DNA from: Nevskiaceae bacterium
Lineage (GTDB): Bacteria > Patescibacteriota > Microgenomatia > PFEM01
Reading direction: 5' to 3'
Assembly (NCBI GenBank): GCA_035527075.1
Contig: DATLBE010000039.1
Coordinates: 1 to 51,813 of the forward strand
Length of the DNA stretch: 51,813 bases
The translations under genes were made by a program, and so were the position numbers. Numbering within the stretch: the first letter of the stretch is position 1; every line of letters begins with the position of its first letter. Shown here one piece after another: positions 1 through 51,813 of this stretch. Under the pieces are notes generated by a model that did not search any database, was not told the origin of the DNA, and was given only the letters and a program-made list of their open reading frames with translations.

Positions 1-82
1 AAACAATAAACAAGACTCCCAAAACCAAAGCGATTTTTTTGAATTTTTCGCTTTGAAAAAGTTTGACTAATTTAAGCTTCAT
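1..82 (-). CDS. hypothetical membrane/secreted protein, N-terminal fragment running off the window
   Basis: Hand translation from the ATG at 80-82 gives MKLKLVKLFQSEKFKKIALVLGVLFIV: a basic N-terminus followed by a hydrophobic helix. It is truncated by the window edge, so it is not in the ORF track. Confidence 0.35.
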   Translation of the reverse strand, partial: MKLKLVKLFQSEKFKKIALVLGVLFIV

Positions 83-89
83 ATCACAA

Positions 90-842
90 TCAAATTTCTA
101 CCCCTATTGGACAATGATCAGAGCCTTTTACTTCTGAGTAAATAAAAGCGTCTTTAAGTCTTGCCTTTAACTTTTTTGAAACAAAGCCGTAATCTATCCT
201 CCAGCCTAAATTCCTTTGTCTAGCATTGGCAATATAAGCCCACCAAGTATAATTTCCGCCCTTTTTATGAAATCTTCTAAAACTATCAATAAAACCTAAT
301 TTAATCAATCTATCAATTTGTTTTCTTTCTTTGGGAGTAAACATGATATTATTTTGATTTTGTTTTGACCTGGCCAAGTCAATTTCTTTGTGAGCAATAT
401 TAAAATCGCCAATGAGGATTACTTTCTTATTCTTAATTTTTTCAAGCCTTTGAAAAAGATGTCTATACGCCTCTAATTTGTAAGCCAATTTTTCCTTTCC
501 CCTACCACCATGAGGCATGTAAAGATTAAGCAAAATAAAATCAGGGTATTCCAACTCTAACAGCCTGCCTTCACTGTCAAATCTTTTCATCCCTAATTTT
601 CTTTTAACTACCAAAGGTTTTTTCTTAGAATAAACCGCCACCCCACTATAGCCTTTTTTCTGAGCTGAATTAAAGAAAGAATGATAGTTTTTAAGCTTAG
701 TTAAATCAGGAGTTAACTGCTTCCTTTGAGCTTTCGTCTCTTGCAGGCAAACTACATCACCCCTACTTTCCTCCAGCCATTCCAAAAAACCCTTTCTGTG
801 TACGGCTCTCAACCCATTAACATTCCAAGAAATAATTTTCAT
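90..842 (-). CDS. xth: exodeoxyribonuclease III (AP endonuclease, EEP fold)
   Basis: MKIISWNVNGLRA...VVCLQETK...GDFNIAH...GSDHCPI are hallmark Xth/ExoIII motifs. I placed the start at Met37 of the ORF (MKIISWN), the usual family N-terminus. Confidence 0.9.
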   Translation of the reverse strand: MKIISWNVNGLRAVHRKGFLEWLEESRGDVVCLQETKAQRKQLTPDLTKLKNYHSFFNSAQKKGYSGVAVYSKKKPLVVKRKLGMKRFDSEGRLLELEYPDFILLNLYMPHGGRGKEKLAYKLEAYRHLFQRLEKIKNKKVILIGDFNIAHKEIDLARSKQNQNNIMFTPKERKQIDRLIKLGFIDSFRRFHKKGGNYTWWAYIANARQRNLGWRIDYGFVSKKLKARLKDAFIYSEVKGSDHCPIGVEI

Positions 843-853
843 CTGACAAAAGC

Positions 854-1843
854 TTAAAGTCGAATAAGCTTTTCTAACCAAGGAATATGTTGATGCTTTC
901 TTTTCCACCAAATATCCTCCCACACATAATGAATGGCTAAATTTTTCCATTTACCCCATTTATCAAAACATTTAAGCATTTTCTCAACTGGTACTAATTC
1001 TTTCTCATAATCTTTATTAAAGAAAATTTTGGTATAGATTTTCTGTTCCCAGGGCGAGATATGTTTTAAGTAGTCCCAACGGTGAAAAGCGTCAACCATG
1101 ATATATCCAACTGAAGCTGGACCAATTCCATAAAGGGAGATCAACGCCTCCTCTTGCTCTGCTAACCTTTTATGCCTTAGTTTCAACCCGTCAATTTGCC
1201 CTTTAGCGAACGATTCAGAAACCTTAATTAAAAACCTCGCCCGATAGCCCATCTTCAAATCCCGCAATTTCTGTTCACTGGCGTTGGCCAATACTTTTGG
1301 CTCCCAGAAACACCAAAATTCTTGGTTATCGAATTTAAATAAACTGCCGAAATTTTCAAAAAGAGCTTGCATCATATAAACACTTCTTTTAACAGTCGCG
1401 TTTTGTAAAACAATGGCAATGATTAAATATTCATACAAAGAACCAGAATGCATTGGCCGCAATCCACGAAATTTTTTAATAATCGGCTTAAGAAGCGAAT
1501 CTTTGCCAACATCACGGTAAAAGCCGGAAAGATCAAGGTCAAGATTGTATCGCCAGATAATTTCCTGTTTTAGTGACTCAAGAAATTTTGAAGTTAGCTT
1601 TTTGACAGAAAAAACTTTAACTGATACCTTGGGTTTTTGTTTTTTACTTTTATCTTCAAAAAGCAAGCCTAACTTTTCACCTTCCCACAACATGCTTTGC
1701 CATCTTTTACCTGGCTCCCATTTTGTATCAGTCGTTGGAAAGTGACCTGGTTTATGAAAAGTGGAATCGAAATGAAAAGGAGAAGTAGGAGTCAATTTCA
1801 AAGAACTCACTCTTTTGAATTCTTCTCTTGTAACTTTTTGCAT
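854..1843 (-). CDS. HhH-GPD superfamily DNA glycosylase (AlkA/Ogg-like)
   Basis: Helix-hairpin-helix LYGIGPASVGYIMVDAF with the following Asp. It is adjacent to xth as a base-excision repair pair. The start is either the ATG at 1843 (MQKV) or the TTG at 1861. Confidence 0.7.
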   Translation of the reverse strand: MQKVTREEFKRVSSLKLTPTSPFHFDSTFHKPGHFPTTDTKWEPGKRWQSMLWEGEKLGLLFEDKSKKQKPKVSVKVFSVKKLTSKFLESLKQEIIWRYNLDLDLSGFYRDVGKDSLLKPIIKKFRGLRPMHSGSLYEYLIIAIVLQNATVKRSVYMMQALFENFGSLFKFDNQEFWCFWEPKVLANASEQKLRDLKMGYRARFLIKVSESFAKGQIDGLKLRHKRLAEQEEALISLYGIGPASVGYIMVDAFHRWDYLKHISPWEQKIYTKIFFNKDYEKELVPVEKMLKCFDKWGKWKNLAIHYVWEDIWWKRKHQHIPWLEKLIRL

Positions 1844-1844
1844 T

Positions 1845-2609
1845 TTAAATTTTCTCAGCAATAATAATTTTTCGTTTTGAAGTCTTAGGATAATAAGTTT
1901 TTTCTAAAGAATAATCACCGTAAACTTTTAATATTCTAAATCTCGGTCTCAAAAAATTTTTTATCTCTTCAAGTGACCACATTTTCAATTCCTCTCGCTC
2001 TCTAAAAATTACAGGCTTTTTTCCTTTTTCAATTAATTCAGTAACATAAGCATCTCTTCTTAATTTTGCTTCTTTATCATATTGTCTTTTGTAAGAGCTT
2101 TTAATTACTGCCTTTGGCAGTCTGATTATATTTTCACCTTCAATAAGAGGTTTATTTTTAGCTGGATTTTCATAATTTGAGGAATCCAAAACAAAAAGAT
2201 GCTCAGTTATACAATAAATATTCTTAATAAAGGTTTTAATTTTATCCTCCGATAAAATATACCCTATTGTTGTCCACATGCAAATTGAGGCATCAAAAAA
2301 ATTTTTGGGAAATTTGGGATTAGTAAAATCCATTTCTTTAAATTCAACTTTGGGACATTTATTACGGGCAATTTTCAGCATGTCTCCAGCCAGATCAATG
2401 CCGGTAACTTTATAGCCCACCTTGGCTAAAAAACAAGAATGCCGACCAGTGCCACAACCTAAATCCAAAATCTTCAATATTTTGCCACTTTTGTAACTTT
2501 GAAAAACATCATTCAAAAACCTACATTCTTTCTCAGTTGTCAACGGCGCCAGAAAATCATAATAAGGAGCCAATCGCGAATAAAGCGCTCGTTTATCAAG
2601 CCTAATCAT
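1845..2609 (-). CDS. class I SAM-dependent methyltransferase
   Basis: Motif I ILDLGCGTGRHS, followed by acidic GIDLAGDML and MDF motifs. Confidence 0.75.
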   Translation of the reverse strand: MIRLDKRALYSRLAPYYDFLAPLTTEKECRFLNDVFQSYKSGKILKILDLGCGTGRHSCFLAKVGYKVTGIDLAGDMLKIARNKCPKVEFKEMDFTNPKFPKNFFDASICMWTTIGYILSEDKIKTFIKNIYCITEHLFVLDSSNYENPAKNKPLIEGENIIRLPKAVIKSSYKRQYDKEAKLRRDAYVTELIEKGKKPVIFREREELKMWSLEEIKNFLRPRFRILKVYGDYSLEKTYYPKTSKRKIIIAEKI

Positions 2610-2642
2610 AGCCTAATTCTATCATAAAAGAGCGGTGAAGGA

Positions 2643-2762
2643 TTATCGCTTGGGAGACTGTTTTTTGCGTCGGGCTTTGCCGCCGAGGCCGGGTTTGCGG
2701 CGTTCGCGGGCGCGGGGGTCGCGGGTAAGAAGCTTGTATTTTTTTAAAGAGGAATAATACAG
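2643..2762 (-). pseudogene. duplicated 3' fragment of rpsI (last 39 codons plus stop), no 5' part
   Basis: Hand translation in the S9 frame gives LYYSSLKKYKLLTRDPRARERRKPGLGGKARRKKQSPKR*. The intact rpsI tail at 3771-3890 reads LYHAALKKHKLLTRDPRARERRKPGLGGKARRKKQSPKR*. The offset is exactly 1128 nt. Confidence 0.85.
2686..2726. repeat. 41-nt GC-rich identical core of the rpsI-tail duplication (copy 1)
   Basis: AGGCCGGGTTTGCGGCGTTCGCGGGCGCGGGGGTCGCGGGT is identical to 3814-3854. It is 33/41 G+C and contains TCGCGGG twice, 15 nt apart. Confidence 0.85.
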
Positions 2763-3745
2763 AGTATCTTGGGAAGATAGGGTAATTGGTCAAGGCTAAA
2801 AAGGGGCAATTGAATACCGATATCCTGATTAGTATCTCCCTCGGTAGCGCTAAATAATAAAACTTTTTTTTCTTTTTTTAATCCTTCCCATTTTTGCTTG
2901 TATTCTGGGGATAAATAATTTTTCATTTCACTTTCTATTTCAAATACTCTGCGAGGGGAAACAACTGTTTCTTCTGCTATTTTCAATATTTCATTTTCCA
3001 GACCACGATTAAAGTAAGGATAATAGTAAGGATAATCATCACTTTCGAAAGGCACAAACCATTCAGCCGTCGTCTTTATCCGCTCGTATTCTCCCCAATG
3101 CAGTTTCTCTTTATACCACTCCAGCTGAAAAATAATGGCCTCCCAAATTCCTAAATCTTCAACCAGGCGACGAGCCATACTCTCTATGGGAACGTCAAAT
3201 AAATTGGCTAATTTCATTAAGAAATGAGCTCCAAAATTTGGTTCACCTGGTTTGGGAAATTTACTCACTTCTCTTTCTAATAATTCCGATGGTATTAAAA
3301 GCTCGCGGGCAAAGTTATCGCAGAAACGCTCTACTATTATTTGTCTCAAATCTTTGGGGAGATTGGGCCTTAGAAAACCGATAGAGTCTACCCTGTAAAA
3401 AAATGTATGTCCAACCTCGTGAGCGATAGTAAAACGTCTTTCCGCTGAAGAAAGTCCTTCTCTTGATGAGATTATAAAGCCGGCTTTCACTTTTCTACCA
3501 GCTAGTATGTCAGCAGTCGGTATGAGCAACCCCATAGCTGACCCATCGTAGCCAATTTTTTTCACCAACCTTCTAGCTGCAATCGGTTCTGGCTCCACAG
3601 GGAAAACTCCCCACTGCTTTGTCTCCACTAGCAATTCTTTAGCTATTCTTTCTACGCCTTCAATTGGTGATTTTTCCGAAGAAGACCGAAATTCTTCTGG
3701 AAGATAATTAAAGACAGAAGCCAATTGTCTTTCTCGATTAATCAT
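2744..3745 (-). CDS. ImmA/IrrE-family (M78-like) zinc metallopeptidase domain protein with an uncharacterised C-terminal half
   Basis: RRFTIAHEVGHTFFY (HExxH) followed by CDNFARELLIPSELL, the typical ImmA/IrrE arrangement. No Xre-type partner is adjacent. Confidence 0.65.
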   Translation of the reverse strand: MINRERQLASVFNYLPEEFRSSSEKSPIEGVERIAKELLVETKQWGVFPVEPEPIAARRLVKKIGYDGSAMGLLIPTADILAGRKVKAGFIISSREGLSSAERRFTIAHEVGHTFFYRVDSIGFLRPNLPKDLRQIIVERFCDNFARELLIPSELLEREVSKFPKPGEPNFGAHFLMKLANLFDVPIESMARRLVEDLGIWEAIIFQLEWYKEKLHWGEYERIKTTAEWFVPFESDDYPYYYPYFNRGLENEILKIAEETVVSPRRVFEIESEMKNYLSPEYKQKWEGLKKEKKVLLFSATEGDTNQDIGIQLPLFSLDQLPYLPKILCIIPL

Positions 3746-3770
3746 ACTTTAAAGGGCTTGGGTGCAAAAA

Positions 3771-4193
3771 TTAACGTTTCGGGCTTTGCTTTTTTCTTCT
3801 GGCTTTACCACCAAGGCCGGGTTTGCGGCGTTCGCGGGCGCGGGGGTCGCGGGTTAAAAGTTTGTGTTTTTTTAAAGCGGCGTGATAAAGCTCTTTGTTT
3901 TCTTTATCCAAGGCCCGAGCGACTCCGTGAACAACAGCGTCTAATTGGCCTTGTCTGCCTGAGCCAACAACTTTAATGGTAGCGTAAAATTTGCTTAGGG
4001 AATCAGTGACCTGAAAAGGTTTTTGGTATTTGGCTTTGGCAACGTCACTCGGAAAATACTCTTCAATCGGTTGATTATTAACCAAAGTTTTGCCTTTACC
4101 CCGGAAAAGTCTAACTCTAGCAGAGGCTGTCTTTCTTCGACCAACCGCGTAAACGCAAGCTTTTTTTCGGGGCTTAGATTTAGTTTTTGGCAT
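3771..4193 (-). CDS. rpsI: 30S ribosomal protein S9
   Basis: Full-length S9 with the universal C-terminal ...ARRKKQSPKR. Confidence 0.97.
   Translation of the reverse strand: MPKTKSKPRKKACVYAVGRRKTASARVRLFRGKGKTLVNNQPIEEYFPSDVAKAKYQKPFQVTDSLSKFYATIKVVGSGRQGQLDAVVHGVARALDKENKELYHAALKKHKLLTRDPRARERRKPGLGGKARRKKQSPKR
3814..3854. repeat. 41-nt GC-rich identical core of the rpsI-tail duplication (copy 2, inside intact rpsI)
   Basis: Identical to 2686-2726. Confidence 0.85.
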
Positions 4194-4611
4194 CTTTCTT
4201 CCCTAGTTTATTTTTATAAGGGTGTTTTTCATCAACAAAAATTTTTAATCTGGCTAGCCTTGGACTCCTGAGTTTGTTTTTGGGCAACATGCCGGAAACA
4301 GCATGACGGATAATTTTTCTGGGGTCCAAAGCCTGCTGTTGAGCGAAAGTAATTTCTTTAAACCCACCAGGATAGCCTGAATGGCGATAATACATTTTTT
4401 GGGCTCTTTTTTTGCCAGTCACTTTGACTTTGGCGACGTTAGTCACCACCACATAATCACCACAATCAAGATGGGAAGTATAATAGGGCTTGCTTTTGCC
4501 CATCAAAAGTAAAGCAATCCGGGAAGACAGACGCCCCAAAATTTTATCTTGGGCGTTAATAAGATGCCAACTTTTTTTGATTTCACTTTTTTTGGTTGCT
4601 TTTGTTTTCAT
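4180..4611 (-). CDS. rplM: 50S ribosomal protein L13
   Basis: MKTKATKKSEIKKSWHLINA aligns with the canonical L13 N-terminus ([20 protein letters not shown]), so the start is at Met13 of the ORF. It overlaps the rplQ end by about 29 nt. Confidence 0.93.
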   Translation of the reverse strand: MKTKATKKSEIKKSWHLINAQDKILGRLSSRIALLLMGKSKPYYTSHLDCGDYVVVTNVAKVKVTGKKRAQKMYYRHSGYPGGFKEITFAQQQALDPRKIIRHAVSGMLPKNKLRSPRLARLKIFVDEKHPYKNKLGKKDAKN

Positions 4612-4993
4612 CTTTGTCTTTTTTGCCCACCTCTTTTGGTTTCTCAACCAATTCGAGTCTCACCATCATCGCGTCATCACCTCGTCTTTTACCCAGACGG
4701 ATGATTCTGGTAAACCCACCTGGCCTTTTTTTAAAAAGAGGCGCCAACTCATCCGCAATCTTGCTAACCGCTTTCTTATTCTGTAAAAAGGCGGCGATTA
4801 GTCTTCTTGAATGAAGCGTACTAGTTTTTCCTTTAGTAATTAACTTATCCACCAAGCCGCGAATAGCTTTTGCCTTACTCTCAGTAGTTTTTATCTGGCC
4901 ATGAATCACCAAACTATTAATCAAGTTTTTAAACAGAGCCTTACGCTGAGCTCTACCCCGAGAAAGTTTTTTGCCTGAAACCCGATGCTTCAT
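4583..4993 (-). CDS. rplQ: 50S ribosomal protein L17
   Basis: L17 family sequence with a Lys-rich C-terminal tail, located after rpoA. Confidence 0.95.
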   Translation of the reverse strand: MKHRVSGKKLSRGRAQRKALFKNLINSLVIHGQIKTTESKAKAIRGLVDKLITKGKTSTLHSRRLIAAFLQNKKAVSKIADELAPLFKKRPGGFTRIIRLGKRRGDDAMMVRLELVEKPKEVGKKDKDENKSNQKK

Positions 4994-4995
4994 TT

Positions 4996-5916
4996 TTAAC
5001 CCTTCTCTTGCAACTCGATGCCTTTTTTAGCCAAGACAACCCCAATAATTTTAATTGATTTTTCACCTAAATTTTTAACTTTGGCCAAATCAGCCGGGTG
5101 AGCCGCACTCAAATCACTGACCGTCCCATAACCTCCCTTACGAAGGGCATTAACGATTCTTGTCGGCAACTCAATTTCCTCAACCGTTAGTTTCATTGCT
5201 TCGCTAGAAATAGTTTTCACCTTTTCCTTTTTTACCTTCAGCTTTTTGGGCTCAACTATTTGATTAAAAAAGGCCACTAAAGTTTTAGCTGCTTTTTTCA
5301 AAGCTTGACTGGGTTTAATCGTACCGTCAGTGGTAATTTCCAAAATCAGTCGGTCTAAATTAGCCCTTCCACCCACCCGGGTGGCTTCGACGCGATAATT
5401 AACCCTTTTTATTGGGCCAAAAGCCGCATCAACCAAAATGACGCCAATTTTTTCTGTCTTTCTTTCTTCAGCCGGCAGATAGCCAACCCCAGTTTCAACC
5501 TGGAATTCTACTTTTAATTTAGCTTTTCTGTCAGCTAAATTAGCCAAAACTTGATCTTTATTGACAATTTCTACCTGAGCTGGAGTTTTAATATCACCAG
5601 CTTTAACTTCACCCGGGCCGCTCTTTTCTAATCTTAATCTAATCGCTTTTTCCCCTTCATATCTAACTCTAATTTGCTTAATGTTTAAGATGAGTTCAAT
5701 AATATCCTCTTTTAACCCCGCCAGAGTAGAAAATTTATGTCTCACGCCACTAACCTTAACCTGGGTGATGGCGGCACCTGGCAAACTGGTCAAAAGAACA
5801 CGGCGAAGAGCATTACCTAAAGTATCACCATAACCCTGCTCTAAAGGCTCAATGATAAATTGGCCGAAATCATTGGTTTCTTTCTCTTTTTTAACTTGAA
5901 AACTGGGAACAATCAT
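4996..5916 (-). CDS. rpoA: DNA-directed RNA polymerase subunit alpha
   Basis: N-terminal domain ...GYGDTLGNALRRVLLTSLPG plus a C-terminal HhH domain. Conserved position between rpsD and rplQ. Confidence 0.96.
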   Translation of the reverse strand: MIVPSFQVKKEKETNDFGQFIIEPLEQGYGDTLGNALRRVLLTSLPGAAITQVKVSGVRHKFSTLAGLKEDIIELILNIKQIRVRYEGEKAIRLRLEKSGPGEVKAGDIKTPAQVEIVNKDQVLANLADRKAKLKVEFQVETGVGYLPAEERKTEKIGVILVDAAFGPIKRVNYRVEATRVGGRANLDRLILEITTDGTIKPSQALKKAAKTLVAFFNQIVEPKKLKVKKEKVKTISSEAMKLTVEEIELPTRIVNALRKGGYGTVSDLSAAHPADLAKVKNLGEKSIKIIGVVLAKKGIELQEKG

Positions 5917-5933
5917 GTTACCTCCTTTTTTCG

Positions 5934-6560
5934 CTACCGCGAATAGTATTCAACAATTAAGCTTTCGTCAATGTCAGTTTCAATTTCTTCTCTTTCTGGT
6001 AGACGAATCATTTTACCGACCGCCGCCTTACGTGTCAACCAGTCAGGAATTTTTCTTTCTTTTTCAGCCAAAGATTTTTTAACATAATCCAAATTTAAAC
6101 CCCCGCTTGTTAAACTAATCGTTTGGCCTGGGTTGAGCTGTTGGGAAGCAATATTCACTTTTTTGTTGCCATCAACTAAAACAAAGCCGTGGCTGACTAA
6201 TTGTCTAGCCGTTGACCGAGATGGAACAAAACCCAACCGAAAAACAACATTATCGATTCTGGACTCTAAAACCTGGAGCAAAACTTTACCTGTTCCCTCC
6301 TTAGTTTTAGAAGCTTTTTTAAAATAGCTTCTAAACTGTCTTTCTAACACTCCATAAAGTCTTTTTACCTTCTGTTTTTCGCGGAGTTGGTGGCCGTAAT
6401 CACTCATTCTCCTTCGGCGCTTTTGCCCATGCTGACCAGGGGGAACAGCGCCTTTTCTTTCTATCGGGCATTTAGGCGAATAGCAACGTTCACCTTTTAA
6501 GAAAAGCTTAATTCCTTCTCGACGACACAAACGACATTTAGCCTCTTTGTATCTGGCCAT
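5934..6560 (-). CDS. rpsD: 30S ribosomal protein S4 (Zn-ribbon type)
   Basis: MARYKEAKCRLCRREG...CYSPKC. The start is at Met22 of the ORF, 1 nt after the rpsK stop. Confidence 0.95.
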   Translation of the reverse strand: MARYKEAKCRLCRREGIKLFLKGERCYSPKCPIERKGAVPPGQHGQKRRRRMSDYGHQLREKQKVKRLYGVLERQFRSYFKKASKTKEGTGKVLLQVLESRIDNVVFRLGFVPSRSTARQLVSHGFVLVDGNKKVNIASQQLNPGQTISLTSGGLNLDYVKKSLAEKERKIPDWLTRKAAVGKMIRLPEREEIETDIDESLIVEYYSR

Positions 6561-6561
6561 T

Positions 6562-6948
6562 TCAACCTCTCTTTCTCTTTCTTGGCCTTGGTCCATTATG
6601 AGGCACAGGGGTGATATCGGCAATTAAACTCATTCTCAATCCTGCTGCCCTCATCGCTCGTAAAGCAGCATCTCTGCCTGGGCCGGGTCCTTTAATATAA
6701 ACTTCAACCTCTCTAACCCCCAAAGCCTGGGCTTTTTTAGTGACCGCCTCAACAGCGGTGGTTGAAGCGTAAGGCGTCGACTTACGAGCACCCTTAAAAC
6801 CAACCGTACCCGTTGACCCCCAACAAAGGGTATTTCCCTGAGCATCAGTAAAGGTAATCAAGGTATTGTTGAAAGTAGCGGTAATATAAACTCTGGCTTT
6901 ATTTTCATTCATTGGATTTTGTTTCTTTTTCTTTCTGACCGTCTCCAA
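6562..6948 (-). CDS. rpsK: 30S ribosomal protein S11
   Basis: ...[14 protein letters not shown]...[12 protein letters not shown]. The first codon is TTG at 6948; an ATG at 6912 is the alternative start. Confidence 0.93.
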
Positions 6949-7327
6949 ATTTGGTTAAATCTTTTTTCTTCAAAGCACCAACAGTCACTCTTTTACCTCG
7001 TTTGGTGCGAGCATTAGAACGAGTTCGTTGACCTCTAACAGGTAAATTTTGAGCGTGTCTTATCCCTTGGTAACAACCAATCGTCTTCATCCTTCTGATA
7101 TCCTCATTTATTTTTTGCCGCAAAGAGCCTTCGGTAGCCACCCGCTCCATTGCTTCCTGGAGTCGGTTTATTTCCTCACTGGTTAAGTCTTTAACTCTCT
7201 TGGCTGCATCTACTCTGGCCTTTTTTAAAACACCCACAACATTACTTCGACCAATACCATAGATGGTGGTCAAACCAATATCGACTCTTTTTTCTGTTGG
7301 TAAATCAACACCGACAATTCTGGCCAT
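6905..7327 (-). CDS. rpsM: 30S ribosomal protein S13
   Basis: [10 protein letters not shown]..., with the ATG at 7325-7327. Confidence 0.96.
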
Positions 7328-7338
7328 CACTACCCCTT

Positions 7339-7452
7339 TTACCCTTGTCTCTGTTTATGTTTAGGGTTTTCACAAATAACATAAATTCTGCCTTTTCGGC
7401 GAACAATTTTACATTTTTTACATCGTTTTTTGACACTTGCTTGGACAATCAT
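7339..7452 (-). CDS. rpmJ: 50S ribosomal protein L36
   Basis: Not in the ORF track because it is under 60 aa. Hand translation gives [37 protein letters not shown]. Its ATG overlaps the infA TGA stop (ATGA). Confidence 0.93.
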
Positions 7453-7670
7453 TTGTATCGGTAAACTATCCTCCCTCTTGTTTCATCATACGGCGTCATC
7501 TCCACCTCAACTTTATCTGCAGGCATAACTCTAATACGATGCATCCTCATTTTACCCGAAAGATGGCACAAAACTACCCTACTATCTTTTAATTTTACCC
7601 GAAACATCGTGTTAGGCAAAGCCTCGGTGACAACACCTTCAACCTCAATATTTTTTTGTTTTTTAACCAT
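7449..7670 (-). CDS. infA: translation initiation factor IF-1
   Basis: 73-aa S1-like OB fold with ...MFRVKL......CHLSGKMR...I....D.V.VE..PYD..RGRI.YR. Confidence 0.96.
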
Positions 7671-7675
7671 TCAGA

Positions 7676-8461
7676 CTATCTATCTATTTTACCAAACTCA
7701 CCACCTTTAGTCCAGCCTGAAAAAGTGAGAACTAAGGGCTTTTTTTTAGTGACAATCACCGTATCCTCAAAAAGACCAGCTAGGCTACCGTCAGCGGTTT
7801 CAATTGTCCAGTTATCCTCACCTAAAACCAAACGGGGACTGCCCTGAGTATAAATAACCTCAATCGCCAGGCTCATGCCTGGCTTAATTAAAGGTGTTTT
7901 TTTAATTTCCGTCTTAAGAAAGCAGGGAATCTGTGGTTCTTCGTGAAGTTTTTTCCCTACCCCATGCCCGGTTAAAGCTCTGACGGGGCTAAATCCAGCT
8001 TTCTTTATCTGGCTCTCAATCATCTGGGAAATATGACCAATTCTTTTTCCAACTCGGGCGACTTTAATCGCTTTACCCAAAACACTCTTGCCTGTCTCAA
8101 GAAATTCATTCACCTCCGAGGAGCCCATCCGAATACTCCTCGCCATATCCGTATGCAATCCTTTGTAAAACATTCCCATATCGAGACTAACGACATCGCC
8201 ATTTTTCAATTGGTATTCTCCGGGAATACCATGAACCACCCCTTGATTGACATTAATACAGGTTGCCCAATGGTAATCCTTAACCATCTTAAAAGAAGGT
8301 TTTCCTTTTTGTTTTTTAATGAGCGTCTCGGCTAATTGGTCAAGCTCACTTAATTTAATACCTGGCTTAACTTTGGCTAAAACCTGACCAAAAACCCATC
8401 CCAGTCTTTTGCCTCCCTCCTTCATAATCTCAATCTGTCCACTTGTTCTAATCGGAATCAT
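7676..8461 (-). CDS. map: type I methionine aminopeptidase
   Basis: Pita-bread fold motifs (...VVHGIPG..., DMG, HGVG..LHEEP) in the conserved position after adk. Confidence 0.93.
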   Translation of the reverse strand: MIPIRTSGQIEIMKEGGKRLGWVFGQVLAKVKPGIKLSELDQLAETLIKKQKGKPSFKMVKDYHWATCINVNQGVVHGIPGEYQLKNGDVVSLDMGMFYKGLHTDMARSIRMGSSEVNEFLETGKSVLGKAIKVARVGKRIGHISQMIESQIKKAGFSPVRALTGHGVGKKLHEEPQIPCFLKTEIKKTPLIKPGMSLAIEVIYTQGSPRLVLGEDNWTIETADGSLAGLFEDTVIVTKKKPLVLTFSGWTKGGEFGKIDR

Positions 8462-8988
8462 CTCCTCACCCGTTCCATAATATCTTGATGAATCTCTTCA
8501 ATTGGCCTTTCACCATCAACCTTTTCCAAAATTCCCATCTGCCGATAATAATCCAAAACTGGTTCTGTCTGATTGTGGTAAATTTTAAGTCTTTTTTTAA
8601 TCAATTCCGGCGTATCATCCTTTCGGCCTCGTTTAACCAGACGCTTGATATTCACCTCATCAGAAACGTCAAGGTAAAAAACCTCATCCACCTCAAAAGG
8701 CTGGATTTTGGCCTGACTGAGAGTTCTAGGTGAACCATCTAAAACAAACCCCTTCCGGTACTTTGGTTTTTTTATTTCTTTGCCTAAAATTTTTCTATGG
8801 TCTTTATCGCTGACTAATTCTCCTTTATCAAGAATTTTCTTAATCTTTCTTGCCAACGAAGAATTTTGCTCCGATATACACCGGTACAACTCACCAGTTT
8901 GTAAGTGAGGCAACTCAAATTCTCTTGCTAAAAGTTCTGCTTGAGTGGATTTACCTGAACCTTGGGGCCCCATGACAATAATTTTCAT
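8458..8988 (-). CDS. adk: adenylate kinase (short form, reduced LID)
   Basis: P-loop MGPQGSGKSTQAELLA. Only 176 aa. Confidence 0.92.
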   Translation of the reverse strand: MKIIVMGPQGSGKSTQAELLAREFELPHLQTGELYRCISEQNSSLARKIKKILDKGELVSDKDHRKILGKEIKKPKYRKGFVLDGSPRTLSQAKIQPFEVDEVFYLDVSDEVNIKRLVKRGRKDDTPELIKKRLKIYHNQTEPVLDYYRQMGILEKVDGERPIEEIHQDIMERVRR

Positions 8989-10275
8989 TTATTTAAGAAA
9001 ACCATCATAACTTCTCATCACCATCATTGCTTCAAGCTGCTTGGTAGTTTCTAAGATAACAGAAACGACAATTAAAATGCCGGTGCCTCCAATGGTCATC
9101 GTTGCTACGCCGGTTAAACCCTGAGCTAACGAAGGCAAAATGGCAATTAATCCCAAAAAAACCGCTCCCACCAGGGTGATTCTAGTCAGGACCCGGTTAA
9201 GATACTCAACTGTGGGTTTCCCCGGTCTAATCCCTGGAATAAAACCACCGTGTTTCTTAATCTCATCAGCAATTTTTTCGGGATTAAAGACAATCGCCGT
9301 ATAAAAATAAGTAAAACCAATCACCAGTAAAAAATAAACTAAATTATAAATCAAACCGCCAGGTTGAAAAGTTGTTGCCAAACCCCTGGCAACTTTGGCC
9401 AAAAAAGGGCTAGGAACATTCTGTAAAAAATTTCCTACCATTGAAGGCAATAAAACCAAAGAAACCGCAAAAATAATAGGAATCACCCCCGCTTGGTTAA
9501 TCCGCAAAGGCAAAAAAGTAGACTGACCACCATAAATCCGCCGACCTTTAATTCTGCGCGCGTATTGAATTCTAATTTTGCGAGACGCTTCATTAATAAA
9601 AACCACGGACGAAATCACTAAAAGACTCATTACTACAAAAGTGATTAAATTAAAAAAACCCTCTGGTTCAACCACCGCTAAAGTTTGCCAAGTTGAAACC
9701 GGAAAACGGCTGACAATCCCGGCAAAAATAATCATCGAAATTCCATTGCCAATGCCGTTTTCTGAAATTAACTCGCCTAACCACATCAAAAGAATTGTCC
9801 CGGCAGTCATGGTGGTAATAATCCCCACAAGACCCAAAGAAGAAACCGAGGTAATAATTTGTTGATTTTTTAAAAGAAAATACATTCCTAGCGCCTGTAA
9901 AGCCGCTAACGGCGCAGCTAAAAACCGGGTGTACTGATTAATTTTTTCTCGACCGTATTCGCCTTCTTGAGATAGGGCTTCAAGCTGAGGAATAACCATC
10001 GTTAAAAGCTGAAAAATAATTGAGGCATTGATGTAGGGGCCCAAGCCTAAAGCCATAATGGAAAAGTTAGCCAATGTTCCCCCTGAAAAAATATCCAAAA
10101 GGCCTAAAAGTTGGCTTTTGGCAAAAAGCTGGCGTAAAGCACTGGCATCAACTCCAGGAACAGGAATATGGGCACACAAACGAAAAATCGCAAAAACGGC
10201 GACCGTAAAAACCAATCGCTTCCTTAAGTCAGCCACCCGCCAAGCGTTTTTAATAACTGAAATTAGTTTGTTCAT
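8989..10275 (-). CDS. secY: preprotein translocase subunit SecY
   Basis: 10-TM SecY family sequence in the conserved spc-operon position. Confidence 0.96.
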
Positions 10276-10278
10276 TTT

Positions 10279-10725
10279 TTAAATTACCTTACCACCAGCT
10301 TTTTCAATTTTAAGGCTTGCTCCTCCAGAAGTGGGCAGTTCAACTTTTAAAGCGACCTTTAATTGGCCGTCGCCTAAGATTTTAACACCAAATTTTTTTG
10401 CCTCTTTTTCCAAAATAATACCCCGCTTGACCAACGTTTTAAGATTAACCTTTTCGTCTTTCTGAAAAAGATTAAGATACTTAACGTTAACGCCGATTGG
10501 CTTGGGTTTAAATGATTTAAATTTTCCTTTCCCACGTTTTAGCGGCAAGCGTTTAAGGAACGATTTTCTTGTTTTGGTGCCGGCAAAACTTAAAGCCACC
10601 TTACTCCGTGCCTTAGTGCCTTTACTACCCCGACCAACAGTATGGCCACCCTTGCCAGAACCATAGCCTCGGCCGAGTCGTTTTTTAGATTTTTTGGTTG
10701 TTTTTGGTAACTTATCAAGCTTCAT
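10279..10725 (-). CDS. rplO: 50S ribosomal protein L15
   Basis: [22 protein letters not shown] motif. Confidence 0.95.
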
Positions 10726-11158
10726 CTTTTAATCTTCTCAATGCTTCCATAGTAGCATAAACATTGCTTGCTTTGTTTCTGGTACCCAAAATTTTGGCGA
10801 CAATATCTTTGACGCCCGCAGCTTCAACCACAACCCGAACCGCACCACCAGCCCTAATGCCTGTACCCGGAGGCGCTGGTTTAAGCAAAATTTTAGCCGC
10901 CCCTTTTTTTACTTTAATCATATAAGGAATCGTCGTCTTTTTCATCGGCACACTAATTAAATGTTTTTTGGCCCTTTTTATGCCTTTTTTAATCGCACCG
11001 ATAACATCAATGCCTTTACCTAGCCCCACACCTACTTTGCCTTTTTTATCACCAACAACGACAAGAACCGAAAAACTAATTCGATTGCCTCCTTTGGTTT
11101 TCTTTGAAACCCGATTAATCTGAACCACTTTCTCTTCGTATTCTCTTTCTTCCATCAA
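10715..11158 (-). CDS. rpsE: 30S ribosomal protein S5
   Basis: ...[14 protein letters not shown]...VVVGD.KG.VG.G. It is followed directly by rplO, with no rpmD between them. Confidence 0.95.
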
Positions 11159-11463
11159 AATTCCAAACCTCCTTTCCTGGCACCATCAGCCAAGGCTTTT
11201 ACCCGACCATGATATTTGTAACCTCGACGATCAAAAACAACTTTTTTAATTTTGGCTTTTAAGCCTTTTTTAGCCAAGAGCTGACCGATTTTAAACGCCT
11301 TTTCTTTCTTCGTTAATTTCTGAGCCTCTTTACCTAACTTTAAACTGGTGGCTGCAACCAATGTTTTTCCTTTTCCATCATCAATAATTTGAGCATAAAT
11401 AGCTTTATGGGAACGAAAAACGCTCAGTCTTGGCCTTGTTGATGTTCCTTTTATTTTTTTCAT
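11155..11463 (-). CDS. rplR: 50S ribosomal protein L18
   Basis: [20 protein letters not shown] motif. Confidence 0.95.
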
Positions 11464-12029
11464 TATCCTTCTTCCCCGAAACCGGCAGCACCTACCTTGC
11501 CTGCTTTACCAGGCTTAAGCTTAACCCTCTCGTCTTGATAGCGAATCCCTTTACCTTTGTAAGGATCAGGCGGTCGTATAGCCCTGATGCTAGCCGCTAC
11601 CTGACCAACTAAAGCTTTATCAATACCACTGATCTTAACAAGATTATTGGCTTCTATCTCAAATTTTATTCCTGGTGGCGGTTCTCGTTCAACCAGGTGA
11701 GAAAAACCCAATGACAAAATTAATTTTTGGCCTTCAAGTTTGGCCTGGAAACCTGTACCTACCACCTCTAGTATTTTGCTAAAACCTTGCTGAACACCTT
11801 CAATCATATTGGCGATCAAGCTTCTGGTTAAACCATGAAGGGAACGGCCCAATTTATCATCCGCCTGGCGTTTAACTTTGACTTGGCCTTGGTCAATTTC
11901 AACCTTAACTTGAGGTTGAAATTTTTGAACCAAAGTTCCTTTAGGCCCGATAACCTTCACTTCATCAGGCTTAACCTCAACCGCTACTCCCGCTGGAATT
12001 TCAATTGGCTTTTGGCCTATTCTTGACAT
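11463..12029 (-). CDS. rplF: 50S ribosomal protein L6
   Basis: [15 protein letters not shown]. The start is at Met12 of the ORF. Confidence 0.95.
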
Positions 12030-12033
12030 TTTT

Positions 12034-12423
12034 TTACCAAATTTCACAAATAACTTCTCCACCTAAATTCTTCTTTTTTGCTTCTTGCCCTGTCATTAAA
12101 CCATTTGAGGTGGAAACAATATTAAATCCAATACCTAACTTTGGTCTTTTTAATTTTTTACTTTGGCAATAAACTCTTAAGCCCGGTTTTGAAACTCGTT
12201 TAATCTTGTTTACCGCTGGTCTTTTGCCAATATACTTTAAGGTTAAAACCAAAATTTTAAATTTTTTCTCTTTTGCCACTTTTACTTCTTCCAAACACCC
12301 TTTTTTAACCATAATCTTGGCAATACTTTGATTAATTTTGGAATGAGGCAACTTAACCACCTTAATTCTGGCCTGATAGCCATTTCTTATTCTAGTTAAC
12401 ATGTCAGCAATTGGATCGGTCAT
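12034..12423 (-). CDS. rpsH: 30S ribosomal protein S8
   Basis: MTDPIADMLTRIRNG. Confidence 0.96.
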   Translation of the reverse strand: MTDPIADMLTRIRNGYQARIKVVKLPHSKINQSIAKIMVKKGCLEEVKVAKEKKFKILVLTLKYIGKRPAVNKIKRVSKPGLRVYCQSKKLKRPKLGIGFNIVSTSNGLMTGQEAKKKNLGGEVICEIW

Positions 12424-12429
12424 AGTTTT

Positions 12430-12615
12430 TTACCAGGAGGCTTTCGTCACTCCTGGCACTTCTCCTTTATGAGCTAATTCACGAAAACATAATCGACAAA
12501 GACCAAAAAGCCTAATGTAGCCTCTTGGCCGACCACAAAGACGACAACGATAGCGTCTTCTGGTCGGATATTTCGGTTTCTTAAGTTCTTTAACGATTTT
12601 TGATGTTTTAGCCAT
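12430..12615 (-). CDS. rpsN: 30S ribosomal protein S14 type Z (zinc-binding, 61 aa)
   Basis: [38 protein letters not shown]. Confidence 0.95.
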
Positions 12616-13084
12616 GTTCAAAGGGCATCCCCAATTCTTCTAATAACTTCTGGGCTTCTTTGTCTGAATCAGTATTGGTAACAATGGTAACCTGCAAACC
12701 CCTAACTTTGTCAATCTTGCTGGTATCAATCTCAGGAAAAACAATTTGTTCGGTGATACCCAAATTATAATTACCTTGACCATCAAAACTTTTAATTGAT
12801 AATCCCTGAAAATCACGCAAACGAGGCAAAGCAATCCGAAAAAGTTTTTGTAAAAAAGCTTCCATCTGTCTGCCTCTGAGAGTGACTTTCAATCCAATTG
12901 GCGTTCCCTTTATAAGTTTAAATTCAGAAATTGAAACTCGAGCTCGACAAACCTTTGGTTTTTGGCCGGTAATGGTCATTATATCCCGACCGGCTGCCTC
13001 AACCGCAGCTTTATTCTGAACACCCTCACCCACACCCATGCTGACAATCACTTTTTTAATTTGGTTTCTTTTTATTTTATTCAT
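12608..13084 (-). CDS. rplE: 50S ribosomal protein L5 (N-terminally short)
   Basis: ...[10 protein letters not shown]...[20 protein letters not shown]. The ATG at 13084 overlaps the rplX stop (ATGA). It is about 20 aa shorter at the N-terminus than E. coli L5. Confidence 0.93.
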
Positions 13085-13386
13085 ACAACCGCCTGGCACT
13101 TTTTACAAATTCGATTTTTCCCCTCCTTGCTAATTCGATAACCAATCCTTGTTTTTTGGCCACACTTTGGGCAAAGCAAAACGACATTAGCTACAGGCAA
13201 AGGCTTAGCGATATCAACAATACCTCCCGGTTTACCTTCACCTTGAGACTTAACAAATTTTTTGTAAACATTAATCCCGGGAATTAAAACCTTACCCAAG
13301 CGAGGGAACATTTTTTCAATCTTCCCCTTAGCCCCCTTATCTTTGCCAGCAATCACCACAATCCGATCATCTTTTTTTAACTTCAT
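13081..13386 (-). CDS. rplX: 50S ribosomal protein L24
   Basis: [20 protein letters not shown] (KOW motif), plus a C-terminal CPKC...CKKC. Confidence 0.95.
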
Positions 13387-13751
13387 AACATCTCCCTAGC
13401 CTGCGAAACGATTTTGTTAAAACCAGCTTCTTTAATCTCCCGAGTAATCGGTCCAAAAATTCTTGTGCCTCTTGGCGCGCCTTCTTTATCAATAATCACG
13501 CCAGCATTGTCATCAAAACGAATATAAGAACCATCCGGCCGCCTGGTTTCTTTTTTAGTCCGAACTACCAAAACCCGAACCTGTTCTGAGTCTTTCACCA
13601 CACCGTTTGGATCAGCCTGGTCGACCACTGCCCGAACAATATCACCAACTCGGCCAAAACGACGCTTTGAGCCACCATAAATGTGGATTACTCGCAAACG
13701 TTTAGCACCAGTATTATCAGCTGGTTTTAAAATGCTTCTTAACTGAATCAT
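13383..13751 (-). CDS. rplN: 50S ribosomal protein L14
   Basis: [17 protein letters not shown]. Confidence 0.97.
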
Positions 13752-13978
13752 TTTTTAAGCACCTCCACGATTCGCCATCTTTTGGTTTTGCTGATCGGTC
13801 TGGTTTCAACAATTTTTACATTATCGCCAAGTTTCACACCAATCTCATCATGAACATGATATTTTTTAGTAACCTTAATTCCTTTTTTATAAATCGGATG
13901 GATTTTTCGTCTCTCCACTAAGACGGTGGCAGTTTTTGCCATTTTAGTACTAATCACTTTGCCCTTAACTAGTTTCAT
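13748..13978 (-). CDS. rpsQ: 30S ribosomal protein S17
   Basis: [28 protein letters not shown]. Confidence 0.95.
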
Positions 13979-14174
13979 TTAACTCCTTTTGGCGAAAAAC
14001 TGTTTTTGCTCTGGCTAAATCACGCCTTTTTTTAAGCACGGCTCGAACATCTTTTAACCTGCCTGATCCAAGATCAATTTTCATTCTGACCAACTCCTCT
14101 TCCATCTTTTTTATTAAAATTTTTAGTTCCTGGCTGGTTTTGGCGTGGAGCTGACTGATTTCTTTTTTTTTCAT
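13965..14174 (-). CDS. rpmC: 50S ribosomal protein L29
   Basis: Small helical protein in the conserved position between rplP and rpsQ. Confidence 0.9.
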
Positions 14175-14176
14175 AG

Positions 14177-14581
14177 TTATCTTGTGATAAATTTAGTTCT
14201 AAAAGGCAATTTGGCGCTAGCCCTTTTCATCGCTTCTTGGGCTGTTGGTTGATCAACTCCAGCTAGTTCAAAAATAATCTTTCCCGGAATGACCACAGCG
14301 ACATGATTTTTAACATCACCTTTACCTGCGCCCATCCCTACCCCAAGCCCTTTGCCAGTAATCGGCTTATCAGGAAAAACCCTAATCCAAACTTTACCGG
14401 CTCTTTTAGTATAATGGGTGATTGCCACCCTGGCAGCTTCAATTTGCTGGCCAGTTAACCAGGCACGACCTAAGCTTTTTAAACCATAGTCGCCAAAGCT
14501 CAAATTTGTGCCCCGAGTTGCCCGGCCTCTCATTTTGCCTCGAAACTGTTTTCTAAATTTTTCCTTTCTTGGTTGTAACAT
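14177..14581 (-). CDS. rplP: 50S ribosomal protein L16
   Basis: [19 protein letters not shown] matches the canonical L16 N-terminus, so the start is at Met30 of the ORF. This leaves a 49-nt spacer after rpsC. Confidence 0.95.
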
Positions 14582-14630
14582 TTTTTTTGAGCTTGCGAAA
14601 AACAAGGTTCCCCGCCGTAGGTGGGGGTTC

Positions 14631-15284
14631 TTACTTTTCCTCCCGGTAAATCCAAACCTTAACACCAATATAACCAGACCTGGTTAAAGCCGGTACTTGA
14701 GCGTAATCAATATCCGCCCGTAAGGTCTGGGTGGGGACTGTGGCACCCTTACCGCGATCACCAAATTTTTCCGTTCTTGAAATTTCGGCTCCCGCAATTC
14801 GGCCGGAAAGGACAATTTTTATTCCTTTAGCCCCTGCCGCCATTACCCGTTCAATCGTCCGGCTAACCACACGACGATGGGGAAATCTTTTCTCAAGCTG
14901 CTCAGCGATTCTTACAGCCACAAGTTGAGCCGAAAGCTCTGGGTTTTTAACCTCTAAAGGCTCTATTTCAAGATTTTTTTCTGGTTCATGAATCGAGACC
15001 ATTTGGCAAAGCTCTTTTTTAAGTAACTCTAGCCCTGAACCACCTCGACCAATCACCACTCCTGGCCGGCTGACATACAAAATAATTTTCATTTTATTAA
15101 TCGCCCTTTCTATCTGAACCTGGACAATCCCCGCCAGATTTAATTTTTTCATCAAATACCGCCGGATTTTAACATCCTCCAAAAGATTTTCCCGATATTG
15201 TTTTTTATCATCGGTAAACCAACGAGACTGCCAGTCTTTGGACTGGACGAGTCTAAAACCAATTGGATTAACTTTTTGTCCCAT
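14631..15284 (-). CDS. rpsC: 30S ribosomal protein S3
   Basis: [14 protein letters not shown] domain. Confidence 0.97.
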
Positions 15285-15286
15285 AA

Positions 15287-15646
15287 TTATTTCTTTTTAG
15301 CCTTCTTTTGAGCCGCTTCCCCTTCTAAAATCACTTTAATATGACAAGTTCTTTTTAAGATTGGGTGCCAGACACCTCGAGAAACTGGACGACCTCGCTT
15401 AAAAGTGGGACCTTTGCCAATTTCCAATCTTTTAATCAATAAATTATCTTTTTCAAGGTTAAGGTTATTAACGGCGTTGCCAACTGCCTGCTTTAAAGTT
15501 AAAAGTAAAGGTTTGGCCCCATTTTTATTCAAATGGGTTAAAATATCCATCGCCTCTTGGGTCGGTAAACCACGAACTAAATCAGCCACCAACCGCATTT
15601 TCCTCGGGCTGATTCTGACGTATTTTGATCGAGCAATGATTTCCAT
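15287..15646 (-). CDS. rplV: 50S ribosomal protein L22
   Basis: ARSKYVRISPRKMRLVADLVRG. Confidence 0.96.
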   Translation of the reverse strand: MEIIARSKYVRISPRKMRLVADLVRGLPTQEAMDILTHLNKNGAKPLLLTLKQAVGNAVNNLNLEKDNLLIKRLEIGKGPTFKRGRPVSRGVWHPILKRTCHIKVILEGEAAQKKAKKK

Positions 15647-15652
15647 GATAGT

Positions 15653-15934
15653 TTAAGTTTTGGTAATAATTCTTTTAACCATCCGACCATGACCTCTGAA
15701 TGTCCTGGTAGGTGCAAACTCTCCTAGACGATGGCCGACCATAGCCTCAGTGACAAAAACATCAACAAAAGCCCGACCATTATGAACCTGAAAAATATGG
15801 CCAACGAACTCAGGCGGAATTTGGCTGGCTCTTGCCCAGGTTTTAATTGGCTCTTTTTTACCTGACTTCTGAGCCATTACTTTTTTCAGCAATTTTTCGT
15901 CTACATATGGTCCTTTTTTACTTGATCGACCCAT
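15653..15934 (-). CDS. rpsS: 30S ribosomal protein S19
   Basis: [15 protein letters not shown]...HNGR.F..V. Confidence 0.97.
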
Positions 15935-15935
15935 T

Positions 15936-16679
15936 TTACTTTCTTCTCTTAAGAATTAACTTGTCAGAATATTTCTTTTTTTTTCTTGTTTTTTTACCTA
16001 AGGTTTTCTTACCCCAGGGGGATTTTGGGCTGGGCATACCAATGCCCGACTTTCCCTCACCGCCACCATGAGGATGAGATCCAGGATGTTGGGCAACACC
16101 TCGAACTGTTGGTCTGATTCCCATGTGCCTTTTTCGGCCAGCTTTGCCAATTTTTTCAGTTTTAAGCTCAGCTCTACTCAATTGACCAATGGTCGCAAAA
16201 CAAGCCAAGGGAATTCTTCTTACCTCTCCAGAGGGCAGTTTAAGATTGGCAAAGCCTGATTCCTTTGCCTGGACAACCGCCCCTGTTCCCGCACCTCGAG
16301 CCAATTGGCCACCTTTACCTGGAGCTAGCTCAATATTATGAACTAAAGTGCCCACGGGAATTTTTTTCAAAGGTAAAGCATTACCTACTTTAGGCTCTGC
16401 TTTTTTTCCAGAAACCAGCCAATCACCAACTTTTAAATCTTTTGGCGCTAAAATATAGCGCTTTTCACCGTCTTTGTAAACTAGCAAGGCAATATCGGCA
16501 GTCCGATTAGGATCGTATTCAATCGAAACTACCCGAGCCTTAATATCGTGTTTGTTTCTGACAAAATCAATTCTCCGCAAGAATCGTTTTTGCCGACCGC
16601 CTTGATGGCGAACCGTAATTTGACCACTGGCGTTTCGACCAGAATTTTTAGGTAAAATTTTTAAAAGTTTTTTACTCAT
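15936..16679 (-). CDS. rplB: 50S ribosomal protein L2 (N-terminally short)
   Basis: [16 protein letters not shown]...HPHGGGEGK. It lacks roughly the first 28 aa of E. coli L2. Confidence 0.95.
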
Positions 16680-16990
16680 TTTTTCTTTATTTCCCTTTCT
16701 TCAGGAGCAGCTAAAATATCAATTTTTTCTCCCTCAGCTAATTGAACTAATGCTTTTTTCCAATTACCCGTTTTCACCTCTCTTTTACCAGAACCCACTT
16801 TTCTTGTTTTGCCTTTGGCCATCATTGTCCAAGCTGCCTTAACTTTCACTTTGAAAAACTTTTCCACAGCCTGTTTAATCTCTTTTTTAGTTGCCTGACG
16901 AGCAACTTGAAAAGTATATTTATTACCCTCCAGCCATCTGGTAGTTTTTTCAGTAATAATCGGCTTTTTGACAACCTTGATCAAATCCAT
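16676..16990 (-). CDS. rplW: 50S ribosomal protein L23
   Basis: [10 protein letters not shown]..., in the conserved position. Confidence 0.94.
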
Positions 16991-17610
16991 GTTTTCTCCA
17001 ACTTAGAAACTGCTTCTTCCATTAAAACCATCTTGCCACCATTCAAAACTGCAAAAGTATTTAATAAATCAGCTTGAATTAAATTCAACTTTTCAATATT
17101 TTGGCCAGCCCGAAATACATTGTCTAGTTTGGCAGGCATGACTAATAAAGTTTTTAACTGCTCTAATTGCAAATTTTTCAATACCCTGGCCATTTCCTTT
17201 GTCTTCGGTTTCACTTTAGCAAGACCACTTACCACCAAAATTTCTTTATCCTTAAGCTTGGCGCTTAAGGACGAAAAAAGCGCAGCCCGCTTCATTTTTT
17301 TACTCATTTCTAATTTAAAATTTTGGTTGCCTCTTGGCCCATGGGCAACACCGCCACCAACAAAAATTGGTGCATAACGATCACCATGACGAGCCCGTCC
17401 TGTCCCTTTTTGGCGCCAAATCTTTCTACCCGAACCAGAAACCTCTCCGCGGCTTTTGGTTTTGGCATGAACCTTTCTTTGATTAGTCAAATAAACTTTA
17501 ATTGCTTGGGCCATGAGCGGCTCATTAACTTTGGCCGCAAAAATCCTTGGAGGAAGATTAATTTCCCCTGATTTTTTACCGCTGGTGTTTAACAAGGCTA
17601 TTTTAGGCAT
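16981..17610 (-). CDS. rplD: 50S ribosomal protein L4
   Basis: ...RKIWRQKGTGRARHGD.... Confidence 0.96.
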   Translation of the reverse strand: MPKIALLNTSGKKSGEINLPPRIFAAKVNEPLMAQAIKVYLTNQRKVHAKTKSRGEVSGSGRKIWRQKGTGRARHGDRYAPIFVGGGVAHGPRGNQNFKLEMSKKMKRAALFSSLSAKLKDKEILVVSGLAKVKPKTKEMARVLKNLQLEQLKTLLVMPAKLDNVFRAGQNIEKLNLIQADLLNTFAVLNGGKMVLMEEAVSKLEKTWI

Positions 17611-18214
17611 TTTGTTTTCTAATAATTAAAAAACCGTTTTTAGGACCAGGCAATAAGCCCTTAATTTCTAACAAATTATTCTTATCATCAACCTCAGTGA
17701 CTGTTAAACCAGAAATAGTCACTTTTTGACCACCAGCCCTACCAGGCATTTTTTTGCCCTTGTATACTCGACCAGGTGTCGTCCCTTGACCAATTGAACC
17801 TGGCGCTCTTTGCCGATCTGACTGGCCATGAGTTCTTGGGCCGCCTTTAAAACCCCATCTTTTCATCACACCAGTAAAACCCTTACCTTTTGACTGACCC
17901 GTCACTTTTACCTTGTCACCCACTTTAAAAACTTGACCGACTTTTATTTCATCTCCAATTTTAAGTCTGGGCAACTTGTCAACTCTGAATTCTCTCAAAA
18001 ATTTAGGAGCCGTTTTTGATTTGGCTCCTTTTTTTGGCTTTACTTTCTTTTCACCGAATCCAAACTGAATTGCGTTATAGCCATCCTTGCCAAGAGTTTT
18101 AATTTTGGCCACCTTGCAAGGGCCAGCCATAACCTGACTGACCGGCATTCGCCAGCCTGCTTTGTCAAATTTTTGAACCATATCAAGTTTTGTTCCTAAA
18201 ATTGCGTTTGTCAT
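17603..18214 (-). CDS. rplC: 50S ribosomal protein L3
   Basis: ...FKGGPRTHGQSDRQRAPGSIG.... Confidence 0.96.
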   Translation of the reverse strand: MTNAILGTKLDMVQKFDKAGWRMPVSQVMAGPCKVAKIKTLGKDGYNAIQFGFGEKKVKPKKGAKSKTAPKFLREFRVDKLPRLKIGDEIKVGQVFKVGDKVKVTGQSKGKGFTGVMKRWGFKGGPRTHGQSDRQRAPGSIGQGTTPGRVYKGKKMPGRAGGQKVTISGLTVTEVDDKNNLLEIKGLLPGPKNGFLIIRKQNA

Positions 18215-18245
18215 TTTCCCTTTATCCTGAACGTAGTCGAGGACA

Positions 18246-18270
18246 CCAAAAAGAGTGCCGGAGGCACTCT
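18246..18270 (-). terminator. intrinsic-terminator-like hairpin (possible attenuator) in the rplC leader
   Basis: Minus strand reads AGAGUGCC-UCC-GGCACUCU, a perfect 8-bp stem, followed by UUUUU. It lies about 32 nt upstream of the rplC ATG. Confidence 0.45.
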
Positions 18271-18338
18271 GATTTCAGACTCCTTTAATAAACTAAGCCT
18301 TTATGACGAGCTTATCACCTCCATTTTAAGATAGGGAA

Positions 18339-18367
18339 ATTATATAACATTAGCCACGAAGATGCAA
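18339..18367 (-). promoter_or_regulatory. sigma70-like promoter facing rplC
   Basis: Minus strand reads TTGCAT (18367-18362), a 17-nt spacer, then TATAAT (18344-18339). It lies immediately downstream of the rpsJ tail fragment. Confidence 0.4.
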
Positions 18368-18375
18368 GAAGAAAA

Positions 18376-18432
18376 TTACATTTTTATTTCTATATCAACG
18401 CCTGCCGGAAGGTCAAGGTGCACGAGAGAGTC
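18376..18432 (-). pseudogene. duplicated 3' fragment of rpsJ (last 18 codons plus stop)
   Basis: Translates to [18 protein letters not shown] versus [18 protein letters not shown] in intact rpsJ (19288-19344). The offset is 912 nt and 51/57 nt are identical by hand alignment. Of the 5 sense-codon differences, 4 are synonymous. Confidence 0.85.
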
Positions 18433-18435
18433 ATA

Positions 18436-18444
18436 TGATAAAAT
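18436..18444 (+). promoter_or_regulatory. extended -10 element (TGaTAAAAT) upstream of the nucleotidyltransferase gene
   Basis: TGATAAAAT lies about 28 nt upstream of the ATG at 18473. There is no convincing -35. Confidence 0.3.
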
Positions 18445-18472
18445 AATCATAGAAGCGGGAAAATTGGGCAGT

Positions 18473-19285
18473 ATGACTAATCCTAAAATCATCATTTCCA
18501 GGTTAAAAAAAGAATTAGAAAAAAACCCCCTTGTAGTTGGGCTAGTTTTAGTGGGCTCACAAATAAGAAAGACCATTTACATTGCCAACTCTTATTCGGA
18601 CATGGAAGTTTATATCATTGTCAAGGACGGCAATGAGGAAAAAATTGAGAAACAATTACCTAGTTTAGTGAATAAATTAGGTAAAGTGATTTTTTCTTAT
18701 AAAAATCAATGGGCGGGTTTTTCGACAGTTTTCGAAAATTTATTTAGGTTAGAACTACCAATCGTTAAACTTTCTGAGATAAATTCGGTTTTTTCTCGAC
18801 CAACCACTCAACCCGTTAAGGCTCTTATCGACAAAACTAATGGCCGACTGGATAAAGCCTTGACATCTCGCCCTAAAACTCTGAATTTCCAAAAATTGTT
18901 CCAAGATAAAGTAGTTGATTTCTGGTATATGGCTATTGTGGCTATCCAATATTATAAAAAGGATGAAGTCTATAATGCCCGCAAAGCACTTCATTTAATT
19001 CAATCTTCGCTCATTAAATTCTTTGAACTTTTAAATGACCCCAAAATATTACTCCTAGAAACAAACAAAATGATTGAACAATTCTTATCTCCACCACAAA
19101 TTAAACTACTTAAAGAAATAAGCCCTTCTTATGAGAAAAGCCAAATAAAACAAGCGCTGATTGGAACGATAAATATTTTTTCCGATGTGACAAAAGAAAT
19201 ATCAAAGAAACACAATTATAACTACCGCAGAGAAATCGAAAAAAAGATAAAGTCAAAACTTTTAAGACATTTGGCTGAGAATTGA
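18473..19285 (+). CDS. nucleotidyltransferase, ANT(6)/AadK-like (aminoglycoside 6-adenylyltransferase family fold)
   Basis: From Met38 of the ORF: VVGLVLVGSQ...SDMEVYIIV (GS...DxE), RLELPIV (third acidic residue), VKALIDK, and FWYMAIVAIQYY...ALHLIQSSLIKF. By recall these align with AadK motifs LEGSR...DYDISYFV, LDLTLIP, VKVLLDK and FWMVSTYVVKG. The first 37 ORF codons are antisense to the rpsJ fragment and are probably not translated. Confidence 0.6.
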   Translation: MTNPKIIISRLKKELEKNPLVVGLVLVGSQIRKTIYIANSYSDMEVYIIVKDGNEEKIEKQLPSLVNKLGKVIFSYKNQWAGFSTVFENLFRLELPIVKLSEINSVFSRPTTQPVKALIDKTNGRLDKALTSRPKTLNFQKLFQDKVVDFWYMAIVAIQYYKKDEVYNARKALHLIQSSLIKFFELLNDPKILLLETNKMIEQFLSPPQIKLLKEISPSYEKSQIKQALIGTINIFSDVTKEISKKHNYNYRREIEKKIKSKLLRHLAEN

Positions 19286-19287
19286 GA

Positions 19288-19596
19288 CTACATTTTTATC
19301 TCAATATCAACACCTGCAGGAAGGTCAAGGTGCATGAGAGAGTCAATTGTTTTATCAGTGGGTTCTAAAATGTCAATCAGGCGTTTGTGGGTTAGAATTT
19401 GAAAGTGTTCGCGGGCGTCTTTGTCAGTAAAAGGAGAAGTAGTGACGGTAATGAGTTTTCTTTTAGTGGGTAGGGGCACTGGCCCCACCACCTTGGCTCC
19501 TGTAACCAAGGCTGTCTCGAGAATTTTCTCGCAACTTTCATCAATAACTCGATGATCGTACGATTTTAAACGTACTCTGATTCTGCCTTTTGGCAT
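19288..19596 (-). CDS. rpsJ: 30S ribosomal protein S10
   Basis: [17 protein letters not shown]...[14 protein letters not shown]. Confidence 0.97.
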
Positions 19597-19598
19597 TT

Positions 19599-20792
19599 TT
19601 AGGCAATTATTTTACTTATTACCCCTGCACCGACTGTGTGGCCGCCTTCACGAATAGCAAACCGCAAACCTTCTTCTGAAGCGACCGGTTGTATGAGTTT
19701 GACAGTCATTTTGGCATTATCACCAGGCATAACCATTTCTACCCCTTTAGGCAAGGTAACTTCGCCAGTAACATCCGTTGTCCGGATGTAAAATTGTGGC
19801 TTGTAACCAGAAAAAAATGGTGTGTGTCGACCACCTTCTTCTTTGGTCAAAATATAAACTTCTGCCTCAAATTCAGTATGAGGCGTCACTGAGCCTGTTT
19901 TAGCCAAAACTTGACCACGTTCAACATCGTCTTTCTCAACTCCTCTTAGAAGAATACCGACATTGTCACCCGCTTGACCTTCATCAAGTGATTTTCTAAA
20001 CATTTCCACACCAGTGACCACGGTTGAGACAGTCTTTTTAATACCAACAATCTCGATAGTGTCATTAACCTTGACTTTGCCTCGCTCAATCCGCCCGGTG
20101 ACGACTGTTCCCCGACCTTTGATGGAAAAAACATCTTCAATTGGCATCAAGAAAGGCTTTTCGGTATCCCGCTTGGGCGTAGGAATATACTCATCGATAG
20201 CTTTAACGAGAGCTAAAATATTTTTTTCTTCTTCAGGATCACCTTCCATTGCCTTTAAAGCTGACCCACGAATAATTGGAGTCTTATCACCCGGATACTT
20301 GTATTTGGTCAAAACTTCCCGGATTTCCATTTCGACCAAATCAAGCAACTCCGGATCTTTAACCATATCCACTTTATTCAAAAATACAACCACAGCCGGC
20401 ACATTCACTTGCCGGGCGAGCAAAATGTGCTCCCGGGTTTGAGGCATAGGCCCATCATCAGCGGCCACCACCAAAATAGCGCCGTCCATTTGGGCCGCGC
20501 CGATAATCATGTTTTTGATGTAGTCTTTATGACCAGGGCAGTCAATATGAGCATAGTGCCGCTTTTCTGTCTCAAATTCAGCGTGATAAATGTCAATGGT
20601 AATACCTCGCTCTCTTTCTTCAGGCGCCTTATCAATATCTTCAAAAGCCAACGCTTGAGTGGAATTATCTTGCTGTTTGGCCAGGACTCTGGTAATCGCC
20701 GAAGTTAAAGTTGTCTTACCGTGGTCAACATGACCAATCGTGCCAATATTAATATGCGGTTTTTTTCTTTCAAATTTTGCTTTTTCTGCCAT
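19599..20792 (-). CDS. tuf: elongation factor Tu
   Basis: [19 protein letters not shown]. Strong SD sequence AAGGAGG upstream. Confidence 0.98.
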
Positions 20793-20821
20793 ATTTCCTC
20801 CTTTTTAATAAGTAATTGATA

Positions 20822-20850
20822 ATTCTACAGGATTATTTCTTTTTTTTCAA
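20822..20850 (-). promoter_or_regulatory. possible internal promoter for tuf
   Basis: Minus strand reads TTGAAA (20850-20845), a 17-nt spacer, then TAGAAT (20827-20822), in the fusA-tuf spacer. Confidence 0.35.
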
Positions 20851-20867
20851 GCCCCGCAAAATCTCGC

Positions 20868-23018
20868 TTATTTCTCAACCGGTTTACCCATTTTGGCAGC
20901 CACAATTTTTTCTGTAATATTGGCGGGTGTTTCTTGATAATGGGATGGCTCCATATAAAAACTTGCCCGTCCCTGGGTTAAACTGCGCAACATCGTCGAG
21001 TAACCCCGAACCTCAGCCAATGGAATCAAAGCAGTAATAATTCTAACCGCCTCTCTCACTTGGGTATCTAAAATTTGGGCTCTTTTGCTAGATAAGTCAC
21101 CAATCACTTCACCCATAAATTTTTCTGGCGTGGTCACTTCAAGCCTCATAATTGGCTCAAGCAAAACTAGGTTAGCTCTCTTAACTGCCTCCTGAACGGC
21201 AACTGAACCGGCAATTTTAAAAGCAATTTCTGAAGAATCAACCTCATGGTAGCTACCATCATAGACCGCCACCATCATATCTACCAAAGGATAGCCAGCC
21301 AATACCCCTTTTTCCATCGCCTCTTTAACCCCCTTTTCAATAGCTGGAATAAATTCAGAAGGAATGGCTGTCCCTCGAATCTCGTTTTTAAACTCAAAAC
21401 CTTCACCGCGCTGCTTGGGCTCAACCCGTAAAAAACAATGGCCATATTGACCCCGACCGCCTGACTGGCGAATGTACTTACCTTCGGCCGCGGCTGTTTT
21501 TTGAATGGTTTCTTTATAAGCAACCTGGGGTTGTCCAGTGTTGGACAAAACATTGAATTCCCGCTTCATCCGGTCAACCAAAATCTCTAAGTGAAGTTCA
21601 CCCATGCCAGAAATGATAGTCTGGCCTGTTTCCCGATCAGTTTTAATCTTAAAAGTAGGATCTTCTTCAGAAAGCCTTTTTAAAGCATAGCCTAATTTTT
21701 CCTGATCAGCCTTGGTTTTTGGCTCAATGGCCAGAGAAATCACTGGCTCAGGAAAGGCAATTGATTCTAAAAGAATGGGTTTGTCTTTTTGACATAGAGT
21801 ATCACCGGTGGTGGTTTCTTTCAACCCAACCACGGCTACAATCTCGCCGGCCATAGTGGAGCCAATCATTTCTCGCTGATTAGCGTGCATCAAAAGAAGT
21901 CTGCCAGCTCGCTCCTGGCGATGCTGGGTGCTATTCCAAACTGTTTCACCTGACTTTAAAGTACCTGAATAAATCCTCAAATAAGTCAACCTGCCAACAT
22001 GAGGATCAGTTTGAATTTTAAAAGCAAGAGCGGCAAAAGGGCCATTAGGATCAGTTTCTCTGGTTTCTTTTTGGTTTGTTTCAGAATTAATACCTTCAAT
22101 CACCGGCACATCAAGCGGGCTGGGCAGAAAATTAACCACACCATCAAGCATAACCTGAACGCCTTTATTTCGGAGCGAAGCCCCACAGTAAACCGGCACA
22201 AACTTATTGGCAATCGTGGCTTTTCTTAATGCCTTTTTCAACTCTACCACCGAAACCTCTTCTCCTACTAAATATTTATCCATTAATTTTTCATCGTTTT
22301 CAGCAATCTTTTCCACCAACTCTTCTCTTGTCTTTTTAAGTTGCTTTCTTAAGTCTCCAGGCACTGCCACTTCTTGAAATTTTTCACCAGTTTCATCATC
22401 TTCAGGCCAAATTAAAGCTTTTTCTTCCAAAACCAAAACCACCCCTCGAAAATCTTTCTCCTTGCCAATGGGTAAGGTCATAATCGCCGGCTTGGCTCCC
22501 AATCTATCTTCAACCATCTGTACTGTCCGGTCAAAATTAGCGCCTAACTTGTCCATTTTATTGATAAAACAAATTCGAGGTACTTGGTATTTATCCGCCT
22601 GGCGCCAGACTGTTTCTGACTGAGACTGAACCCCTTCTTCAGCATCAAAAACAACCACTCCGCCATCCAAAACTCGCAAAGAGCGTTCCACTTCGGCGGT
22701 AAAATCAATGTGGCCAGGCGTGTCAATGATATTAATACGGTAAGAATCTTTGGGAACTGCTCCCTCTTCTTTAAGCATCCAAAAAGTTGTCGTCGCTGCC
22801 GACATGATGGTAATTCCCCTTTCTTTCTCTTGTTCCATCCAATCCATTTGGGTCGTACCCTCATCAATGTCACCAATTTTGTAAGTTCTGCCAGTGTAAT
22901 AAAGGATTCGCTCAGTGGTGGTAGTTTTACCAGCATCAATATGGGCAATAATCCCAATATTACGGATTTTTTCCAAAGGGACAATTCTTTTTTTGACGGT
23001 TTCGCTTACTTCTGCCAT
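20868..23018 (-). CDS. fusA: elongation factor G
   Basis: [10 protein letters not shown]...[16 protein letters not shown]. The start is at Met23 of the ORF. Confidence 0.97.
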
Positions 23019-23031
23019 ATTTCTATTATAT

Positions 23032-23057
23032 AAAAAACCGCTTCCTAAAAGAAGCAG
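23032..23057 (-). terminator. intrinsic terminator-like hairpin between the small membrane gene and fusA
   Basis: Minus strand reads CUGCUUC-UUUUAG-GAAGCGG, a 7-bp stem with one G.U pair, followed by UUUUUU. The U-run ends 13 nt before the fusA ATG. Confidence 0.45.
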
Positions 23058-23158
23058 TTCAAAGCTTCGAAAGTATTTTAACAAAAACTGAAGAATGATT
23101 CAAGCAAAAAAAACGGTGGGTAACCTTAACATGACTGTTTTGGCTGCCCGCCAGAGGG

Positions 23159-23395
23159 TTATTCCTGGCTCTTCAGCCTGTCTTTCGTTTTCCGAACTCC
23201 AGCCCTGCCGAAGGCCGGTAATAGCCTAAGCATTACCACAATCACCACAATGCCCAAGACTGTAGCATAAGGCTTTGTGTTGGTCTCGCTTGGTGGTGCC
23301 GGCGTGAATGGTTTCCAAATACCCCCCTCATATGCTATGGTCGACCCGATGACCACCAACAAAAGGAAAAAAACCACTCCCACTAATTGCTTCAT
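23159..23395 (-). CDS. small hypothetical membrane protein (78 aa, two predicted TM helices)
   Basis: MKQLVGVVFFLLLVVIGSTIA...YATVLGIVVIVVMLRLLPAF. A strong SD (AGGGAGGAAAGTA-ATG) precedes Met25 of the ORF. The region looks more GC-rich than its neighbours by eye. Confidence 0.6.
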   Translation of the reverse strand: MKQLVGVVFFLLLVVIGSTIAYEGGIWKPFTPAPPSETNTKPYATVLGIVVIVVMLRLLPAFGRAGVRKTKDRLKSQE

Positions 23396-23438
23396 TACTT
23401 TCCTCCCTAAATGCTGTTGGAAAAGAGCCACTAGTAAC

Positions 23439-23467
23439 AATATATCATAAACTATAGGATTTATCAA
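23439..23467 (-). promoter_or_regulatory. sigma70-like promoter with extended -10 for the small membrane gene
   Basis: Minus strand reads TTGATA (23467-23462), a 17-nt spacer, then TGaTATATT (-10 at 23444-23439). Confidence 0.45.
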
Positions 23468-23547
23468 GCAGGGGAGGCAGAGAGACTACCAACGAAAATA
23501 AGAACCTTTCGCTTTGCTCAAGAACCTTGTTTCATCTGGCAGCCTTG

Positions 23548-24027
23548 CTACCATCTGAAATGAGCAAATGCTCTATTGGCTTCGGCCATTCTATGAATAT
23601 TTTCTTTTTTCTTAACCGCGCCGCCTTCTCTTTCGACCGCATCCAAAATTTCGGCAGCTAATTTCTGGCTAAAAATATGGTACTCTTTGTTGGGCCTGGC
23701 TTGAGCTGCCTGAATTAACCAACGAATGGCTAAGGTCTCTCGACGACCACCTCTGACAGGTATCGGTACCTGGTAAGCCGCACCACCAACCCTTCTGGGT
23801 CTAACTTCCATACTTGGTTTAATATTTTCTAAAGCCTGAGTGAAAATCTCCAGTGGCTCCTTTTTGGTCTTTTTTTTAACCAATTCAAAAGCTTGATAAA
23901 CATGTTCTTGGGCGACAGTTTTTTTACCTGACCGCATCACCCGATTAATTAAACGAGTTATCAACTGGCTGTTGTAAACCGGGTCAGGGGGCAAAATTCT
24001 TTTTTTAACTTTTTCACTTCTTGGCAT
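23548..24027 (-). CDS. rpsG: 30S ribosomal protein S7
   Basis: Canonical S7 ending ...AEANRAFAHFRW. Confidence 0.97.
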   Translation of the reverse strand: MPRSEKVKKRILPPDPVYNSQLITRLINRVMRSGKKTVAQEHVYQAFELVKKKTKKEPLEIFTQALENIKPSMEVRPRRVGGAAYQVPIPVRGGRRETLAIRWLIQAAQARPNKEYHIFSQKLAAEILDAVEREGGAVKKKENIHRMAEANRAFAHFRW

Positions 24028-24486
24028 TTATTCTCCTTTAGGTTGGGTAGACGGAGTTTCCTCGACAGCAGCTACCACACCCCCTTTCCTGGTGCCATAT
24101 TTAGACCGACCTTTTTTTCTTCCCGCCACACCAGTAGTATCATATTTACCGCGGACAATATGATACTTCACTCCTGGCAAATCTCTAACCCGGCCGGCTC
24201 TGACCAAAATAATACTATGTTCAGCCAGTTCATGGCCCTCACCAGGAATATAGGCGGTGACTTCTTGCTTATTGGAAAGCCGCACCCGAGCCACTTTTCT
24301 TAAAGCCGAATTTGGCTTTTTAGGCGGCATTGTCTTCACCAACGTAATCACTCCCCTTTTTTGGGGATTAACTGTCGAAATCATCCGTCGATCCTTGGTA
24401 TTAAAGCTCTTGCGCAAGGCGGTCGCTTTAATCTTCTTTTTGGTTTTTTTCCGACCTTTTCTGACTAATTGGGCTACTGTAGGCAT
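24028..24486 (-). CDS. rpsL: 30S ribosomal protein S12
   Basis: [12 protein letters not shown]...[16 protein letters not shown]. It has a short C-terminal extension. Confidence 0.97.
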
Positions 24487-24500
24487 GGTCTTATTGTACT

Positions 24501-27500
24501 CTATTGCGCTTTAATTTTCACTCTTTTAGAGGCAACAGGAATTAATCTGCCAATTATCACATTTTCTTTCAAGCCTAAAAGGTTATCTTTTCTATCCTCA
24601 AGAGCAGCATTGGTTAAGACATCGGTTGTGTTTTGAAAAGAAGCCGCGGAAAGCCAAGACTCAGTAAAAAGTGAGGCTTTGGTTAAACCTAAAATCACCA
24701 CCTGTGCGGTCGCCGGCTCGCCCCCTTCGGCCAAAGCGCGGGCGTTTTCTTCTTCAAATCTTGCTTTACTCGCCAGTTCTTGAGGCAAGAAGGAGGTATC
24801 TCCTGGCATCTTCACTCTCACTTTATCACTCATCCGGCGAATAATGATTTCAAAATGCTTATCATTAATCGGGATTCCCTGGGAGTCATAAACCTTTTGA
24901 ATTTCCTCAACCAGATACTCTCGAACCGCTTGCAAACCGCGAATTTCTAAGATTTCCCTAACATCCAAAGCTCCCAAAGCCAGTTGGGCACCCACCTCCA
25001 CTAATTGCCCATTTTTAACTCTTAACTGGCTAACGGAAGGAATTAAATATTCCTTTTCTTCAATTGGCTTAACCCCAACACTCCGGATTCTCACCCTATA
25101 GCCATCGTCTGTTTCAACCACGCTCACCTTGCCAGCAATCTCTGCCAAAGGCGAGAGAGCTTTGGGGATTCGGGCTTCAAAAAGCTCTTCAACTCGAGGT
25201 AAACCCTGAGTCACATCAAGGCCAACAATACCTCCACTGTGTTTAGTTCTCATAGTCAGCTGAGTGCCAGGCTCGCCAATCGATTGGGCAGCAATCACTC
25301 CCACCGGCGTGCCAATTTCCACCAGCTTCCGGGCTGAGAAATCCCAACCATAACACTGGCTACAAACTCCATAGTGTAACTCACAAGTTAAAGTTGATCG
25401 CACTTGCACCTCTTGAATTTCATGCTTCTCTAAAAGGCCAAGATTACCATCGGTGATTAGCTCTCCCTTTTTCAAAAGAGTTTTTTTCGTCTTGGGATCA
25501 ACCACTTTTTCAGCCAAAACCCGACCTAAAACTCTTTCCAAAAATTTTTCACCTCTTTTTCCTTGCCGGATAATCTTGATACCTTTCTTAGTTTTACAAT
25601 CCTTTTTCCGAACAATAATATCGTGGGTGGCATCAACTAAACGTCTGGTTAAATAACCAGCATCTGAAGTTTTTAAAGCCGTATCAGTCAAACCTTTTCT
25701 TGCCCCTCGGGCGCTAGCAAGATACTCAAAAACTGATAGGCCTTCTCTAAAATTTGATTTAATCGGCAATTCAACTATCTTACCCGAAGGGTCAACAATC
25801 AAGCCTTGCATCGCTGAAAGTTGTTTCACCTGATCTTTTGAAGTCCGACGCAAGCCTGCGTCAACAAATAAATAAACACTATTTTGGCGACCAAAACATT
25901 GCCAAGTCCGCTCAGCCAAATCCTCAGTGGTGTCCATCCAAATTTCCTGAATCAAACGGCGTCTTTCTTGCTCGGTAATCAAACCTTGGCTGAAATTTTG
26001 CTCTGTTTGGGCTACTCTTTCATTCGCTTCGCTGATTACCTTTTGTTTTTCTGGATAAAGATGACAATCCCAAACACCTACCGATAAACCAGAAATAGTT
26101 GATCCCCAAAAACCTAACCTTTTTAAACCATCAATCATTTCAACCACCTCGTCGGGCTCACAAATTTGCATCGCTCGAGTAATTAGAGCCTTGATTGTTT
26201 GCTGCCGCACCATGTCATTCACAAAAGGAATCCCTCGAGGCATAATTTCATTAAACAACAATCGACCACAGGTCGTTTCTATCATTTTGTCGTTTATTCT
26301 TACTTTAAACAACCGTCTCAATTCGAGCTTGCCTTCTTGATAAGCCAAAATTGCTTCTTGGGGATGACTAAAAATTGTTTTCGATGGCTCAAATTGAGAA
26401 TCAACTGAAGTCAAAAAATAACTGCCTAAGGCCATCTCCTTATCGGGAATGGTAATGGGTGAACCGTCAGCTGGCCGTAAAAGATTACTCTTTGGCCTCA
26501 TCAATTCAACAGCCTCCTCCTTGGCCTTTTCTCCCAATGGGACGTGAATCGCCATCTGATCACCATCAAAATCAGCATTATAACCAGCACAAACACAAGG
26601 CGGAAGTCTAATCGCGCTTTCCTCAACTAAAATTGGATAAAAAGCTTGAATGCCCAATTTATGAAGAGTCGGCGCTCGATTCAGCAAAACAGGATGGTTT
26701 TTGGTAATTTTCTCCAAGATATCAAAAACCTCCGGTGGCCGGTGTTCTAAAATATATTTAGCACTTTTGACATTCGGTGCCAGACCAGCCAAAATGATTT
26801 CTCTTAAAACAAATGGTTTAAACATTTCCAGCGCCATATCTTTGGGCAAACCGCATTGGTTCAGTTTTAACTCCGGACCAACGACAATAACTGAACGGCC
26901 AGAGTAATCAACCCGTTTTCCCAAAAGGTTCTGGCGGAATCTACCCTGCTTTCCTTTTAAAAGATCAGATAATGACCGAGTCGGTTTGGTCTGACGCTGA
27001 TAGCGCCGTGTCGGCGCCTTACCCGCATCAATTAAATTGTCAACTGCTTCTTGAAGCATTCGCTTTTCGTTGCGAAGAATAATTTCTGGAGCACCTAAAG
27101 TAATTAAATGTTTCAACCGATTATTACGATTAATCACCCGACGATATAAATCATTAAGATCACTGGTAGCAAATCTACCTCCCGAAAGCTGAACCATCGG
27201 CCGAAGGTCAGGAGGAACAACCGGTAAAACTCTTAAAATTATCCAGCTTGGGTCAATGCCCGCATTTCTCATTTTCTCAACCAAGCGCAGTCTTTTAGTA
27301 ATTTTAAGATAGCGGGCGCCTTTGGCATCTTTTACTTGCTCACGGAGTTCGGCGACTAATTTTTCCAAATCTAACTTTTCAATAACCTTCAGCAAGACTT
27401 CAGCTCCCATTCCCACCTTAAAAAAAGAAGCCGCTTTATACTCAGCCAGTTTTAAATATTCGTCTTCACTCAACAAAGATAAATCCCTTAAACTACGAAC

Positions 27501-28199
27501 CATTTCGGAAATTGTTTGGTAGATTTCCTCAAGTTGTTCAACTTCTAAAATAAATTCATCCCTTAATTGTTGACACCCTTGTTTGAGTTTAAGCCTAATT
27601 TCCTCAAGTACCAAAACCTGTCGTTCTTTATCTTTAATTTTTCTCTTCGTTTCTTTTTCCTCACGTTCACTTTCTTTTTTTAATTTCTGAGCTTTTTTTT
27701 CAAGGCCACTTCTCAACTTTTTTTTCTTTTGAGTTAAACTCTTCTTTAAACGGGCTAAAGTTTCTTTTTTAGCTTTTGAATCAATCTCAGTCACTAAATA
27801 CTGAGCAAAATAAATCACTGCTTCCAACCCTCTCGGTGGCAAATCAAGCAATAAAGAAATTTTTGAAGAAACACTTTTAAAAAACCAAATATGAACGGCT
27901 GGTGAAGCTAAGCTAATATGACCCATTCTTTCCCGCCGAACTCGAGACTGGGTCACTTCCACACCACATTTATCGCAAATTACCCCTCGATAACGAATTT
28001 TTTTGTATTTACCACAGTAACATTCCCAATCTTTAGTCGGTCCAAAAATACGTTCACAGAACAAGCCGTCTTTCTCCGGCTTTAATGTCCGGTAATTAAT
28101 GGTTTCTGGTTTAATAACTTCGCCGTGAGACCAAGATTTGATAACTTCTGGCGAGGCTAATCTTATTCTCAAACCGTTAAAATCAATTAGTTTTTTCAT
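24501..28199 (-). CDS. rpoC: DNA-directed RNA polymerase subunit beta'
   Basis: Zn-binding CYCGKY...CDKCGV and the NADFDGD active site. The start is at Met13 of the ORF (MKKLIDFNG), overlapping the rpoB end by 17 nt. A charged coiled-coil insertion lies near residues 150-300. Confidence 0.97.
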
Positions 28200-31100
28200 T
28201 TTCTTCACCTTTTTCTCTTTTCTCCACGGTACCAACCGGCGTTACTTCTAAACCCAAGCCTTGCAATTCTTTAACCAAAACCTTAAATGACTCAGGCACA
28301 GTAGCCTCAGGAATCTCCGTCCCTTTAACAATCGCTTCAAAAGCTTTGGCCCGGCCAACAACATCATCTGATTTAATCGTCAACATCTCCTGAAGAGTAT
28401 GGGCGGCTCGGTGGGCCTCCAGAGCCCAAACCTCCATTTCGCCCAAACGTTGGCCTCCCATTTGCGCTTTACCTCCTAAGGGTTGCTGGGTGACCAAAGA
28501 GTAAGGACCAGTCGAACGAGCATGAATTTTATCATCAACCATATGGGCAAGCTTCATAATGTAACCAATACCAATCACAGTTTTGTATCGACGAGGCTCG
28601 CCAGTCCGACCGTCATAAAGAGCCACTTTGCCATCAACCGGCAAATCGGCTTTTTTCAACTCTTGAACAATTTTTTCCTCATCAATCTTTTCAAACACGG
28701 GAATAGCGAGTTTGTAACCTAGCTTCTGAGCTGCCCAACCAGCATGAGCTTCAAATAGCTGGCCTAAATTCATTCTGGATAAAACAGAAAGAGGTGAAAT
28801 AATGATATCCACAGGCGTGCCATCAGCCAAATAGGGCATGTCGACCCTGGGCACAACTTTAGAAATGACTCCTTTATTACCGTGTCGACCAGCCACTTTG
28901 TCACCCACTTTTATCTTCCGCAACTGGGCGACACGAACAATAACCTTTTTAATCGTCCCCGCCTCCAGCTCATCACCTTTTTCTCGATCTAAAATTTGGA
29001 CATCAATCACCGTTCCTTTTTCACCGTGGGGAACTCGCAAAGAGGTATCTCTCACTTCTCTGGCTTTTTCGCCAAAAATGGCTCGCAAAAGTCTTTCCTC
29101 CGCCGTCAGCTCTGTTTCCCCCTTAGGAGCAATTTTACCTACTAAAATATCATTCTGTTCCACTTCTGAACCAACAACGACAATGCCATCTTCAGCCAAA
29201 TTGGCCAGGTCTTGCTCACTCACGTTGGGAATATCACGGGTTAGCTCTTCTGGACCAAGTTTTGTCTCCACCACTGAAGTTTCATACTCCTCAATGTTAA
29301 CTGAAGTTAAAATATCTTCCTTAACCAAGCGGTCAGAAATGATAATCGCATCTTCATATTCCAAGCCTTTATACGAACAGTAAGCAATCAATAAATTACA
29401 ACCCAAAGCAATCTCACCCTGATCACAAGCCGGACCATCAATCAAAAGATCACCTTTTTTAATTTGCTGGCCGACGGTCACCACCGGTCTTTGAGAATAA
29501 CAAGTGCTATTGGGATTGGATTTTTGGAATTTGGCAATAAAATAAGTTTCTCGATTTTTTTCCACTTTAATCGTGGCCGTACTGCCTAGTTTATTTTTTT
29601 TATCTTTAATTTTTAAAACAACCTTATCGGCATCAACATAAATAATCTTACCGTCATGACGGGCGCAAACTGTGCGGCCCATGGCTCCAGCAATAATTTT
29701 CTCCATTCCCGTTCCTACCACTGGTGACTCTGGCTTCACTAAAGGCACAGCTTGACACTGCATGTGTGAACCCATTAAGGCCCGATTAGGCATATCATTG
29801 GCTAAAAAAGGGATTAAGCAAGCAGAACTGCCCACTATCTGACGAGGAACAACATCAATAAACTCAACTTTTTCAACTGGTGCTTCCAAAAATTCCCCTT
29901 TGTATCTCACTGGTACCCAGGAATCAGCCAGGAACCCTCCTTTGCCTCGGTTAACTTCGGCGTGGGTAATATAGTGCTGATTTTCGTCATCGGCAGCAAG
30001 ATAAACAATTTCATCACTCACTTTCATTTTTACCTGATTACCCCTTTTTACCTTTTTAACTGGATGGTAGGGAGCTTCCAGAAAACCATATTCATTAATT
30101 TGGGCGTACAGAGCCATATAAGTTACCAGGCCGATATTCGGCCCCTCCGGAGAACGAATCGGGCAAACGCGGCCATATTGGGAAACATTAATATCACGAA
30201 TCGAGAAAGAGGCTCTGTTTCGAGTAATGCCTCCTGGGCCCATCACCGAAAGACGGCGTAAATTATCAAGTTCGGATAAGGGATTAGTTTGATCCAGCAC
30301 GGTGGAAAGCTGATTGCTACGAAAGAATTCATTAATGGCGGCGATAATCGGCCGGGCGTTAACCAATTGTGTAGGGGTCACTTTCTCTTCTGTCGAAAAT
30401 AAACTCATTTTTTCCCTAATTGAACGCTCTAACCGTAAAAGTCCCAACCGGAAGGCATTTTCTGCTACCAACTCACCTACTTGCCTCACTCTCCGATTGG
30501 AAAGATGGTCGATTTCGTCAATTTCTCCTTCACCTTGCTGGAGTTTGATTAGATATTTAATGGTGGCGACCACATCATCTCGGTGCAAAACCCAATTTTT
30601 ATAAGCATTGGCAATATTCAAACCCAGCCGTCGATTGATTTTAAAACGACCAACTTTTCCTAAATTGTAGCGGCGATAATTGAAAAATATATTCTCTATT
30701 AAGGTCCGGGCATTATCAGCCACAACTGGTTCACCTGGTCTTAACTTTTGGTAAATTTTGATTAAAGCTTCTTCTCTAGTTTTCGTATCATCCTCAGCCA
30801 GAGTCGCCATGATAAAATCGCGACCCCCTTTCTCTTTTTGACCAAAAAGGCCCAAAATTTCCTCGTCGCCCCCAAAGCCAAGGGCTCTTAAAAAAGTCGT
30901 CGCCGGAAACTTCCGCCGACGATCAATTCTGACACTAATCACGTCGTTGCGATTAATCATAAATTCAAGCCAAGAACCGTGAACTGGTCTTAATTCAGCC
31001 TGGTAAAGCATTCGTCCACTAGTCTTGTCTATTTCACCAGAAAAAAAGACCCCTGGGGACCTGACAATTTGGTTGACTACACCCCTTTCAATACCATTAA

Positions 31101-31470
31101 TAATAAAAGTGCCTATTTCAGTCATGGCGGGGATATCACCTAAAAAAACTTGCTTTTTACTTTCCTTACCGGTTTTCTTATTTAACAAAACCGCCTCAAT
31201 TTTTAAAGCGCGGTCGAAGGTTAATCTTTTACGATGAGCCTCTTCAGGAGTCCTTTTGATTTTGGCAAAACTATGCTTGCCTAAAGAAAGTTTCCAGTTT
31301 TTGCCAGTAAAATCTTCAATCGGAGAAATTTCTTCGATTAACTGAGCAATCCCTTCAGACAAAAACCATTGATATGATTGCCGTTGGACCGCCAGCAAAT
31401 CAAGTTTGGGCAGATTCTGGTAATTTTTACCCCAATTGACCCGGTTAACTTTTGTTTTAAAGGAAGGCAT
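28183..31470 (-). CDS. rpoB: DNA-directed RNA polymerase subunit beta
   Basis: Full-length beta subunit with conserved regions (...GRHGNKGV..., ...[15 protein letters not shown]...). Confidence 0.98.
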
Positions 31471-31528
31471 TAAAAATTGGCAGTAGGATGGTTATACGTA
31501 AAAAAACGCCGATTTTTAGTCGGACTAC

Positions 31529-31549
31529 AAAAAAGCGTACCTAGTACGC
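31529..31549 (-). terminator. short hairpin plus U-run in the rpoB leader (mltG terminator or rpoB attenuator)
   Basis: Minus strand reads GCGUAC-UAG-GUACGC followed by UUUUUU. The stem is only 6-7 bp. Confidence 0.3.
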
Positions 31550-31573
31550 CTACCCTTTAACTAACTTGAACAA

Positions 31574-31602
31574 AAAATATCACAAAAAAATAGTCTTGTC
31601 AA
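31574..31602 (-). promoter_or_regulatory. sigma70-like promoter with extended -10 upstream of rpoB
   Basis: Minus strand reads TTGACA (31602-31597), a 17-nt spacer, then TGaTATTTT (-10 at 31579-31574). It lies 8 nt after the mltG stop. Confidence 0.45.
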
Positions 31603-31610
31603 GGCTTTTA

Positions 31611-32603
31611 TTATTTTAAATATCTAGCAATGTTTTGATTGTGTTCTTCAGCGGTGATAGCATAGTGCATATTTCCCTGGTTATCAGAAAGATAAAACCA
31701 GAAAGGCGTCTGCTGGGCATTAGCCACGGCCTCAATTGAAGCTAAGCCAGGATTACAAATCGGGGCAGGGGGTAAGCCCTTATATTTATAAGTATTATAC
31801 GCTGATTCGATTTGTTTATCTTTGGCTGTGGCAATCGGCCACCAGTCACCCGGGCTGCCTTTAACATATTGAAGAGTGGCATCAGCCTGTAACGGCCAGT
31901 CGTTTTGCCAGCGTTTAATTAAAATACCAGCGACAATTGGCCGGTCTTTATTTTCCTTCGTCTCTCGCTCGACAATCGAAGCTAAAATCAACACCTGTTT
32001 TTTAGTCAAACCTTTTTTTCTAGCAACGGTTTGCAAGTTTGAAGAAAACTTTTTCTCAAAATTTTTTTGAAAAATCTTAAGAACCGCTCCCACCGAAGCG
32101 TCTTTGGGAATCAAATAAGTATCAGGAAACAAAGTTCCTTCAAGGTCATTGGCCAAATTCAAAAACTCTTGGGAATCAAAACTCACTAAATTATTTACCA
32201 AGCGACGAACTATTTCCTCTTGCCGCCAACCTTCAGGAAAAGTCAACCAAATGTCTATTGTGCCATAAGTGAGAAACTCAGCAATTTCTTTGGTGGTAAA
32301 AGAAGGCTTTAAGTGGAAATCACCTGCTTGAATTTTGGCAGAAAAGCCTTCATTTAAAACTAAAATCTTAAAAGCCAAAGAGTTTCTAATTAAACCTGCC
32401 TTTTTTAACCGATTGGCAATTGTAGTTAAATTTTCACCCTTTCTGATAATAAAGACCTGACTTGCTTCTTTTTTTGGTGCTACCGCTTCTGTCGCCCACC
32501 GCCACCAAAAAAACCCCACAATTGGGGCAATAACAATGATTAAAAAAACAAACTTAAACTTCTTCAAAAAGAGCCCGCCGATATTTTTTGGTTTTCGGAT
32601 CAT
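31611..32603 (-). CDS. mltG: endolytic murein transglycosylase MltG (YceG-like)
   Basis: N-terminal TM helix, a LysM-like region (TIANRLKKAGLI) and a YceG core (...ASIVERET...). The start is either the ATG at 32603 or the GTG at 32621. Confidence 0.85.
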   Translation of the reverse strand: MIRKPKNIGGLFLKKFKFVFLIIVIAPIVGFFWWRWATEAVAPKKEASQVFIIRKGENLTTIANRLKKAGLIRNSLAFKILVLNEGFSAKIQAGDFHLKPSFTTKEIAEFLTYGTIDIWLTFPEGWRQEEIVRRLVNNLVSFDSQEFLNLANDLEGTLFPDTYLIPKDASVGAVLKIFQKNFEKKFSSNLQTVARKKGLTKKQVLILASIVERETKENKDRPIVAGILIKRWQNDWPLQADATLQYVKGSPGDWWPIATAKDKQIESAYNTYKYKGLPPAPICNPGLASIEAVANAQQTPFWFYLSDNQGNMHYAITAEEHNQNIARYLK

Positions 32604-32754
32604 AGACGAAAATTCGACCACACTTACAAGTCACTTTTTCTGTCCCATCTTTTCTTTTGACCCTCTTACCATTACTCAAAGTTGTACCACAACCCACACA
32701 CTGACCTTTAGAAAGAAGCCAAGCTTGAACCGGAGCAATAATATTTTTAAACAT
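32554..32754 (-). CDS. small zinc-ribbon protein (66 aa), hypothetical
   Basis: CVGCG...(19 aa)...CKCG. It sits between ruvX and mltG and overlaps the mltG start by at least 50 nt. Confidence 0.5.
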   Translation of the reverse strand: MFKNIIAPVQAWLLSKGQCVGCGTTLSNGKRVKRKDGTEKVTCKCGRIFVYDPKTKKYRRALFEEV

Positions 32755-33133
32755 CTTTCCTTCTTTCTAAATATCTCTGTAAAATCAGCGCTGCCGCAAA
32801 TGAATCTTGTTTCTCTTGTCTGGCTTTTCTTTTTTTACCTGACTTTATCATCATATCAAGTGCTTTTTGACTAGTCAAGGTTTCATCCTGAAAATCAACT
32901 GGAAGATTAATGGCTAATTTCAACTGGCAGGCAAATTTTTTCACTTTTTCCGCTATTTCACCCTCAGGTAAACCAATTACTATCCTTTCTATTTCGTTTT
33001 TTTGGCAAATTACTACCAGTTGTTTAATTAAACCTGGAGAATTCTGAACCACGTCCAATAGCTGAACTAAGCTGTCCACACTAATTGCCAAGCCGACTCG
33101 ACGCAAACCAAAATCAATACTTAGAATCGCCAT
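32747..33133 (-). CDS. ruvX: putative pre-16S rRNA nuclease / Holliday junction resolvase-like YqgF
   Basis: MAILSIDFGLRRVGLAIS..., followed by DETLTS. Confidence 0.88.
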   Translation of the reverse strand: MAILSIDFGLRRVGLAISVDSLVQLLDVVQNSPGLIKQLVVICQKNEIERIVIGLPEGEIAEKVKKFACQLKLAINLPVDFQDETLTSQKALDMMIKSGKKRKARQEKQDSFAAALILQRYLERRKDV

Positions 33134-33824
33134 TGTAGTAAGGAACCAACCTTGCCTTCACCACCAATCGTTTCAAATATGTTCCTGGTGGAACACAAGT
33201 AATCAGCGTCAGATATTCAGCGTCATATTGTTGACTAAGCACTGAAATATCTTGAGGAGAAACTTCAACCATTTCGACGACTTGATAACGATAAACAATA
33301 CCGTCAAATTCAACCAAAATCTCATCATTCTTTTCAAGTTCAGGCAGAGTAGAAAAAATAGTTTTATAATTTTGGGGGTTAAAAAACTGAGGCAAAACTG
33401 AGTGGCCAAAAACAACCGCTTTGCCAAACTGACCAGGTAAAGCGGTTCCAGAGTAGTGAATTAATGCCCTGGTTAAATCCTCACCGCCAATGTGAACAAC
33501 CGCTTTTTCAATCTCCAATTTAGGAATCGAAAGATTATAATGAGTAATCTTACTTTGAAACGGAGCCAATTTGGGCGCTGACGGAAACCAATTGGTCGGT
33601 TTGGTGTAATCAGCTCCCATAAAACCGGCACCCAAAACAATGGTTGAATCAGACAGAGGACTAATAATTGGTTGGTGAAGATTGCTCCTTTTTAATTGGT
33701 AAAGAAAAATTGGCAAAAAAACATTCGCCAATAAAACAAAACCAAAAATAATCAATACAGAAGATACAAAAGGCCATTGTCGCCGAACCTTGGGAATAGA
33801 TTTTCGATAACAATAAAGAGCCAC
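33114..33824 (-). CDS. sortase family transpeptidase
   Basis: N-terminal TM helix, catalytic His (VVFGHSV), the TLITC motif and a downstream Arg. Confidence 0.85.
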   Translation of the reverse strand: MALYCYRKSIPKVRRQWPFVSSVLIIFGFVLLANVFLPIFLYQLKRSNLHQPIISPLSDSTIVLGAGFMGADYTKPTNWFPSAPKLAPFQSKITHYNLSIPKLEIEKAVVHIGGEDLTRALIHYSGTALPGQFGKAVVFGHSVLPQFFNPQNYKTIFSTLPELEKNDEILVEFDGIVYRYQVVEMVEVSPQDISVLSQQYDAEYLTLITCVPPGTYLKRLVVKARLVPYYNGDSKY

Positions 33825-35965
33825 TATTTCAATTCTTTTTCAATTTTAATGTTTTTCGTCATTCTTGGAAAAGTAGCTAATTTGCCAGGCAAACGAAGTT
33901 TAATATTAGCCTCAAAAGAGTCAACATTGGGCAAATTGTCCAAATAAATCTCGGCAATGGCCACTTGTTTACCCGCCAGATTTTTTTTGATCTGTTCTAA
34001 ATCAAGAATCGGAATTAACTTTGCCTTAAAATAAGCCAAAAATAAAACTTTCCCGTCTTCAGTAACCTTGTCCAAACTGAAATCAATCTCACTTTCTTCT
34101 GCCTGATACTCAAAACCATCAGGAACAGCCGCTTGAATTTCTTCTTCAATTAACTCTCGAAATTCGGCCTCAGAAAAACTTAAAGATGAAAATGTAATTT
34201 TAAGAGTCAGTCTAACCCCTGTTGCCTCTGCACCAACTTTTTGATCAAAAGCTTGATTTACTACTTTACTGGTCAACGAGTCCTCAACTAAATTTTTGTC
34301 AATCGCCGCCTTGTTTAACAAAGCCTCTTGGGCTTCTTTTTCAAGTTCAAAGGTTAGTTCATCAACCAACCTTTCTTGGTCCTCTTTAGCCACCACTTGA
34401 ACCTCCCGACTAGTACCACCGCTAAAACTTGAGTCGTTTTTAGCAACATAATCAGACTGGCTGCAATTGGCAATCGTAAAATTAGTTTCCGAGGCAAGAT
34501 TGCCTTCCGTACCAATTTCCACCGCCGTGACACCAATAGTTACCTTACCTGGAGTGGAGTCAGCGGCCGTACCACTTTTAGAGGCAATGGTGACATCATC
34601 ATCAAGGGTAAATTCTATTCCTGAGGCACTGGTGATTACTATCCCAGCCGCAAATCTTTTCTCGCCTGTGGTGTCATTATAAATAGTCACTTCACCTTTA
34701 GCCGGCTCGCCCACCAACTTTGTCCCTGTGGTTCCGCTTGTTTTTTCTCTTTCTAAAACAACTTCTATTTTCTCGGCGGGTAAAATTAAATTCTCACGAT
34801 CAGCTGAGGCCAATTCCGGATCAAGTTCAACTGTAAACTCCTTTTCTAAAAGTTCAGGCTTAACAAAAAGCACTACTTCTGCTTTAGGCAGGAACCAAAA
34901 AAGGGCTGCTAAAGCACCAACCAAAACAATAAACAAAGTTGCTATCAAACTTGCTCTTGCAGGAATACGACGAAAAAAAGCTATCGCGGGCTTGCTTAAA
35001 AAACCCAAATTAATGGTTTTCAACCAAGCAAAGCTTAATCGGGGAATTTTAAAACGAGATGGTTTAGGCTCAAACTGAACTTTTTCTCTAATATCCTCAC
35101 CTTTAACAAAGCCTAAGGTTTCAGGTTCTTCTTTTGTCTCTTTTTTAACTTCTTCTTCCTTTTCACCCCCAAGTTCACTAACCTGGCCCTCTTCAATTTT
35201 TATCGCTCCGGCCATTTCTCGACCTCCAGCTAAAGCTACGGCTTTGATTTCAAAATTAGAATTTAAAATCTCCACTTTTGGCAGATGAAGGAAATTAACA
35301 CCTGTTTTATGCCAAGAATAACTAACCAACTCCTCCCTTGCCTCCTCAAGTTTTTCTTCATTGCCATAAACCAGAATTCTGGCTGGATAAACTCCCTCAG
35401 AGGTAATCCTTGATAAACCTTCAATTAAATCCGCGCCTAAATCACCACTTTTATCAACTAGTTCACTGCTGGTAATCTTGCCCAAATTAACTAAACTGAC
35501 CAAAATTTTGGTTTTACCCAAATAGACTAAAATCGCGGTTGGCGGAATGCCTTCAGTAGATTTCAAATGATAAACTACCGCTTCATTACAAGTCGCAAAA
35601 CCAGTGAAAACCAACTCTAACTTCTTGGCAATTTTTTTTAAAATCTGAAGTTTTTCTGGAGTAATTTTATTCTCTTCAACCCAACCGGGAAACAAACCCA
35701 AAACCGCTTTGTTTGGTTCCTGAAAACTTTGGTCAGGCGGTAAGTTTTCCGCGGCTGAAGACAAACTGGCATCAACAGCTTCCAAAAGCTCTTCTTCACT
35801 CTGCCATTCTCTGGTTTTTCCTAAAGAAATAATCTTAACTTGGTCAGCTTCCACTGCCCAAACCGCGCTCTTGACCAACTCAAACCCAATTTGAAGGGCA
35901 AAAAAGCACTCTTTTTTTTCTTCTTTTGGTTGACGTATTTTTTCTAAAATTTGTTTAACTTCCAT
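33824..35965 (-). CDS. large single-pass membrane protein: cytoplasmic N-domain, acidic linker, TM helix, Thr/Gly-rich extracytoplasmic domain (possibly baseplate-J-like)
   Basis: TM helix ASLIATLFIVLVGALAALFWFL near residue 340. The C-terminal ...GTEGNLASETNFTI... resembles baseplate-J-type domains by recall only. The start is at Met14 of the ORF (MEVKQ). Confidence 0.55.
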   Translation of the reverse strand: MEVKQILEKIRQPKEEKKECFFALQIGFELVKSAVWAVEADQVKIISLGKTREWQSEEELLEAVDASLSSAAENLPPDQSFQEPNKAVLGLFPGWVEENKITPEKLQILKKIAKKLELVFTGFATCNEAVVYHLKSTEGIPPTAILVYLGKTKILVSLVNLGKITSSELVDKSGDLGADLIEGLSRITSEGVYPARILVYGNEEKLEEAREELVSYSWHKTGVNFLHLPKVEILNSNFEIKAVALAGGREMAGAIKIEEGQVSELGGEKEEEVKKETKEEPETLGFVKGEDIREKVQFEPKPSRFKIPRLSFAWLKTINLGFLSKPAIAFFRRIPARASLIATLFIVLVGALAALFWFLPKAEVVLFVKPELLEKEFTVELDPELASADRENLILPAEKIEVVLEREKTSGTTGTKLVGEPAKGEVTIYNDTTGEKRFAAGIVITSASGIEFTLDDDVTIASKSGTAADSTPGKVTIGVTAVEIGTEGNLASETNFTIANCSQSDYVAKNDSSFSGGTSREVQVVAKEDQERLVDELTFELEKEAQEALLNKAAIDKNLVEDSLTSKVVNQAFDQKVGAEATGVRLTLKITFSSLSFSEAEFRELIEEEIQAAVPDGFEYQAEESEIDFSLDKVTEDGKVLFLAYFKAKLIPILDLEQIKKNLAGKQVAIAEIYLDNLPNVDSFEANIKLRLPGKLATFPRMTKNIKIEKELK

Positions 35966-37721
35966 GGGCAAGTTCAGCGTAAATCCTTCGCCGGCCAGCG
36001 CCAACTGGTTTTTCTTTTATTATTTTAACACTCCCAATTTCTTCCGTGAAGTCTACATGGGGGCCCCCACAGACTTCTTTAGAGTAATCACCAATTAAAT
36101 ATATTTTAACTTTTTCTCCGTAACGCTCACTAAAAAAGGCCAAAACATCTTTTTGTTTTGCCTCGGCTAACGTCATCACTTCCATCTTTACTGGTAAATT
36201 TTCCTTAATTTTCTGATTGACAATTTTCTCCACCTTTTTGATTTGCTCCTCGGTTAGTTTCTCTGAATGAGTAAAATCAAATCTTAATCTTTCGGCCGTA
36301 ATATTGCTGCCTACTTGCCTCACATGTTCACCCAAAACATCACGCAAAGCTTGATGCAAAAGATGAGTGGCAGTATGAAGTTTGGTTACTTCTTTTGAGT
36401 GATCAGCCAATCCACCTGCAAACTTTTTTTCCAAACTGACTCGCGATTTCTCTTGATGTTTCTTTTGGGCTTGTTCAAACTCTTTCTTATCTACTTTAAA
36501 CCCCTCCTCCAACCCCAATTCCTCTGTCATTTCCAAAGGAAAACCATAGGTTTCATAAAGATAAAAAGCTTGTTGGCCGGTAATCATCCTACTTTTTAAT
36601 CTTCGACCTAGCTTTTCAAACTCTTTTAAGCCTCGCTCCAATGTTTTGCTAAATCTCTTTTCTTCAGCCGCCAATTCTTGAAAAATCTCTTTTTTTTTCT
36701 CTTCAAGAAAGAGGTAATCTTCTTGATAGCCATTAATCACCACCTTCGCTACTTGGGAAACAAATGGTTTTCTAACTTGGAGTAAACGACCATAGCGAAC
36801 CGCCCGACGAATCAAACGCCGCAAAATGTAGCCCTGATCTACGTTGCTTGGTAAAACCCCATCGCCAAGCAAAAAAACAGCTGCCCGAAGGTGGTCAGTA
36901 ATAATTCGCATCGGCTTTTTAGTTTTTTCATCATATTTTTGGCCGGAAATTTTTTCAATTTGATTAACCAAACCAGCAAATAATTCGGTTTGGTAAATAT
37001 TCTCTTTTCCTTCCAAAACTGCTGTCGTTCTCTCCACTCCCATCCCGGTGTCAACATTTTTTTGCTTCAACTTTTCATAGCTTCCATCTGGCTTTCGGTT
37101 GTACTCCATAAAAACGTTATTCCACATTTCAAAAAACCGGCCACAATTGTCTCCGGGTCGGCAACTTGGACCACAAGCAGGTTTACCAATATCATAAAAA
37201 ATCTCACTATCTGGACCCCCGGGTCCTGTCCCGCCTGTTTCCCACCAATTATCTTTTTTGGGAAGAGGATAGATTCTTTCTTTGGGAATACCTAGTGAAA
37301 GCCAAATTTTTTCTGATTCTTCATCTTTAGGTGCATTTTTGTCTCCCTTAAAAATAGTCACATGGAATCGTTTAGGATTAAGGCCTAAAATTTTGGTCAA
37401 AAACTCATAACTCCAACTTAGAGATTCTCTCTTCCAATAGTCACCCAATGACCAATTCCCTAACATCTCAAAAAAAGTATTATGAAAAACATTGCCTACC
37501 TCCTCAATATCTCCAGTTCGTAAACACCGCTGAAGACTAACCAATCTCTTCCCTAAAGGATGCGGTTCACCAAGAAGATAGGGCATTAATGGCTGCATCC
37601 CTGCAGAAATAAAAAGAGTCGTTGGATCATTTTCTGGCATCAAAGAAAGATTGGGCAACTTTTTATGCCCCTTTTTAACAAAAAAATCAATATATTTCTT
37701 TTTTAGTTCATCAGCCTTCAT
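35955..37721 (-). CDS. alaS: alanine--tRNA ligase (short form lacking the C-Ala domain)
   Basis: Class II core FFVKKGHKKLPNLSL...DPTTLFISAGMQ, plus editing-domain motifs HTATHLLHQAL and CGGPHV. 588 aa. Confidence 0.92.
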   Translation of the reverse strand: MKADELKKKYIDFFVKKGHKKLPNLSLMPENDPTTLFISAGMQPLMPYLLGEPHPLGKRLVSLQRCLRTGDIEEVGNVFHNTFFEMLGNWSLGDYWKRESLSWSYEFLTKILGLNPKRFHVTIFKGDKNAPKDEESEKIWLSLGIPKERIYPLPKKDNWWETGGTGPGGPDSEIFYDIGKPACGPSCRPGDNCGRFFEMWNNVFMEYNRKPDGSYEKLKQKNVDTGMGVERTTAVLEGKENIYQTELFAGLVNQIEKISGQKYDEKTKKPMRIITDHLRAAVFLLGDGVLPSNVDQGYILRRLIRRAVRYGRLLQVRKPFVSQVAKVVINGYQEDYLFLEEKKKEIFQELAAEEKRFSKTLERGLKEFEKLGRRLKSRMITGQQAFYLYETYGFPLEMTEELGLEEGFKVDKKEFEQAQKKHQEKSRVSLEKKFAGGLADHSKEVTKLHTATHLLHQALRDVLGEHVRQVGSNITAERLRFDFTHSEKLTEEQIKKVEKIVNQKIKENLPVKMEVMTLAEAKQKDVLAFFSERYGEKVKIYLIGDYSKEVCGGPHVDFTEEIGSVKIIKEKPVGAGRRRIYAELAHGS

Positions 37722-37758
37722 TAGGCTAATAATAGTCGAAATTCAGCTTTGAGGCAAG

Positions 37759-38124
37759 TTATGATAGCGGTTTGCCGTTGCGGGTGAAGGATTTGGCGGC
37801 TTGGCGGCCTCTTTCGCGTAATTCTTTAATGCGGGCTAATTGTCCTTTGGCCTCCTCAACCACTTGGCCTTCCATACTTTTCGCCCTTTGCTCAAGTTGG
37901 GCCTGAACTTGCTTAGCTTTTTGTTTAAACTCTTGTCCTTTTACTTCAATCTCTTCAACCAAGCCTGTTAAATCACCTAAAACATCTTTGCCTTTTTCTT
38001 TCAACTGGGTCTTGATTTTTTTACCTTCTTCCGTGGATGTCAAAAAATAATACAAACCGGCGCCAACAATAGCCCCTAAAATTAAGCCGGTGAAAAAGTT
38101 ATGGCTGTGTTTTTGTTCATTCAT
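37759..38124 (-). CDS. YtxH-like membrane-anchored coiled-coil protein
   Basis: FFTGLILGAIVGAGLYYFLTSTEEGKKIK, followed by a charged helix. Confidence 0.55.
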   Translation of the reverse strand: MNEQKHSHNFFTGLILGAIVGAGLYYFLTSTEEGKKIKTQLKEKGKDVLGDLTGLVEEIEVKGQEFKQKAKQVQAQLEQRAKSMEGQVVEEAKGQLARIKELRERGRQAAKSFTRNGKPLS

Positions 38125-38404
38125 TTTTCTTTTCTGCCTCTTTTTCCCTCTTTTTCTTTCTGCTCGAAAGCCAACCCAAAATCCCAGTCACACCCGAAAT
38201 ACCGGTTATCGTATCGGAAAGAGAAGCAATCGGCCTGGTAATCGCTTCCGAAACTTCGCCAGCATTATCCAAAACCTTATTCACTTTACGGATTGACTCT
38301 CTGATTTCTTTTAAAATGAGAAAAACTTGAACACCAACCGCACTTAGAAGAATGGTTAAAACAGTAATGACCACAATGAGCAGAATTTGGGTCGTATCAG
38401 TCAT
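38117..38404 (-). CDS. DUF948-like small membrane protein
   Basis: N-terminal TM helix followed by a helical region. Pairing with a YtxH-like gene is common in Firmicutes. Confidence 0.45.
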   Translation of the reverse strand: MTDTTQILLIVVITVLTILLSAVGVQVFLILKEIRESIRKVNKVLDNAGEVSEAITRPIASLSDTITGISGVTGILGWLSSRKKKREKEAEKKNE

Positions 38405-38441
38405 ACTGGTTAATTTAAGTTAACTTAGTGGACGATTTTTG

Positions 38442-39089
38442 TCAATAATAAAAAACAGTCCGTTGCTCTTGGGTTTTTCTGCCCAACTTGCTTTTAGCCT
38501 CCACGACAATCGTGTTTTCGCCTGGAAAAAGCTCTAATTTGTAACGGAACTCTCCTTGTTTGGAAAGAAAAACCGGATGATTATTGACAGTCACTAAAAC
38601 ATCGGCATCAGTCCGACCAACAACTTCTATTTTCTCAGTTTTAATCTGTTGGCCGTCTTTGGGAGCATAGATTTCCAAATATGGACTTTTCATTAAGGAA
38701 AAATACTGGTAACCCAGCCAGCCAGCCAAGCCAAGAAAAAAAAGAATCAAAAAAGAAATTAAAGTCAATTTTGGCGTCCACCTAAATTTTGGTTTATTAA
38801 TTGGCTCCACCATGCCTTGGGGAATAATCCTCCCTTTTTTTTCCCCTCCGAATCGGAGGGGAAAATCTCGGCGGAAAATAGCCAAAATTGGTGCTGGAGA
38901 AAGAGTTAAAAATTCAGCGTAATTCTTAAGAAAGCCTCGGGTTGAAACCAATGAAGGTAGTTTTTGAAAATTATTCTCTTCTAAAGCCTGCAAAAAGTCA
39001 TGCCGGATTTTAGTCGAAGTCTCGACCTGTTTAAGCGAAATCTTTTTGGCTAATCGGGCTTCTTTTAAAATCTCCCCAACTGTTCTCAT
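38442..39089 (-). CDS. RodZ-like HTH/transmembrane cytoskeletal protein
   Basis: N-terminal Xre-type HTH (VGEILKEARLAKKISLKQVETSTKIR..FL.ALE), one TM helix and a C-terminal beta domain. Confidence 0.6.
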   Translation of the reverse strand: MRTVGEILKEARLAKKISLKQVETSTKIRHDFLQALEENNFQKLPSLVSTRGFLKNYAEFLTLSPAPILAIFRRDFPLRFGGEKKGRIIPQGMVEPINKPKFRWTPKLTLISFLILFFLGLAGWLGYQYFSLMKSPYLEIYAPKDGQQIKTEKIEVVGRTDADVLVTVNNHPVFLSKQGEFRYKLELFPGENTIVVEAKSKLGRKTQEQRTVFYY

Positions 39090-41155
39090 GATTGAGAGGC
39101 AAAATACTCTTCGGCGTTTTTAACCAAAACCTCCCTTGGTTTAGAACCCTCAGCAGGACCAACAATTCCCCTCTGCTCTAGCTGATCCAAAATGCGTGCT
39201 GCTCGGGCATAACCTATTTTTAAGCGGCGTTGAAGCAAAGAAGCTGAAGCTCGGTCATAATTGCAAATGGTGCGAACCGCCTCTTCAAAAAATTCATCTT
39301 TCTCTTCCATCTCTCCAAACACACCTCTTATTTTTTGACCAACAGCCATTTTGGTCACTTCTTCAGTATAAGCAGGCGTCGCGCCAGATTTTCTCAAAAA
39401 GTCAATTAATTTTTGAATCTCAGGCTCGGAAACAAAAGTTCCCTGAATTCGAGTTGGTTTGGCTTGATCTGGAGGGATATAAAGCATGTCACCCCTGCCT
39501 AAAAGCTTTTCCGCACCTGGTCCATCAATAATCACTCTTGAGTCAACTTGGGAAGAAACATTAAAGGCAACTCGACAAGGAATGTTGGCTTTAATCAAAC
39601 CAGTAATGACATCAACCGAAGGCCGCTGGGTAGAAACAATCAAGTGAATCCCTGTCGCTCGGGCCATTTGAGCAATCCGACAAACTGAGTCTTCAACTTC
39701 CGCAGGCGCAAAAAACATAATGTCCGCCAACTCATCAATAATGATTAAAATAAAAGGTAAGGCAGCAAATCCGGAAAGTTCATTATAAGCATCAATATTT
39801 CTTACGCCTACTTCGGCAAACAACTTATACCGCCGGTCCATCTCACCAATAGCCCATTTCAAGGCTGACAAGACTTTGTCAGGATCAAAAATAACCGGGG
39901 TGAGAAGATGAGGAATGCCATTATATTGGGTCAACTCCACTCTTTTGGGATCAACCAAAATAAATTTGACTTCTGCTGGTGAAGCCCGAAAAAGCATGGT
40001 GGTAATAAGCGAATGAATACAAACCGATTTGCCAGAACCAGTAGCGCCAGCAAGCAAAATATGAGGCATCCGACTAATGTCAGCCACTACCGGTTCACCT
40101 GAAACATTCAGGCCCAAAGCCACGGCTAATTTGGATTTCATTTTCTTCATTTTGGTTGAGATGAGCATCTCCTTGAGAGTGACAAACTGTAAAGAACGAT
40201 TGGGCACCTCCACCCCCACTAATGAGCGACCGGGGATGGGGGCTTCAATTCTGATTTGACCAGTGGGCGCTGCTAAAGCTAAAGCTAAATCATTAGAAAG
40301 AGTGGTAATTTTTGAAAGTTTGGTGCCTAGGGCAATTTCTAAAGCATATTGAGTAACTGACGGTCCTAAATTAACCTCAGCCACCCGGGCAGTGATACCA
40401 AAAGATTCAAGCGTTTTCTCAATAACCTCAGCGTTTTTATTGACATCGCCTCGGTCAGCTTCTTTAGAAACACTGTCAGCCAAAAAGCTTGATGGAGGAT
40501 ATTCCCATGCCTGGCTTTTATCGCTTAGCGTCGCTAACTCACCAATAATCGCTTCCTCGGCGTTTAACTTAGACAGTTCAGTTTTCTCCTTACCTCCTTT
40601 TATTGTCAGTTTGGGCTCGACTTTTTTGCCGACAAATTTCGGCCGAGTTCGGAAATTTTTAATCGTCGCTAAACTCTTTTTTATCTTGGTAAAAATATTA
40701 ACAAAAAATAAAATAATTTCCTCTAAAGAAGTATTAAAGGTAACCACAAAGCCAATAAAAGCAAAACCAGCCAGGAATAAAAAGGCACCAACGCCAGAAA
40801 TTAAAACAGCCAAGCTTTGCCAAATTTCAAACCCAACTACACCTGATTGGGTTAAAGAAATAAAAGAAACCAACAAAATTAAAACACCAATAAAAACATT
40901 AGGCTGACTGATCGCCCACTTAAGTCGAGAAAGCATCAAACCGGCGGCAATAAGAATAAACGGCAAGAAAACTGTTCCCCACCCAAAATAATGGTTCAAA
41001 AAAAAATAGAGTTTACTCAAAACCAAGCCCTGGCGAGAAAAAGAAAGCATAATCAAACCCGCCAGTGAAAAAAGAGCCACGGTCGAAAAGGTATAAAGGG
41101 TTGTCTTTTTTAGTTTTAATTTAAATGGTTTTCTTCGTCTGCCGCGCCTCATCAA
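39086..41155 (-). CDS. ftsK: DNA translocase FtsK/SpoIIIE
   Basis: N-terminal TM helices, Walker A GATGSGKS, Walker B IIIDELAD, and a gamma winged-helix domain (LLQRRLKIGYARAARILDQLE). Confidence 0.95.
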   Translation of the reverse strand: MMRRGRRRKPFKLKLKKTTLYTFSTVALFSLAGLIMLSFSRQGLVLSKLYFFLNHYFGWGTVFLPFILIAAGLMLSRLKWAISQPNVFIGVLILLVSFISLTQSGVVGFEIWQSLAVLISGVGAFLFLAGFAFIGFVVTFNTSLEEIILFFVNIFTKIKKSLATIKNFRTRPKFVGKKVEPKLTIKGGKEKTELSKLNAEEAIIGELATLSDKSQAWEYPPSSFLADSVSKEADRGDVNKNAEVIEKTLESFGITARVAEVNLGPSVTQYALEIALGTKLSKITTLSNDLALALAAPTGQIRIEAPIPGRSLVGVEVPNRSLQFVTLKEMLISTKMKKMKSKLAVALGLNVSGEPVVADISRMPHILLAGATGSGKSVCIHSLITTMLFRASPAEVKFILVDPKRVELTQYNGIPHLLTPVIFDPDKVLSALKWAIGEMDRRYKLFAEVGVRNIDAYNELSGFAALPFILIIIDELADIMFFAPAEVEDSVCRIAQMARATGIHLIVSTQRPSVDVITGLIKANIPCRVAFNVSSQVDSRVIIDGPGAEKLLGRGDMLYIPPDQAKPTRIQGTFVSEPEIQKLIDFLRKSGATPAYTEEVTKMAVGQKIRGVFGEMEEKDEFFEEAVRTICNYDRASASLLQRRLKIGYARAARILDQLEQRGIVGPAEGSKPREVLVKNAEEYFASQS

Positions 41156-42495
41156 ACCTGCCCTCTTATTCTACTATCAACAAGTTTACTCTTAACTCTA
41201 ATTTTGGCACCAATTCTTATTTGTCCACCAGGTAAAATTTCAATCACATCGCCTCCTTCAGGCAGTAAAACCTGTTCCTCTTGATACCCCATCCTCTGAG
41301 CGAGCAAAGAGTACTGCTTCATCTGCCTGAAAGCACCGCCAATCGGCACCAAATATTGAGGTCTTATCAGGTTGATCATTAAGGCCAGGTCAGCTTGGGC
41401 GGCATGACCAGAAACATGTAAATCATCCAAAATATCAGAATAAGAAACGGTGGCACCCAGTCGGGATAAATCGTCAATCAACCCATGAATGGCCAATTCA
41501 TTTCCCGGAATATAATCACCAGAAAAAATCACCTTATCACCTGGTTTAATCTCAAGCCCACGATAATTTCTGCCGGCTATCTTGTTTAAAGCTGAACTTG
41601 ATTGGGCTTGGCTGCCAGCCACAAAAATGGTCACATTTTTGGGCGGAAAGTTTTTAATTCTTTTAAGCTTAATGACTGAATTTTTGGGAATTTTTAAATA
41701 GCCTAAACGTTTGGCAATACTAAAAATTTTTTCGATTGAGCGACCAGCAAGAGCAATTTTACGGCCGTACTTTAAAGAAACATTGGCCGCCTGTTGCCAG
41801 CGAGATACATTGGAAGATATGGTCGTAATCAAAACCTTACCTCGACAACCTCTTATCTCTCGTTCAAAGGAATCTTCAATCACCGCCTCTGACAAAGTGT
41901 AACCGACTTTCTCACTTCTTAAACAATCAGAAACAAGTAAGACGACACCTTGGTTGCCAATGGAGGCAATTTTGCCGACCTCTGGTTGTTTCCCCATCAC
42001 TGGTGTCCAGTCAAATTTAAAATCACTAGCATGAAAGATTGTCCCCAAAGGGGTATGAATCGCCAAATTCAAAGTATCTGGAATGGAATGAGTCACATAG
42101 ACAAACTCTAAAGAGAAAGAATTAAGCGTTATCTTCTGGTTAGAATCAATCGTGTTAATCCTAGCTCTAATTTTATATTCATCTAATTTTTCTTTAACTA
42201 AAGCTGCAGTTAAACGAGAAGCAAAAATAGGAATATTTTTTCCGATTTTCGGCAAAGCAAAAGGCAAACCACCATAGTGATCTTCATGACCATGAGTCAA
42301 AACTAAACCCCGAATTTTACTTTTGACTTGCTCCAGATAAGAAATATCGGGAACAAGCAAATCGCCCTTTGGTGATTCTCTAGTAGGAAAGCCAATCCCA
42401 CAGTCAACAAGTAAAATATCTTGTTCGTTTTCATAAACAAACAAATTTTGGGTCACCCGACCAAAGCCGCCTAAAGAAATAAGTTTTAATTTCAT
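41152..42495 (-). CDS. rnj: ribonuclease J-like metallo-beta-lactamase/beta-CASP nuclease (no C-terminal domain)
   Basis: HGHEDHYGG motif and beta-CASP motifs. 447 aa. Confidence 0.85.
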   Translation of the reverse strand: MKLKLISLGGFGRVTQNLFVYENEQDILLVDCGIGFPTRESPKGDLLVPDISYLEQVKSKIRGLVLTHGHEDHYGGLPFALPKIGKNIPIFASRLTAALVKEKLDEYKIRARINTIDSNQKITLNSFSLEFVYVTHSIPDTLNLAIHTPLGTIFHASDFKFDWTPVMGKQPEVGKIASIGNQGVVLLVSDCLRSEKVGYTLSEAVIEDSFEREIRGCRGKVLITTISSNVSRWQQAANVSLKYGRKIALAGRSIEKIFSIAKRLGYLKIPKNSVIKLKRIKNFPPKNVTIFVAGSQAQSSSALNKIAGRNYRGLEIKPGDKVIFSGDYIPGNELAIHGLIDDLSRLGATVSYSDILDDLHVSGHAAQADLALMINLIRPQYLVPIGGAFRQMKQYSLLAQRMGYQEEQVLLPEGGDVIEILPGGQIRIGAKIRVKSKLVDSRIRGQV

Positions 42496-43136
42496 AAAAT
42501 TTTAAGTTGTTCTTGTTGACTCTCTTGTTTTTTTTCCTTAACTGTTTCTTCAACTGGCTCTAATTCATCTTCCAAAAATTTGGAAATCTTCTGAAAATCC
42601 TTTTTTAATTCTGTCATTATTCTACCATTTCTTAAACCAGCAGCTGGGTGATACATGGGTATAACAATAAAACGCTTACCGTTAAAATCGACAAATCTTC
42701 CCTGACCATGAACTTGAGAAATGTATTCACCTGGTAAAAATTTATTCATCGAAAATCTGCCTAAAGTGACAATAATTTTGGGATCGACAATTTCAATTTC
42801 TTTGTCCAAATAGGGTCTAAACGCCTCTATTTCCTCAGCCAGTGGGTCACGATTCTCTGGGGGTCTTGCTTTCACTACGTTACTTATATAAACCTCATTG
42901 CGCTTTAAACCAACCGACTTTATCAGTTGGTCAAGCAATTTTCCAGCGTTCCCCACAAATGGACGACGGAGTTTTGCCTCCCAGTACCCACCCGCTTCTC
43001 CTATGAACATAATTTTTGCGTTATACTTCCCCTCACCGAAAATTACATCTGTCGGTTTCTTAATCAAAGGCAATCTACCTGCTTTTGATTCCAACTCTTT
43101 TTTAAGTTCTTCCAGCTGCCTTTTTTTATCGGTCAT
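42492..43136 (-). CDS. uracil-DNA glycosylase superfamily protein (family 4-like, cysteine-free)
   Basis: GEGKYNAKIMFIGEAGGYWE...PFVGNAGKLLD...HPAAGLRN. There are no Cys residues at all. Confidence 0.8.
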   Translation of the reverse strand: MTDKKRQLEELKKELESKAGRLPLIKKPTDVIFGEGKYNAKIMFIGEAGGYWEAKLRRPFVGNAGKLLDQLIKSVGLKRNEVYISNVVKARPPENRDPLAEEIEAFRPYLDKEIEIVDPKIIVTLGRFSMNKFLPGEYISQVHGQGRFVDFNGKRFIVIPMYHPAAGLRNGRIMTELKKDFQKISKFLEDELEPVEETVKEKKQESQQEQLKIL

Positions 43137-44010
43137 TAATTACTCCCCTTCTTCTAATCTCTGTAAATGGTGGTCTTACCTTTGTTTTAATCAGCCAGCG
43201 ATATATAGAAGAATGGTGTACGCCTAACTTATCTGCTATTTGTGGACCATTATAGCCTGCCCTCCAAAACTTAGTAAGTATCCTGTTCATTGATTCTTGA
43301 AACTCTCTTTCTATCTTCCGCCATTTTCTTCCCCCAGATTTTACCCATTCATATAACTCTTTGGCTTTTTTACACTGCTTGTATTTTCTCTCCATGAATA
43401 AATCGTTGTTTTCAAGATTGCCATAAAGAAAAGTCAAAACCCTGTAAGCATTCTCCCAAAAGTAATCTACTTGATAGCTAATAGAACTAATTCCCTTTCC
43501 CGTTATTTTGCTTTTCGTTCGAAGATTATTAGTTGTAAAATCAAGAGTCTTAGTTATTTTGTTGCTAAGCTGGGAGAGGAATTTCTCGCTGCCGCTTGAA
43601 AAACCAACAGAAATCTCGTTTCTGCTCTCACGAATATAAATCCAACCATCGCCGTCGAAAAAACCACGAGCAAAATGAGAAAATAACTGCGGAGGAACCA
43701 TGGGGAGTTGAATCGAACTACTTTTATTAGGATAAACTCCCAAATTCTGAAGATCATTAACAACTACCGGATTTGAAATTCTCAATCTAAATGAAGCTTT
43801 GCGCTTGTGAATCGGATAATTCGAACCCATTGTTTGGTTAATCCTCTCGAGCAATTCTCTATCTTGTTTTAAATCCCAAGCTAAAACAGTTTTATAAACA
43901 TTACCATCTGCAAAAGTAAATCCCAAAATATACGCCATCTGCGGTATCCATCTTTTAAAGAAATCGATATTAACTCTGTAATCAAATCTATTCCAATTTA
44001 TACTATTCAT
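43126..44010 (-). CDS. double-motif LAGLIDADG homing endonuclease with a C-terminal HTH domain, free-standing
   Basis: YILGFTFADGNV and FARGFFDGDGWI are two LAGLIDADG motifs. The C-terminal GYNGPQIADKLGVHHSSIYRWL is HTH-like. Confidence 0.8.
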   Translation of the reverse strand: MNSINWNRFDYRVNIDFFKRWIPQMAYILGFTFADGNVYKTVLAWDLKQDRELLERINQTMGSNYPIHKRKASFRLRISNPVVVNDLQNLGVYPNKSSSIQLPMVPPQLFSHFARGFFDGDGWIYIRESRNEISVGFSSGSEKFLSQLSNKITKTLDFTTNNLRTKSKITGKGISSISYQVDYFWENAYRVLTFLYGNLENNDLFMERKYKQCKKAKELYEWVKSGGRKWRKIEREFQESMNRILTKFWRAGYNGPQIADKLGVHHSSIYRWLIKTKVRPPFTEIRRRGVINDR

Positions 44011-44027
44011 TGATTTAATTAATTAAA

Positions 44028-45107
44028 CTACCAAGTTGGCAGGAAATCTTTAATATTTTCTGCCGTCAGGTGAAAAGATTTTCCTTTACCTTGAACAATC
44101 ATTTTAGCCACTTTCCGGCAAATACCACTGATAGTTCTTTCCAAAGTCCGCACCCCTGCATCATAGCCTAAAGGTCTAACAATCTTTGGCCAAACATCAA
44201 GGTCAATTTTAATTGCCTCTTTTGATAAACCAGCTTCGGCCATCGTTAGGGGCAAAACATAATCTTTACCAATGGTGATTTTTTCCTCATCAGTATAAGA
44301 GGGCATTTGGATTGATTCCAATCGGTCCATCACAGCGACGGAAATATTGGTGGTATTATTGGCAGTAACAATAAATAAAGCTTCAGAGAGATCAAGAGGA
44401 TAATCAATAAAATGATCTCGGAAAGCATAATTTTGTTCAGGATCCAAAAGTTCAATCAAAACACCCATAATACTGCTTCGGCCTTCATCAGTCACTCGGT
44501 CTATCTCGTCAAGAAGAATGACCGGATTTTTGGTACCGACTCTTCTTAAAGCCTTGATTACCAGCCCTGGTTCGGCATCTGGTCTTAACCTGGATTGGCC
44601 TCTTAAATCAAGAGGGTCACCCAAGCCACCAAAAGGAATCCGAGCAAATTTCCTGCTCATGGCTTCGGCGATTGAGTAAGCAATGGTGGTTTTGCCGGTC
44701 CCCACCAAGCCAACAAAACATAAAATTGGTGCTCTCATAAACTTCATTATTCCTTCTTCGGTTTTGGCTTCTTTTTTGCTTATTCTTAACTTCAACACTG
44801 CCATGTATTCTAAAATCCGTTCTTTTACCTGCTCTAACCCATAATGGTTTTTATCTAAAATCTTTTTGGCATTGTCTAAGTCCAAAACATCTTCACTTCG
44901 TCTATCCCAAGGCAAACTGGTAATCCAATCAATATAATGGGCGGTTTTTTCAAATTCAGCTGAATATTCACCATAGCGAACCATCCGGGCTAGTCGTTGA
45001 ATCATTAAAATGGCTTTCTGTTTAAGTTCTGGGGGAAAAGTGGCTGAAGTAACTTTTTTCTCCAGTTCAACAACTTCTTTTAAAAGACTGGCAGGCTTTT
45101 CTGGCAT
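44028..45107 (-). CDS. Lon-derived AAA+ ATPase lacking both the N-terminal substrate domain and the protease domain
   Basis: YIDWITSLPW, DHYGLEQVKERILEY, Walker A GLVGTGKTT, Walker B VILLDEIDR, LDPEQN and AGVRTLER match LonA. The ORF ends at the AAA/protease boundary. Confidence 0.8.
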   Translation of the reverse strand: MPEKPASLLKEVVELEKKVTSATFPPELKQKAILMIQRLARMVRYGEYSAEFEKTAHYIDWITSLPWDRRSEDVLDLDNAKKILDKNHYGLEQVKERILEYMAVLKLRISKKEAKTEEGIMKFMRAPILCFVGLVGTGKTTIAYSIAEAMSRKFARIPFGGLGDPLDLRGQSRLRPDAEPGLVIKALRRVGTKNPVILLDEIDRVTDEGRSSIMGVLIELLDPEQNYAFRDHFIDYPLDLSEALFIVTANNTTNISVAVMDRLESIQMPSYTDEEKITIGKDYVLPLTMAEAGLSKEAIKIDLDVWPKIVRPLGYDAGVRTLERTISGICRKVAKMIVQGKGKSFHLTAENIKDFLPTW

Positions 45108-45149
45108 GTTTTAAGCTTAACAAAAACAAAAGGCTAAAACAAGAATTTT

Positions 45150-47315
45150 TCAACGTCGTTGGGGTTTGCGTCTAGTTTGAGGTCGGCGGCCAAATGATGG
45201 TCTTGATTCCCGCTCAGAAGACGGTTTAACATCGCTACCAAAAAGCATCGTGAGATTAATTCTGCCCATATCATCAATTTCCCTCACTCTCACTTTGACC
45301 TTTTGGCCTACTTTGACAACATCGGCTGGATTGGCTACATAGCCTGGCGCCATTTGGGAAATATGGACCAAACCATCCTTTCCTGGTAAGATCTCCACAA
45401 AAGCACCAAAGGGCTGAATTCTTTTAACTTCACCTTCAAAAACTTCATCTTTTTTGACCTCTCGAGTTAAACTTTTAACCCAAGCCACGGCTTTATCAAC
45501 ATTCTCTTTGTCCAAAGCCGAGATATTAACCGTGCCATCGTCTTCAATATCAACGTTGGCACCAGTCTCACTGATTATTTTCCTAATCACTTTACCGCCC
45601 GGACCAATAACCTCACCAATTTTTTCCACCGGAATATGCAAAACTTTTATCTTGGGCGCAAATTTAGAAATTTGGGCCCGGGAAGCAGGCAAAGCCTGAA
45701 GCATTTTGTCTAAGATAAAAAGCCGCCCTTTTTCCGCCTGAACCAGCACTTTTAATAACAAATCAGATGTCAAAACCATGGTTTTGACATCCAACTGGAT
45801 AGCGGTAATGCCTTTTTGTGTGCCAGCTATTTTAAAATCCATGTCGCCATTAAAATCTTCTAAACCCAAAATATCAGAAAGAATCACTACTTCTCCTTTT
45901 CCTTGAGCCACTATTCCCATGGCAATACCCGAGACAGGTGCGGTAATCGGCACACCAGCATCCATCAGGGAAAGAGTCGAACCACAAACTGAAGCCATGG
46001 AAGTCGACCCATTTGAGGACATTATCTCCGAAACAACTCTAATGGTGTAGGGGAATTTTTCTTCTGAAGGAATTACTGGTAGCAAGGCTCTTTCTGCTAA
46101 AGCACCATGGCCGACCTCTCTTCGAGAAGGCCAACCAATTCTACCCGTTTCACCGACAGAAAAAGGTGGCATATAATAATGATGAATATAGCGCTTGGTT
46201 TCCTCACCTTCCATGCTTTCAATTAACTGTTTTAAAGACGGTGAGCCTAGAGTGGTCACTGTCAACGCTTGCGTTCCGCCCCTTTTAAACATCACTGAGC
46301 CATGTGTCCGCGGTAAAACTCCAGCCTCAATCTCAATCGGTCTTATTTCCTCTGGTTTACGACCATCAGGCCGCTTCTTTTTCTCCAAAATTCCGTTTCT
46401 GATAATTTTTTTAACTAGTTTATCAACAATTTTGACAATGTCGCTTCTTTTTTCCTCCTCATATTTTTCTACTAGAGCTTGTTGAATCTCCGCTAATGAT
46501 TCTAGTGGTTCTTTTTTAGTGGCAATGGCCTTAAGCATCTCTTTTATTTTTTCACCCGCTTCTTTTTCAATCTCTTTCATCAATTTTGGATCAAGTTTCT
46601 CCATCTCAAATTTTTGTTTCTTTTGACCAACCTCTTTGGCTAAACTTTCAATGGCCTTAATCAATTTGCCAACTTGTTTCTGAGCAAACTCAATTCCTTT
46701 TAATAAAGCAGCTTCAGAAACCTCTTTGGCTCCACCTTCCAACATAACAATCGCTTCTTCAGTTAAAGAAACAACCAAATCTAAATCAGAATACTCCAGG
46801 TCTTGATGAGTTGGATTAGCAATAAAAATCTCCTTCCCATTTTTGGCTACAAAACCAATTCGTAAAGCTCCTACTGGCCCATTCCAAGGAATATCAGAAA
46901 TCGCTAAGGCGGCTGAAGCAGCGCAGATGGCAGGAATGTCAGGGCTGTTTTCAGCGTCAACCGACAAAACAGTAATAATAACCTGAACTTCATTTTTAAA
47001 ATCTTTGGGAAACAAAGGTCGAATTGAACGATCAATTAAACGCGCCGTTAAAGTGGCTTCGTCAGAAGGTCGGCCTTCTCTTTTAACCCAACGAGAACCC
47101 TTAATCCGACCACCAGCATAAAGCCTCTCAATATATTCAACGTAAAGAGGAAAATAATCCAGATTCTCTTTTGGGCTAGCCGAAACCACAGTTGCCAAAA
47201 CCATAGTATCACCAAGCTGGGCTGTTACGGCAGCATTGGCCTGGTCAGCCAAGTGACCCGTTTGTAAAGTAAGAATTTTTTCACCAATCTTGATTGATTT
47301 TGAAGTTTTTTTCAT
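45150..47315 (-). CDS. pnp: polyribonucleotide nucleotidyltransferase (PNPase)
   Basis: Two RNase PH domains plus KH and S1 domains, immediately after rpsO. Confidence 0.96.
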
Positions 47316-47581
47316 TTAGATAATTTCAACTGTCCAAGAACTCTTTTATATCTTTCTTCATCTTTTTTCACCAAGTAGTTTAGTAATCTTCGCCTTTTGG
47401 AAACCATCGCCAATAAACCTCTTCTTGAATGGACATCTTTTTTATGCTCTTTTAAATGACCGGTCAATTTTTTGATTTTGGCTGTCAAAAGCGCAATTTG
47501 AACTTCAGGCGAACCAGTGTCTTCCTTAGTTTGGGCAAACTTTTTAATAATCTTTTGTTTTTCTTCAATCGTTAAGGCCAT
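47312..47581 (-). CDS. rpsO: 30S ribosomal protein S15
   Basis: ...[29 protein letters not shown]. Confidence 0.96.
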
Positions 47582-47590
47582 CGAAAGACA

Positions 47591-47619
47591 ATTTTAACAA
47601 ACTAAAACCAAGTTAACAA
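47591..47619 (-). promoter_or_regulatory. sigma70-like promoter with extended -10 for rpsO-pnp
   Basis: Minus strand reads TTGTTA (47619-47614), a 17-nt spacer, then TGtTAAAAT (-10 at 47596-47591). Only 9 nt separate the -10 box from the ATG, and there is no SD. Confidence 0.4.
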
Positions 47620-47626
47620 GGGGAAT

Positions 47627-48469
47627 TTAAACCAGAGTATTACCTTTGTAGATTTTAGGTTCCAGCCAATCGGGTGAGGGGTCTGGTTTTTTCTCGGCAG
47701 AAATCTTCGGTGGCATTGGCTCAAGAGGAACAGTTTTTTTTGAAGTTTTAGCGCCGGCTTTTAAACAAAAAGCGGCTGCTTCAAAAGCGGAAGGCCCGGC
47801 TTTAGCCAGAGAAAAACCGGCGGTGGCTTTTTGAATCCCAGACAAAAGATTAGCGGCAATATCACCATCAATCGGCAAATTCAGACGGGAAAGCACCAAA
47901 GTCATCATTTCTGAGTAAGAGCTCGCTTGAGGATCAACCAAATCGACATTAGCAAATGGTTCGTTGGTCGGGCTGATATTAAAATTAACGGTTTTACTTT
48001 CCTTAAATGTTTTTTTGTTTTGGAAATAAACTTCGCCTAAATCACTAAGACTTCTAGCACCAACTACAAAAATTAAATCAGTTCGGCTACCTGAATAGGA
48101 GTAGTTTATTTTTTCAGTTGCCAGTGGTAAAAAGCTTTCTTTGGGTTGAATGACCAAATTAAACTTGTTGTTTTCAATGCTATAGCTAACTTTTTCAATT
48201 GAATCTTCAACATAATCAAAAGAAATAACCAAATTTCTACCTTTTATTTTTTGTTTAACCTGATCCACACCAACTAATGAAGAAAATTCAACTATCATCG
48301 ATCTGGAACAAAAAATAGAAACCTCTTTTTTAGTTTTTTTTAAGGAAAGATACAAGGAAAGTCCGGCTGCAACTTTATCTAAACTTAGCTTTTGGGAAAG
48401 AACCACGAAAATAGTCTGAGCAGGAGTCAAAGCTTCTCGAATTTGAGTAAGGCCATTTGGGGTAATCAT
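47627..48469 (-). CDS. hypothetical protein, probable catalytically degenerate DHH-family (NrnA-like) domain
   Basis: The spacing and hydrophobic pattern of DHH motifs I-IV are retained (IFVVLSQKLSLDKVAAGLSLYLSL; DLIFVVG; NFNISPTNEPFANVDLVD..SSYSEM; IAANLLSGIQKATAGF). The Asp/His metal ligands are replaced. Confidence 0.4.
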   Translation of the reverse strand: MITPNGLTQIREALTPAQTIFVVLSQKLSLDKVAAGLSLYLSLKKTKKEVSIFCSRSMIVEFSSLVGVDQVKQKIKGRNLVISFDYVEDSIEKVSYSIENNKFNLVIQPKESFLPLATEKINYSYSGSRTDLIFVVGARSLSDLGEVYFQNKKTFKESKTVNFNISPTNEPFANVDLVDPQASSYSEMMTLVLSRLNLPIDGDIAANLLSGIQKATAGFSLAKAGPSAFEAAAFCLKAGAKTSKKTVPLEPMPPKISAEKKPDPSPDWLEPKIYKGNTLV

Positions 48470-48470
48470 C

Positions 48471-49925
48471 TTACTCTGCTGCTGATCGATAAGATATTAA
48501 CACATCGCCAACAACAAAGTCAACAAGATTATCGGATAAAATCACGCCAAACTCATCTTTTACTTTCACTTTCTCCACCACTTCTTTGCCAATCTTTAAT
48601 GATTTAATCCAACCATCTCCTAAAATCTTTTTACCTCGTTTGAGATGGACCTTATCTTTTTTGCTTATCTGACCCTTTTTAACCCGGCAGCCGGCAATCC
48701 GCTGGCCTTTAATCTCAAACTCAGCGATAATTTTAGCCTCACCTAAGATTTCTTCATCAATGGTCGGTTCAAGTTTCTTTAAAATCCTTTTTTCAATCTC
48801 ATCCAAAAGATCGTAAATAACCTGATAGGTTTTAATTTCGACTTTTTCTGTTTCAGCAAGTTTTTTAACACAACCAGGAGTTTTAATGTTAAAACCAATA
48901 ATCTCTGCCTTAGTTGAACTGGCCAGCAAAATGTCGGATTCACTGATTTCCCCCACTTTAGATAAAATGATTTTCACTTCTTCAGGAAGACTGCTTAAAA
49001 TTGCCTCAAGTGTGCCTAAAACATCAGCCTTAAGAATAATGTTTAAGCCTTTTTCTTTATCAACAACCTTTTTTATTTCTGAAACTTCTTTTTTGGATTC
49101 AAGCAAAGGTACTGATTTCTCCACGGTTGACTTAACAATTTTGGTGCCAACTGGAGGAACTTGGTCAAAACCTAACACTTCTACCGGTTGGGCCGGCCCG
49201 GCTTGATTAACTTTCTTTCCGTTTTCGTCAAAGATTGCCTTCACCTTGGCGTAAGTTTCTTCCGCTACGATTTTTTCACCGACCTTCAATGTCCCGTCAC
49301 GAATTAAAACTGTTGCCAAAGGCCCGCGGCTTTTATCAAGTCTTGATTCAATGACCACAGCTTCAAGTTTACCTTGAGGATTGGCTTTTAACTCAGCCAT
49401 TTCGGCTAAAAGCAAAACCATCTCTAAAAGTTGGTCAACACCTTTGCCAGTTTTGGCCGAAACAGATACCGCTAAAACATCACCACCGTAGCCTTCAACA
49501 AAAATTTTATTTTCCGCTAAATTTCCCTTAAGCCAATCTAATTTTTTAGCAGTCGGCAAATCTATCTTATTAATTGCCACCAGATAAGGTATTTTGGTTG
49601 TCTTGATGTGTTTCAAGCTTTCCAAGGTTTGAGGTTTAACACCTTCATCAGCCGCCACCACTAAAATGGCCAAATCAGCCACCTTGGCACCCCGCGACCT
49701 CATTTTGGAAAAAGCGACATGGCCTGGAGTGTCAATAAGAGTAATTGTTTTAACTTTTTTGTCTGGTGATTTAACTTTTATTTGATAGGCGCCAATGTGT
49801 TGGCTGATACCGCCAAATTCTTTTTTGGTTAAATCAACTTGTTTAATCTTGGAAATTAAGGTCGTTTTACCATGGTCAACATGGCCCAAAATGGCCACGA
49901 TTGGAGGCCGAGTTTCATTTTTCAC
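48471..49925 (-). CDS. infB: translation initiation factor IF-2 (short form, G domain onward)
   Basis: [26 protein letters not shown]. Confidence 0.95.
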
Positions 49926-50998
49926 GCTTTTTTAGTCTTTGATTTTTTAACTCTTTTTTTAGTTTTTGTTTTTTTGTTTCCTTTTTTTTGGCTTTTTTTT
50001 GTCGTTTTCTTAATAGTTGTCTTTTTCGCCGCCTCTTTGATGTCAATTCTGTAACCCGTTAGCCTGGCGGCTAAACGAACATTCTGGCCTCCTTTGCCAA
50101 TTGCTAAAGAGAGCTGGTCATCAGGTGCAGAAACAACTGCTGTTTTTTCCTTTTCATCTATCTTAACACTGATACCCTCGGCTGGAGAAAGAGCCGCGGC
50201 AATAAATTTAATCGGGTCATCGCTATACTGAATGATATCTAGCTTTTCACCTTCAAGTTCATTAATTACAGCCTGAACCCGAATGCCTTTTTGACCAACA
50301 CAAGAACCAACTGGGTCAACCCCAGCTTGGGTTGACATCACAGCAATTTTTGACCGATTACCTGGTTCTCGAGCAATCTCTTTTATCTGAACGGCGCCCG
50401 AGGCTACTTCAGGTACTTCCCGTCGAAAGAGGCTTTTAATTAAACCTTCATGAGTCCGAGAAACAATAATCTGTTGGCTTTTTTCTAAATCTTTGATCCC
50501 TTCAATATAAAAAGTGAGCCGCTGACTTAATTTGTATTCTTCCGACCTAACTTGCTCGGCAGGCGGCATGACGGCCTCAACTTTACCAATATCAACAATA
50601 ATGTTGCGACCATCAAAACGGAGAATCATGCCATTAATCAAAGTCCCAACTCTTTTGGCATATTCTTCAAGAATGGCACTTTTTTCTGCCTCCCTTATCT
50701 TTTGAAGCAAAACTTGTTTGGCTACCTGAGCGGCAATCCGGCCAAAACCTGGCGGGGTAATGTCTTTTCTGGTTGACTTTTTCTTACCTTCTTGCCAAGA
50801 AAAAAGCCGGGTTGCCCCAGTTTCCGGATTAATTTCCGCTTCGTATTCAAAGTCTTCTTTGAAACCAAAATCCCGTTTATAAGCAGCTAAAACCGCCTCT
50901 TGAATGGTGTTAATCACCGTTTCCGGATTAATGCCACGTTCAGCACAAACCTGATTTAAAGCTGAGGCAAATTCGGTTCTTGCTTTTAAAATCGCCAT
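49922..50998 (-). CDS. nusA: transcription termination/antitermination factor NusA with a Lys-rich C-terminal tail
   Basis: NTD, S1 and two KH domains. Placing the start at Met10 of the ORF (MAILKARTEF) aligns with known NusA N-termini. Confidence 0.93.
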   Translation of the reverse strand: MAILKARTEFASALNQVCAERGINPETVINTIQEAVLAAYKRDFGFKEDFEYEAEINPETGATRLFSWQEGKKKSTRKDITPPGFGRIAAQVAKQVLLQKIREAEKSAILEEYAKRVGTLINGMILRFDGRNIIVDIGKVEAVMPPAEQVRSEEYKLSQRLTFYIEGIKDLEKSQQIIVSRTHEGLIKSLFRREVPEVASGAVQIKEIAREPGNRSKIAVMSTQAGVDPVGSCVGQKGIRVQAVINELEGEKLDIIQYSDDPIKFIAAALSPAEGISVKIDEKEKTAVVSAPDDQLSLAIGKGGQNVRLAARLTGYRIDIKEAAKKTTIKKTTKKSQKKGNKKTKTKKRVKKSKTKKA

Positions 50999-51004
50999 GA
51001 TGAT

Positions 51005-51026
51005 AAAAAAGGCGGGTTTCCCCACC
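51005..51026 (-). terminator. terminator-like hairpin immediately 5' of the nusA start (possible attenuator)
   Basis: Minus strand reads GGUGGG-GAAA-CCCGCC, a 6-bp stem with one G.U pair and a GNRA loop, followed by UUUUUU. The ATG is 6 nt further on. Confidence 0.4.
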
Positions 51027-51065
51027 TCATTAAAACTTTACTTAAAACTTTCTTAACCAGACTTG

Positions 51066-51095
51066 ATTCTATCACGAAAAGGAAGTTTTCGTCAA
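51066..51095 (-). promoter_or_regulatory. sigma70-like promoter with extended -10 for nusA-infB; inverted repeat in the spacer
   Basis: Minus strand reads TTGACG (51095-51090), an 18-nt spacer, then TGaTAGAAT (-10 at 51071-51066). The spacer contains the perfect inverted repeat ACGAAAA-N5-TTTTCGT (51074-51092). Confidence 0.45.
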
Positions 51096-51136
51096 GAAAA
51101 CTATCTCACGACAAACTAGTTCAAACCCCACGCAGG

Positions 51137-51155
51137 CTGGATTAAAAAAATCCAG
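51137..51155. promoter_or_regulatory. perfect inverted repeat CTGGATT-N5-AATCCAG in the divergent nusA/DUF192 intergenic region
   Basis: A 7-bp arm palindrome lying just upstream of the proposed -35 of the DUF192 gene. Candidate operator or small hairpin. Confidence 0.25.
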
Positions 51156-51159
51156 TTTA

Positions 51160-51188
51160 TTGGGCGTTTACAGTTATTTTGTTAAAAT
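51160..51188 (+). promoter_or_regulatory. promoter with extended -10 for the DUF192 gene, leaderless-type geometry
   Basis: TTGGGC (51160-51165), a 17-nt spacer, then TGtTAAAAT (-10 at 51183-51188). The ATG follows 6 nt later, and there is no SD. Confidence 0.35.
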
Positions 51189-51194
51189 GTTTTT

Positions 51195-51659
51195 ATGAAA
51201 AGGAAAATTTTTTTTATTGTCATTTTTTTATCTTTCTCTTTATCAACGGTGGCTCTAGTGTTGTCGCAAAATCACCACCCCAAAAAACAAAACAGAGTCT
51301 GCTTTGAAAATCACTGTTTTGATATTGAATTAGCCATAACACTCGAGGAAAGAAACACTGGCTTAATGTTTAGGGAAAAATTGGATCCTAAAAACGGCAT
51401 GTTGTTTGTTTTTGACGAAGAAGAAAAACATCCCTTTTGGATGAAAAATACTCTAATCCCTTTAGATATAGTATGGATTAATGAAAATAAAGAAATTGTT
51501 TTTATCAGTGAAAATATTCCGCCATGCAAAAAATCTTCTTGCCCTACTATAAAACCAACCAAAAAGGCAAAATATGTTTTAGAAATAAATGAGGGTATTT
51601 CAAAAAAAATTGGATTGATTGTTGGAGACAAAGTTAAAATAGAATATATTAAAAATTAA
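51195..51659 (+). CDS. DUF192 domain protein with an N-terminal signal/anchor
   Basis: GLMFREKLDPKNGMLFVF...FWMKNTLIPLDIVWI is the DUF192 (COG1430) signature. Confidence 0.8.
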   Translation: MKRKIFFIVIFLSFSLSTVALVLSQNHHPKKQNRVCFENHCFDIELAITLEERNTGLMFREKLDPKNGMLFVFDEEEKHPFWMKNTLIPLDIVWINENKEIVFISENIPPCKKSSCPTIKPTKKAKYVLEINEGISKKIGLIVGDKVKIEYIKN

Positions 51660-51670
51660 GATTACTTTCC

Positions 51671-51813
51671 CTATTTCTCAAATTCCTTAATTAATTCTTT
51701 TTGTTTCCTGGTTAGTCTTTGGGGAATCTTAATGCGAAGGCGGACGTATTGATCACCGCGACCGCCAAAACCGCGCAAACGAGGAATGCCGCGACCGCGG
51801 AGCCTGACCATGG
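51671..51813 (-). CDS. dnaJ: chaperone DnaJ, C-terminal fragment (5' part outside the window)
   Basis: Hand translation gives ...VRLRGRGIPRLRGFGGRGDQYVRLRIKIPQRLTRKQKELIKEFEK*, a typical DnaJ C-terminal domain end. The stop is at 51671-51673. Confidence 0.75.
   Translation of the reverse strand, partial: MVRLRGRGIPRLRGFGGRGDQYVRLRIKIPQRLTRKQKELIKEFEK

Follow-up and report, generated by a model that had tools for sequence, protein, structure and literature searches.

A foreign S9 tail and a single metalloprotease gene, with no recombinase of their own, behind the rpsI body of a Microgenomates bacterium

The window analysed here, i.e., the whole stretch of 51,813 nt, belongs to a Microgenomates (CPR) bacterium. 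On its minus strand, rpsI, the terminal gene of a ribosomal-protein cluster, is followed by a metalloprotease gene and by a second copy of the rpsI end, with the following features (L099 being an empty-site allele described below):

4193..3771, minus strand: rpsI, intact (ribosomal protein S9, 140 aa; from the ORF list; Pfam PF00380, E 5.9e-35)
3855..3890, minus strand: repeat copy 1, 5' arm (repeat positions 1–36, LYHAALKKHKLL), resident host sequence by its agreement with L099
3814..3854, minus strand: repeat copy 1, 41-nt core (ACCCGCGACCCCCGCGCCCGCGAACGCCGCAAACCCGGCCT), with the same letters in both copies and containing the crossover
3771..3813, minus strand: imported replacement tail, the last 13 S9 codons and stop (GGKARRKKQSPKR*), with Ser as AGC
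3746..3770, minus strand: spacer of 25 nt, assigned to the import and missing from L099
2744..3745, minus strand: cargo gene for a 333-aa ImmA/IrrE-type zinc metalloprotease (HEVGH; PF06114)
2727..2762, minus strand: repeat copy 2, 5' arm (LYYSSLKKYKLL in the S9 frame), carried along with the insert and at no point translated as S9
2686..2726, minus strand: repeat copy 2, 41-nt identical core (alignment of both copies)
2643..2685, minus strand: displaced resident S9 tail, 13 codons and stop, with Ser as TCT, an untranslated, L099-like relic
1845..2609, minus strand: SAM-dependent methyltransferase gene (Pfam Methyltransf_25)

The layout, coordinates, 25-nt spacer, 333-aa HEVGH reading frame and 1128-nt offset between the tails reported in a first-pass annotation all hold, and computed alignment reproduced its counts of 97/120 identical nucleotides and 35/39 identical residues, with mostly synonymous differences; the stop is kept in both copies, and beyond these 120 nt the identity drops at once to background. 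The 5' arm of copy 2 overlaps the final 6 codons and the stop of the protease gene, and an 11-nt stretch (CTTTAAAAAAA) is shared at 2749..2739 in the alignment of both copies. This stretch is possibly a microhomology junction, and the S9-derived part of copy 2 may start only there, at ~2749. The spacer resembles the start of a structured 3' region found after rpsI in other Microgenomates, and a covariance model of the hairpin unit matches the window at 3803..3746 (model positions 4–63, 34.9 bits, E 1.7e-6). The methyltransferase gene belongs to the same variable island as the cassette, between rpsI and an HhH-GPD gene, and genes for RecA and RecX lie ~4.4 kb away in the same genome. A tRNA scan of the window found no tRNA, and a promoter/terminator scan detected no terminator in the interval from rpsI to the protease gene, its promoter-like matches being weak only.

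The two tails differ by 14 synonymous (including Ser AGC versus TCT) and 4 non-synonymous codon changes. All 13 nucleotide differences located 3' of the core are synonymous (10 synonymous and 0 non-synonymous codon differences), and the 4 non-synonymous differences are all confined to the part 5' of the core, which is not translated as S9. In 200,000 trials of random substitution, amino-acid changes as few as those between the two tails never arose; by simulation, P<5e-6 holds for the window tails 3' of the core, for L004 (1 non-synonymous vs 11 synonymous) and for L077 (0 vs 15), so that the synonymous bias proposed in the first pass is borne out 3' of the core. The copy 2 arm differs from the intact copy and from L099 at 9 sites, and the synonymous bias of the 5' arm is not significant (P=0.09).

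The metagenome that yielded the filled contig L175 (Ga0307380) also contains the empty-site contig L099, in which rpsI is followed by other DNA and which is 98.4% identical to the window over 1816 nt of downstream flank, homology resuming at window position 1816. L099 contains neither the spacer, nor the S9 copy, nor the methyltransferase gene, in place of which a PNPOx-like ORF stands. On the 5' side of the core, its tail agrees with the intact copy at 9/9 informative sites (with two private changes in the 5' arm, at positions 18 and 24), and 3' of the core it is copy-like at the first 6/6 sites and at 10/14 informative sites overall, including CGACGC and Ser TCT. This switch across the core indicates that the last 43 nt, the spacer and the protease gene were imported; note that 4 of the last 8 informative sites are intact-like, and thus the tail histories are not perfectly clean. 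The L099 and intact tails differ at 11/43 nt, all of them synonymous, within flanks that are 98–100% identical, i.e., the final 43 nt of rpsI are where the divergence between these two alleles is concentrated. Read from these alleles, the crossover falls within the repeat, in the 41-nt identical core, which makes each repeat chimeric. The import consists of the 3' 43 nt of the intact rpsI, the spacer and the protease gene, rather than of the whole tail, and the downstream copy is the displaced resident tail, which is also closest to the tail of L085, the nearest other species (7 differences versus 12 for the intact tail, by hand count). The earlier claim that the tails diverged while each encoded S9, one of them being foreign, is supported by L099 and by the purely synonymous divergence 3' of the core, and the foreign replacement tail is retained for the 3' 43 nt and given up for the tail as a whole because the crossover lies within the core. 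The comparison demonstrates chimeric repeats, a foreign working tail and a presence/absence polymorphism in one metagenome. It shows which parts are foreign, and the whole island may have arrived via allelic replacement from a relative rather than by insertion in this species itself; the methyltransferase gene and the cassette are both missing in L099, as would be expected if one allele had replaced another with rpsI and the HhH-GPD gene as anchors.

These results bear on a local origin of the repeat, in which slippage or unequal crossing-over would have duplicated the rpsI 3' end in tandem, with the gene inserted later and the copy now decaying. The repeats are indeed direct and in the same orientation, and ~115-nt units described below for other genomes look superficially similar. 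However, decay predicts mostly non-synonymous and frame-breaking changes rather than purely synonymous ones with a conserved stop, the functional tail and not the copy departs from L099 (at the 11/43 nt mentioned above, versus ~1.5% in the flanks), and in arrays of such tails each one has its own synonymous spelling; we therefore consider a local duplication very improbable. That two strains were fused at the conserved tail during assembly has a negligible probability. A 41-nt identical repeat can break or mis-join short-read assemblies, and one contig (the Logan unitig L177) starts and ends within the repeat, but the same junctions are crossed in five other contigs (L001, L174, L175, L176 and L177) at 99.6–100% nucleotide identity, drawn from JGI, ENA and Logan assemblies with varied assemblers and samples (including a 30.5-kb ENA contig), and divergent versions of the layout occur in three other genomes, which answers the concern about an assembly artefact raised in the first pass. 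Note that L177 (1141 nt with a 13-nt terminal overlap, thus 1128 nt) was also considered as an excised circle and rejected, its ends matching a k=31 unitig break at the repeated core.

Protease homologues are located directly 3' of rpsI in L002, L003, L004 and L165/L166. The protease genes of L002 and L004 are 86% identical in nucleotides (81% in amino acids) versus 68% (66%) for the adjacent rpsI genes, which indicates that the gene moves between hosts. Every close homologue found in a database of 5.8 billion proteins directly follows rpsI, as does P0005, the next-best homologue, from a separate profile search, and the protease is absent from 160 other Microgenomates rpsI loci. Remote homologues (P0006, P0007 and P0008) are not beside rpsI and do not have the end of their upstream gene duplicated; thus, the tail duplication is not a property of the whole protein family. 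In L004, L003 and L002, the S9 copy is shorter, with stops and filler between it and the protease ORF, and the right junctions fall at differing S9 codons. Closely related cassettes retain tails of 39, 21, 9 and ~5 codons, and their spacers (11, 13, 25 and ~50 nt) are not alignable, without conserved non-coding arms. In addition, rpsI is mosaic, with tracts 95–100% identical between L002 and L110 next to an L13 gene that is ~72% identical, and recombination tracts reach into this conserved upstream anchor. Our results demonstrate that the protease family moves between divergent hosts, always to the rpsI site, and that other cargo reuses the site.

On a larger scale, extra S9 tails were found at 14/140 distinct Microgenomates rpsI loci, all downstream and on the same strand, the other cargo comprising a 474-aa ORF, a YfiH-like gene with a tRNA gene, and a Trp-repressor-like gene. 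The architecture of an element integrating into a gene 3' end, as recognised in the first pass, is thus found in other genomes round related and unrelated cargo, and the region downstream of rpsI in relatives yielded the expected empty site and other cargo, and no integrase-bearing version was found at ~165 loci. Over all such loci, the retained tails measure 39, 33, 21, ~11, 9 and ~5 codons, a variability that later deletions could mimic. S9 tails stand in tandem in L077 (where the identical core is never above 14 nt), L011 and L164, and the array tails differ in synonymous spelling (Ser AGT, TCC or AGC; stop TAA or TGA). The ~115-nt units of other genomes share one junction (GGGG/CAAGACGC, the slash marking the junction) and conserved hairpins; in other genomes, S9 tail codons and the stretch that follows the stop also base-pair into a hairpin, within which compensatory changes occur. 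Rfam searches at gathering thresholds in the window and seven related loci gave nothing except a tRNA in L077, and a search of L011 4300–4850 at E<=1 gave nothing. IS200-like Y1 transposases adjoin rpsI in L086 and L052, with a fragment in L005; they seem incidental because this family makes no long target duplications.

The S9-tail hairpin, as well as the S9 frame of copy 2, which remains unbroken for 39 codons and shares DNA with the end of the protease ORF, speaks for a functional second tail, either translated by a frameshift fusion to the protease or acting as an RNA or regulatory element for the methyltransferase gene. Against this, the frame contains no ATG, GTG or TTG and is open for just 48 codons, the copies in L004, L003 and L002 are shorter and cut off from the protease ORF, the window copy is without the complementary 3' strand of the S9-tail hairpin, and the empty allele has neither the copy nor the methyltransferase gene. 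The frameshift fusion was rejected on account of the missing start codon and of the stops and filler in L002–L004, and a functional second tail is, in either form, scarcely credible.

The first-pass observation that no recombinase is present in the window holds for every ORF tested, and a self-encoded integrase mechanism as such is not supported. Pfam found no recombinase among the non-ribosomal ORFs of the window. A phmmer search with lambda Int, XerD, IntE and PinE gave 0 matches in 1768 ORF segments from ~165 rpsI loci, these probes being four single sequences with no positive control, by which divergent CPR enzymes could be missed. Among the 25 commonest Pfam families listed for 118 representative ORFs downstream of other rpsI genes, no integrase was present, and two degenerate S9-tail patterns had no match in 2.9 million viral contigs (IMG/VR), in which the protease profile found one weak relative and nothing more. 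An integron gene cassette was also considered and rejected, since the four probes found no tyrosine recombinase near rpsI and the repeat is an S9 coding tail and not an imperfect palindrome.

We hold the architecture and the foreign tail with high confidence. The recombinase-free mechanism is proposed tentatively, with a little less than even confidence, and so is the complete statement that includes it, a non-autonomous, horizontally acquired rpsI 3' insertion integrated by host homologous recombination. According to this proposal, the incoming DNA would bring an S9 tail of its own, written in other synonymous codons (Ser AGC), together with a short foreign piece of the rpsI 3' untranslated region and one IrrE/ImmA/CapP-type metalloprotease gene. 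Recombination within the S9-tail homology would join the resident rpsI body to the imported tail, so that S9 stays intact, and the resident tail would be displaced ~1.1 kb downstream and survive untranslated. The element, with no recombinase of its own, would rely on the homologous recombination of its host, for which conserved rpsI sequence would serve as the anchor, either by a RecA-type crossover in the tail or by homology-facilitated illegitimate recombination with the right-hand join at a short microhomology, and the cargo would be read through from the ribosomal-protein operon. We prefer this recombinase-free route on the basis of the variable right junctions, the mosaic rpsI, the nearby RecA/RecX genes, the joint absence of cassette and methyltransferase gene in L099, the lack of S9-tail mimics in the viral contigs and the empty recombinase searches, and consider it at least as likely as a classical self-encoded integrase. 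Several points stand against it. With only ~70% identity between rpsI genes, homologous recombination is expected to work very poorly. The illegitimate route is reportedly orders of magnitude rarer than ordinary homologous recombination (PMC5361080), yet ~10% of the lineages carry such insertions. Moreover, the tandem arrays of L077, L011 and L164 resemble accretion at an att site, which is typical of site-specific integration (PMC5704250), and a trans-acting recombinase encoded elsewhere in the genome would escape a 52-kb view.

The close rival is an integrase-less derivative (CIME or satellite) of a site-specific element at the rpsI 3' end, in which the repeats are attL and attR and the cassette is moved in trans or in cis by a recombinase of the tyrosine or serine type, supplied from another part of the genome or from an element residing alongside; we regard it as distinctly possible without being probable. 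CIMEs have kept attL and attR, have lost integration and transfer genes, and accrete in tandem (PMC5704250), and the insert has repeats and neither recombinase nor transfer gene, alongside the tandem tails of L077, L011 and L164. In addition, the architecture is the same as that of e14, the rpsI 3' end is a documented tyrosine-integrase target (PMC5090054; table in PMC5704250), the ~115-nt units with one junction and hairpins could be att-only mini-elements, and the same minimal one-gene cassette in several hosts suggests that the cassette itself was mobilised. In contrast, an integrase-bearing parent was found neither at ~165 rpsI loci, nor in the window, nor in IMG/VR (a limited search space, with limited probe sensitivity), conserved non-coding arms are missing from the cassette, the right junctions in the closely related L002, L003 and L004 lie at different S9 codons, and the identical core of L077 is not above 14 nt.

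As in e14/phage 21 at icd, the insert lies in the 3' end of an essential conserved gene, brings a synonymous replacement tail and leaves the displaced host tail as a pseudogene at its far end; in E. coli, the icd tail and icdC show 12 differences over 165 nt (9 synonymous and 2 non-synonymous). However, e14 measures ~15 kb with its own intE and xisE, versus 1.1 kb with one cargo gene and no recombinase here, its repeats are 93% identical versus 81% here, and its crossover lies at the 5' edge of the repeat rather than inside it. Prophages already show this layout, and what sets the Microgenomates element apart is the lack of its own recombinase. IMESag-rpsI and the streptococcal ICEs/IMEs use the same target, the rpsI 3' end (PMC5090054, PMC5704250), and CIMEs share the lack of a recombinase and the tandem tails seen in L077 (PMC5704250). 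In contrast, IMESag-rpsI is ~9.5 kb long and encodes a tyrosine recombinase and a relaxase besides its replication genes (PMC5090054), the streptococcal elements belong to another host phylum and not to CPR, and the Microgenomates cassette recurs in several hosts, which is unexpected for independent decay products. In the orphan modules of Rhs/CDI/T6SS loci, homology in the upstream gene anchors the incoming DNA, the ancestral 3' module is shifted downstream, and repeated events build orphan 3' arrays with no dedicated recombinase (PMC5361080, PMC3240628), in line with the variable right junctions, mosaic rpsI and tail arrays found here. There, however, the displaced toxin tips and immunity genes are functional and under selection, whereas the Microgenomates relic is a 13–39-codon ribosomal-protein fragment with no evident use, and its anchor is a housekeeping gene. 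The tycheposon islands of Prochlorococcus also combine successive integrations and partial target-gene copies scattered through a variable island with a streamlined genome and few classical mobile elements, but they rely on tyrosine recombinases and replication modules with tRNA-gene targets (bioRxiv 10.1101/2020.12.28.424599). In Microgenomates, no recombinase was seen and the target is a protein-coding tail, and consequently the repeats carry a synonymous-substitution signature.

How CPR bacteria gain genes is poorly understood because of their tiny genomes with few recognisable mobile elements. Here, the end of an essential ribosomal-protein gene is a recurrent landing pad in ~10% of the sampled Microgenomates lineages, and transfer between hosts is demonstrated for an insert of one gene with no recombinase. 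If insertion is homology-anchored, streamlined genomes would have in a conserved coding tail a universal address for acquiring genes; if an integrase acts in trans, the S9-tail repeats would be a handle for finding the enzyme. In addition, orphan S9 tails provide a simple marker for island annotation, and the synonymous signature separates imported from resident tails. A broader and rather unlikely extension is that Microgenomates harbour a recombinase-free cassette system, in which an S9-tail mimic serves as a portable homology arm behind rpsI. Genes and ~115-nt hairpin units would be accompanied by a synonymous imitation of the invariant sequence coding for the S9 C-terminus, and the recombination machinery of the host would plug them in where the most highly expressed operon ends. 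One insertion after another would build up arrays reminiscent of integrons, in which orphan S9 tails separate the cargo, and earlier tail replacements would have left their scar in the AGY/TCN dimorphism of serine codons that rpsI shows across the group.

Finally, the protease is cargo and not a mobility enzyme. It matches PF06114 (Peptidase_M78) with 38.1 bits versus a cut-off of 22, and the columns of the HEVGH motif are invariant across five aligned homologues. An AlphaFold model is confident for residues 1–200, and Foldseek places it near IrrE (3dte), CapP (7t5t) and PprI (8slm) as best matches (E 1e-4 to 3e-4, probability 1.00) over a span of ~180 residues; the TM scores are just 0.31–0.42 because the C-terminal third is unmodelled, the C-terminal ~130 residues having a pLDDT below 50. 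The first ~13–19 nt of the repeat overlap the protease C-terminus, and the earlier suggestion that its last ~6 codons derive from S9 DNA is doubtful, since a C-terminal motif ([IV]-C/G-[VI]-[IV]-P-L) is conserved in homologues without an S9 copy (P0005 and P0007); this C-terminus is therefore taken to be intrinsic to the protein family and not borrowed. The IrrE/PprI, ImmA and CapP proteases act with an adjacent HTH repressor (DdrO, ImmR and CapH, respectively), and ssDNA activates PprI and CapP. The protease shares with them HEXXH, PF06114 and a predicted similar fold of the N-terminal 200 residues, but no HTH repressor or substrate gene is present beside the cassette or in the island, where its neighbours are rpsI and the methyltransferase gene. 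By analogy with IrrE, CapP and ImmA, the protease probably cleaves a repressor upon a stress signal.

The window comes from a Microgenomates (CPR) bacterium and spans its ribosomal-protein/rpoA/rpoBC region, in which rpsI is the final gene of the ribosomal-protein cluster. Among GTDB species representatives, the closest rpsI genes belong to Shapirobacteria and Woesebacteria MAGs, at 64% identity. ORF prediction, a repeat finder and alignment recovered every feature of the layout described by the first-pass annotation, namely a protease gene lying between rpsI and a second rpsI tail:

4193..3771, minus strand: rpsI, 140 aa (PF00380)
directly after rpsI, minus strand: spacer of 25 nt
3745..2744, minus strand: protease ORF of 333 aa, with an HEVGH motif and a PF06114 (Peptidase_M78) match
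2762..2643, minus strand: second copy of the last 39 rpsI codons plus the stop

A single repeat family was detected, with a spacing of 1128 nt. Between the two tails, 97/120 nt and 35/39 residues match; 14 codons differ synonymously, among them Ser AGC vs TCT, and 4 non-synonymously, while identity drops at once to background outside the 120-nt repeat. The identical 333-aa protein is encoded on four more contigs (ENA ERZ27256834, 30.5 kb; JGI 3300031539; ENA ERZ27256827; Logan SRR8554511). A fifth contig (JGI 3300031566) encodes a variant at 98% that lacks 18 nt in frame. All five carry rpsI, the protease gene, the tail copy and the methyltransferase gene at 99.6–100% nt identity to the window. 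An assembly artefact was ruled out by this same layout in five contigs from different assemblies. Note that an 18-nt in-frame indel (window 3443-3460, minus strand; six residues, around EGLSSA) separates the window protease from that of the otherwise identical filled contig L001, and is strain-level variation inside the cargo gene.

One metagenome yielded both an empty-site allele (L099, Ga0307380_10130052) and a filled contig (L175, Ga0307380_10037792). L099 matches the window at 98.4% over 1816 nt of HhH-GPD and exonuclease flank and is 98–100% identical in rpsI up to ~70 nt before the stop, and it lacks the protease gene, the second tail and the methyltransferase gene, with a small PNPOx-like ORF occupying the gap. 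Within one species, different genes thus lie between the end of rpsI and the HhH-GPD gene (SAM methyltransferase, window 1845-2609, minus strand, vs PNPOx-like ORF, L099 278-719), and no repeat marks this swap. The window's two repeats differ at 23 sites. Of these, L099 has the intact-copy state at 9/9 sites of repeat positions 3–36 and the downstream-copy state at 6/6 sites of positions 78–96, and is mixed (4 vs 4) at the last 8 informative sites; the Ser TCT codon is common to L099 and the downstream copy. Each repeat is therefore a chimera, with its switch at a 41-nt core (repeat positions 37–77) that is identical in both. The resident gene's share is the 5′ arm of copy 1, within intact rpsI, and the 3′ part of the displaced copy 2. 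With the insert came the last 43 nt of working rpsI, the spacer and protease gene, and the 5′ arm of copy 2. The nearest other species (L085, S9 81% identical) likewise has a tail closer to the copy, with 7 differences by hand count, than to the intact tail, with 12.

Codon differences between tails, tested against 200,000 simulations:
Window, 3′ of the core: 13 nt differences; 10 synonymous and 0 non-synonymous codons; P <5e-6
Window, 5′ arm: 9 nt differences; 3 synonymous and 4 non-synonymous codons; P 0.09
L004 (another protease locus), tail pair: 13 nt differences; 11 synonymous and 1 non-synonymous codons; P <5e-6
L077 (a multi-tail locus), intact vs third tail: 17 nt differences; 15 synonymous and 0 non-synonymous codons; P <5e-6

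Since divergence 3′ of the core is synonymous only, each 3′ tail evolved in its own lineage as a functional S9 end, and the window's tail copy still ends in a stop codon. The window's four non-synonymous changes all lie in the 5′ arm, where the bias is not significant, as expected if this arm was never read as S9.

Residues 1–200 of the protease were modelled confidently and resemble IrrE, PprI and CapP in the structure model; the C-terminal 130 residues gave no confident model, and no HTH partner gene adjoins the protease gene. The claim that the last protease codons are read from S9 DNA became doubtful because the C-terminal motif is conserved in homologues without an S9 copy, and the overlap may instead be a junction at microhomology. 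The rpsI–protease interval contains no terminator-like site, which makes read-through expression from rpsI likely. A search of 5.8 billion proteins retrieved only four protease homologues, all directly after rpsI, and an S9 tail remnant of 39, 21, 9 or about 5 codons follows each of the four; another 160 Microgenomates rpsI loci were all without the protease. The protease genes of loci L002 and L004 are 86% (nt) and 81% (aa) identical beside rpsI genes at 68% and 66%. As an accessory gene would normally evolve faster than S9, the protease gene was transferred horizontally into different hosts at this one site. The displaced tail of L004 runs into the start of the sequence that follows intact rpsI in locus L006 (a minus-strand tRNA gene, read by eye); this tail is therefore contiguous with host DNA. 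A more distant homologue (P0005) follows rpsI after an 11-nt spacer with no tail copy, and homologues more distant still do not follow rpsI. On the P0005 contig (L165), an HNH_repeat gene (homing-endonuclease-associated; 4481-5098, minus strand) lies just downstream, with a putative minus-strand tRNA gene (by eye) between the two.

The window insertion belongs to a wider rpsI hotspot. Among 162 loci (L001-L164 and the window; 140 distinct at 97% nt), at least one extra S9 tail occurs at 14/140 distinct loci, always downstream and on the same strand; none of the 162 has one upstream or on the other strand. Some of these tails bracket other cargo: L077 carries a 474-aa ORF, a short tail, a YfiH-like gene accompanied by a tRNA gene, a 33-codon tail, a hairpin unit and a further tail, in this order, and the cargo of L059 is a Trp-repressor-like gene. 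The S9 C-terminus GKARRKKQSPKR is almost invariant, and its Ser codon (TCN in 120 loci, AGY in 42) varies even between close relatives; this switch needs at least two substitutions and may mark past tail replacements. In all four protease cassettes the working tail has AGY and the displaced tail TCN. Many Microgenomates also carry ~115-nt units after rpsI, some in tandem, made of the last 11 S9 codons and two hairpins:

L011, 4370-4762: ~115-nt units
L058, 4448-4604: ~115-nt units
L077, 7173-7447: ~115-nt units
L164, 4346-4733: ~115-nt units

They also occur in L017, L122, L125, L127, L151 and L162, and without the tail copy in L035 and L013. Each unit spells the S9 codons with different synonymous codons; in the first hairpin the Arg-Arg-Lys codons pair with sequence after the stop, the second has a GAAYA loop, and 11/19 predicted pairs show compensatory changes. 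The unit has no Rfam match, and its covariance model matches rpsI 3′ ends only, including the window's imported tail and spacer (34.9 bits), which suggests that the spacer originated in the region 3′ of a foreign rpsI.

The first-pass interpretation, a replacement tail brought into a gene 3′ end, proved essentially right and the finding real: this is a known architecture in a new form: in CPR bacteria, rpsI has received a single gene with a replacement tail and without an integrase. The same layout is seen with e14 at icd, whose repeats, measured for comparison, span 165 nt with 12 differences (9 synonymous, 2 non-synonymous), and streptococcal tyrosine integrases are known to target the rpsI 3′ end (PMC5090054, PMC5704250). 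However, the enzyme defining the e14-type layout is missing from the insert, which has one ORF only; no recombinase domain was found in the window's 16 scanned non-ribosomal ORFs of at least 130 aa, four recombinase probes matched none of 1768 ORF segments (all loci and the window), and viral contigs showed no S9-tail mimic. The insertion would have occurred through homology-anchored recombination, ordinary or homology-facilitated illegitimate, as has been proposed to explain the orphan modules of T6SS and Rhs loci (PMC5361080, PMC3240628). This fits the differing right-hand junctions and non-alignable spacers of close-kin protease cassettes, the rpsI mosaic of L002 and L110 (95–100% beside L13 at ~72%), the joint absence of the methyltransferase gene and the cassette in L099, the RecA and RecX genes encoded nearby, and the 11-nt CTTTAAAAAAA that occurs in the protease stop region and again in the S9 codons for Ala-Leu-Lys-Lys. 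Such recombination should nevertheless be rare between 70%-identical genes, and the tandem arrays, like the unvarying junction of the hairpin units, have a site-specific look, which favors a trans-acting integrase moving the cassette as a CIME (a cis-mobilizable element with attL and attR but without integration and transfer genes). We regard this latter route as a close but somewhat less likely rival, and prefer the recombinase-free one tentatively, at slightly less than even confidence. Of most value are the hairpin units and the recurrence of a pattern that looks recombinase-free.

Other observations concern rpsI and the rest of the window. The rpsI genes of L002 (129-999) and L110 are 95–100% identical in long tracts and the adjoining L13 genes only ~72%, a pattern that indicates recent recombination limited to rpsI. 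In three other Microgenomates, IS200-like Y1 (HUH) transposase sequences follow rpsI at a distance of no more than a few hundred nt: there are genes in L086 (1206-1877, minus strand) and L052 (4672-5310, minus strand), and in L005 (4431-4589) a fragment of such a gene that begins at the HUH motif. In the window, a 307-aa ORF with a streptomycin adenylyltransferase match (PF04439; 18362-19285, plus strand) lies on the opposite strand within the otherwise co-directional ribosomal-protein cluster, and a free-standing, homing-endonuclease-like ORF of 294 aa (43126-44010, minus strand; LAGLIDADG_3 and HTH_23 matches) is flanked by a uracil-DNA glycosylase gene and an AAA/Lon-lid gene.

Follow-up and report, generated by a model that had tools for sequence, protein, structure and literature searches.

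Displaced, synonymously diverged copies of translation-gene tails flank accessory genes in Microgenomates

CPR bacteria have tiny genomes with few recognisable mobile elements, and despite this the loci examined here carry variable accessory genes. How do such genes come to lie in the ribosomal super-operon, usually a genome's most stable region? The question is raised by a 51.8-kb stretch of a Microgenomates contig (DATLBE010000039.1, positions 1 to 51,813, hereafter the window), in which the ribosomal operon lies on the minus strand. A repeat search of the whole window (seed 12, minimum 30 nt) revealed long direct repeats at two places only, namely in the 3' tails of rpsI (121 nt, 81% identity) and rpsJ (57 nt, 91% identity), each of which brackets one gene. 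Beyond these tails the search found no repeat longer than 37 nt or above 80% identity; chance is therefore not a credible cause, and the tail-plus-stop duplications described at both sites by a first-pass annotation are borne out. Independent assemblies from ENA, JGI and Logan show the same arrangement. The annotation had also pictured the inserts as interrupting an unbroken array. Both sites are instead operon boundaries: rpsI is the final gene of the ribosomal array, and rpsJ is separated from rplC by a spacer that measures 100-250 nt in most Microgenomates loci in which rplC was located and that contains a terminator-like hairpin in the window (18252-18270). The features are listed in Table 1. 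The window also contains a LAGLIDADG-like ORF (43126..44010), 20 kb away from the inserts and unlinked to them.

Table 1 Features at the three ribosomal gene sites of the window.
Feature	Position	Strand	Evidence or remark
rpsI (ribosomal protein S9), intact	3771..4193	-	ORF and translation; Pfam Ribosomal_S9 hit for the identical L009 gene
rpsI tail copy A, proximal, functional, 35 codons + stop	3771..3878	-	Repeat search, alignment, codon comparison
rpsI tail copy B, displaced, 35 codons + stop	2643..2750	-	Repeat search, alignment, codon comparison
Cargo 1, M78 metallopeptidase gene, 333 aa	2744..3745	- (operon strand)	Pfam, PADLOC, motif
rpsJ (ribosomal protein S10), intact	19288..19596	-	Last 57 nt (~19288-19345) are tail copy A
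rpsJ tail copy B, displaced, 18 codons + stop	~18376-18433	-	57-nt repeat, 91% identity
Cargo 2, PF04439 nucleotidyltransferase, 270 aa	18473..19285	+ (antisense to operon)	Pfam E 1.3e-15
Native rpsJ-rplC spacer	18215..18375	-	Contiguous with rpsJ copy B; operon boundary or leader region
rpsG-side spacer and small ORF	23159..23547	-	rpsG itself at 23548..24027
Orphan 2-TM ORF, 78 aa	23159..23395	-	Within the rpsG-fusA gap

The ~120-nt repeat at rpsI (3770-3890 versus 2642-2762) includes a perfect 41-nt block (3814-3854 = 2686-2726). Copy B lacks a start codon, lies in the -1 frame with respect to the M78 gene and is followed directly by spacer and then by a methyltransferase gene (1845..2609). 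The M78 gene starts 25 nt past the rpsI stop, and its last codon and stop fall within copy B. It is one codon short and is fused to the tail at CTTTAAAAAAA, a sequence common to both partners, which makes the join a microhomology junction. The encoded protein classifies as an ImmA/IrrE/CapP-type M78 metallopeptidase, on the basis of its M78 domain (Pfam PF06114, E 1.6e-9), a match to the PADLOC CapP profile (E 1.4e-15) and the HExxH motif AHEVGH, which in the form AHE[VI]GH is invariant across the aligned M78 homologues. Its AlphaFold2 model has moderate confidence for residues 1-200 only (block-mean pLDDT mostly 60-90). No HTH repressor partner of the ImmR, CapH or DdrO kind is located beside the gene, whose neighbours are rpsI and the methyltransferase gene, nor beside its counterparts in L029-L031. 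Homologues of ~40% identity also lie directly 3' of rpsI, always at that gene in the loci found. The M78 genes of L029 and L031 share 91% nucleotide identity, yet each is joined to different downstream DNA via a different tail remnant. Copy B of L030 resembles that of the window in lacking a start codon and in not sharing the reading frame of the M78 gene.

At rpsJ the two window copies differ by five synonymous changes and one polymorphic M/V difference. Cargo 2 runs antisense to the operon and ends only 2 nt away from the rpsJ stop. The first-pass annotation had called it an ANT(6)-like gene of 307 aa (18362..19285). That ORF was rejected because it starts within the reverse complement of the tail copy; the 132 Microgenomates homologues are 267-270 aa long, which places the true start at the ATG at 18473. 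The PF04439 domain stands, and the ANT(6) identity was rejected as well, with a score of 29 bits against the NCBIfam ANT_6 cut-off of 420. The protein is only distantly ANT(6)-like, and a resistance function should not be inferred. The nearest relatives of the gene lie elsewhere, in ordinary chromosomal surroundings that contain no tails. At the rpsJ stop, strain variants have a tandem duplication of 13 nt.

L007 offers an empty rpsJ site: its rpsJ stop runs straight into the spacer found beyond copy B in the window. Compared with the window over a single 1.2-kb contig, L007 is 89% identical across tuf and rpsJ, 84-86% across the tails and 95% across the spacer and rplC. This shift would mark a recombination breakpoint at the tail, and a contig of 1.2 kb could itself be an assembly chimera. 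Copy B is no nearer than copy A to the empty-site tail. Contigs with an identical rpsJ protein occur in three states, namely empty (L007), with the nucleotidyltransferase and with another gene (L008). The site thus has varied content between the same conserved flanks in close relatives, without mobility genes, as in minimal mobile elements.

The annotation had listed rpsG as a further site at which an accessory gene had landed, with no convincing tail duplication. The latter part agrees with the repeat search, which found no tail repeat at rpsG; the most that can be discerned is a possible remnant of at most four codons (YFRW*, 23486..23500, minus strand). The rpsG-fusA gap is ~530 nt in the window versus 15-53 nt in three other Microgenomates. 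The 2-TM ORF within it is an orphan, matching only itself among 5.8 billion proteins, and rpsG makes a weak third case.

Related genomes were checked for tail duplications around variable cargo, and these recur at the same genes. Displaced rpsI tails number 12, across nine lineages of other Microgenomates, displaced rpsJ tails occur in two lineages and a displaced fusA tail in one (L075). Since the fusA tail is duplicated, the pattern is not specific to genes of the small subunit, as had been proposed; inserts of 0.5-2 kb also occupy the fusA-tuf and tuf-rpsJ junctions in many Microgenomates. The displaced rpsI tails are 6, 9-11, 21 or 34-36 codons long. Eight of them begin 9-11 codons ahead of the stop, beside four kinds of cargo, and five of these eight represent one repeat family. 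A conserved 115-nt hairpin unit forms tandem arrays in four divergent genomes, every unit ending in a tail copy. In a conserved hairpin the RRKK codons are base-paired with what immediately follows the rpsI stop. A tail copy in L205 forms an in-frame fusion with a 118-aa ORF. Diverse cargo of one or two genes is located at the fusA-tuf and rpsJ-rplC junctions in about one fifth of the representative Microgenomates genomes with both flanking genes located, and includes PIN/MazE and HicAB-like modules, Fic, a racemase, a deformylase, an efflux protein and an AAA ATPase. No cassette end is conserved across the unrelated cargo families.

The origin of the copies is addressed by their codons. Comparison of the 12 displaced rpsI tails with the intact genes gives 99 differing codons, 91 synonymous and 8 non-synonymous. 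The last six codons account for 47 differences in 72 comparisons, every one silent at the peptide level; non-synonymous and stop changes are confined to the 5' edge or its vicinity. The window pair conforms to this pattern (13 synonymous codons and two non-synonymous, both at the 5' edge), as do two rpsJ pairs (synonymous to non-synonymous 5:0 and 4:0) and the fusA pair, whose last eight codons contain synonymous changes only, its three amino-acid changes being at the 5' edge. Random-substitution simulations reached the observed synonymous excess in at most 0.4% of runs for every pair tested. Differences that are nearly all synonymous argue that the displaced copies were once working tails from other lineages, not decaying local duplications, and they indicate a xenologous origin for the two copies. 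The copies are in addition mosaic, a perfect block (41 nt in the window rpsI pair, ~20 nt in that of L030) adjoining a 3' part in which synonymous sites are saturated. Residues that are lineage-specific are common to both copies, for example PGQMGKARKKK in L030. The expectation of purely local duplication, that the copies be each other's closest relatives, was not borne out.

The reading that we favour, with a probability that we would place near the midpoint, is a recombinase-free, homology-guided insertion of cassettes that replaces the gene tail, the tail serving as a homology arm or as a microhomology junction. Small cassettes without mobility genes would enter by recombination inside a very conserved translation gene, at its 3' end. 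The incoming DNA, from another Microgenomates lineage, would bring a working replacement tail beside its cargo, and the other tail copy would be displaced beyond the cargo, still joined to the native downstream DNA. A dedicated recombinase would be unnecessary, the first junction being formed by homologous pairing in the conserved gene. The second, in the short conserved tail, could arise by pairing with a tail copy borne by the cassette, as a second homology arm, or alternatively through joining at a microhomology, in the manner of homology-facilitated illegitimate recombination (HFIR) after DNA uptake. The finished unit of gene tail, cargo and tail might then spread to naive relatives via two crossovers inside the same gene, and the 3' part of the displaced copy would be refreshed at each move by a recently functional tail. 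The data show the architecture, its recurrence, the xenologous copies, the empty site and the lack of a recombinase in cis; how the DNA is joined, by RecA-type recombination or by microhomology joining once it has entered through transformation, and which way each transfer went are inferred. Cultivated CPR bacteria, namely Saccharibacteria and not Microgenomates, are known to be naturally competent and to recombine homologous DNA (PMC10633639). Several findings count against the homology reading. RecA works poorly on tails of 30-60 nt at 65-90% identity, no empty rpsI site was found among the loci, copy B is no closer to the empty-site rpsJ tail than copy A, and in the window rpsI pair it is copy B, not copy A, that fits host codon usage less well. 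Among the three origins that the first-pass annotation had left side by side, homologous recombination with the tail as one arm nonetheless fits best and is rated above decayed integrative elements and cassettes mobilised in trans.

Two established mechanisms resemble the favoured reading. The minimal mobile elements known from Neisseria (Saunders and Snyder 2002; PMC3787668) are variable cassettes without mobility genes that lie between specific conserved flanking genes and are exchanged when transforming DNA recombines homologously with the flanks. The varied cargo at rpsJ-rplC, at fusA-tuf and past rpsI matches this picture. Such elements are not known to leave a duplicated gene tail, whereas here a tail copy would travel with the cassette, so that both crossovers may lie inside one gene. 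HFIR, as summarised in PMC6382021, combines one homologous anchor with a join of 3-10 bp microhomology at the other end; it is a laboratory-defined process of Acinetobacter, Streptococcus and Pseudomonas, and it would explain the variable junction positions as well as the CTTTAAAAAAA junction of the M78 gene. A further counterpart is fungal. A hybrid atp6 gene in the mitochondria of Allomyces, reportedly described by Paquin et al. in 1994, is said to have had its tail replaced and to consist of an intact gene with a foreign 3' end, an inserted endonuclease ORF and, as a pseudogene fragment, the native 3' end that was displaced. To our knowledge, no link has been drawn between HFIR and tail duplications that recur naturally in ribosomal genes.

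The main rival to homology-guided insertion invokes a recombinase in trans. Non-autonomous integrative cassettes (CIME-like or Xer-exploiting) would be inserted by a site-specific recombinase whose gene lies in another part of the genome or on a helper element and which joins a tail-like attP to the gene 3' end, the two tail copies being attL and attR. The closest precedent is in Streptococcus, in which ICEs, IMEs and decayed CIMEs are integrated in the 3' ends of rpsI, rplL, rpmG, fda or tRNA genes, tyrosine integrases being those that use the rpsI, rplL and rpmG ends (PMC4701971). This 3'-end integration narrows the novelty that had been claimed for ribosomal protein gene tails. The likeness extends from the target class, rpsI itself included, to the rebuilt gene 3' end with a partial copy as a direct repeat at the far end (121 nt at rpsI and 57 nt at rpsJ), the possibility of tandem accretion, which the arrays of the 115-nt hairpin unit, each copy ending in a tail, resemble, and the ImmA-type peptidase that is typical of such elements. 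A perfect core with diverged homologous arms is also the classic attL/attR picture, the M78 family at 40% identity always resides at rpsI, and the near-common start of eight rpsI tails is better fitted by a site-specific cut, but most of these belong to a single repeat family.

Unlike the streptococcal ICEs, however, the Microgenomates inserts carry no integrase, excisionase, relaxase or conjugation gene; their cargo is one or two genes (~0.9-1.1 kb), the repeats are 18 to ~120 nt long and diverged, with arms that are synonymously saturated, and the host belongs to the CPR. Neither the window, nor the cargo ORFs that were scanned against Pfam, nor the gene calls at the M78 and window-lineage loci revealed a recombinase. 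Pfam likewise gave no tyrosine or serine integrase and no DDE transposase in either cargo gene, the flanks, the rest of the window or the scanned related cargo, and the window contains no tRNA or Rfam family. The insert ends lack inverted repeats and short target-site duplications, so that the inserts do not classify as transposons or insertion sequences; on mobility genes and terminal structures the first-pass annotation was thus correct. Viral contigs had no match to either tail pattern. A tail length that varies at one gene (6 to 36 codons) and across three genes makes a single fixed att site an unlikely source, and the unrelated cargo families, the truncating join of the window M78 gene and the tail-free chromosomal relatives of the nucleotidyltransferase also argue against a recombinase in trans, which we regard as unlikely overall.

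Less probable still is repair of double-strand breaks at a hot spot, in which a nuclease, such as a free-standing homing endonuclease, or a fragile hairpin would break the gene 3' end, and a cargo-bearing diverged allele, used as template, would co-convert a re-coded, cut-resistant tail and leave the old tail downstream. Full synonymous re-coding of the functional tail relative to the displaced one is what nuclease-immune alleles would display, and distant donors account for it equally well. The conserved RRKK hairpin could supply the fragile site, the LAGLIDADG-like ORF a nuclease, and homing-endonuclease insertions are reported to be abundant in CPR rRNA genes (PMC11270868). That ORF is remote from the inserts, however, and the scanned cargo ORFs, several of which have no Pfam match, gave no match to a nuclease family save a PIN-domain toxin, unlike the Allomyces cargo, which is the endonuclease that drives the event. 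Purely local duplication by slippage or template switching at insertion, followed by neutral decay or by retention of a functional spare copy (translated or an RNA element), is highly improbable: it would suit the residues shared by both copies in L030, the in-frame copy of L205 and the slippage evident in the strain variants at the rpsJ stop, but neutral decay cannot yield the synonymous excess, and a functional copy is disfavoured by the frames and missing start codons of copy B in the window and L030, by synonymous variation that speaks against nucleotide-level constraint and by the poor host codon fit of the window copy.

Under homology-guided insertion, the displaced re-coded tails look like scars of recombinase-free gene movement, with conserved gene ends as landing pads. 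A broader form of this reading is tentative and rather doubtful: that Microgenomates, perhaps CPR bacteria generally, spread accessory genes as 'tail-armed cassettes', each a gene tail, cargo and spare tail without a recombinase of its own, the spare tail being renewed at each hop. The near-invariant end codons of ribosomal and elongation-factor genes would then give deeply diverged lineages a universal set of homology arms, the 115-nt hairpin unit past rpsI would be a minimal cargo-free member and the M78 peptidase a cargo specialised for the rpsI site. If correct, such landing pads would offer a simple route of gene flow between very divergent lineages and would explain the accessory genes, among them toxin-antitoxin modules and modification enzymes, that pepper the ribosomal super-operon. 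Displaced tails could serve as datable scars for counting and orienting transfer events. Miscalled ORFs, such as the 307-aa nucleotidyltransferase and the chimeric S9-tail ORF of L205, would also be accounted for, as would the contigs L128 and L129, which start within the repeated tail and look like assembly breaks at the repeat.

The translation array of the window lies on the minus strand and runs rpoB, rpoC, rpsL, rpsG, fusA, tuf, rpsJ, rplC ... rpoA, rplQ, rplM, rpsI. A search for repeats across the full 51.8 kb detected only two substantial direct repeats, each consisting of the last codons and stop of a ribosomal protein gene and each bracketing one gene, which confirms the tail duplications that the first-pass annotation had described after rpsI and rpsJ. 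In each pair one copy is the functional gene end and the other is displaced beyond the inserted gene. The M78 metallopeptidase after rpsI has CapP as its top match among defence-system profiles, and its predicted structure has pLDDT values below 50 over the C-terminal 130 residues. The 307-aa call for the nucleotidyltransferase gene at rpsJ starts within the reverse complement of the rpsJ tail copy. Since the homologues (n = 132) are 267-270 aa long, the true start is the downstream ATG. The first 37 codons of the longer call are mostly the displaced rpsJ tail and its flank read antisense, and are an annotation artefact carried into the public gene calls for identical contigs. The protein scores 29 bits against the ANT(6) equivalog profile (cut-off 420 bits), and no resistance function is inferred.

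Positions of the tail copies, bracketed genes and other features in the window and in loci or contigs fetched for comparison (L-numbers).
Feature	Sequence	Position	Strand	Remarks
rpsI	window	3771..4193	minus	
M78 metallopeptidase gene	window	2744..3745	same as rpsI	333 aa; Pfam PF06114
rpsI tail repeat pair	window	2642-2762 vs 3770-3890		121 nt, 81%
rpsJ	window	19288..19596	minus	
Nucleotidyltransferase gene	window	from ATG at 18473	opposite to rpsJ	270 aa; PF04439
First 37 codons of 307-aa call	window	18362-18472	plus	
rpsJ tail repeat pair	window	18377-18433 vs 19289-19345		57 nt, 91%
rpsJ-rplC spacer	window	18215-18375		
Terminator-like hairpin	window	18252-18270	minus	8 pairs, then T run; 37 nt before rplC
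LAGLIDADG_3 ORF	window	43126-44010	minus	294 aa
115-nt unit	L139	3406-3753		
115-nt unit	L145	3411-3528		
115-nt unit	L186	3488-3604		
115-nt unit	L205	6209-6390		
118-aa ORF	L205	5852-6208		
Region of nucleotidyltransferase homologue	L024 (= L151)	3872-5798		
Non-coding direct repeats	L015	2892-2973 and 4396-4482		60-90 nt, ~80% identity
Non-coding direct repeats	L023	3052-3111 and 5809-5867		60-90 nt, ~80% identity
13-nt tandem duplication	L003	3355-3385		also in L004 and L005
fusA tail duplication	L075	330-1260		Gottesmanbacteria

The case for rpsG as a third tail duplication is weak, in keeping with the first-pass reading that no convincing copy is present there. No repeat was detected after rpsG, and the only trace of its tail is YFRW plus stop, a possible remnant 62 nt past the rpsG stop, with a chance of occurring within the 0.5-kb gap of roughly 0.003 (uncorrected hand estimate). 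The gap is unusually long, ~530 nt compared with 15-53 nt in three other Microgenomates. The 78-aa ORF with two transmembrane segments located there is an orphan and was rejected as a conserved gene.

The two rpsI copies of the window differ synonymously at 13 codons and non-synonymously at two, both at the 5' edge, and the rpsJ copies show five synonymous codon differences and one M/V difference that is polymorphic among strains. For every pair tested, amino-acid changes this few occurred in at most 0.4% of random-substitution simulations. Identity along the rpsI pair is mosaic: a perfect 41-nt block precedes 15 codons, and 10 of these differ. Codon usage in the ribosomal genes of the window is matched better by the functional than by the displaced copies, with a margin of ~10 bits at rpsI and ~3 bits at rpsJ. 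When 12 displaced rpsI tails were pooled, the last six codons (72 compared) contained 47 synonymous and 0 non-synonymous differences, and the codons further upstream (110 compared) contained 44 and eight, respectively, all eight being located toward the 5' edge. The two tail copies are not a local duplication. Translation of the displaced rpsI copy by frameshifting from the M78 gene was rejected; there is no canonical slippery site, and in L030, a relative carrying the M78 gene, the two are separated by a 40-nt gap with stops. The Ser codon of the QSPKR motif was also considered as a marker of foreign tails. It is AGY in four of four M78-linked functional tails, and TCN in four of four displaced copies and in most genomes that have no displaced copy downstream. 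The separation is not clean: AGC is used by L134, a genome without the M78 gene in which the rplM-rpsI region shares 79% nucleotide identity with that of L029, another relative with the M78 gene.

The only M78 homologues found (~40% identity) are also located directly 3' of rpsI; a search of representative genomes returned distant M78 proteins (~30% identity) in unrelated phyla only. These homologues are followed by tail remnants of 21 codons (L030), 9 codons (L031) and 6 codons (L029), in frame with the stop in each. L029 and L031 share 91% identity across the M78 gene, yet the DNA joined to its downstream side differs between them. The M78 gene of the window lacks one codon, and its fusion point with the tail is CTTTAAAAAAA, which both partners contain. 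The search for an empty rpsI site by exact matching of the rpsI and methyltransferase proteins gave only insert-bearing contigs or contigs starting within the repeat, and a metagenome scan with the methyltransferase as query yielded no close relative. Displaced tails, one or more per locus, occur in 5 of 79 representative rpsI loci (L139, L145, L186, L187 and L205), where the cargo includes a TrpR-like gene, a 474-aa ORF and a laccase-domain gene adjoining a tRNA gene. L205 also contains a 118-aa ORF with an unrelated N-terminal part, the last 34 residues of which are identical to the C-terminus of its own S9; the 17 nucleotide differences from the S9 gene are all synonymous. The ORF may encode a chimeric protein with a P-site-reaching S9 tail or may be a displaced tail read through by the ORF caller.

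Four divergent Microgenomates genomes carry a 115-nt unit directly 3' of rpsI, singly or in tandem runs of up to three, and a covariance model searched against 84 sources confined the unit to these four. Each unit forms a long hairpin that ends in a copy of the last 10-11 S9 codons and stop, with the RRKK codons pairing with the bases immediately after the stop. Compensatory changes are present in 11 of the 32 predicted pairs, and the tail copies are re-coded at synonymous sites only, with the exception of one decayed copy. No Rfam family matches the unit, which could act as a regulatory RNA at the 3' end or be a small mobile element.

At the rpsJ site, contigs encoding an identical S10 protein occur in three states, with the nucleotidyltransferase insert, with a different minus-strand gene (L008) or empty (L007, a 1.2-kb contig). 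In L007 the rpsJ stop is followed directly by the spacer that in the window follows the displaced copy. Its identity to the window is 89% over tuf and rpsJ, 84-86% over either tail and 95% over the spacer and rplC; thus a change in ancestry probably coincides with the tail. In a set of 80 representative Microgenomates genomes, 100-250 nt is the usual length of the rpsJ-rplC spacer, and about one-fifth of the genomes carry 0.6-2 kb of unrelated cargo, with Pfam assignments to an acyltransferase, an AAA_14/DUF4143 ATPase, Fic, a CAP-domain protein, an Asp/Glu racemase, a peptide deformylase, a cation efflux protein and an FtsJ-like methyltransferase; judged by sequence, further ORFs resemble modules of the HicAB and DUF433 types and a NUDIX protein. 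L076 has a 41-nt rpsJ tail copy past a 291-aa antisense gene, with all four differences synonymous. In strain variants (L003, L004 and L005) the rpsJ stop is converted from TAG to TGA by a tandem duplication of 13 nt (GAGATAAAAATGT) located precisely there, which shows that slippage at this junction is ongoing.

A conserved position of the nucleotidyltransferase gene was rejected; in 15 representative genomes and two metagenome contigs its relatives reside in other contexts, none between rpsJ and rplC, with neither the rpsI nor the rpsJ tail flanking. In another member of the Patescibacteria (L024) a homologue follows rplM, rpsI and tRNA-Pro, and a tail copy was not detected. In L015 and L023 non-coding direct repeats bracket a homologue together with one or more neighbouring genes.

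Interruptions by accessory genes are widespread in the str/S10 region of Microgenomates: among loci L045-L124, inserts of 0.5-2 kb occur between fusA and tuf in 9 of 39 genomes, and inserts of 0.4-2.5 kb between tuf and rpsJ in about five of ~76. Two scans for tail copies covered the fetched loci, which are centred on ribosomal operons. The first used the C-terminal seven residues of all ORFs of at least 90 aa in all loci with one mismatch allowed, and the second required the last four residues plus stop (2,991 ORFs, redundant window-lineage loci left out). In both, clear copies were found for rpsI, rpsJ and one fusA gene only. The fusA tail in L075 is duplicated around an antisense PIN and MazE/AbrB toxin-antitoxin pair, with only synonymous changes in the last eight codons, and the pattern is therefore not limited to small-subunit protein genes as the first-pass annotation had proposed. 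Its interpretation is otherwise supported in part: its observation that no integrase or transposase is visible stands, and tail duplications flanking cargo recur in further genomes, with displaced tails in relatives at rpsI, rpsJ and fusA. Tail targeting of ribosomal protein genes, of which it knew no description, is not new in itself, since streptococcal ICEs with tyrosine integrases insert at the 3' ends of rpsI, rplL and rpmG (PMC4701971). The present cases, unlike these ICEs, are found in CPR bacteria, carry one or two genes as cargo and lack a recombinase in cis; their repeats are of variable length, with synonymous sites saturated, and fusA is a further site. No description of such tail-flanked cassettes was found in the CPR-related literature searched.

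The data show that each event joined DNA of two lineages within the tail and that the displaced copy is contiguous with the native downstream DNA. The cargo comes without a recombinase, an inverted repeat or a short target duplication, and no viral contigs with either tail pattern, a possible attP, were found. Homology-guided insertion independent of a recombinase is favoured, with an even chance of being correct. One junction would be a homologous crossover in the conserved gene, and the other would form in the tail, either with a spare tail already on the cassette or by microhomology. Such insertion would account for the variable tail lengths, the microhomology junction of the M78 gene, displaced tails that have decayed at the 5' edge but kept their 3' end, the step in divergence at the empty site, the targeting of the most conserved genes and, with tail copies pairing unequally, the tandem arrays. 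It builds on the known processes of minimal mobile elements (PMC3787668) and homology-facilitated illegitimate recombination (PMC6382021), and natural competence is known in cultivated CPR bacteria (PMC10633639). The main rival, a recombinase acting in trans, draws support from the perfect cores of the tail pairs, the recurring boundary at 9-11 codons, the arrays of the hairpin unit and the fidelity of the M78 family to the rpsI site, and is considered a doubtful but serious candidate. Repair of nuclease-driven breaks fits more poorly than either and is improbable. A local duplication or functional spare tail, also a poorer fit than these two, is very improbable, as the copies differ almost only synonymously and random substitution rarely yields so few amino-acid changes. 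The favoured homology-guided mechanism can be tested, and it may represent a general means by which genes flow within this group.

The rpsJ-rplC spacer of the window contains a terminator-like hairpin. That this spacer measures 100-250 nt across most Microgenomates points to an operon boundary here, together with a leader or attenuator. A search of the window against Rfam found no family. A free-standing ORF with a LAGLIDADG_3 (homing-endonuclease-like) domain is located elsewhere in the window, flanked by genes for a uracil-DNA glycosylase and a Lon-like AAA protein.

Follow-up and report, generated by a model that had tools for sequence, protein, structure and literature searches.

Integron gene cassettes and pdif (Xer) modules are small resistance-gene modules that carry no recombinase of their own, and the fda locus of Streptococcus thermophilus is a known site of CIMEs, islands that are flanked by att sites and lack recombination genes. 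Elements with a tyrosine integrase integrate in the 3′ end of rpsI, rplL, rpmG, or rpmE and leave direct repeats (PMC5357655); streptococcal IMEs and ICEs at ribosomal-protein gene 3′ ends include IMESag-rpsI (PMC5357655, PMC5090054). Such streptococcal elements measure at least several kb and bring mobilisation genes as well as a tyrosine or serine integrase of their own.

The locus described here is the rpsJ–rplC junction on the minus strand of a 52-kb stretch of DNA, analysed as a whole and referred to as the window, from an uncultured Microgenomates (CPR) bacterium. A preliminary description had placed a head-on nucleotidyltransferase (NTase) gene and a second copy of the rpsJ tail between intact rpsJ and rplC, and every element of that layout was recovered to the base.

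19288–19596, minus strand: intact rpsJ (uS10), 102 aa (PF00338, 115 bits; NCBIfam 30S S10, 144 bits)
19288–19344, minus strand: repeat copy A (attL-like), the last 18 codons and stop of intact rpsJ (direct repeat, alignment)
19288–19290, minus strand: rpsJ stop, TAG
19286–19287: 2-nt spacer between the NTase stop and the rpsJ stop
19283–19285, plus strand: NTase stop, TGA
18473–19285, plus strand: NTase gene, 270 aa, LinB/ANT(6) family (PF04439), convergent (head-on) with rpsJ
18433–18472: 40-nt spacer and NTase promoter region
18436–18444, plus strand: extended −10-like element TGATAAAAT for the NTase gene, 28 nt before its ATG (identified by eye)
18433–19287, plus strand: cassette proper, 855 nt, made up of the 40-nt promoter region, the NTase gene, and 2 nt
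18376–18432, minus strand: repeat copy B (attR-like), displaced untranslated rpsJ tail with a TAA stop
18215–18375: 161-nt spacer between copy B and rplC
18339–18367, minus strand: rplC promoter-like element, TTGCAT (18367–18362), 17 nt, TATAAT (18344–18339), from the sequence
18245–18270, minus strand: terminator-like hairpin AGAGTGCC-TCC-GGCACTCT and T-run, 30 nt before the rplC ATG, a candidate attenuator
17603–18214, minus strand: rplC (uL3), first gene of the downstream ribosomal-protein unit (window ORF; Ribosomal_L3 call in L010)

The NTase gene is the sole sizeable ORF between the repeats. A 307-aa ORF starting at 18362, reported by some gene callers, was rejected as an over-extension through the remnant tail; homologues are 266–275 aa long, starting at the 18473 ATG. 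The −10-like element TGATAAAAT, absent from the list returned by the promoter scan, is a putative promoter, and the promoter region is conserved in a diverged relative (L011). rpsJ is complete and rplC keeps its promoter and leader, which still adjoin the displaced tail, so the insertion harms neither of these essential units. An empty site would read rpsJ joined directly to the TTTTCTTCTTGCATC spacer, and a circular cassette would read ...GAGAATTGAGA, one tail copy, then ATATGATAAAAT.... No empty site was found, every contig with an identical rpsJ carrying the insert, and contig searches returned no circular form or donor. A search of metagenome_contigs for an exact 31-mer of the rplC leader found 0 matches, that collection evidently not containing the JGI contigs having it, and scans of viral contigs with rpsJ and with the NTase returned nothing.

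Copies A and B are offset by 912 nt and identical at 51/57 nt. The view that the insertion is bracketed by a duplicated rpsJ tail, with mostly silent differences and a sharp end to the homology, was borne out by alignment and by a direct-repeat scan: five of the six differences keep their meaning, TAG/TAA included, and the similarity extends no further than the stop codon at one end and codon 85 at the other. Were the six differences all random substitutions, so few non-synonymous changes would be expected with p ~0.002. Across the whole window the scan found only three direct repeats of at least 30 nt within 5 kb, of which the rpsJ-tail repeat is one and the rpsI site another. Copy B is partly decayed in L011, and parsimony using L011 and a further contig, L012, suggests that the rpsJ copies were nearly identical at insertion and that copy B drifted afterwards. 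A signal of a foreign tail is strong only at rpsI and at a second rpsJ-site case (L044), not at the rpsJ repeat of the window. By codon usage the intact tails look more host-like, a comparison confounded in rpsI by a GC-rich identical block. In a native-tail test against 20 related species the tails (63–82% nt identity) were too diverged to separate copy A from copy B, and comparison of L041, another rpsJ–rplC junction, with L044 singled out neither tail as native. A 12-nt inverted match adjoining both repeat copies (18436–18447 and 19346–19357) was taken as chance, because AT-rich DNA such as this contains many matches of the kind and one of the two arms is the −10 region of the NTase gene.

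The parallel that had been drawn with the rpsI site was confirmed by the same scan and by alignment, with the following features.

2642–3890, minus strand: rpsI site overall
3770–3890: rpsI tail
2744–3745: IrrE/ImmA-like M78 peptidase gene, the rpsI-site cargo
2642–2762: displaced rpsI tail, 121 nt, 81%

The rpsI tails differ at 18 nt over the last 35 codons, with 13 changed codons synonymous and 1 not (p < 5e-5); the synonymous changes include AGC/TCT, AGA/CGC, and TTA/CTT. Fusion of the M78 gene to the rpsI remnant by −1 frameshift was considered and rejected, there being no slippery heptamer in the zero frame. L044 is an independent rpsJ-site case with a different antisense cargo and a 45-nt repeat, in which 4/4 differences are synonymous (p = 0.004). 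Judged by this synonymous pattern at rpsI and L044, the tail copies come from functional genes. Each of the three units (rpsJ, rpsI, and L044) is ~0.9–1.1 kb and consists of exactly one intact gene with 2–40 nt extra. The rpsJ and rpsI repeats were found to have no common sequence pointing to one recombinase for both.

As with the streptococcal IMEs and ICEs, insertion is at the 3′ end of a ribosomal-protein gene that is left intact (rpsJ is full length here), and direct repeats (here 57 nt, 51/57 identical) include the gene's end. Some rpsI-specific streptococcal integrases are associated with long repeats, and rpsI is also a target in the window; rpsJ is not among the targets quoted from PMC5357655. 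Unlike those elements, the cassette is 855 nt long with one non-recombinase gene, resides in a CPR host, has no tyrosine or serine recombinase of its own, and is flanked by imperfect repeats that differ mainly at synonymous sites. CIMEs likewise combine att-type repeats with the lack of an integrase, their recombinase being thought to be supplied in trans, but they are larger and are read as ICE deletion derivatives, whereas here there are three compact single-gene units, the one at rpsJ apparently younger than its flanks. Integron cassettes and pdif modules offer the likeness of a single-gene, ~1-kb mobile unit relying on a recombinase encoded elsewhere. No convincing attC-like imperfect palindrome or dif-like site was seen at the cassette ends, however, nor an end inverted repeat, and no intI was found in the window; the ends are instead copies of a host gene's coding tail, and the cassette carries its own promoter-like (extended −10-like) element. 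There is no transposase and there are no terminal inverted repeats of the IS or transposon kind, and the duplication made by such elements is 2–15 bp, as against imperfect repeats of 57 nt here and 121 and 45 nt at the other two sites.

Comparison with L011 was used to gauge the age of the cassette. The cassette is 92% identical (pS 0.22, 95% CI 0.16–0.30), whereas rpsJ is 87%, tuf 84%, rplC 83%, and rplD 84% identical, with pS of 0.41–0.50 (CIs 0.33–0.64), the baseline for older flanks being these four genes of a 3.2-kb contig rather than the genome as a whole. Identity is uniform at 92% up to both edges and falls right at 18433 and at about 19287. The cassette thus looks younger than the surrounding genes and, being more similar than flanks at 83–87%, looks laterally exchanged with sharp ends. 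From these sequence comparisons we infer that it passed between related lineages after their core genomes had diverged. In a survey of rpsJ–rplC junctions, 0/80 related species had the NTase gene at this site, and homologues at 46–68% identity sit in unrelated contexts, which together argue for insertion and not for an ancestral state.

The NTase matched PF04439 ("streptomycin adenylyltransferase"; Adenyl_transf) at 58.4 bits against a cut-off of 22, residues 17–261 aligning end to end with profile positions 17–274 of 279. The cargo had been called ANT(6)-like, which holds at the superfamily level; ANT(6) proper is not supported, since the NCBIfam ANT(6) equivalogs NF033084 and NF033387 gave only 29 bits against 420 and 24.8 against 450, respectively, and LinB is nearer. 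Scores for the NCBIfam Lnu models were similarly low (Lnu(H), 24.3 bits against 540; Lnu(G), 18.5 against 525), and no NCBIfam resistance-gene equivalog cut-off was reached. By both profile and fold, the nearest solved structure is the lincosamide nucleotidyltransferase LinB (PDB 3JYY). A single-sequence search of the PDB returned nothing, and a family profile was needed, which gave LinB at E 8e-13 over residues 1–258 and ANT(6) at E 1e-6. Foldseek with an AF2 model (pLDDT 93.9) gave LinB 3JYY at E 1.6e-14 and TM 0.82, and ANT(6) at TM 0.67 (8VXB, ANT(6)-Ib) or 0.42. The model has the predicted two-domain LinB/ANT(6) fold, with an N-terminal Pol-β-type NTase domain and a C-terminal helical domain. 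The metal-binding Pol-β motif, which aligns to the LinB GS...DIE...GE, is present, with Gly-28, Asp-43, and Glu-94 invariant and Ser-29 and Glu-45 nearly so among 42 homologues. LinB/Lnu(B) (3JYY) and ANT(6) (2PBE, 8VXB) have in common with this protein the two-domain fold, PF04439, the G-S...D-x-E motif, and a third carboxylate, but identity to either is only ~18% and the NCBIfam scores are far below cut-off. With dN/dS of 0.17 against L011, we infer that the gene is under purifying selection. The predicted enzyme most likely attaches a nucleotide to a hydroxyl group on some small molecule; a plausible substrate is an antibiotic that targets the ribosome, such as those of lincosamide or aminoglycoside type.

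No match to the NTase was obtained by tblastn in 72,556 plasmids or 50,697 phages, and homologues were assigned to Microgenomates candidate phyla by those sources that name them. Flanking repeats were not found around the homologues in L001, L002, and L005. Those flanking the homologue in L125 and L149 were rejected because they duplicate a short conserved ORF lying upstream and do not mark the ends of a cassette, and the repeat in L020 proved to be a paralogous SNase C terminus and not the tail remnant of a comparable layout.

Regarding the insertion site, the premise that rpsJ is normally followed directly by rplC is false in this phylum, where the usual spacer is 100–250 nt. The gene had further been described as embedded antisense in the S10 operon; the antisense orientation stands, but the gene splits no operon and is located between two transcription units. 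This follows from the promoter-like hexamers of rplC, its leader hairpin, and the presence of cargo at the junction elsewhere, and the site is the boundary between a tuf–rpsJ unit and a separately promoted rplC unit. In 17/75 related species (~23%), 0.5–2 kb of unrelated cargo lies between rpsJ and rplC. L041 carries other cargo at nearly the same position and lacks any duplication, so the hot spot does not always work by tail duplication. The rplC promoter-like element begins 9 nt after the stop of the remnant; both hexamers are conserved in L011 and the 17-nt spacer varies. With only a 3/6 match at the −35 it was missing from the scan list, and its promoter function is putative. A hairpin comparable to that of the rplC leader was present upstream of rplC in 57/73 related loci, and Rfam gave no known RNA family in the window or at the junction. 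The S10-operon leader of Escherichia coli is an L4-controlled attenuator. There too a terminator-like hairpin stands in the leader directly before the first gene of a large ribosomal-protein operon, but it precedes rpsJ, whereas the leader in the window precedes rplC, has no Rfam match, and is a candidate for regulation. Ribosomal-protein leaders are reviewed in PMC3616713. That the cassette lies next to ribosomal genes is probably due to a permissive hot spot whose flanking homology is conserved, and not to a functional link, and the connection with ribosome-targeting drugs may be a coincidence of that hot spot.

The best reading of the locus, to which we assign a rough probability of 0.55, is that one crossover inside the gene tail brought in a cassette that lacks a recombinase and is exchanged between lineages. 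Incoming DNA, probably circular, would have carried the cargo beside a copy of the rpsJ tail, and one reciprocal crossover would have joined the chromosomal tail to the incoming copy. The two tail copies would then be attL/attR-like products of a Campbell-type, tail-restoring integration. As the cassette has no recombinase, the catalyst of the crossover would have acted in trans: the homologous recombination machinery of the host, following uptake of the DNA, or else a site-specific recombinase whose gene lies elsewhere or has since disappeared. Scans of the cassette and of non-ribosomal ORFs across the 52-kb window detected no domain of a recombinase or transposase. We lean only slightly towards host recombination. 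An imperfect homology of 45–57 nt is little for RecA to act on. Patescibacteria are documented to be capable of natural competence and homologous recombination (PMC10633639).

A single ancestral illegitimate, or homology-facilitated illegitimate, insertion after DNA uptake seems unlikely to us. Its distal joint would have fallen inside the rpsJ tail and duplicated it in place, with later homologous exchange lowering the divergence of the cassette. The near identity of the rpsJ copies at insertion suggested by parsimony, the competence known in the group, and the other junction types seen at the site in L041 would all suit such an event, and selection could enrich tail duplications, since only joints that spare the rplC promoter, 9 nt past the stop, survive. 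In-place duplication cannot, however, yield the synonymous-only divergence of rpsI (p < 5e-5) and L044; later homologous exchange should drag the flanks along, yet the match to L011 weakens at the edges of the cassette; and the architecture arose at least three times.

It is also improbable that the cassette is what decay has left of a larger prophage, ICE, or IME that bore an integrase and had its attB at the rpsJ 3′ end, that is, a CIME-like island in which both att sites and one cargo gene are left after internal deletion. The streptococcal precedents do include integration at ribosomal-protein gene 3′ ends with direct repeats and many decayed elements, and the rpsI-site cargo is an IrrE/ImmA-type M78 peptidase. 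Peptidases of this type are typical of mobile-element regulatory modules. Random decay should, however, leave varied sizes and gene fragments, whereas the three cases are alike in size with one intact gene each, and the cassette is uniformly 92% identical to L011 up to both edges. Nor was an integrase remnant seen in the 52-kb window, or an integrase among the largest ORFs scanned in 22 occupied rpsJ–rplC gaps.

Support for the junctions comes from assembled contigs. The same arrangement, as far as the contigs reach, was found in ENA ERZ27256827/-34/-28, JGI 3300031566 and 3300037245, and Logan SRR8554511 and SRR8554643. These assemblies come from different pipelines and different samples and include strain variants at 97–99.9% identity and one relative at ~85–92%. 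The 2-nt junction (19286–19287) is identical in L011 and is expanded by a 13-nt tandem duplication in L012, L095, and L096. Contigs L096 and L097, which end inside the cassette, might suggest that the repeated 57-mer gave rise to a chimera or misassembly. This is highly improbable, as the junctions recur across assemblies, pipelines, and samples, strain variants and the diverged relative included, and the copies differ at 6 positions with each consistently linked to its own flank.

The terminator-like hairpin before rplC recurs across the group and is a candidate for a new element regulating ribosomal-protein genes, and the LinB/ANT(6)-fold clade placed in Microgenomates may be an environmental reservoir of enzymes acting on ribosome-targeting antibiotics. 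Gene gain in CPR bacteria is poorly understood, with few recognisable mobile elements in their very small genomes. This locus shows a compact, sharp-ended, one-gene unit without a recombinase, seemingly younger than its surroundings. Should this mechanism prove general, ribosomal-protein genes would offer cross-lineage landing pads in their coding tails, and direct repeats of gene tails that differ synonymously would be a signature by which such cassettes could be found in any genome. Possibly, though we put this forward only tentatively, CPR/Microgenomates bacteria contain a class, so far undescribed, of minimal cassettes with a single gene and no recombinase, which carry a 3′ tail mimic of highly conserved essential genes (rpsJ, rpsI), rebuild their target, and hop between diverged lineages. 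Were such a class to exist, the most conserved coding sequences of the genome would be used as portable homology or att sites, and this could be a main route by which tiny competent genomes acquire accessory, resistance-like, and defence genes.

The rpsJ–rplC region of the window was re-examined from its sequence and ORFs, and the layout claimed in the preliminary description was exact at every coordinate:

19288-19596, minus strand: intact rpsJ, TAG stop
2 nt: junction between the nucleotidyltransferase (NTase) ORF and rpsJ
18473-19285, plus strand: NTase ORF, 270 aa
40 nt: spacer between the NTase ORF and the displaced rpsJ tail
18376-18432, minus strand: displaced rpsJ tail (the remnant), last 18 codons plus stop
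161 nt: spacer between the displaced tail and rplC
17603-18214, minus strand: rplC

Alignment of the two rpsJ tails likewise bore out the claimed duplication, with 51/57 nt identical at an offset of 912 nt; one difference changes M to V and the other five, TAG to TAA counted, keep the meaning. The likeness is bounded by the stop codon and by codon 85. Just three direct repeats of at least 30 nt within 5 kb occur in the whole window, the longest being that of the rpsI site. The same arrangement was present in ENA, JGI and Logan contigs as far as each reaches (strain variants at 97–99.9% identity; two of these contigs stop inside the cassette), and also in a more distant relative, L011. A 307-aa ORF called by some pipelines was rejected as over-extended, since it runs through the remnant tail; the 18473 ATG is where homologues begin. 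Strain-variant contigs L012 (~1398-1425), L095 and L096 have 13 nt repeated in tandem (ACATTTTTATCTC twice) precisely where the NTase and rpsJ stops meet, a change that turns the rpsJ stop from TAG into TGA.

The cargo had been described as ANT(6)-like. Its membership of PF04439 stood, the threshold being passed end to end with 58 bits, but the protein proved nearer to LinB than to ANT(6). It scored far below all the NCBIfam equivalog cut-offs for ANT(6), AadS, Lnu(H) and Lnu(G), and a PDB search with the single NTase sequence gave no match. A 42-member family profile matched LinB (3JYY) at full length with an E value of 8e-13, compared with 1e-6 for Bacillus ANT(6) (2PBE), and the AlphaFold model (pLDDT 94) superposed best on LinB (TM 0.82) and next on ANT(6)-Ib (TM 0.67). 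Within the family G28, D43 and E94 are invariant and S29 and E45 nearly so, and all five align with LinB catalytic residues. On this Pfam, profile, fold and residue evidence, the protein is a LinB/ANT(6)-superfamily member, nearer LinB, with its predicted active site intact; the dN/dS of 0.17 against L011 indicates that selection preserves the gene. The 40-nt segment contains an extended -10-like element (TGATAAAAT, 18436-18444), which L011 keeps.

More than 130 NTase homologues were found, the named ones in Microgenomates phyla; plasmid and phage collections yielded none. The named homologues and the relatives of rpsJ assign the window to Microgenomates (CPR/Patescibacteria). Homologues at other loci show no linkage to rpsJ, and position beside ribosomal genes seems to reflect the landing site, not what the enzyme does. 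At L127 (2018-3807), from another Microgenomates lineage, rpsI is followed 580 nt downstream by a homologue, with a 117-aa ORF before it, recA after it and tail duplication absent. A short conserved ORF ends just before the homologue, ~120-170 nt upstream, at loci L122, L125, L138, L139, L143, L148 and L149 (MACKANKIVRLRNGLLPLKDLFCNHKLGFNFTLEDMKIVTSSIQSINFVMLK in L125, core LPLKDLFCNHK); it has extra copies nearby in L125 and L149, is absent from the window cassette, and may encode either a leader peptide of the sort that precedes inducible resistance genes or a small partner protein. Around another homologue and its neighbours, an intergenic repeat of ~80-140 nt occurs three times at 83-92% identity (L008, 1791-1930, 3418-3495 and 4823-4964), adjoining two tRNA genes, a GIY-YIG gene and an AbiEii gene, with no Rfam match.

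To define the normal state of the site, rpsJ loci from 80 species-level genomes were surveyed, in 75 of which both rpsJ and rplC were found. None of the 80 has this NTase gene between rpsJ and rplC. Nor is rplC the immediate neighbour that had been supposed; the usual spacer is typically 100-250 nt. Other DNA of 0.55-2.1 kb occupies the gap at 17/75 loci, encoding an acyltransferase, an AAA_14/DUF4143 ATPase, Fic, a cation-efflux protein, a CAP-domain protein, an FtsJ methyltransferase, DinB with NUDIX, a racemase, a peptide deformylase and several ORFs without a Pfam match; in loci with no rplC detected, an SNase or an ABC transporter (the latter in L051) lies 3' of rpsJ. The rpsJ–rplC junction is thus an insertion hot spot across related species.

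Within the 161-nt spacer, promoter-like hexamers on the rplC strand (TTGCAT, 17 nt, TATAAT; 18367-18339) are followed by a GC-rich hairpin with a T-run (18270-18245, minus strand), 30 nt before the rplC ATG. L011 keeps both hexamers, with the 17 nt between them changed. Terminator-like hairpins at most 90 nt upstream of rplC were detected in 57/73 related loci and in 1/73 shuffled sequences, by a lenient detector that also fires in 24/73 coding controls. They lie 5-73 nt (median 18) before the start codon; across Microgenomates loci the stem sequences vary and pairing is kept, with no Rfam match. The interval after the hairpin is too short for a promoter, and the hairpin therefore looks like an rplC-operon leader attenuator. 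Judged from these elements, rpsJ looks like the close of one transcription unit and rplC like the opening of another with an attenuator-like leader, which places the cargo in a gap between two units and not, as first proposed, inside the S10 operon. The rplC -35 element starts 9 nt past the native rpsJ stop, and when an insertion duplicates the tail, rpsJ stays complete and the native tail, the promoter and the leader are all preserved. The NTase gene and rpsJ are convergent with 2 nt between their stops and no convincing terminator between them, and their transcripts probably overlap in antisense. The rpsG–fusA gap (23019-23547, minus strand) is unusual at 530 nt; it holds a 102-aa ORF (23159-23467) without a Pfam match, and the fusA and rpsG 5' ends share a weak 30-nt repeat (80%; 22978-23007 and 23990-24019), which may be chance.

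The rpsI site (2642-3890, minus strand) has the same architecture of intact gene, cargo and displaced tail, as had been claimed:

3771-4193, minus strand: intact rpsI
2744-3745, minus strand (same strand as rpsI): IrrE/ImmA-like M78 peptidase gene, 333 aa, spaced 25 nt from rpsI
2642-2762, minus strand: displaced rpsI tail, 121 nt

Over their last 35 codons the rpsI tails differ at 18 nt, and 13 of the 14 codon changes are synonymous, among them multi-base substitutions (AGC/TCT, AGA/CGC, TTA/CTT); the sole non-synonymous change is H/Y. Random substitution gave this synonymous bias in 0 of 20,000 trials. Since both copies must have evolved within functional genes, one rpsI tail is foreign in origin. 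A 41-nt identical GC-rich block lies mid-repeat; by codon usage the intact tails look more host-like, but this block is itself atypical for the host. Weak likeness may extend beyond the rpsI stop codons, and both downstream ORFs begin ATGATTA. In a different lineage, L044 (3269-4331) repeats this architecture independently, with rpsJ, an antisense 291-aa ORF (3318-4193) unrelated to the NTase and without a Pfam match, and then an rpsJ-tail copy (4287-4331); all four differences in its 45-nt repeat are synonymous. The foreign-tail signal of the window rpsJ copies is weaker than at rpsI and L044. Parsimony with L011 and L012 as outgroups assigns most rpsJ-tail differences to the remnant lineage, which would fit copies that were nearly identical at insertion. 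In L041, which is closely related to L044, a different pair of small antisense ORFs lies 10-20 nt past the rpsJ stop and no duplication is present, so the hot spot would partly reflect permissiveness, beyond a tail-crossover mechanism. Elsewhere in the window, a free-standing 294-aa LAGLIDADG-like ORF with an HTH domain (43126-44010, minus strand), between uracil-DNA glycosylase and Lon-like AAA genes, may be a homing-endonuclease-type insertion.

The window and L011 were aligned over the whole locus.

Identity between the window and L011 (segment; nucleotide identity; pS with 95% CI)
NTase gene; 92.0%; 0.22 (0.16-0.30)
40-nt promoter segment; 92.5%; not applicable
rpsJ; 87%; 0.50 (0.37-0.64)
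tuf (part); 84%; 0.49 (0.39-0.58)
rplC; 83%; 0.41 (0.33-0.51)
rplD (part); 84%; 0.45 (0.36-0.54)
rplC leader; 74%; not applicable
remnant rpsJ tail; 47%; not applicable

The high-identity block runs from 18433 to ~19287, with a drop within a few bases at both edges, and the 2-nt NTase/rpsJ junction is identical in the two lineages. With half the silent-site divergence of its flanks (the 'core' baseline being four genes on one 3.2-kb contig), the cassette would have become common to both lineages after the core-genome split, with precise ends; the pattern is most simply explained by post-split exchange of the cassette as a unit.

We favor integration of a cassette, itself laterally exchanged, by crossover within the gene tail (probability about 0.55). 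Incoming circular DNA carrying a tail copy would undergo a single crossover with the chromosomal tail, giving an intact gene, the cargo, and a displaced tail joined to native downstream sequence; the same structure is also left by integrases targeting gene 3' ends. No recombinase was found in the cassette or across the 52-kb window, nor any sequence common to the rpsJ and rpsI repeats that would point to one recombinase for both. The crossover could be catalyzed by host homologous recombination after DNA uptake or by a site-specific recombinase in trans, and we lean slightly to the former. Natural competence and homologous recombination have been shown in Saccharibacteria (PMC10633639). Ribosomal-protein tails are the best cross-lineage homology on offer.

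One illegitimate insertion with in-place duplication and later exchange is unlikely: at rpsI and L044 the tails have diverged almost solely by synonymous changes, and identity breaks off sharply at the edges of the cassette. Decay of a larger element is a shade more doubtful, the units being compact and identity to L011 uniform. Misassembly is scarcely credible: the arrangement, recurring in other contigs, is not an assembly artefact.

Streptococcal integrative mobilizable and conjugative elements are documented to insert at the 3' ends of rpsI, rplL, rpmG and rpmE, leaving direct repeats, and decayed derivatives are numerous (PMC5357655). The present cases share the ribosomal-protein gene 3' end as target and the direct repeats, but have no recombinase, are single-gene units of ~0.9-1.1 kb in three separate cases, and carry long, imperfect, unequal repeats (45, 57 and 121 nt). 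Tail-restoring integration at a ribosomal-protein gene 3' end is thus of a known kind; what is new here is the form, a minimal cassette without a recombinase, found in a CPR bacterium and showing signs of recent lateral exchange. For CPR gene flow, the locus provides a model open to testing and a signature that is simple to search for.
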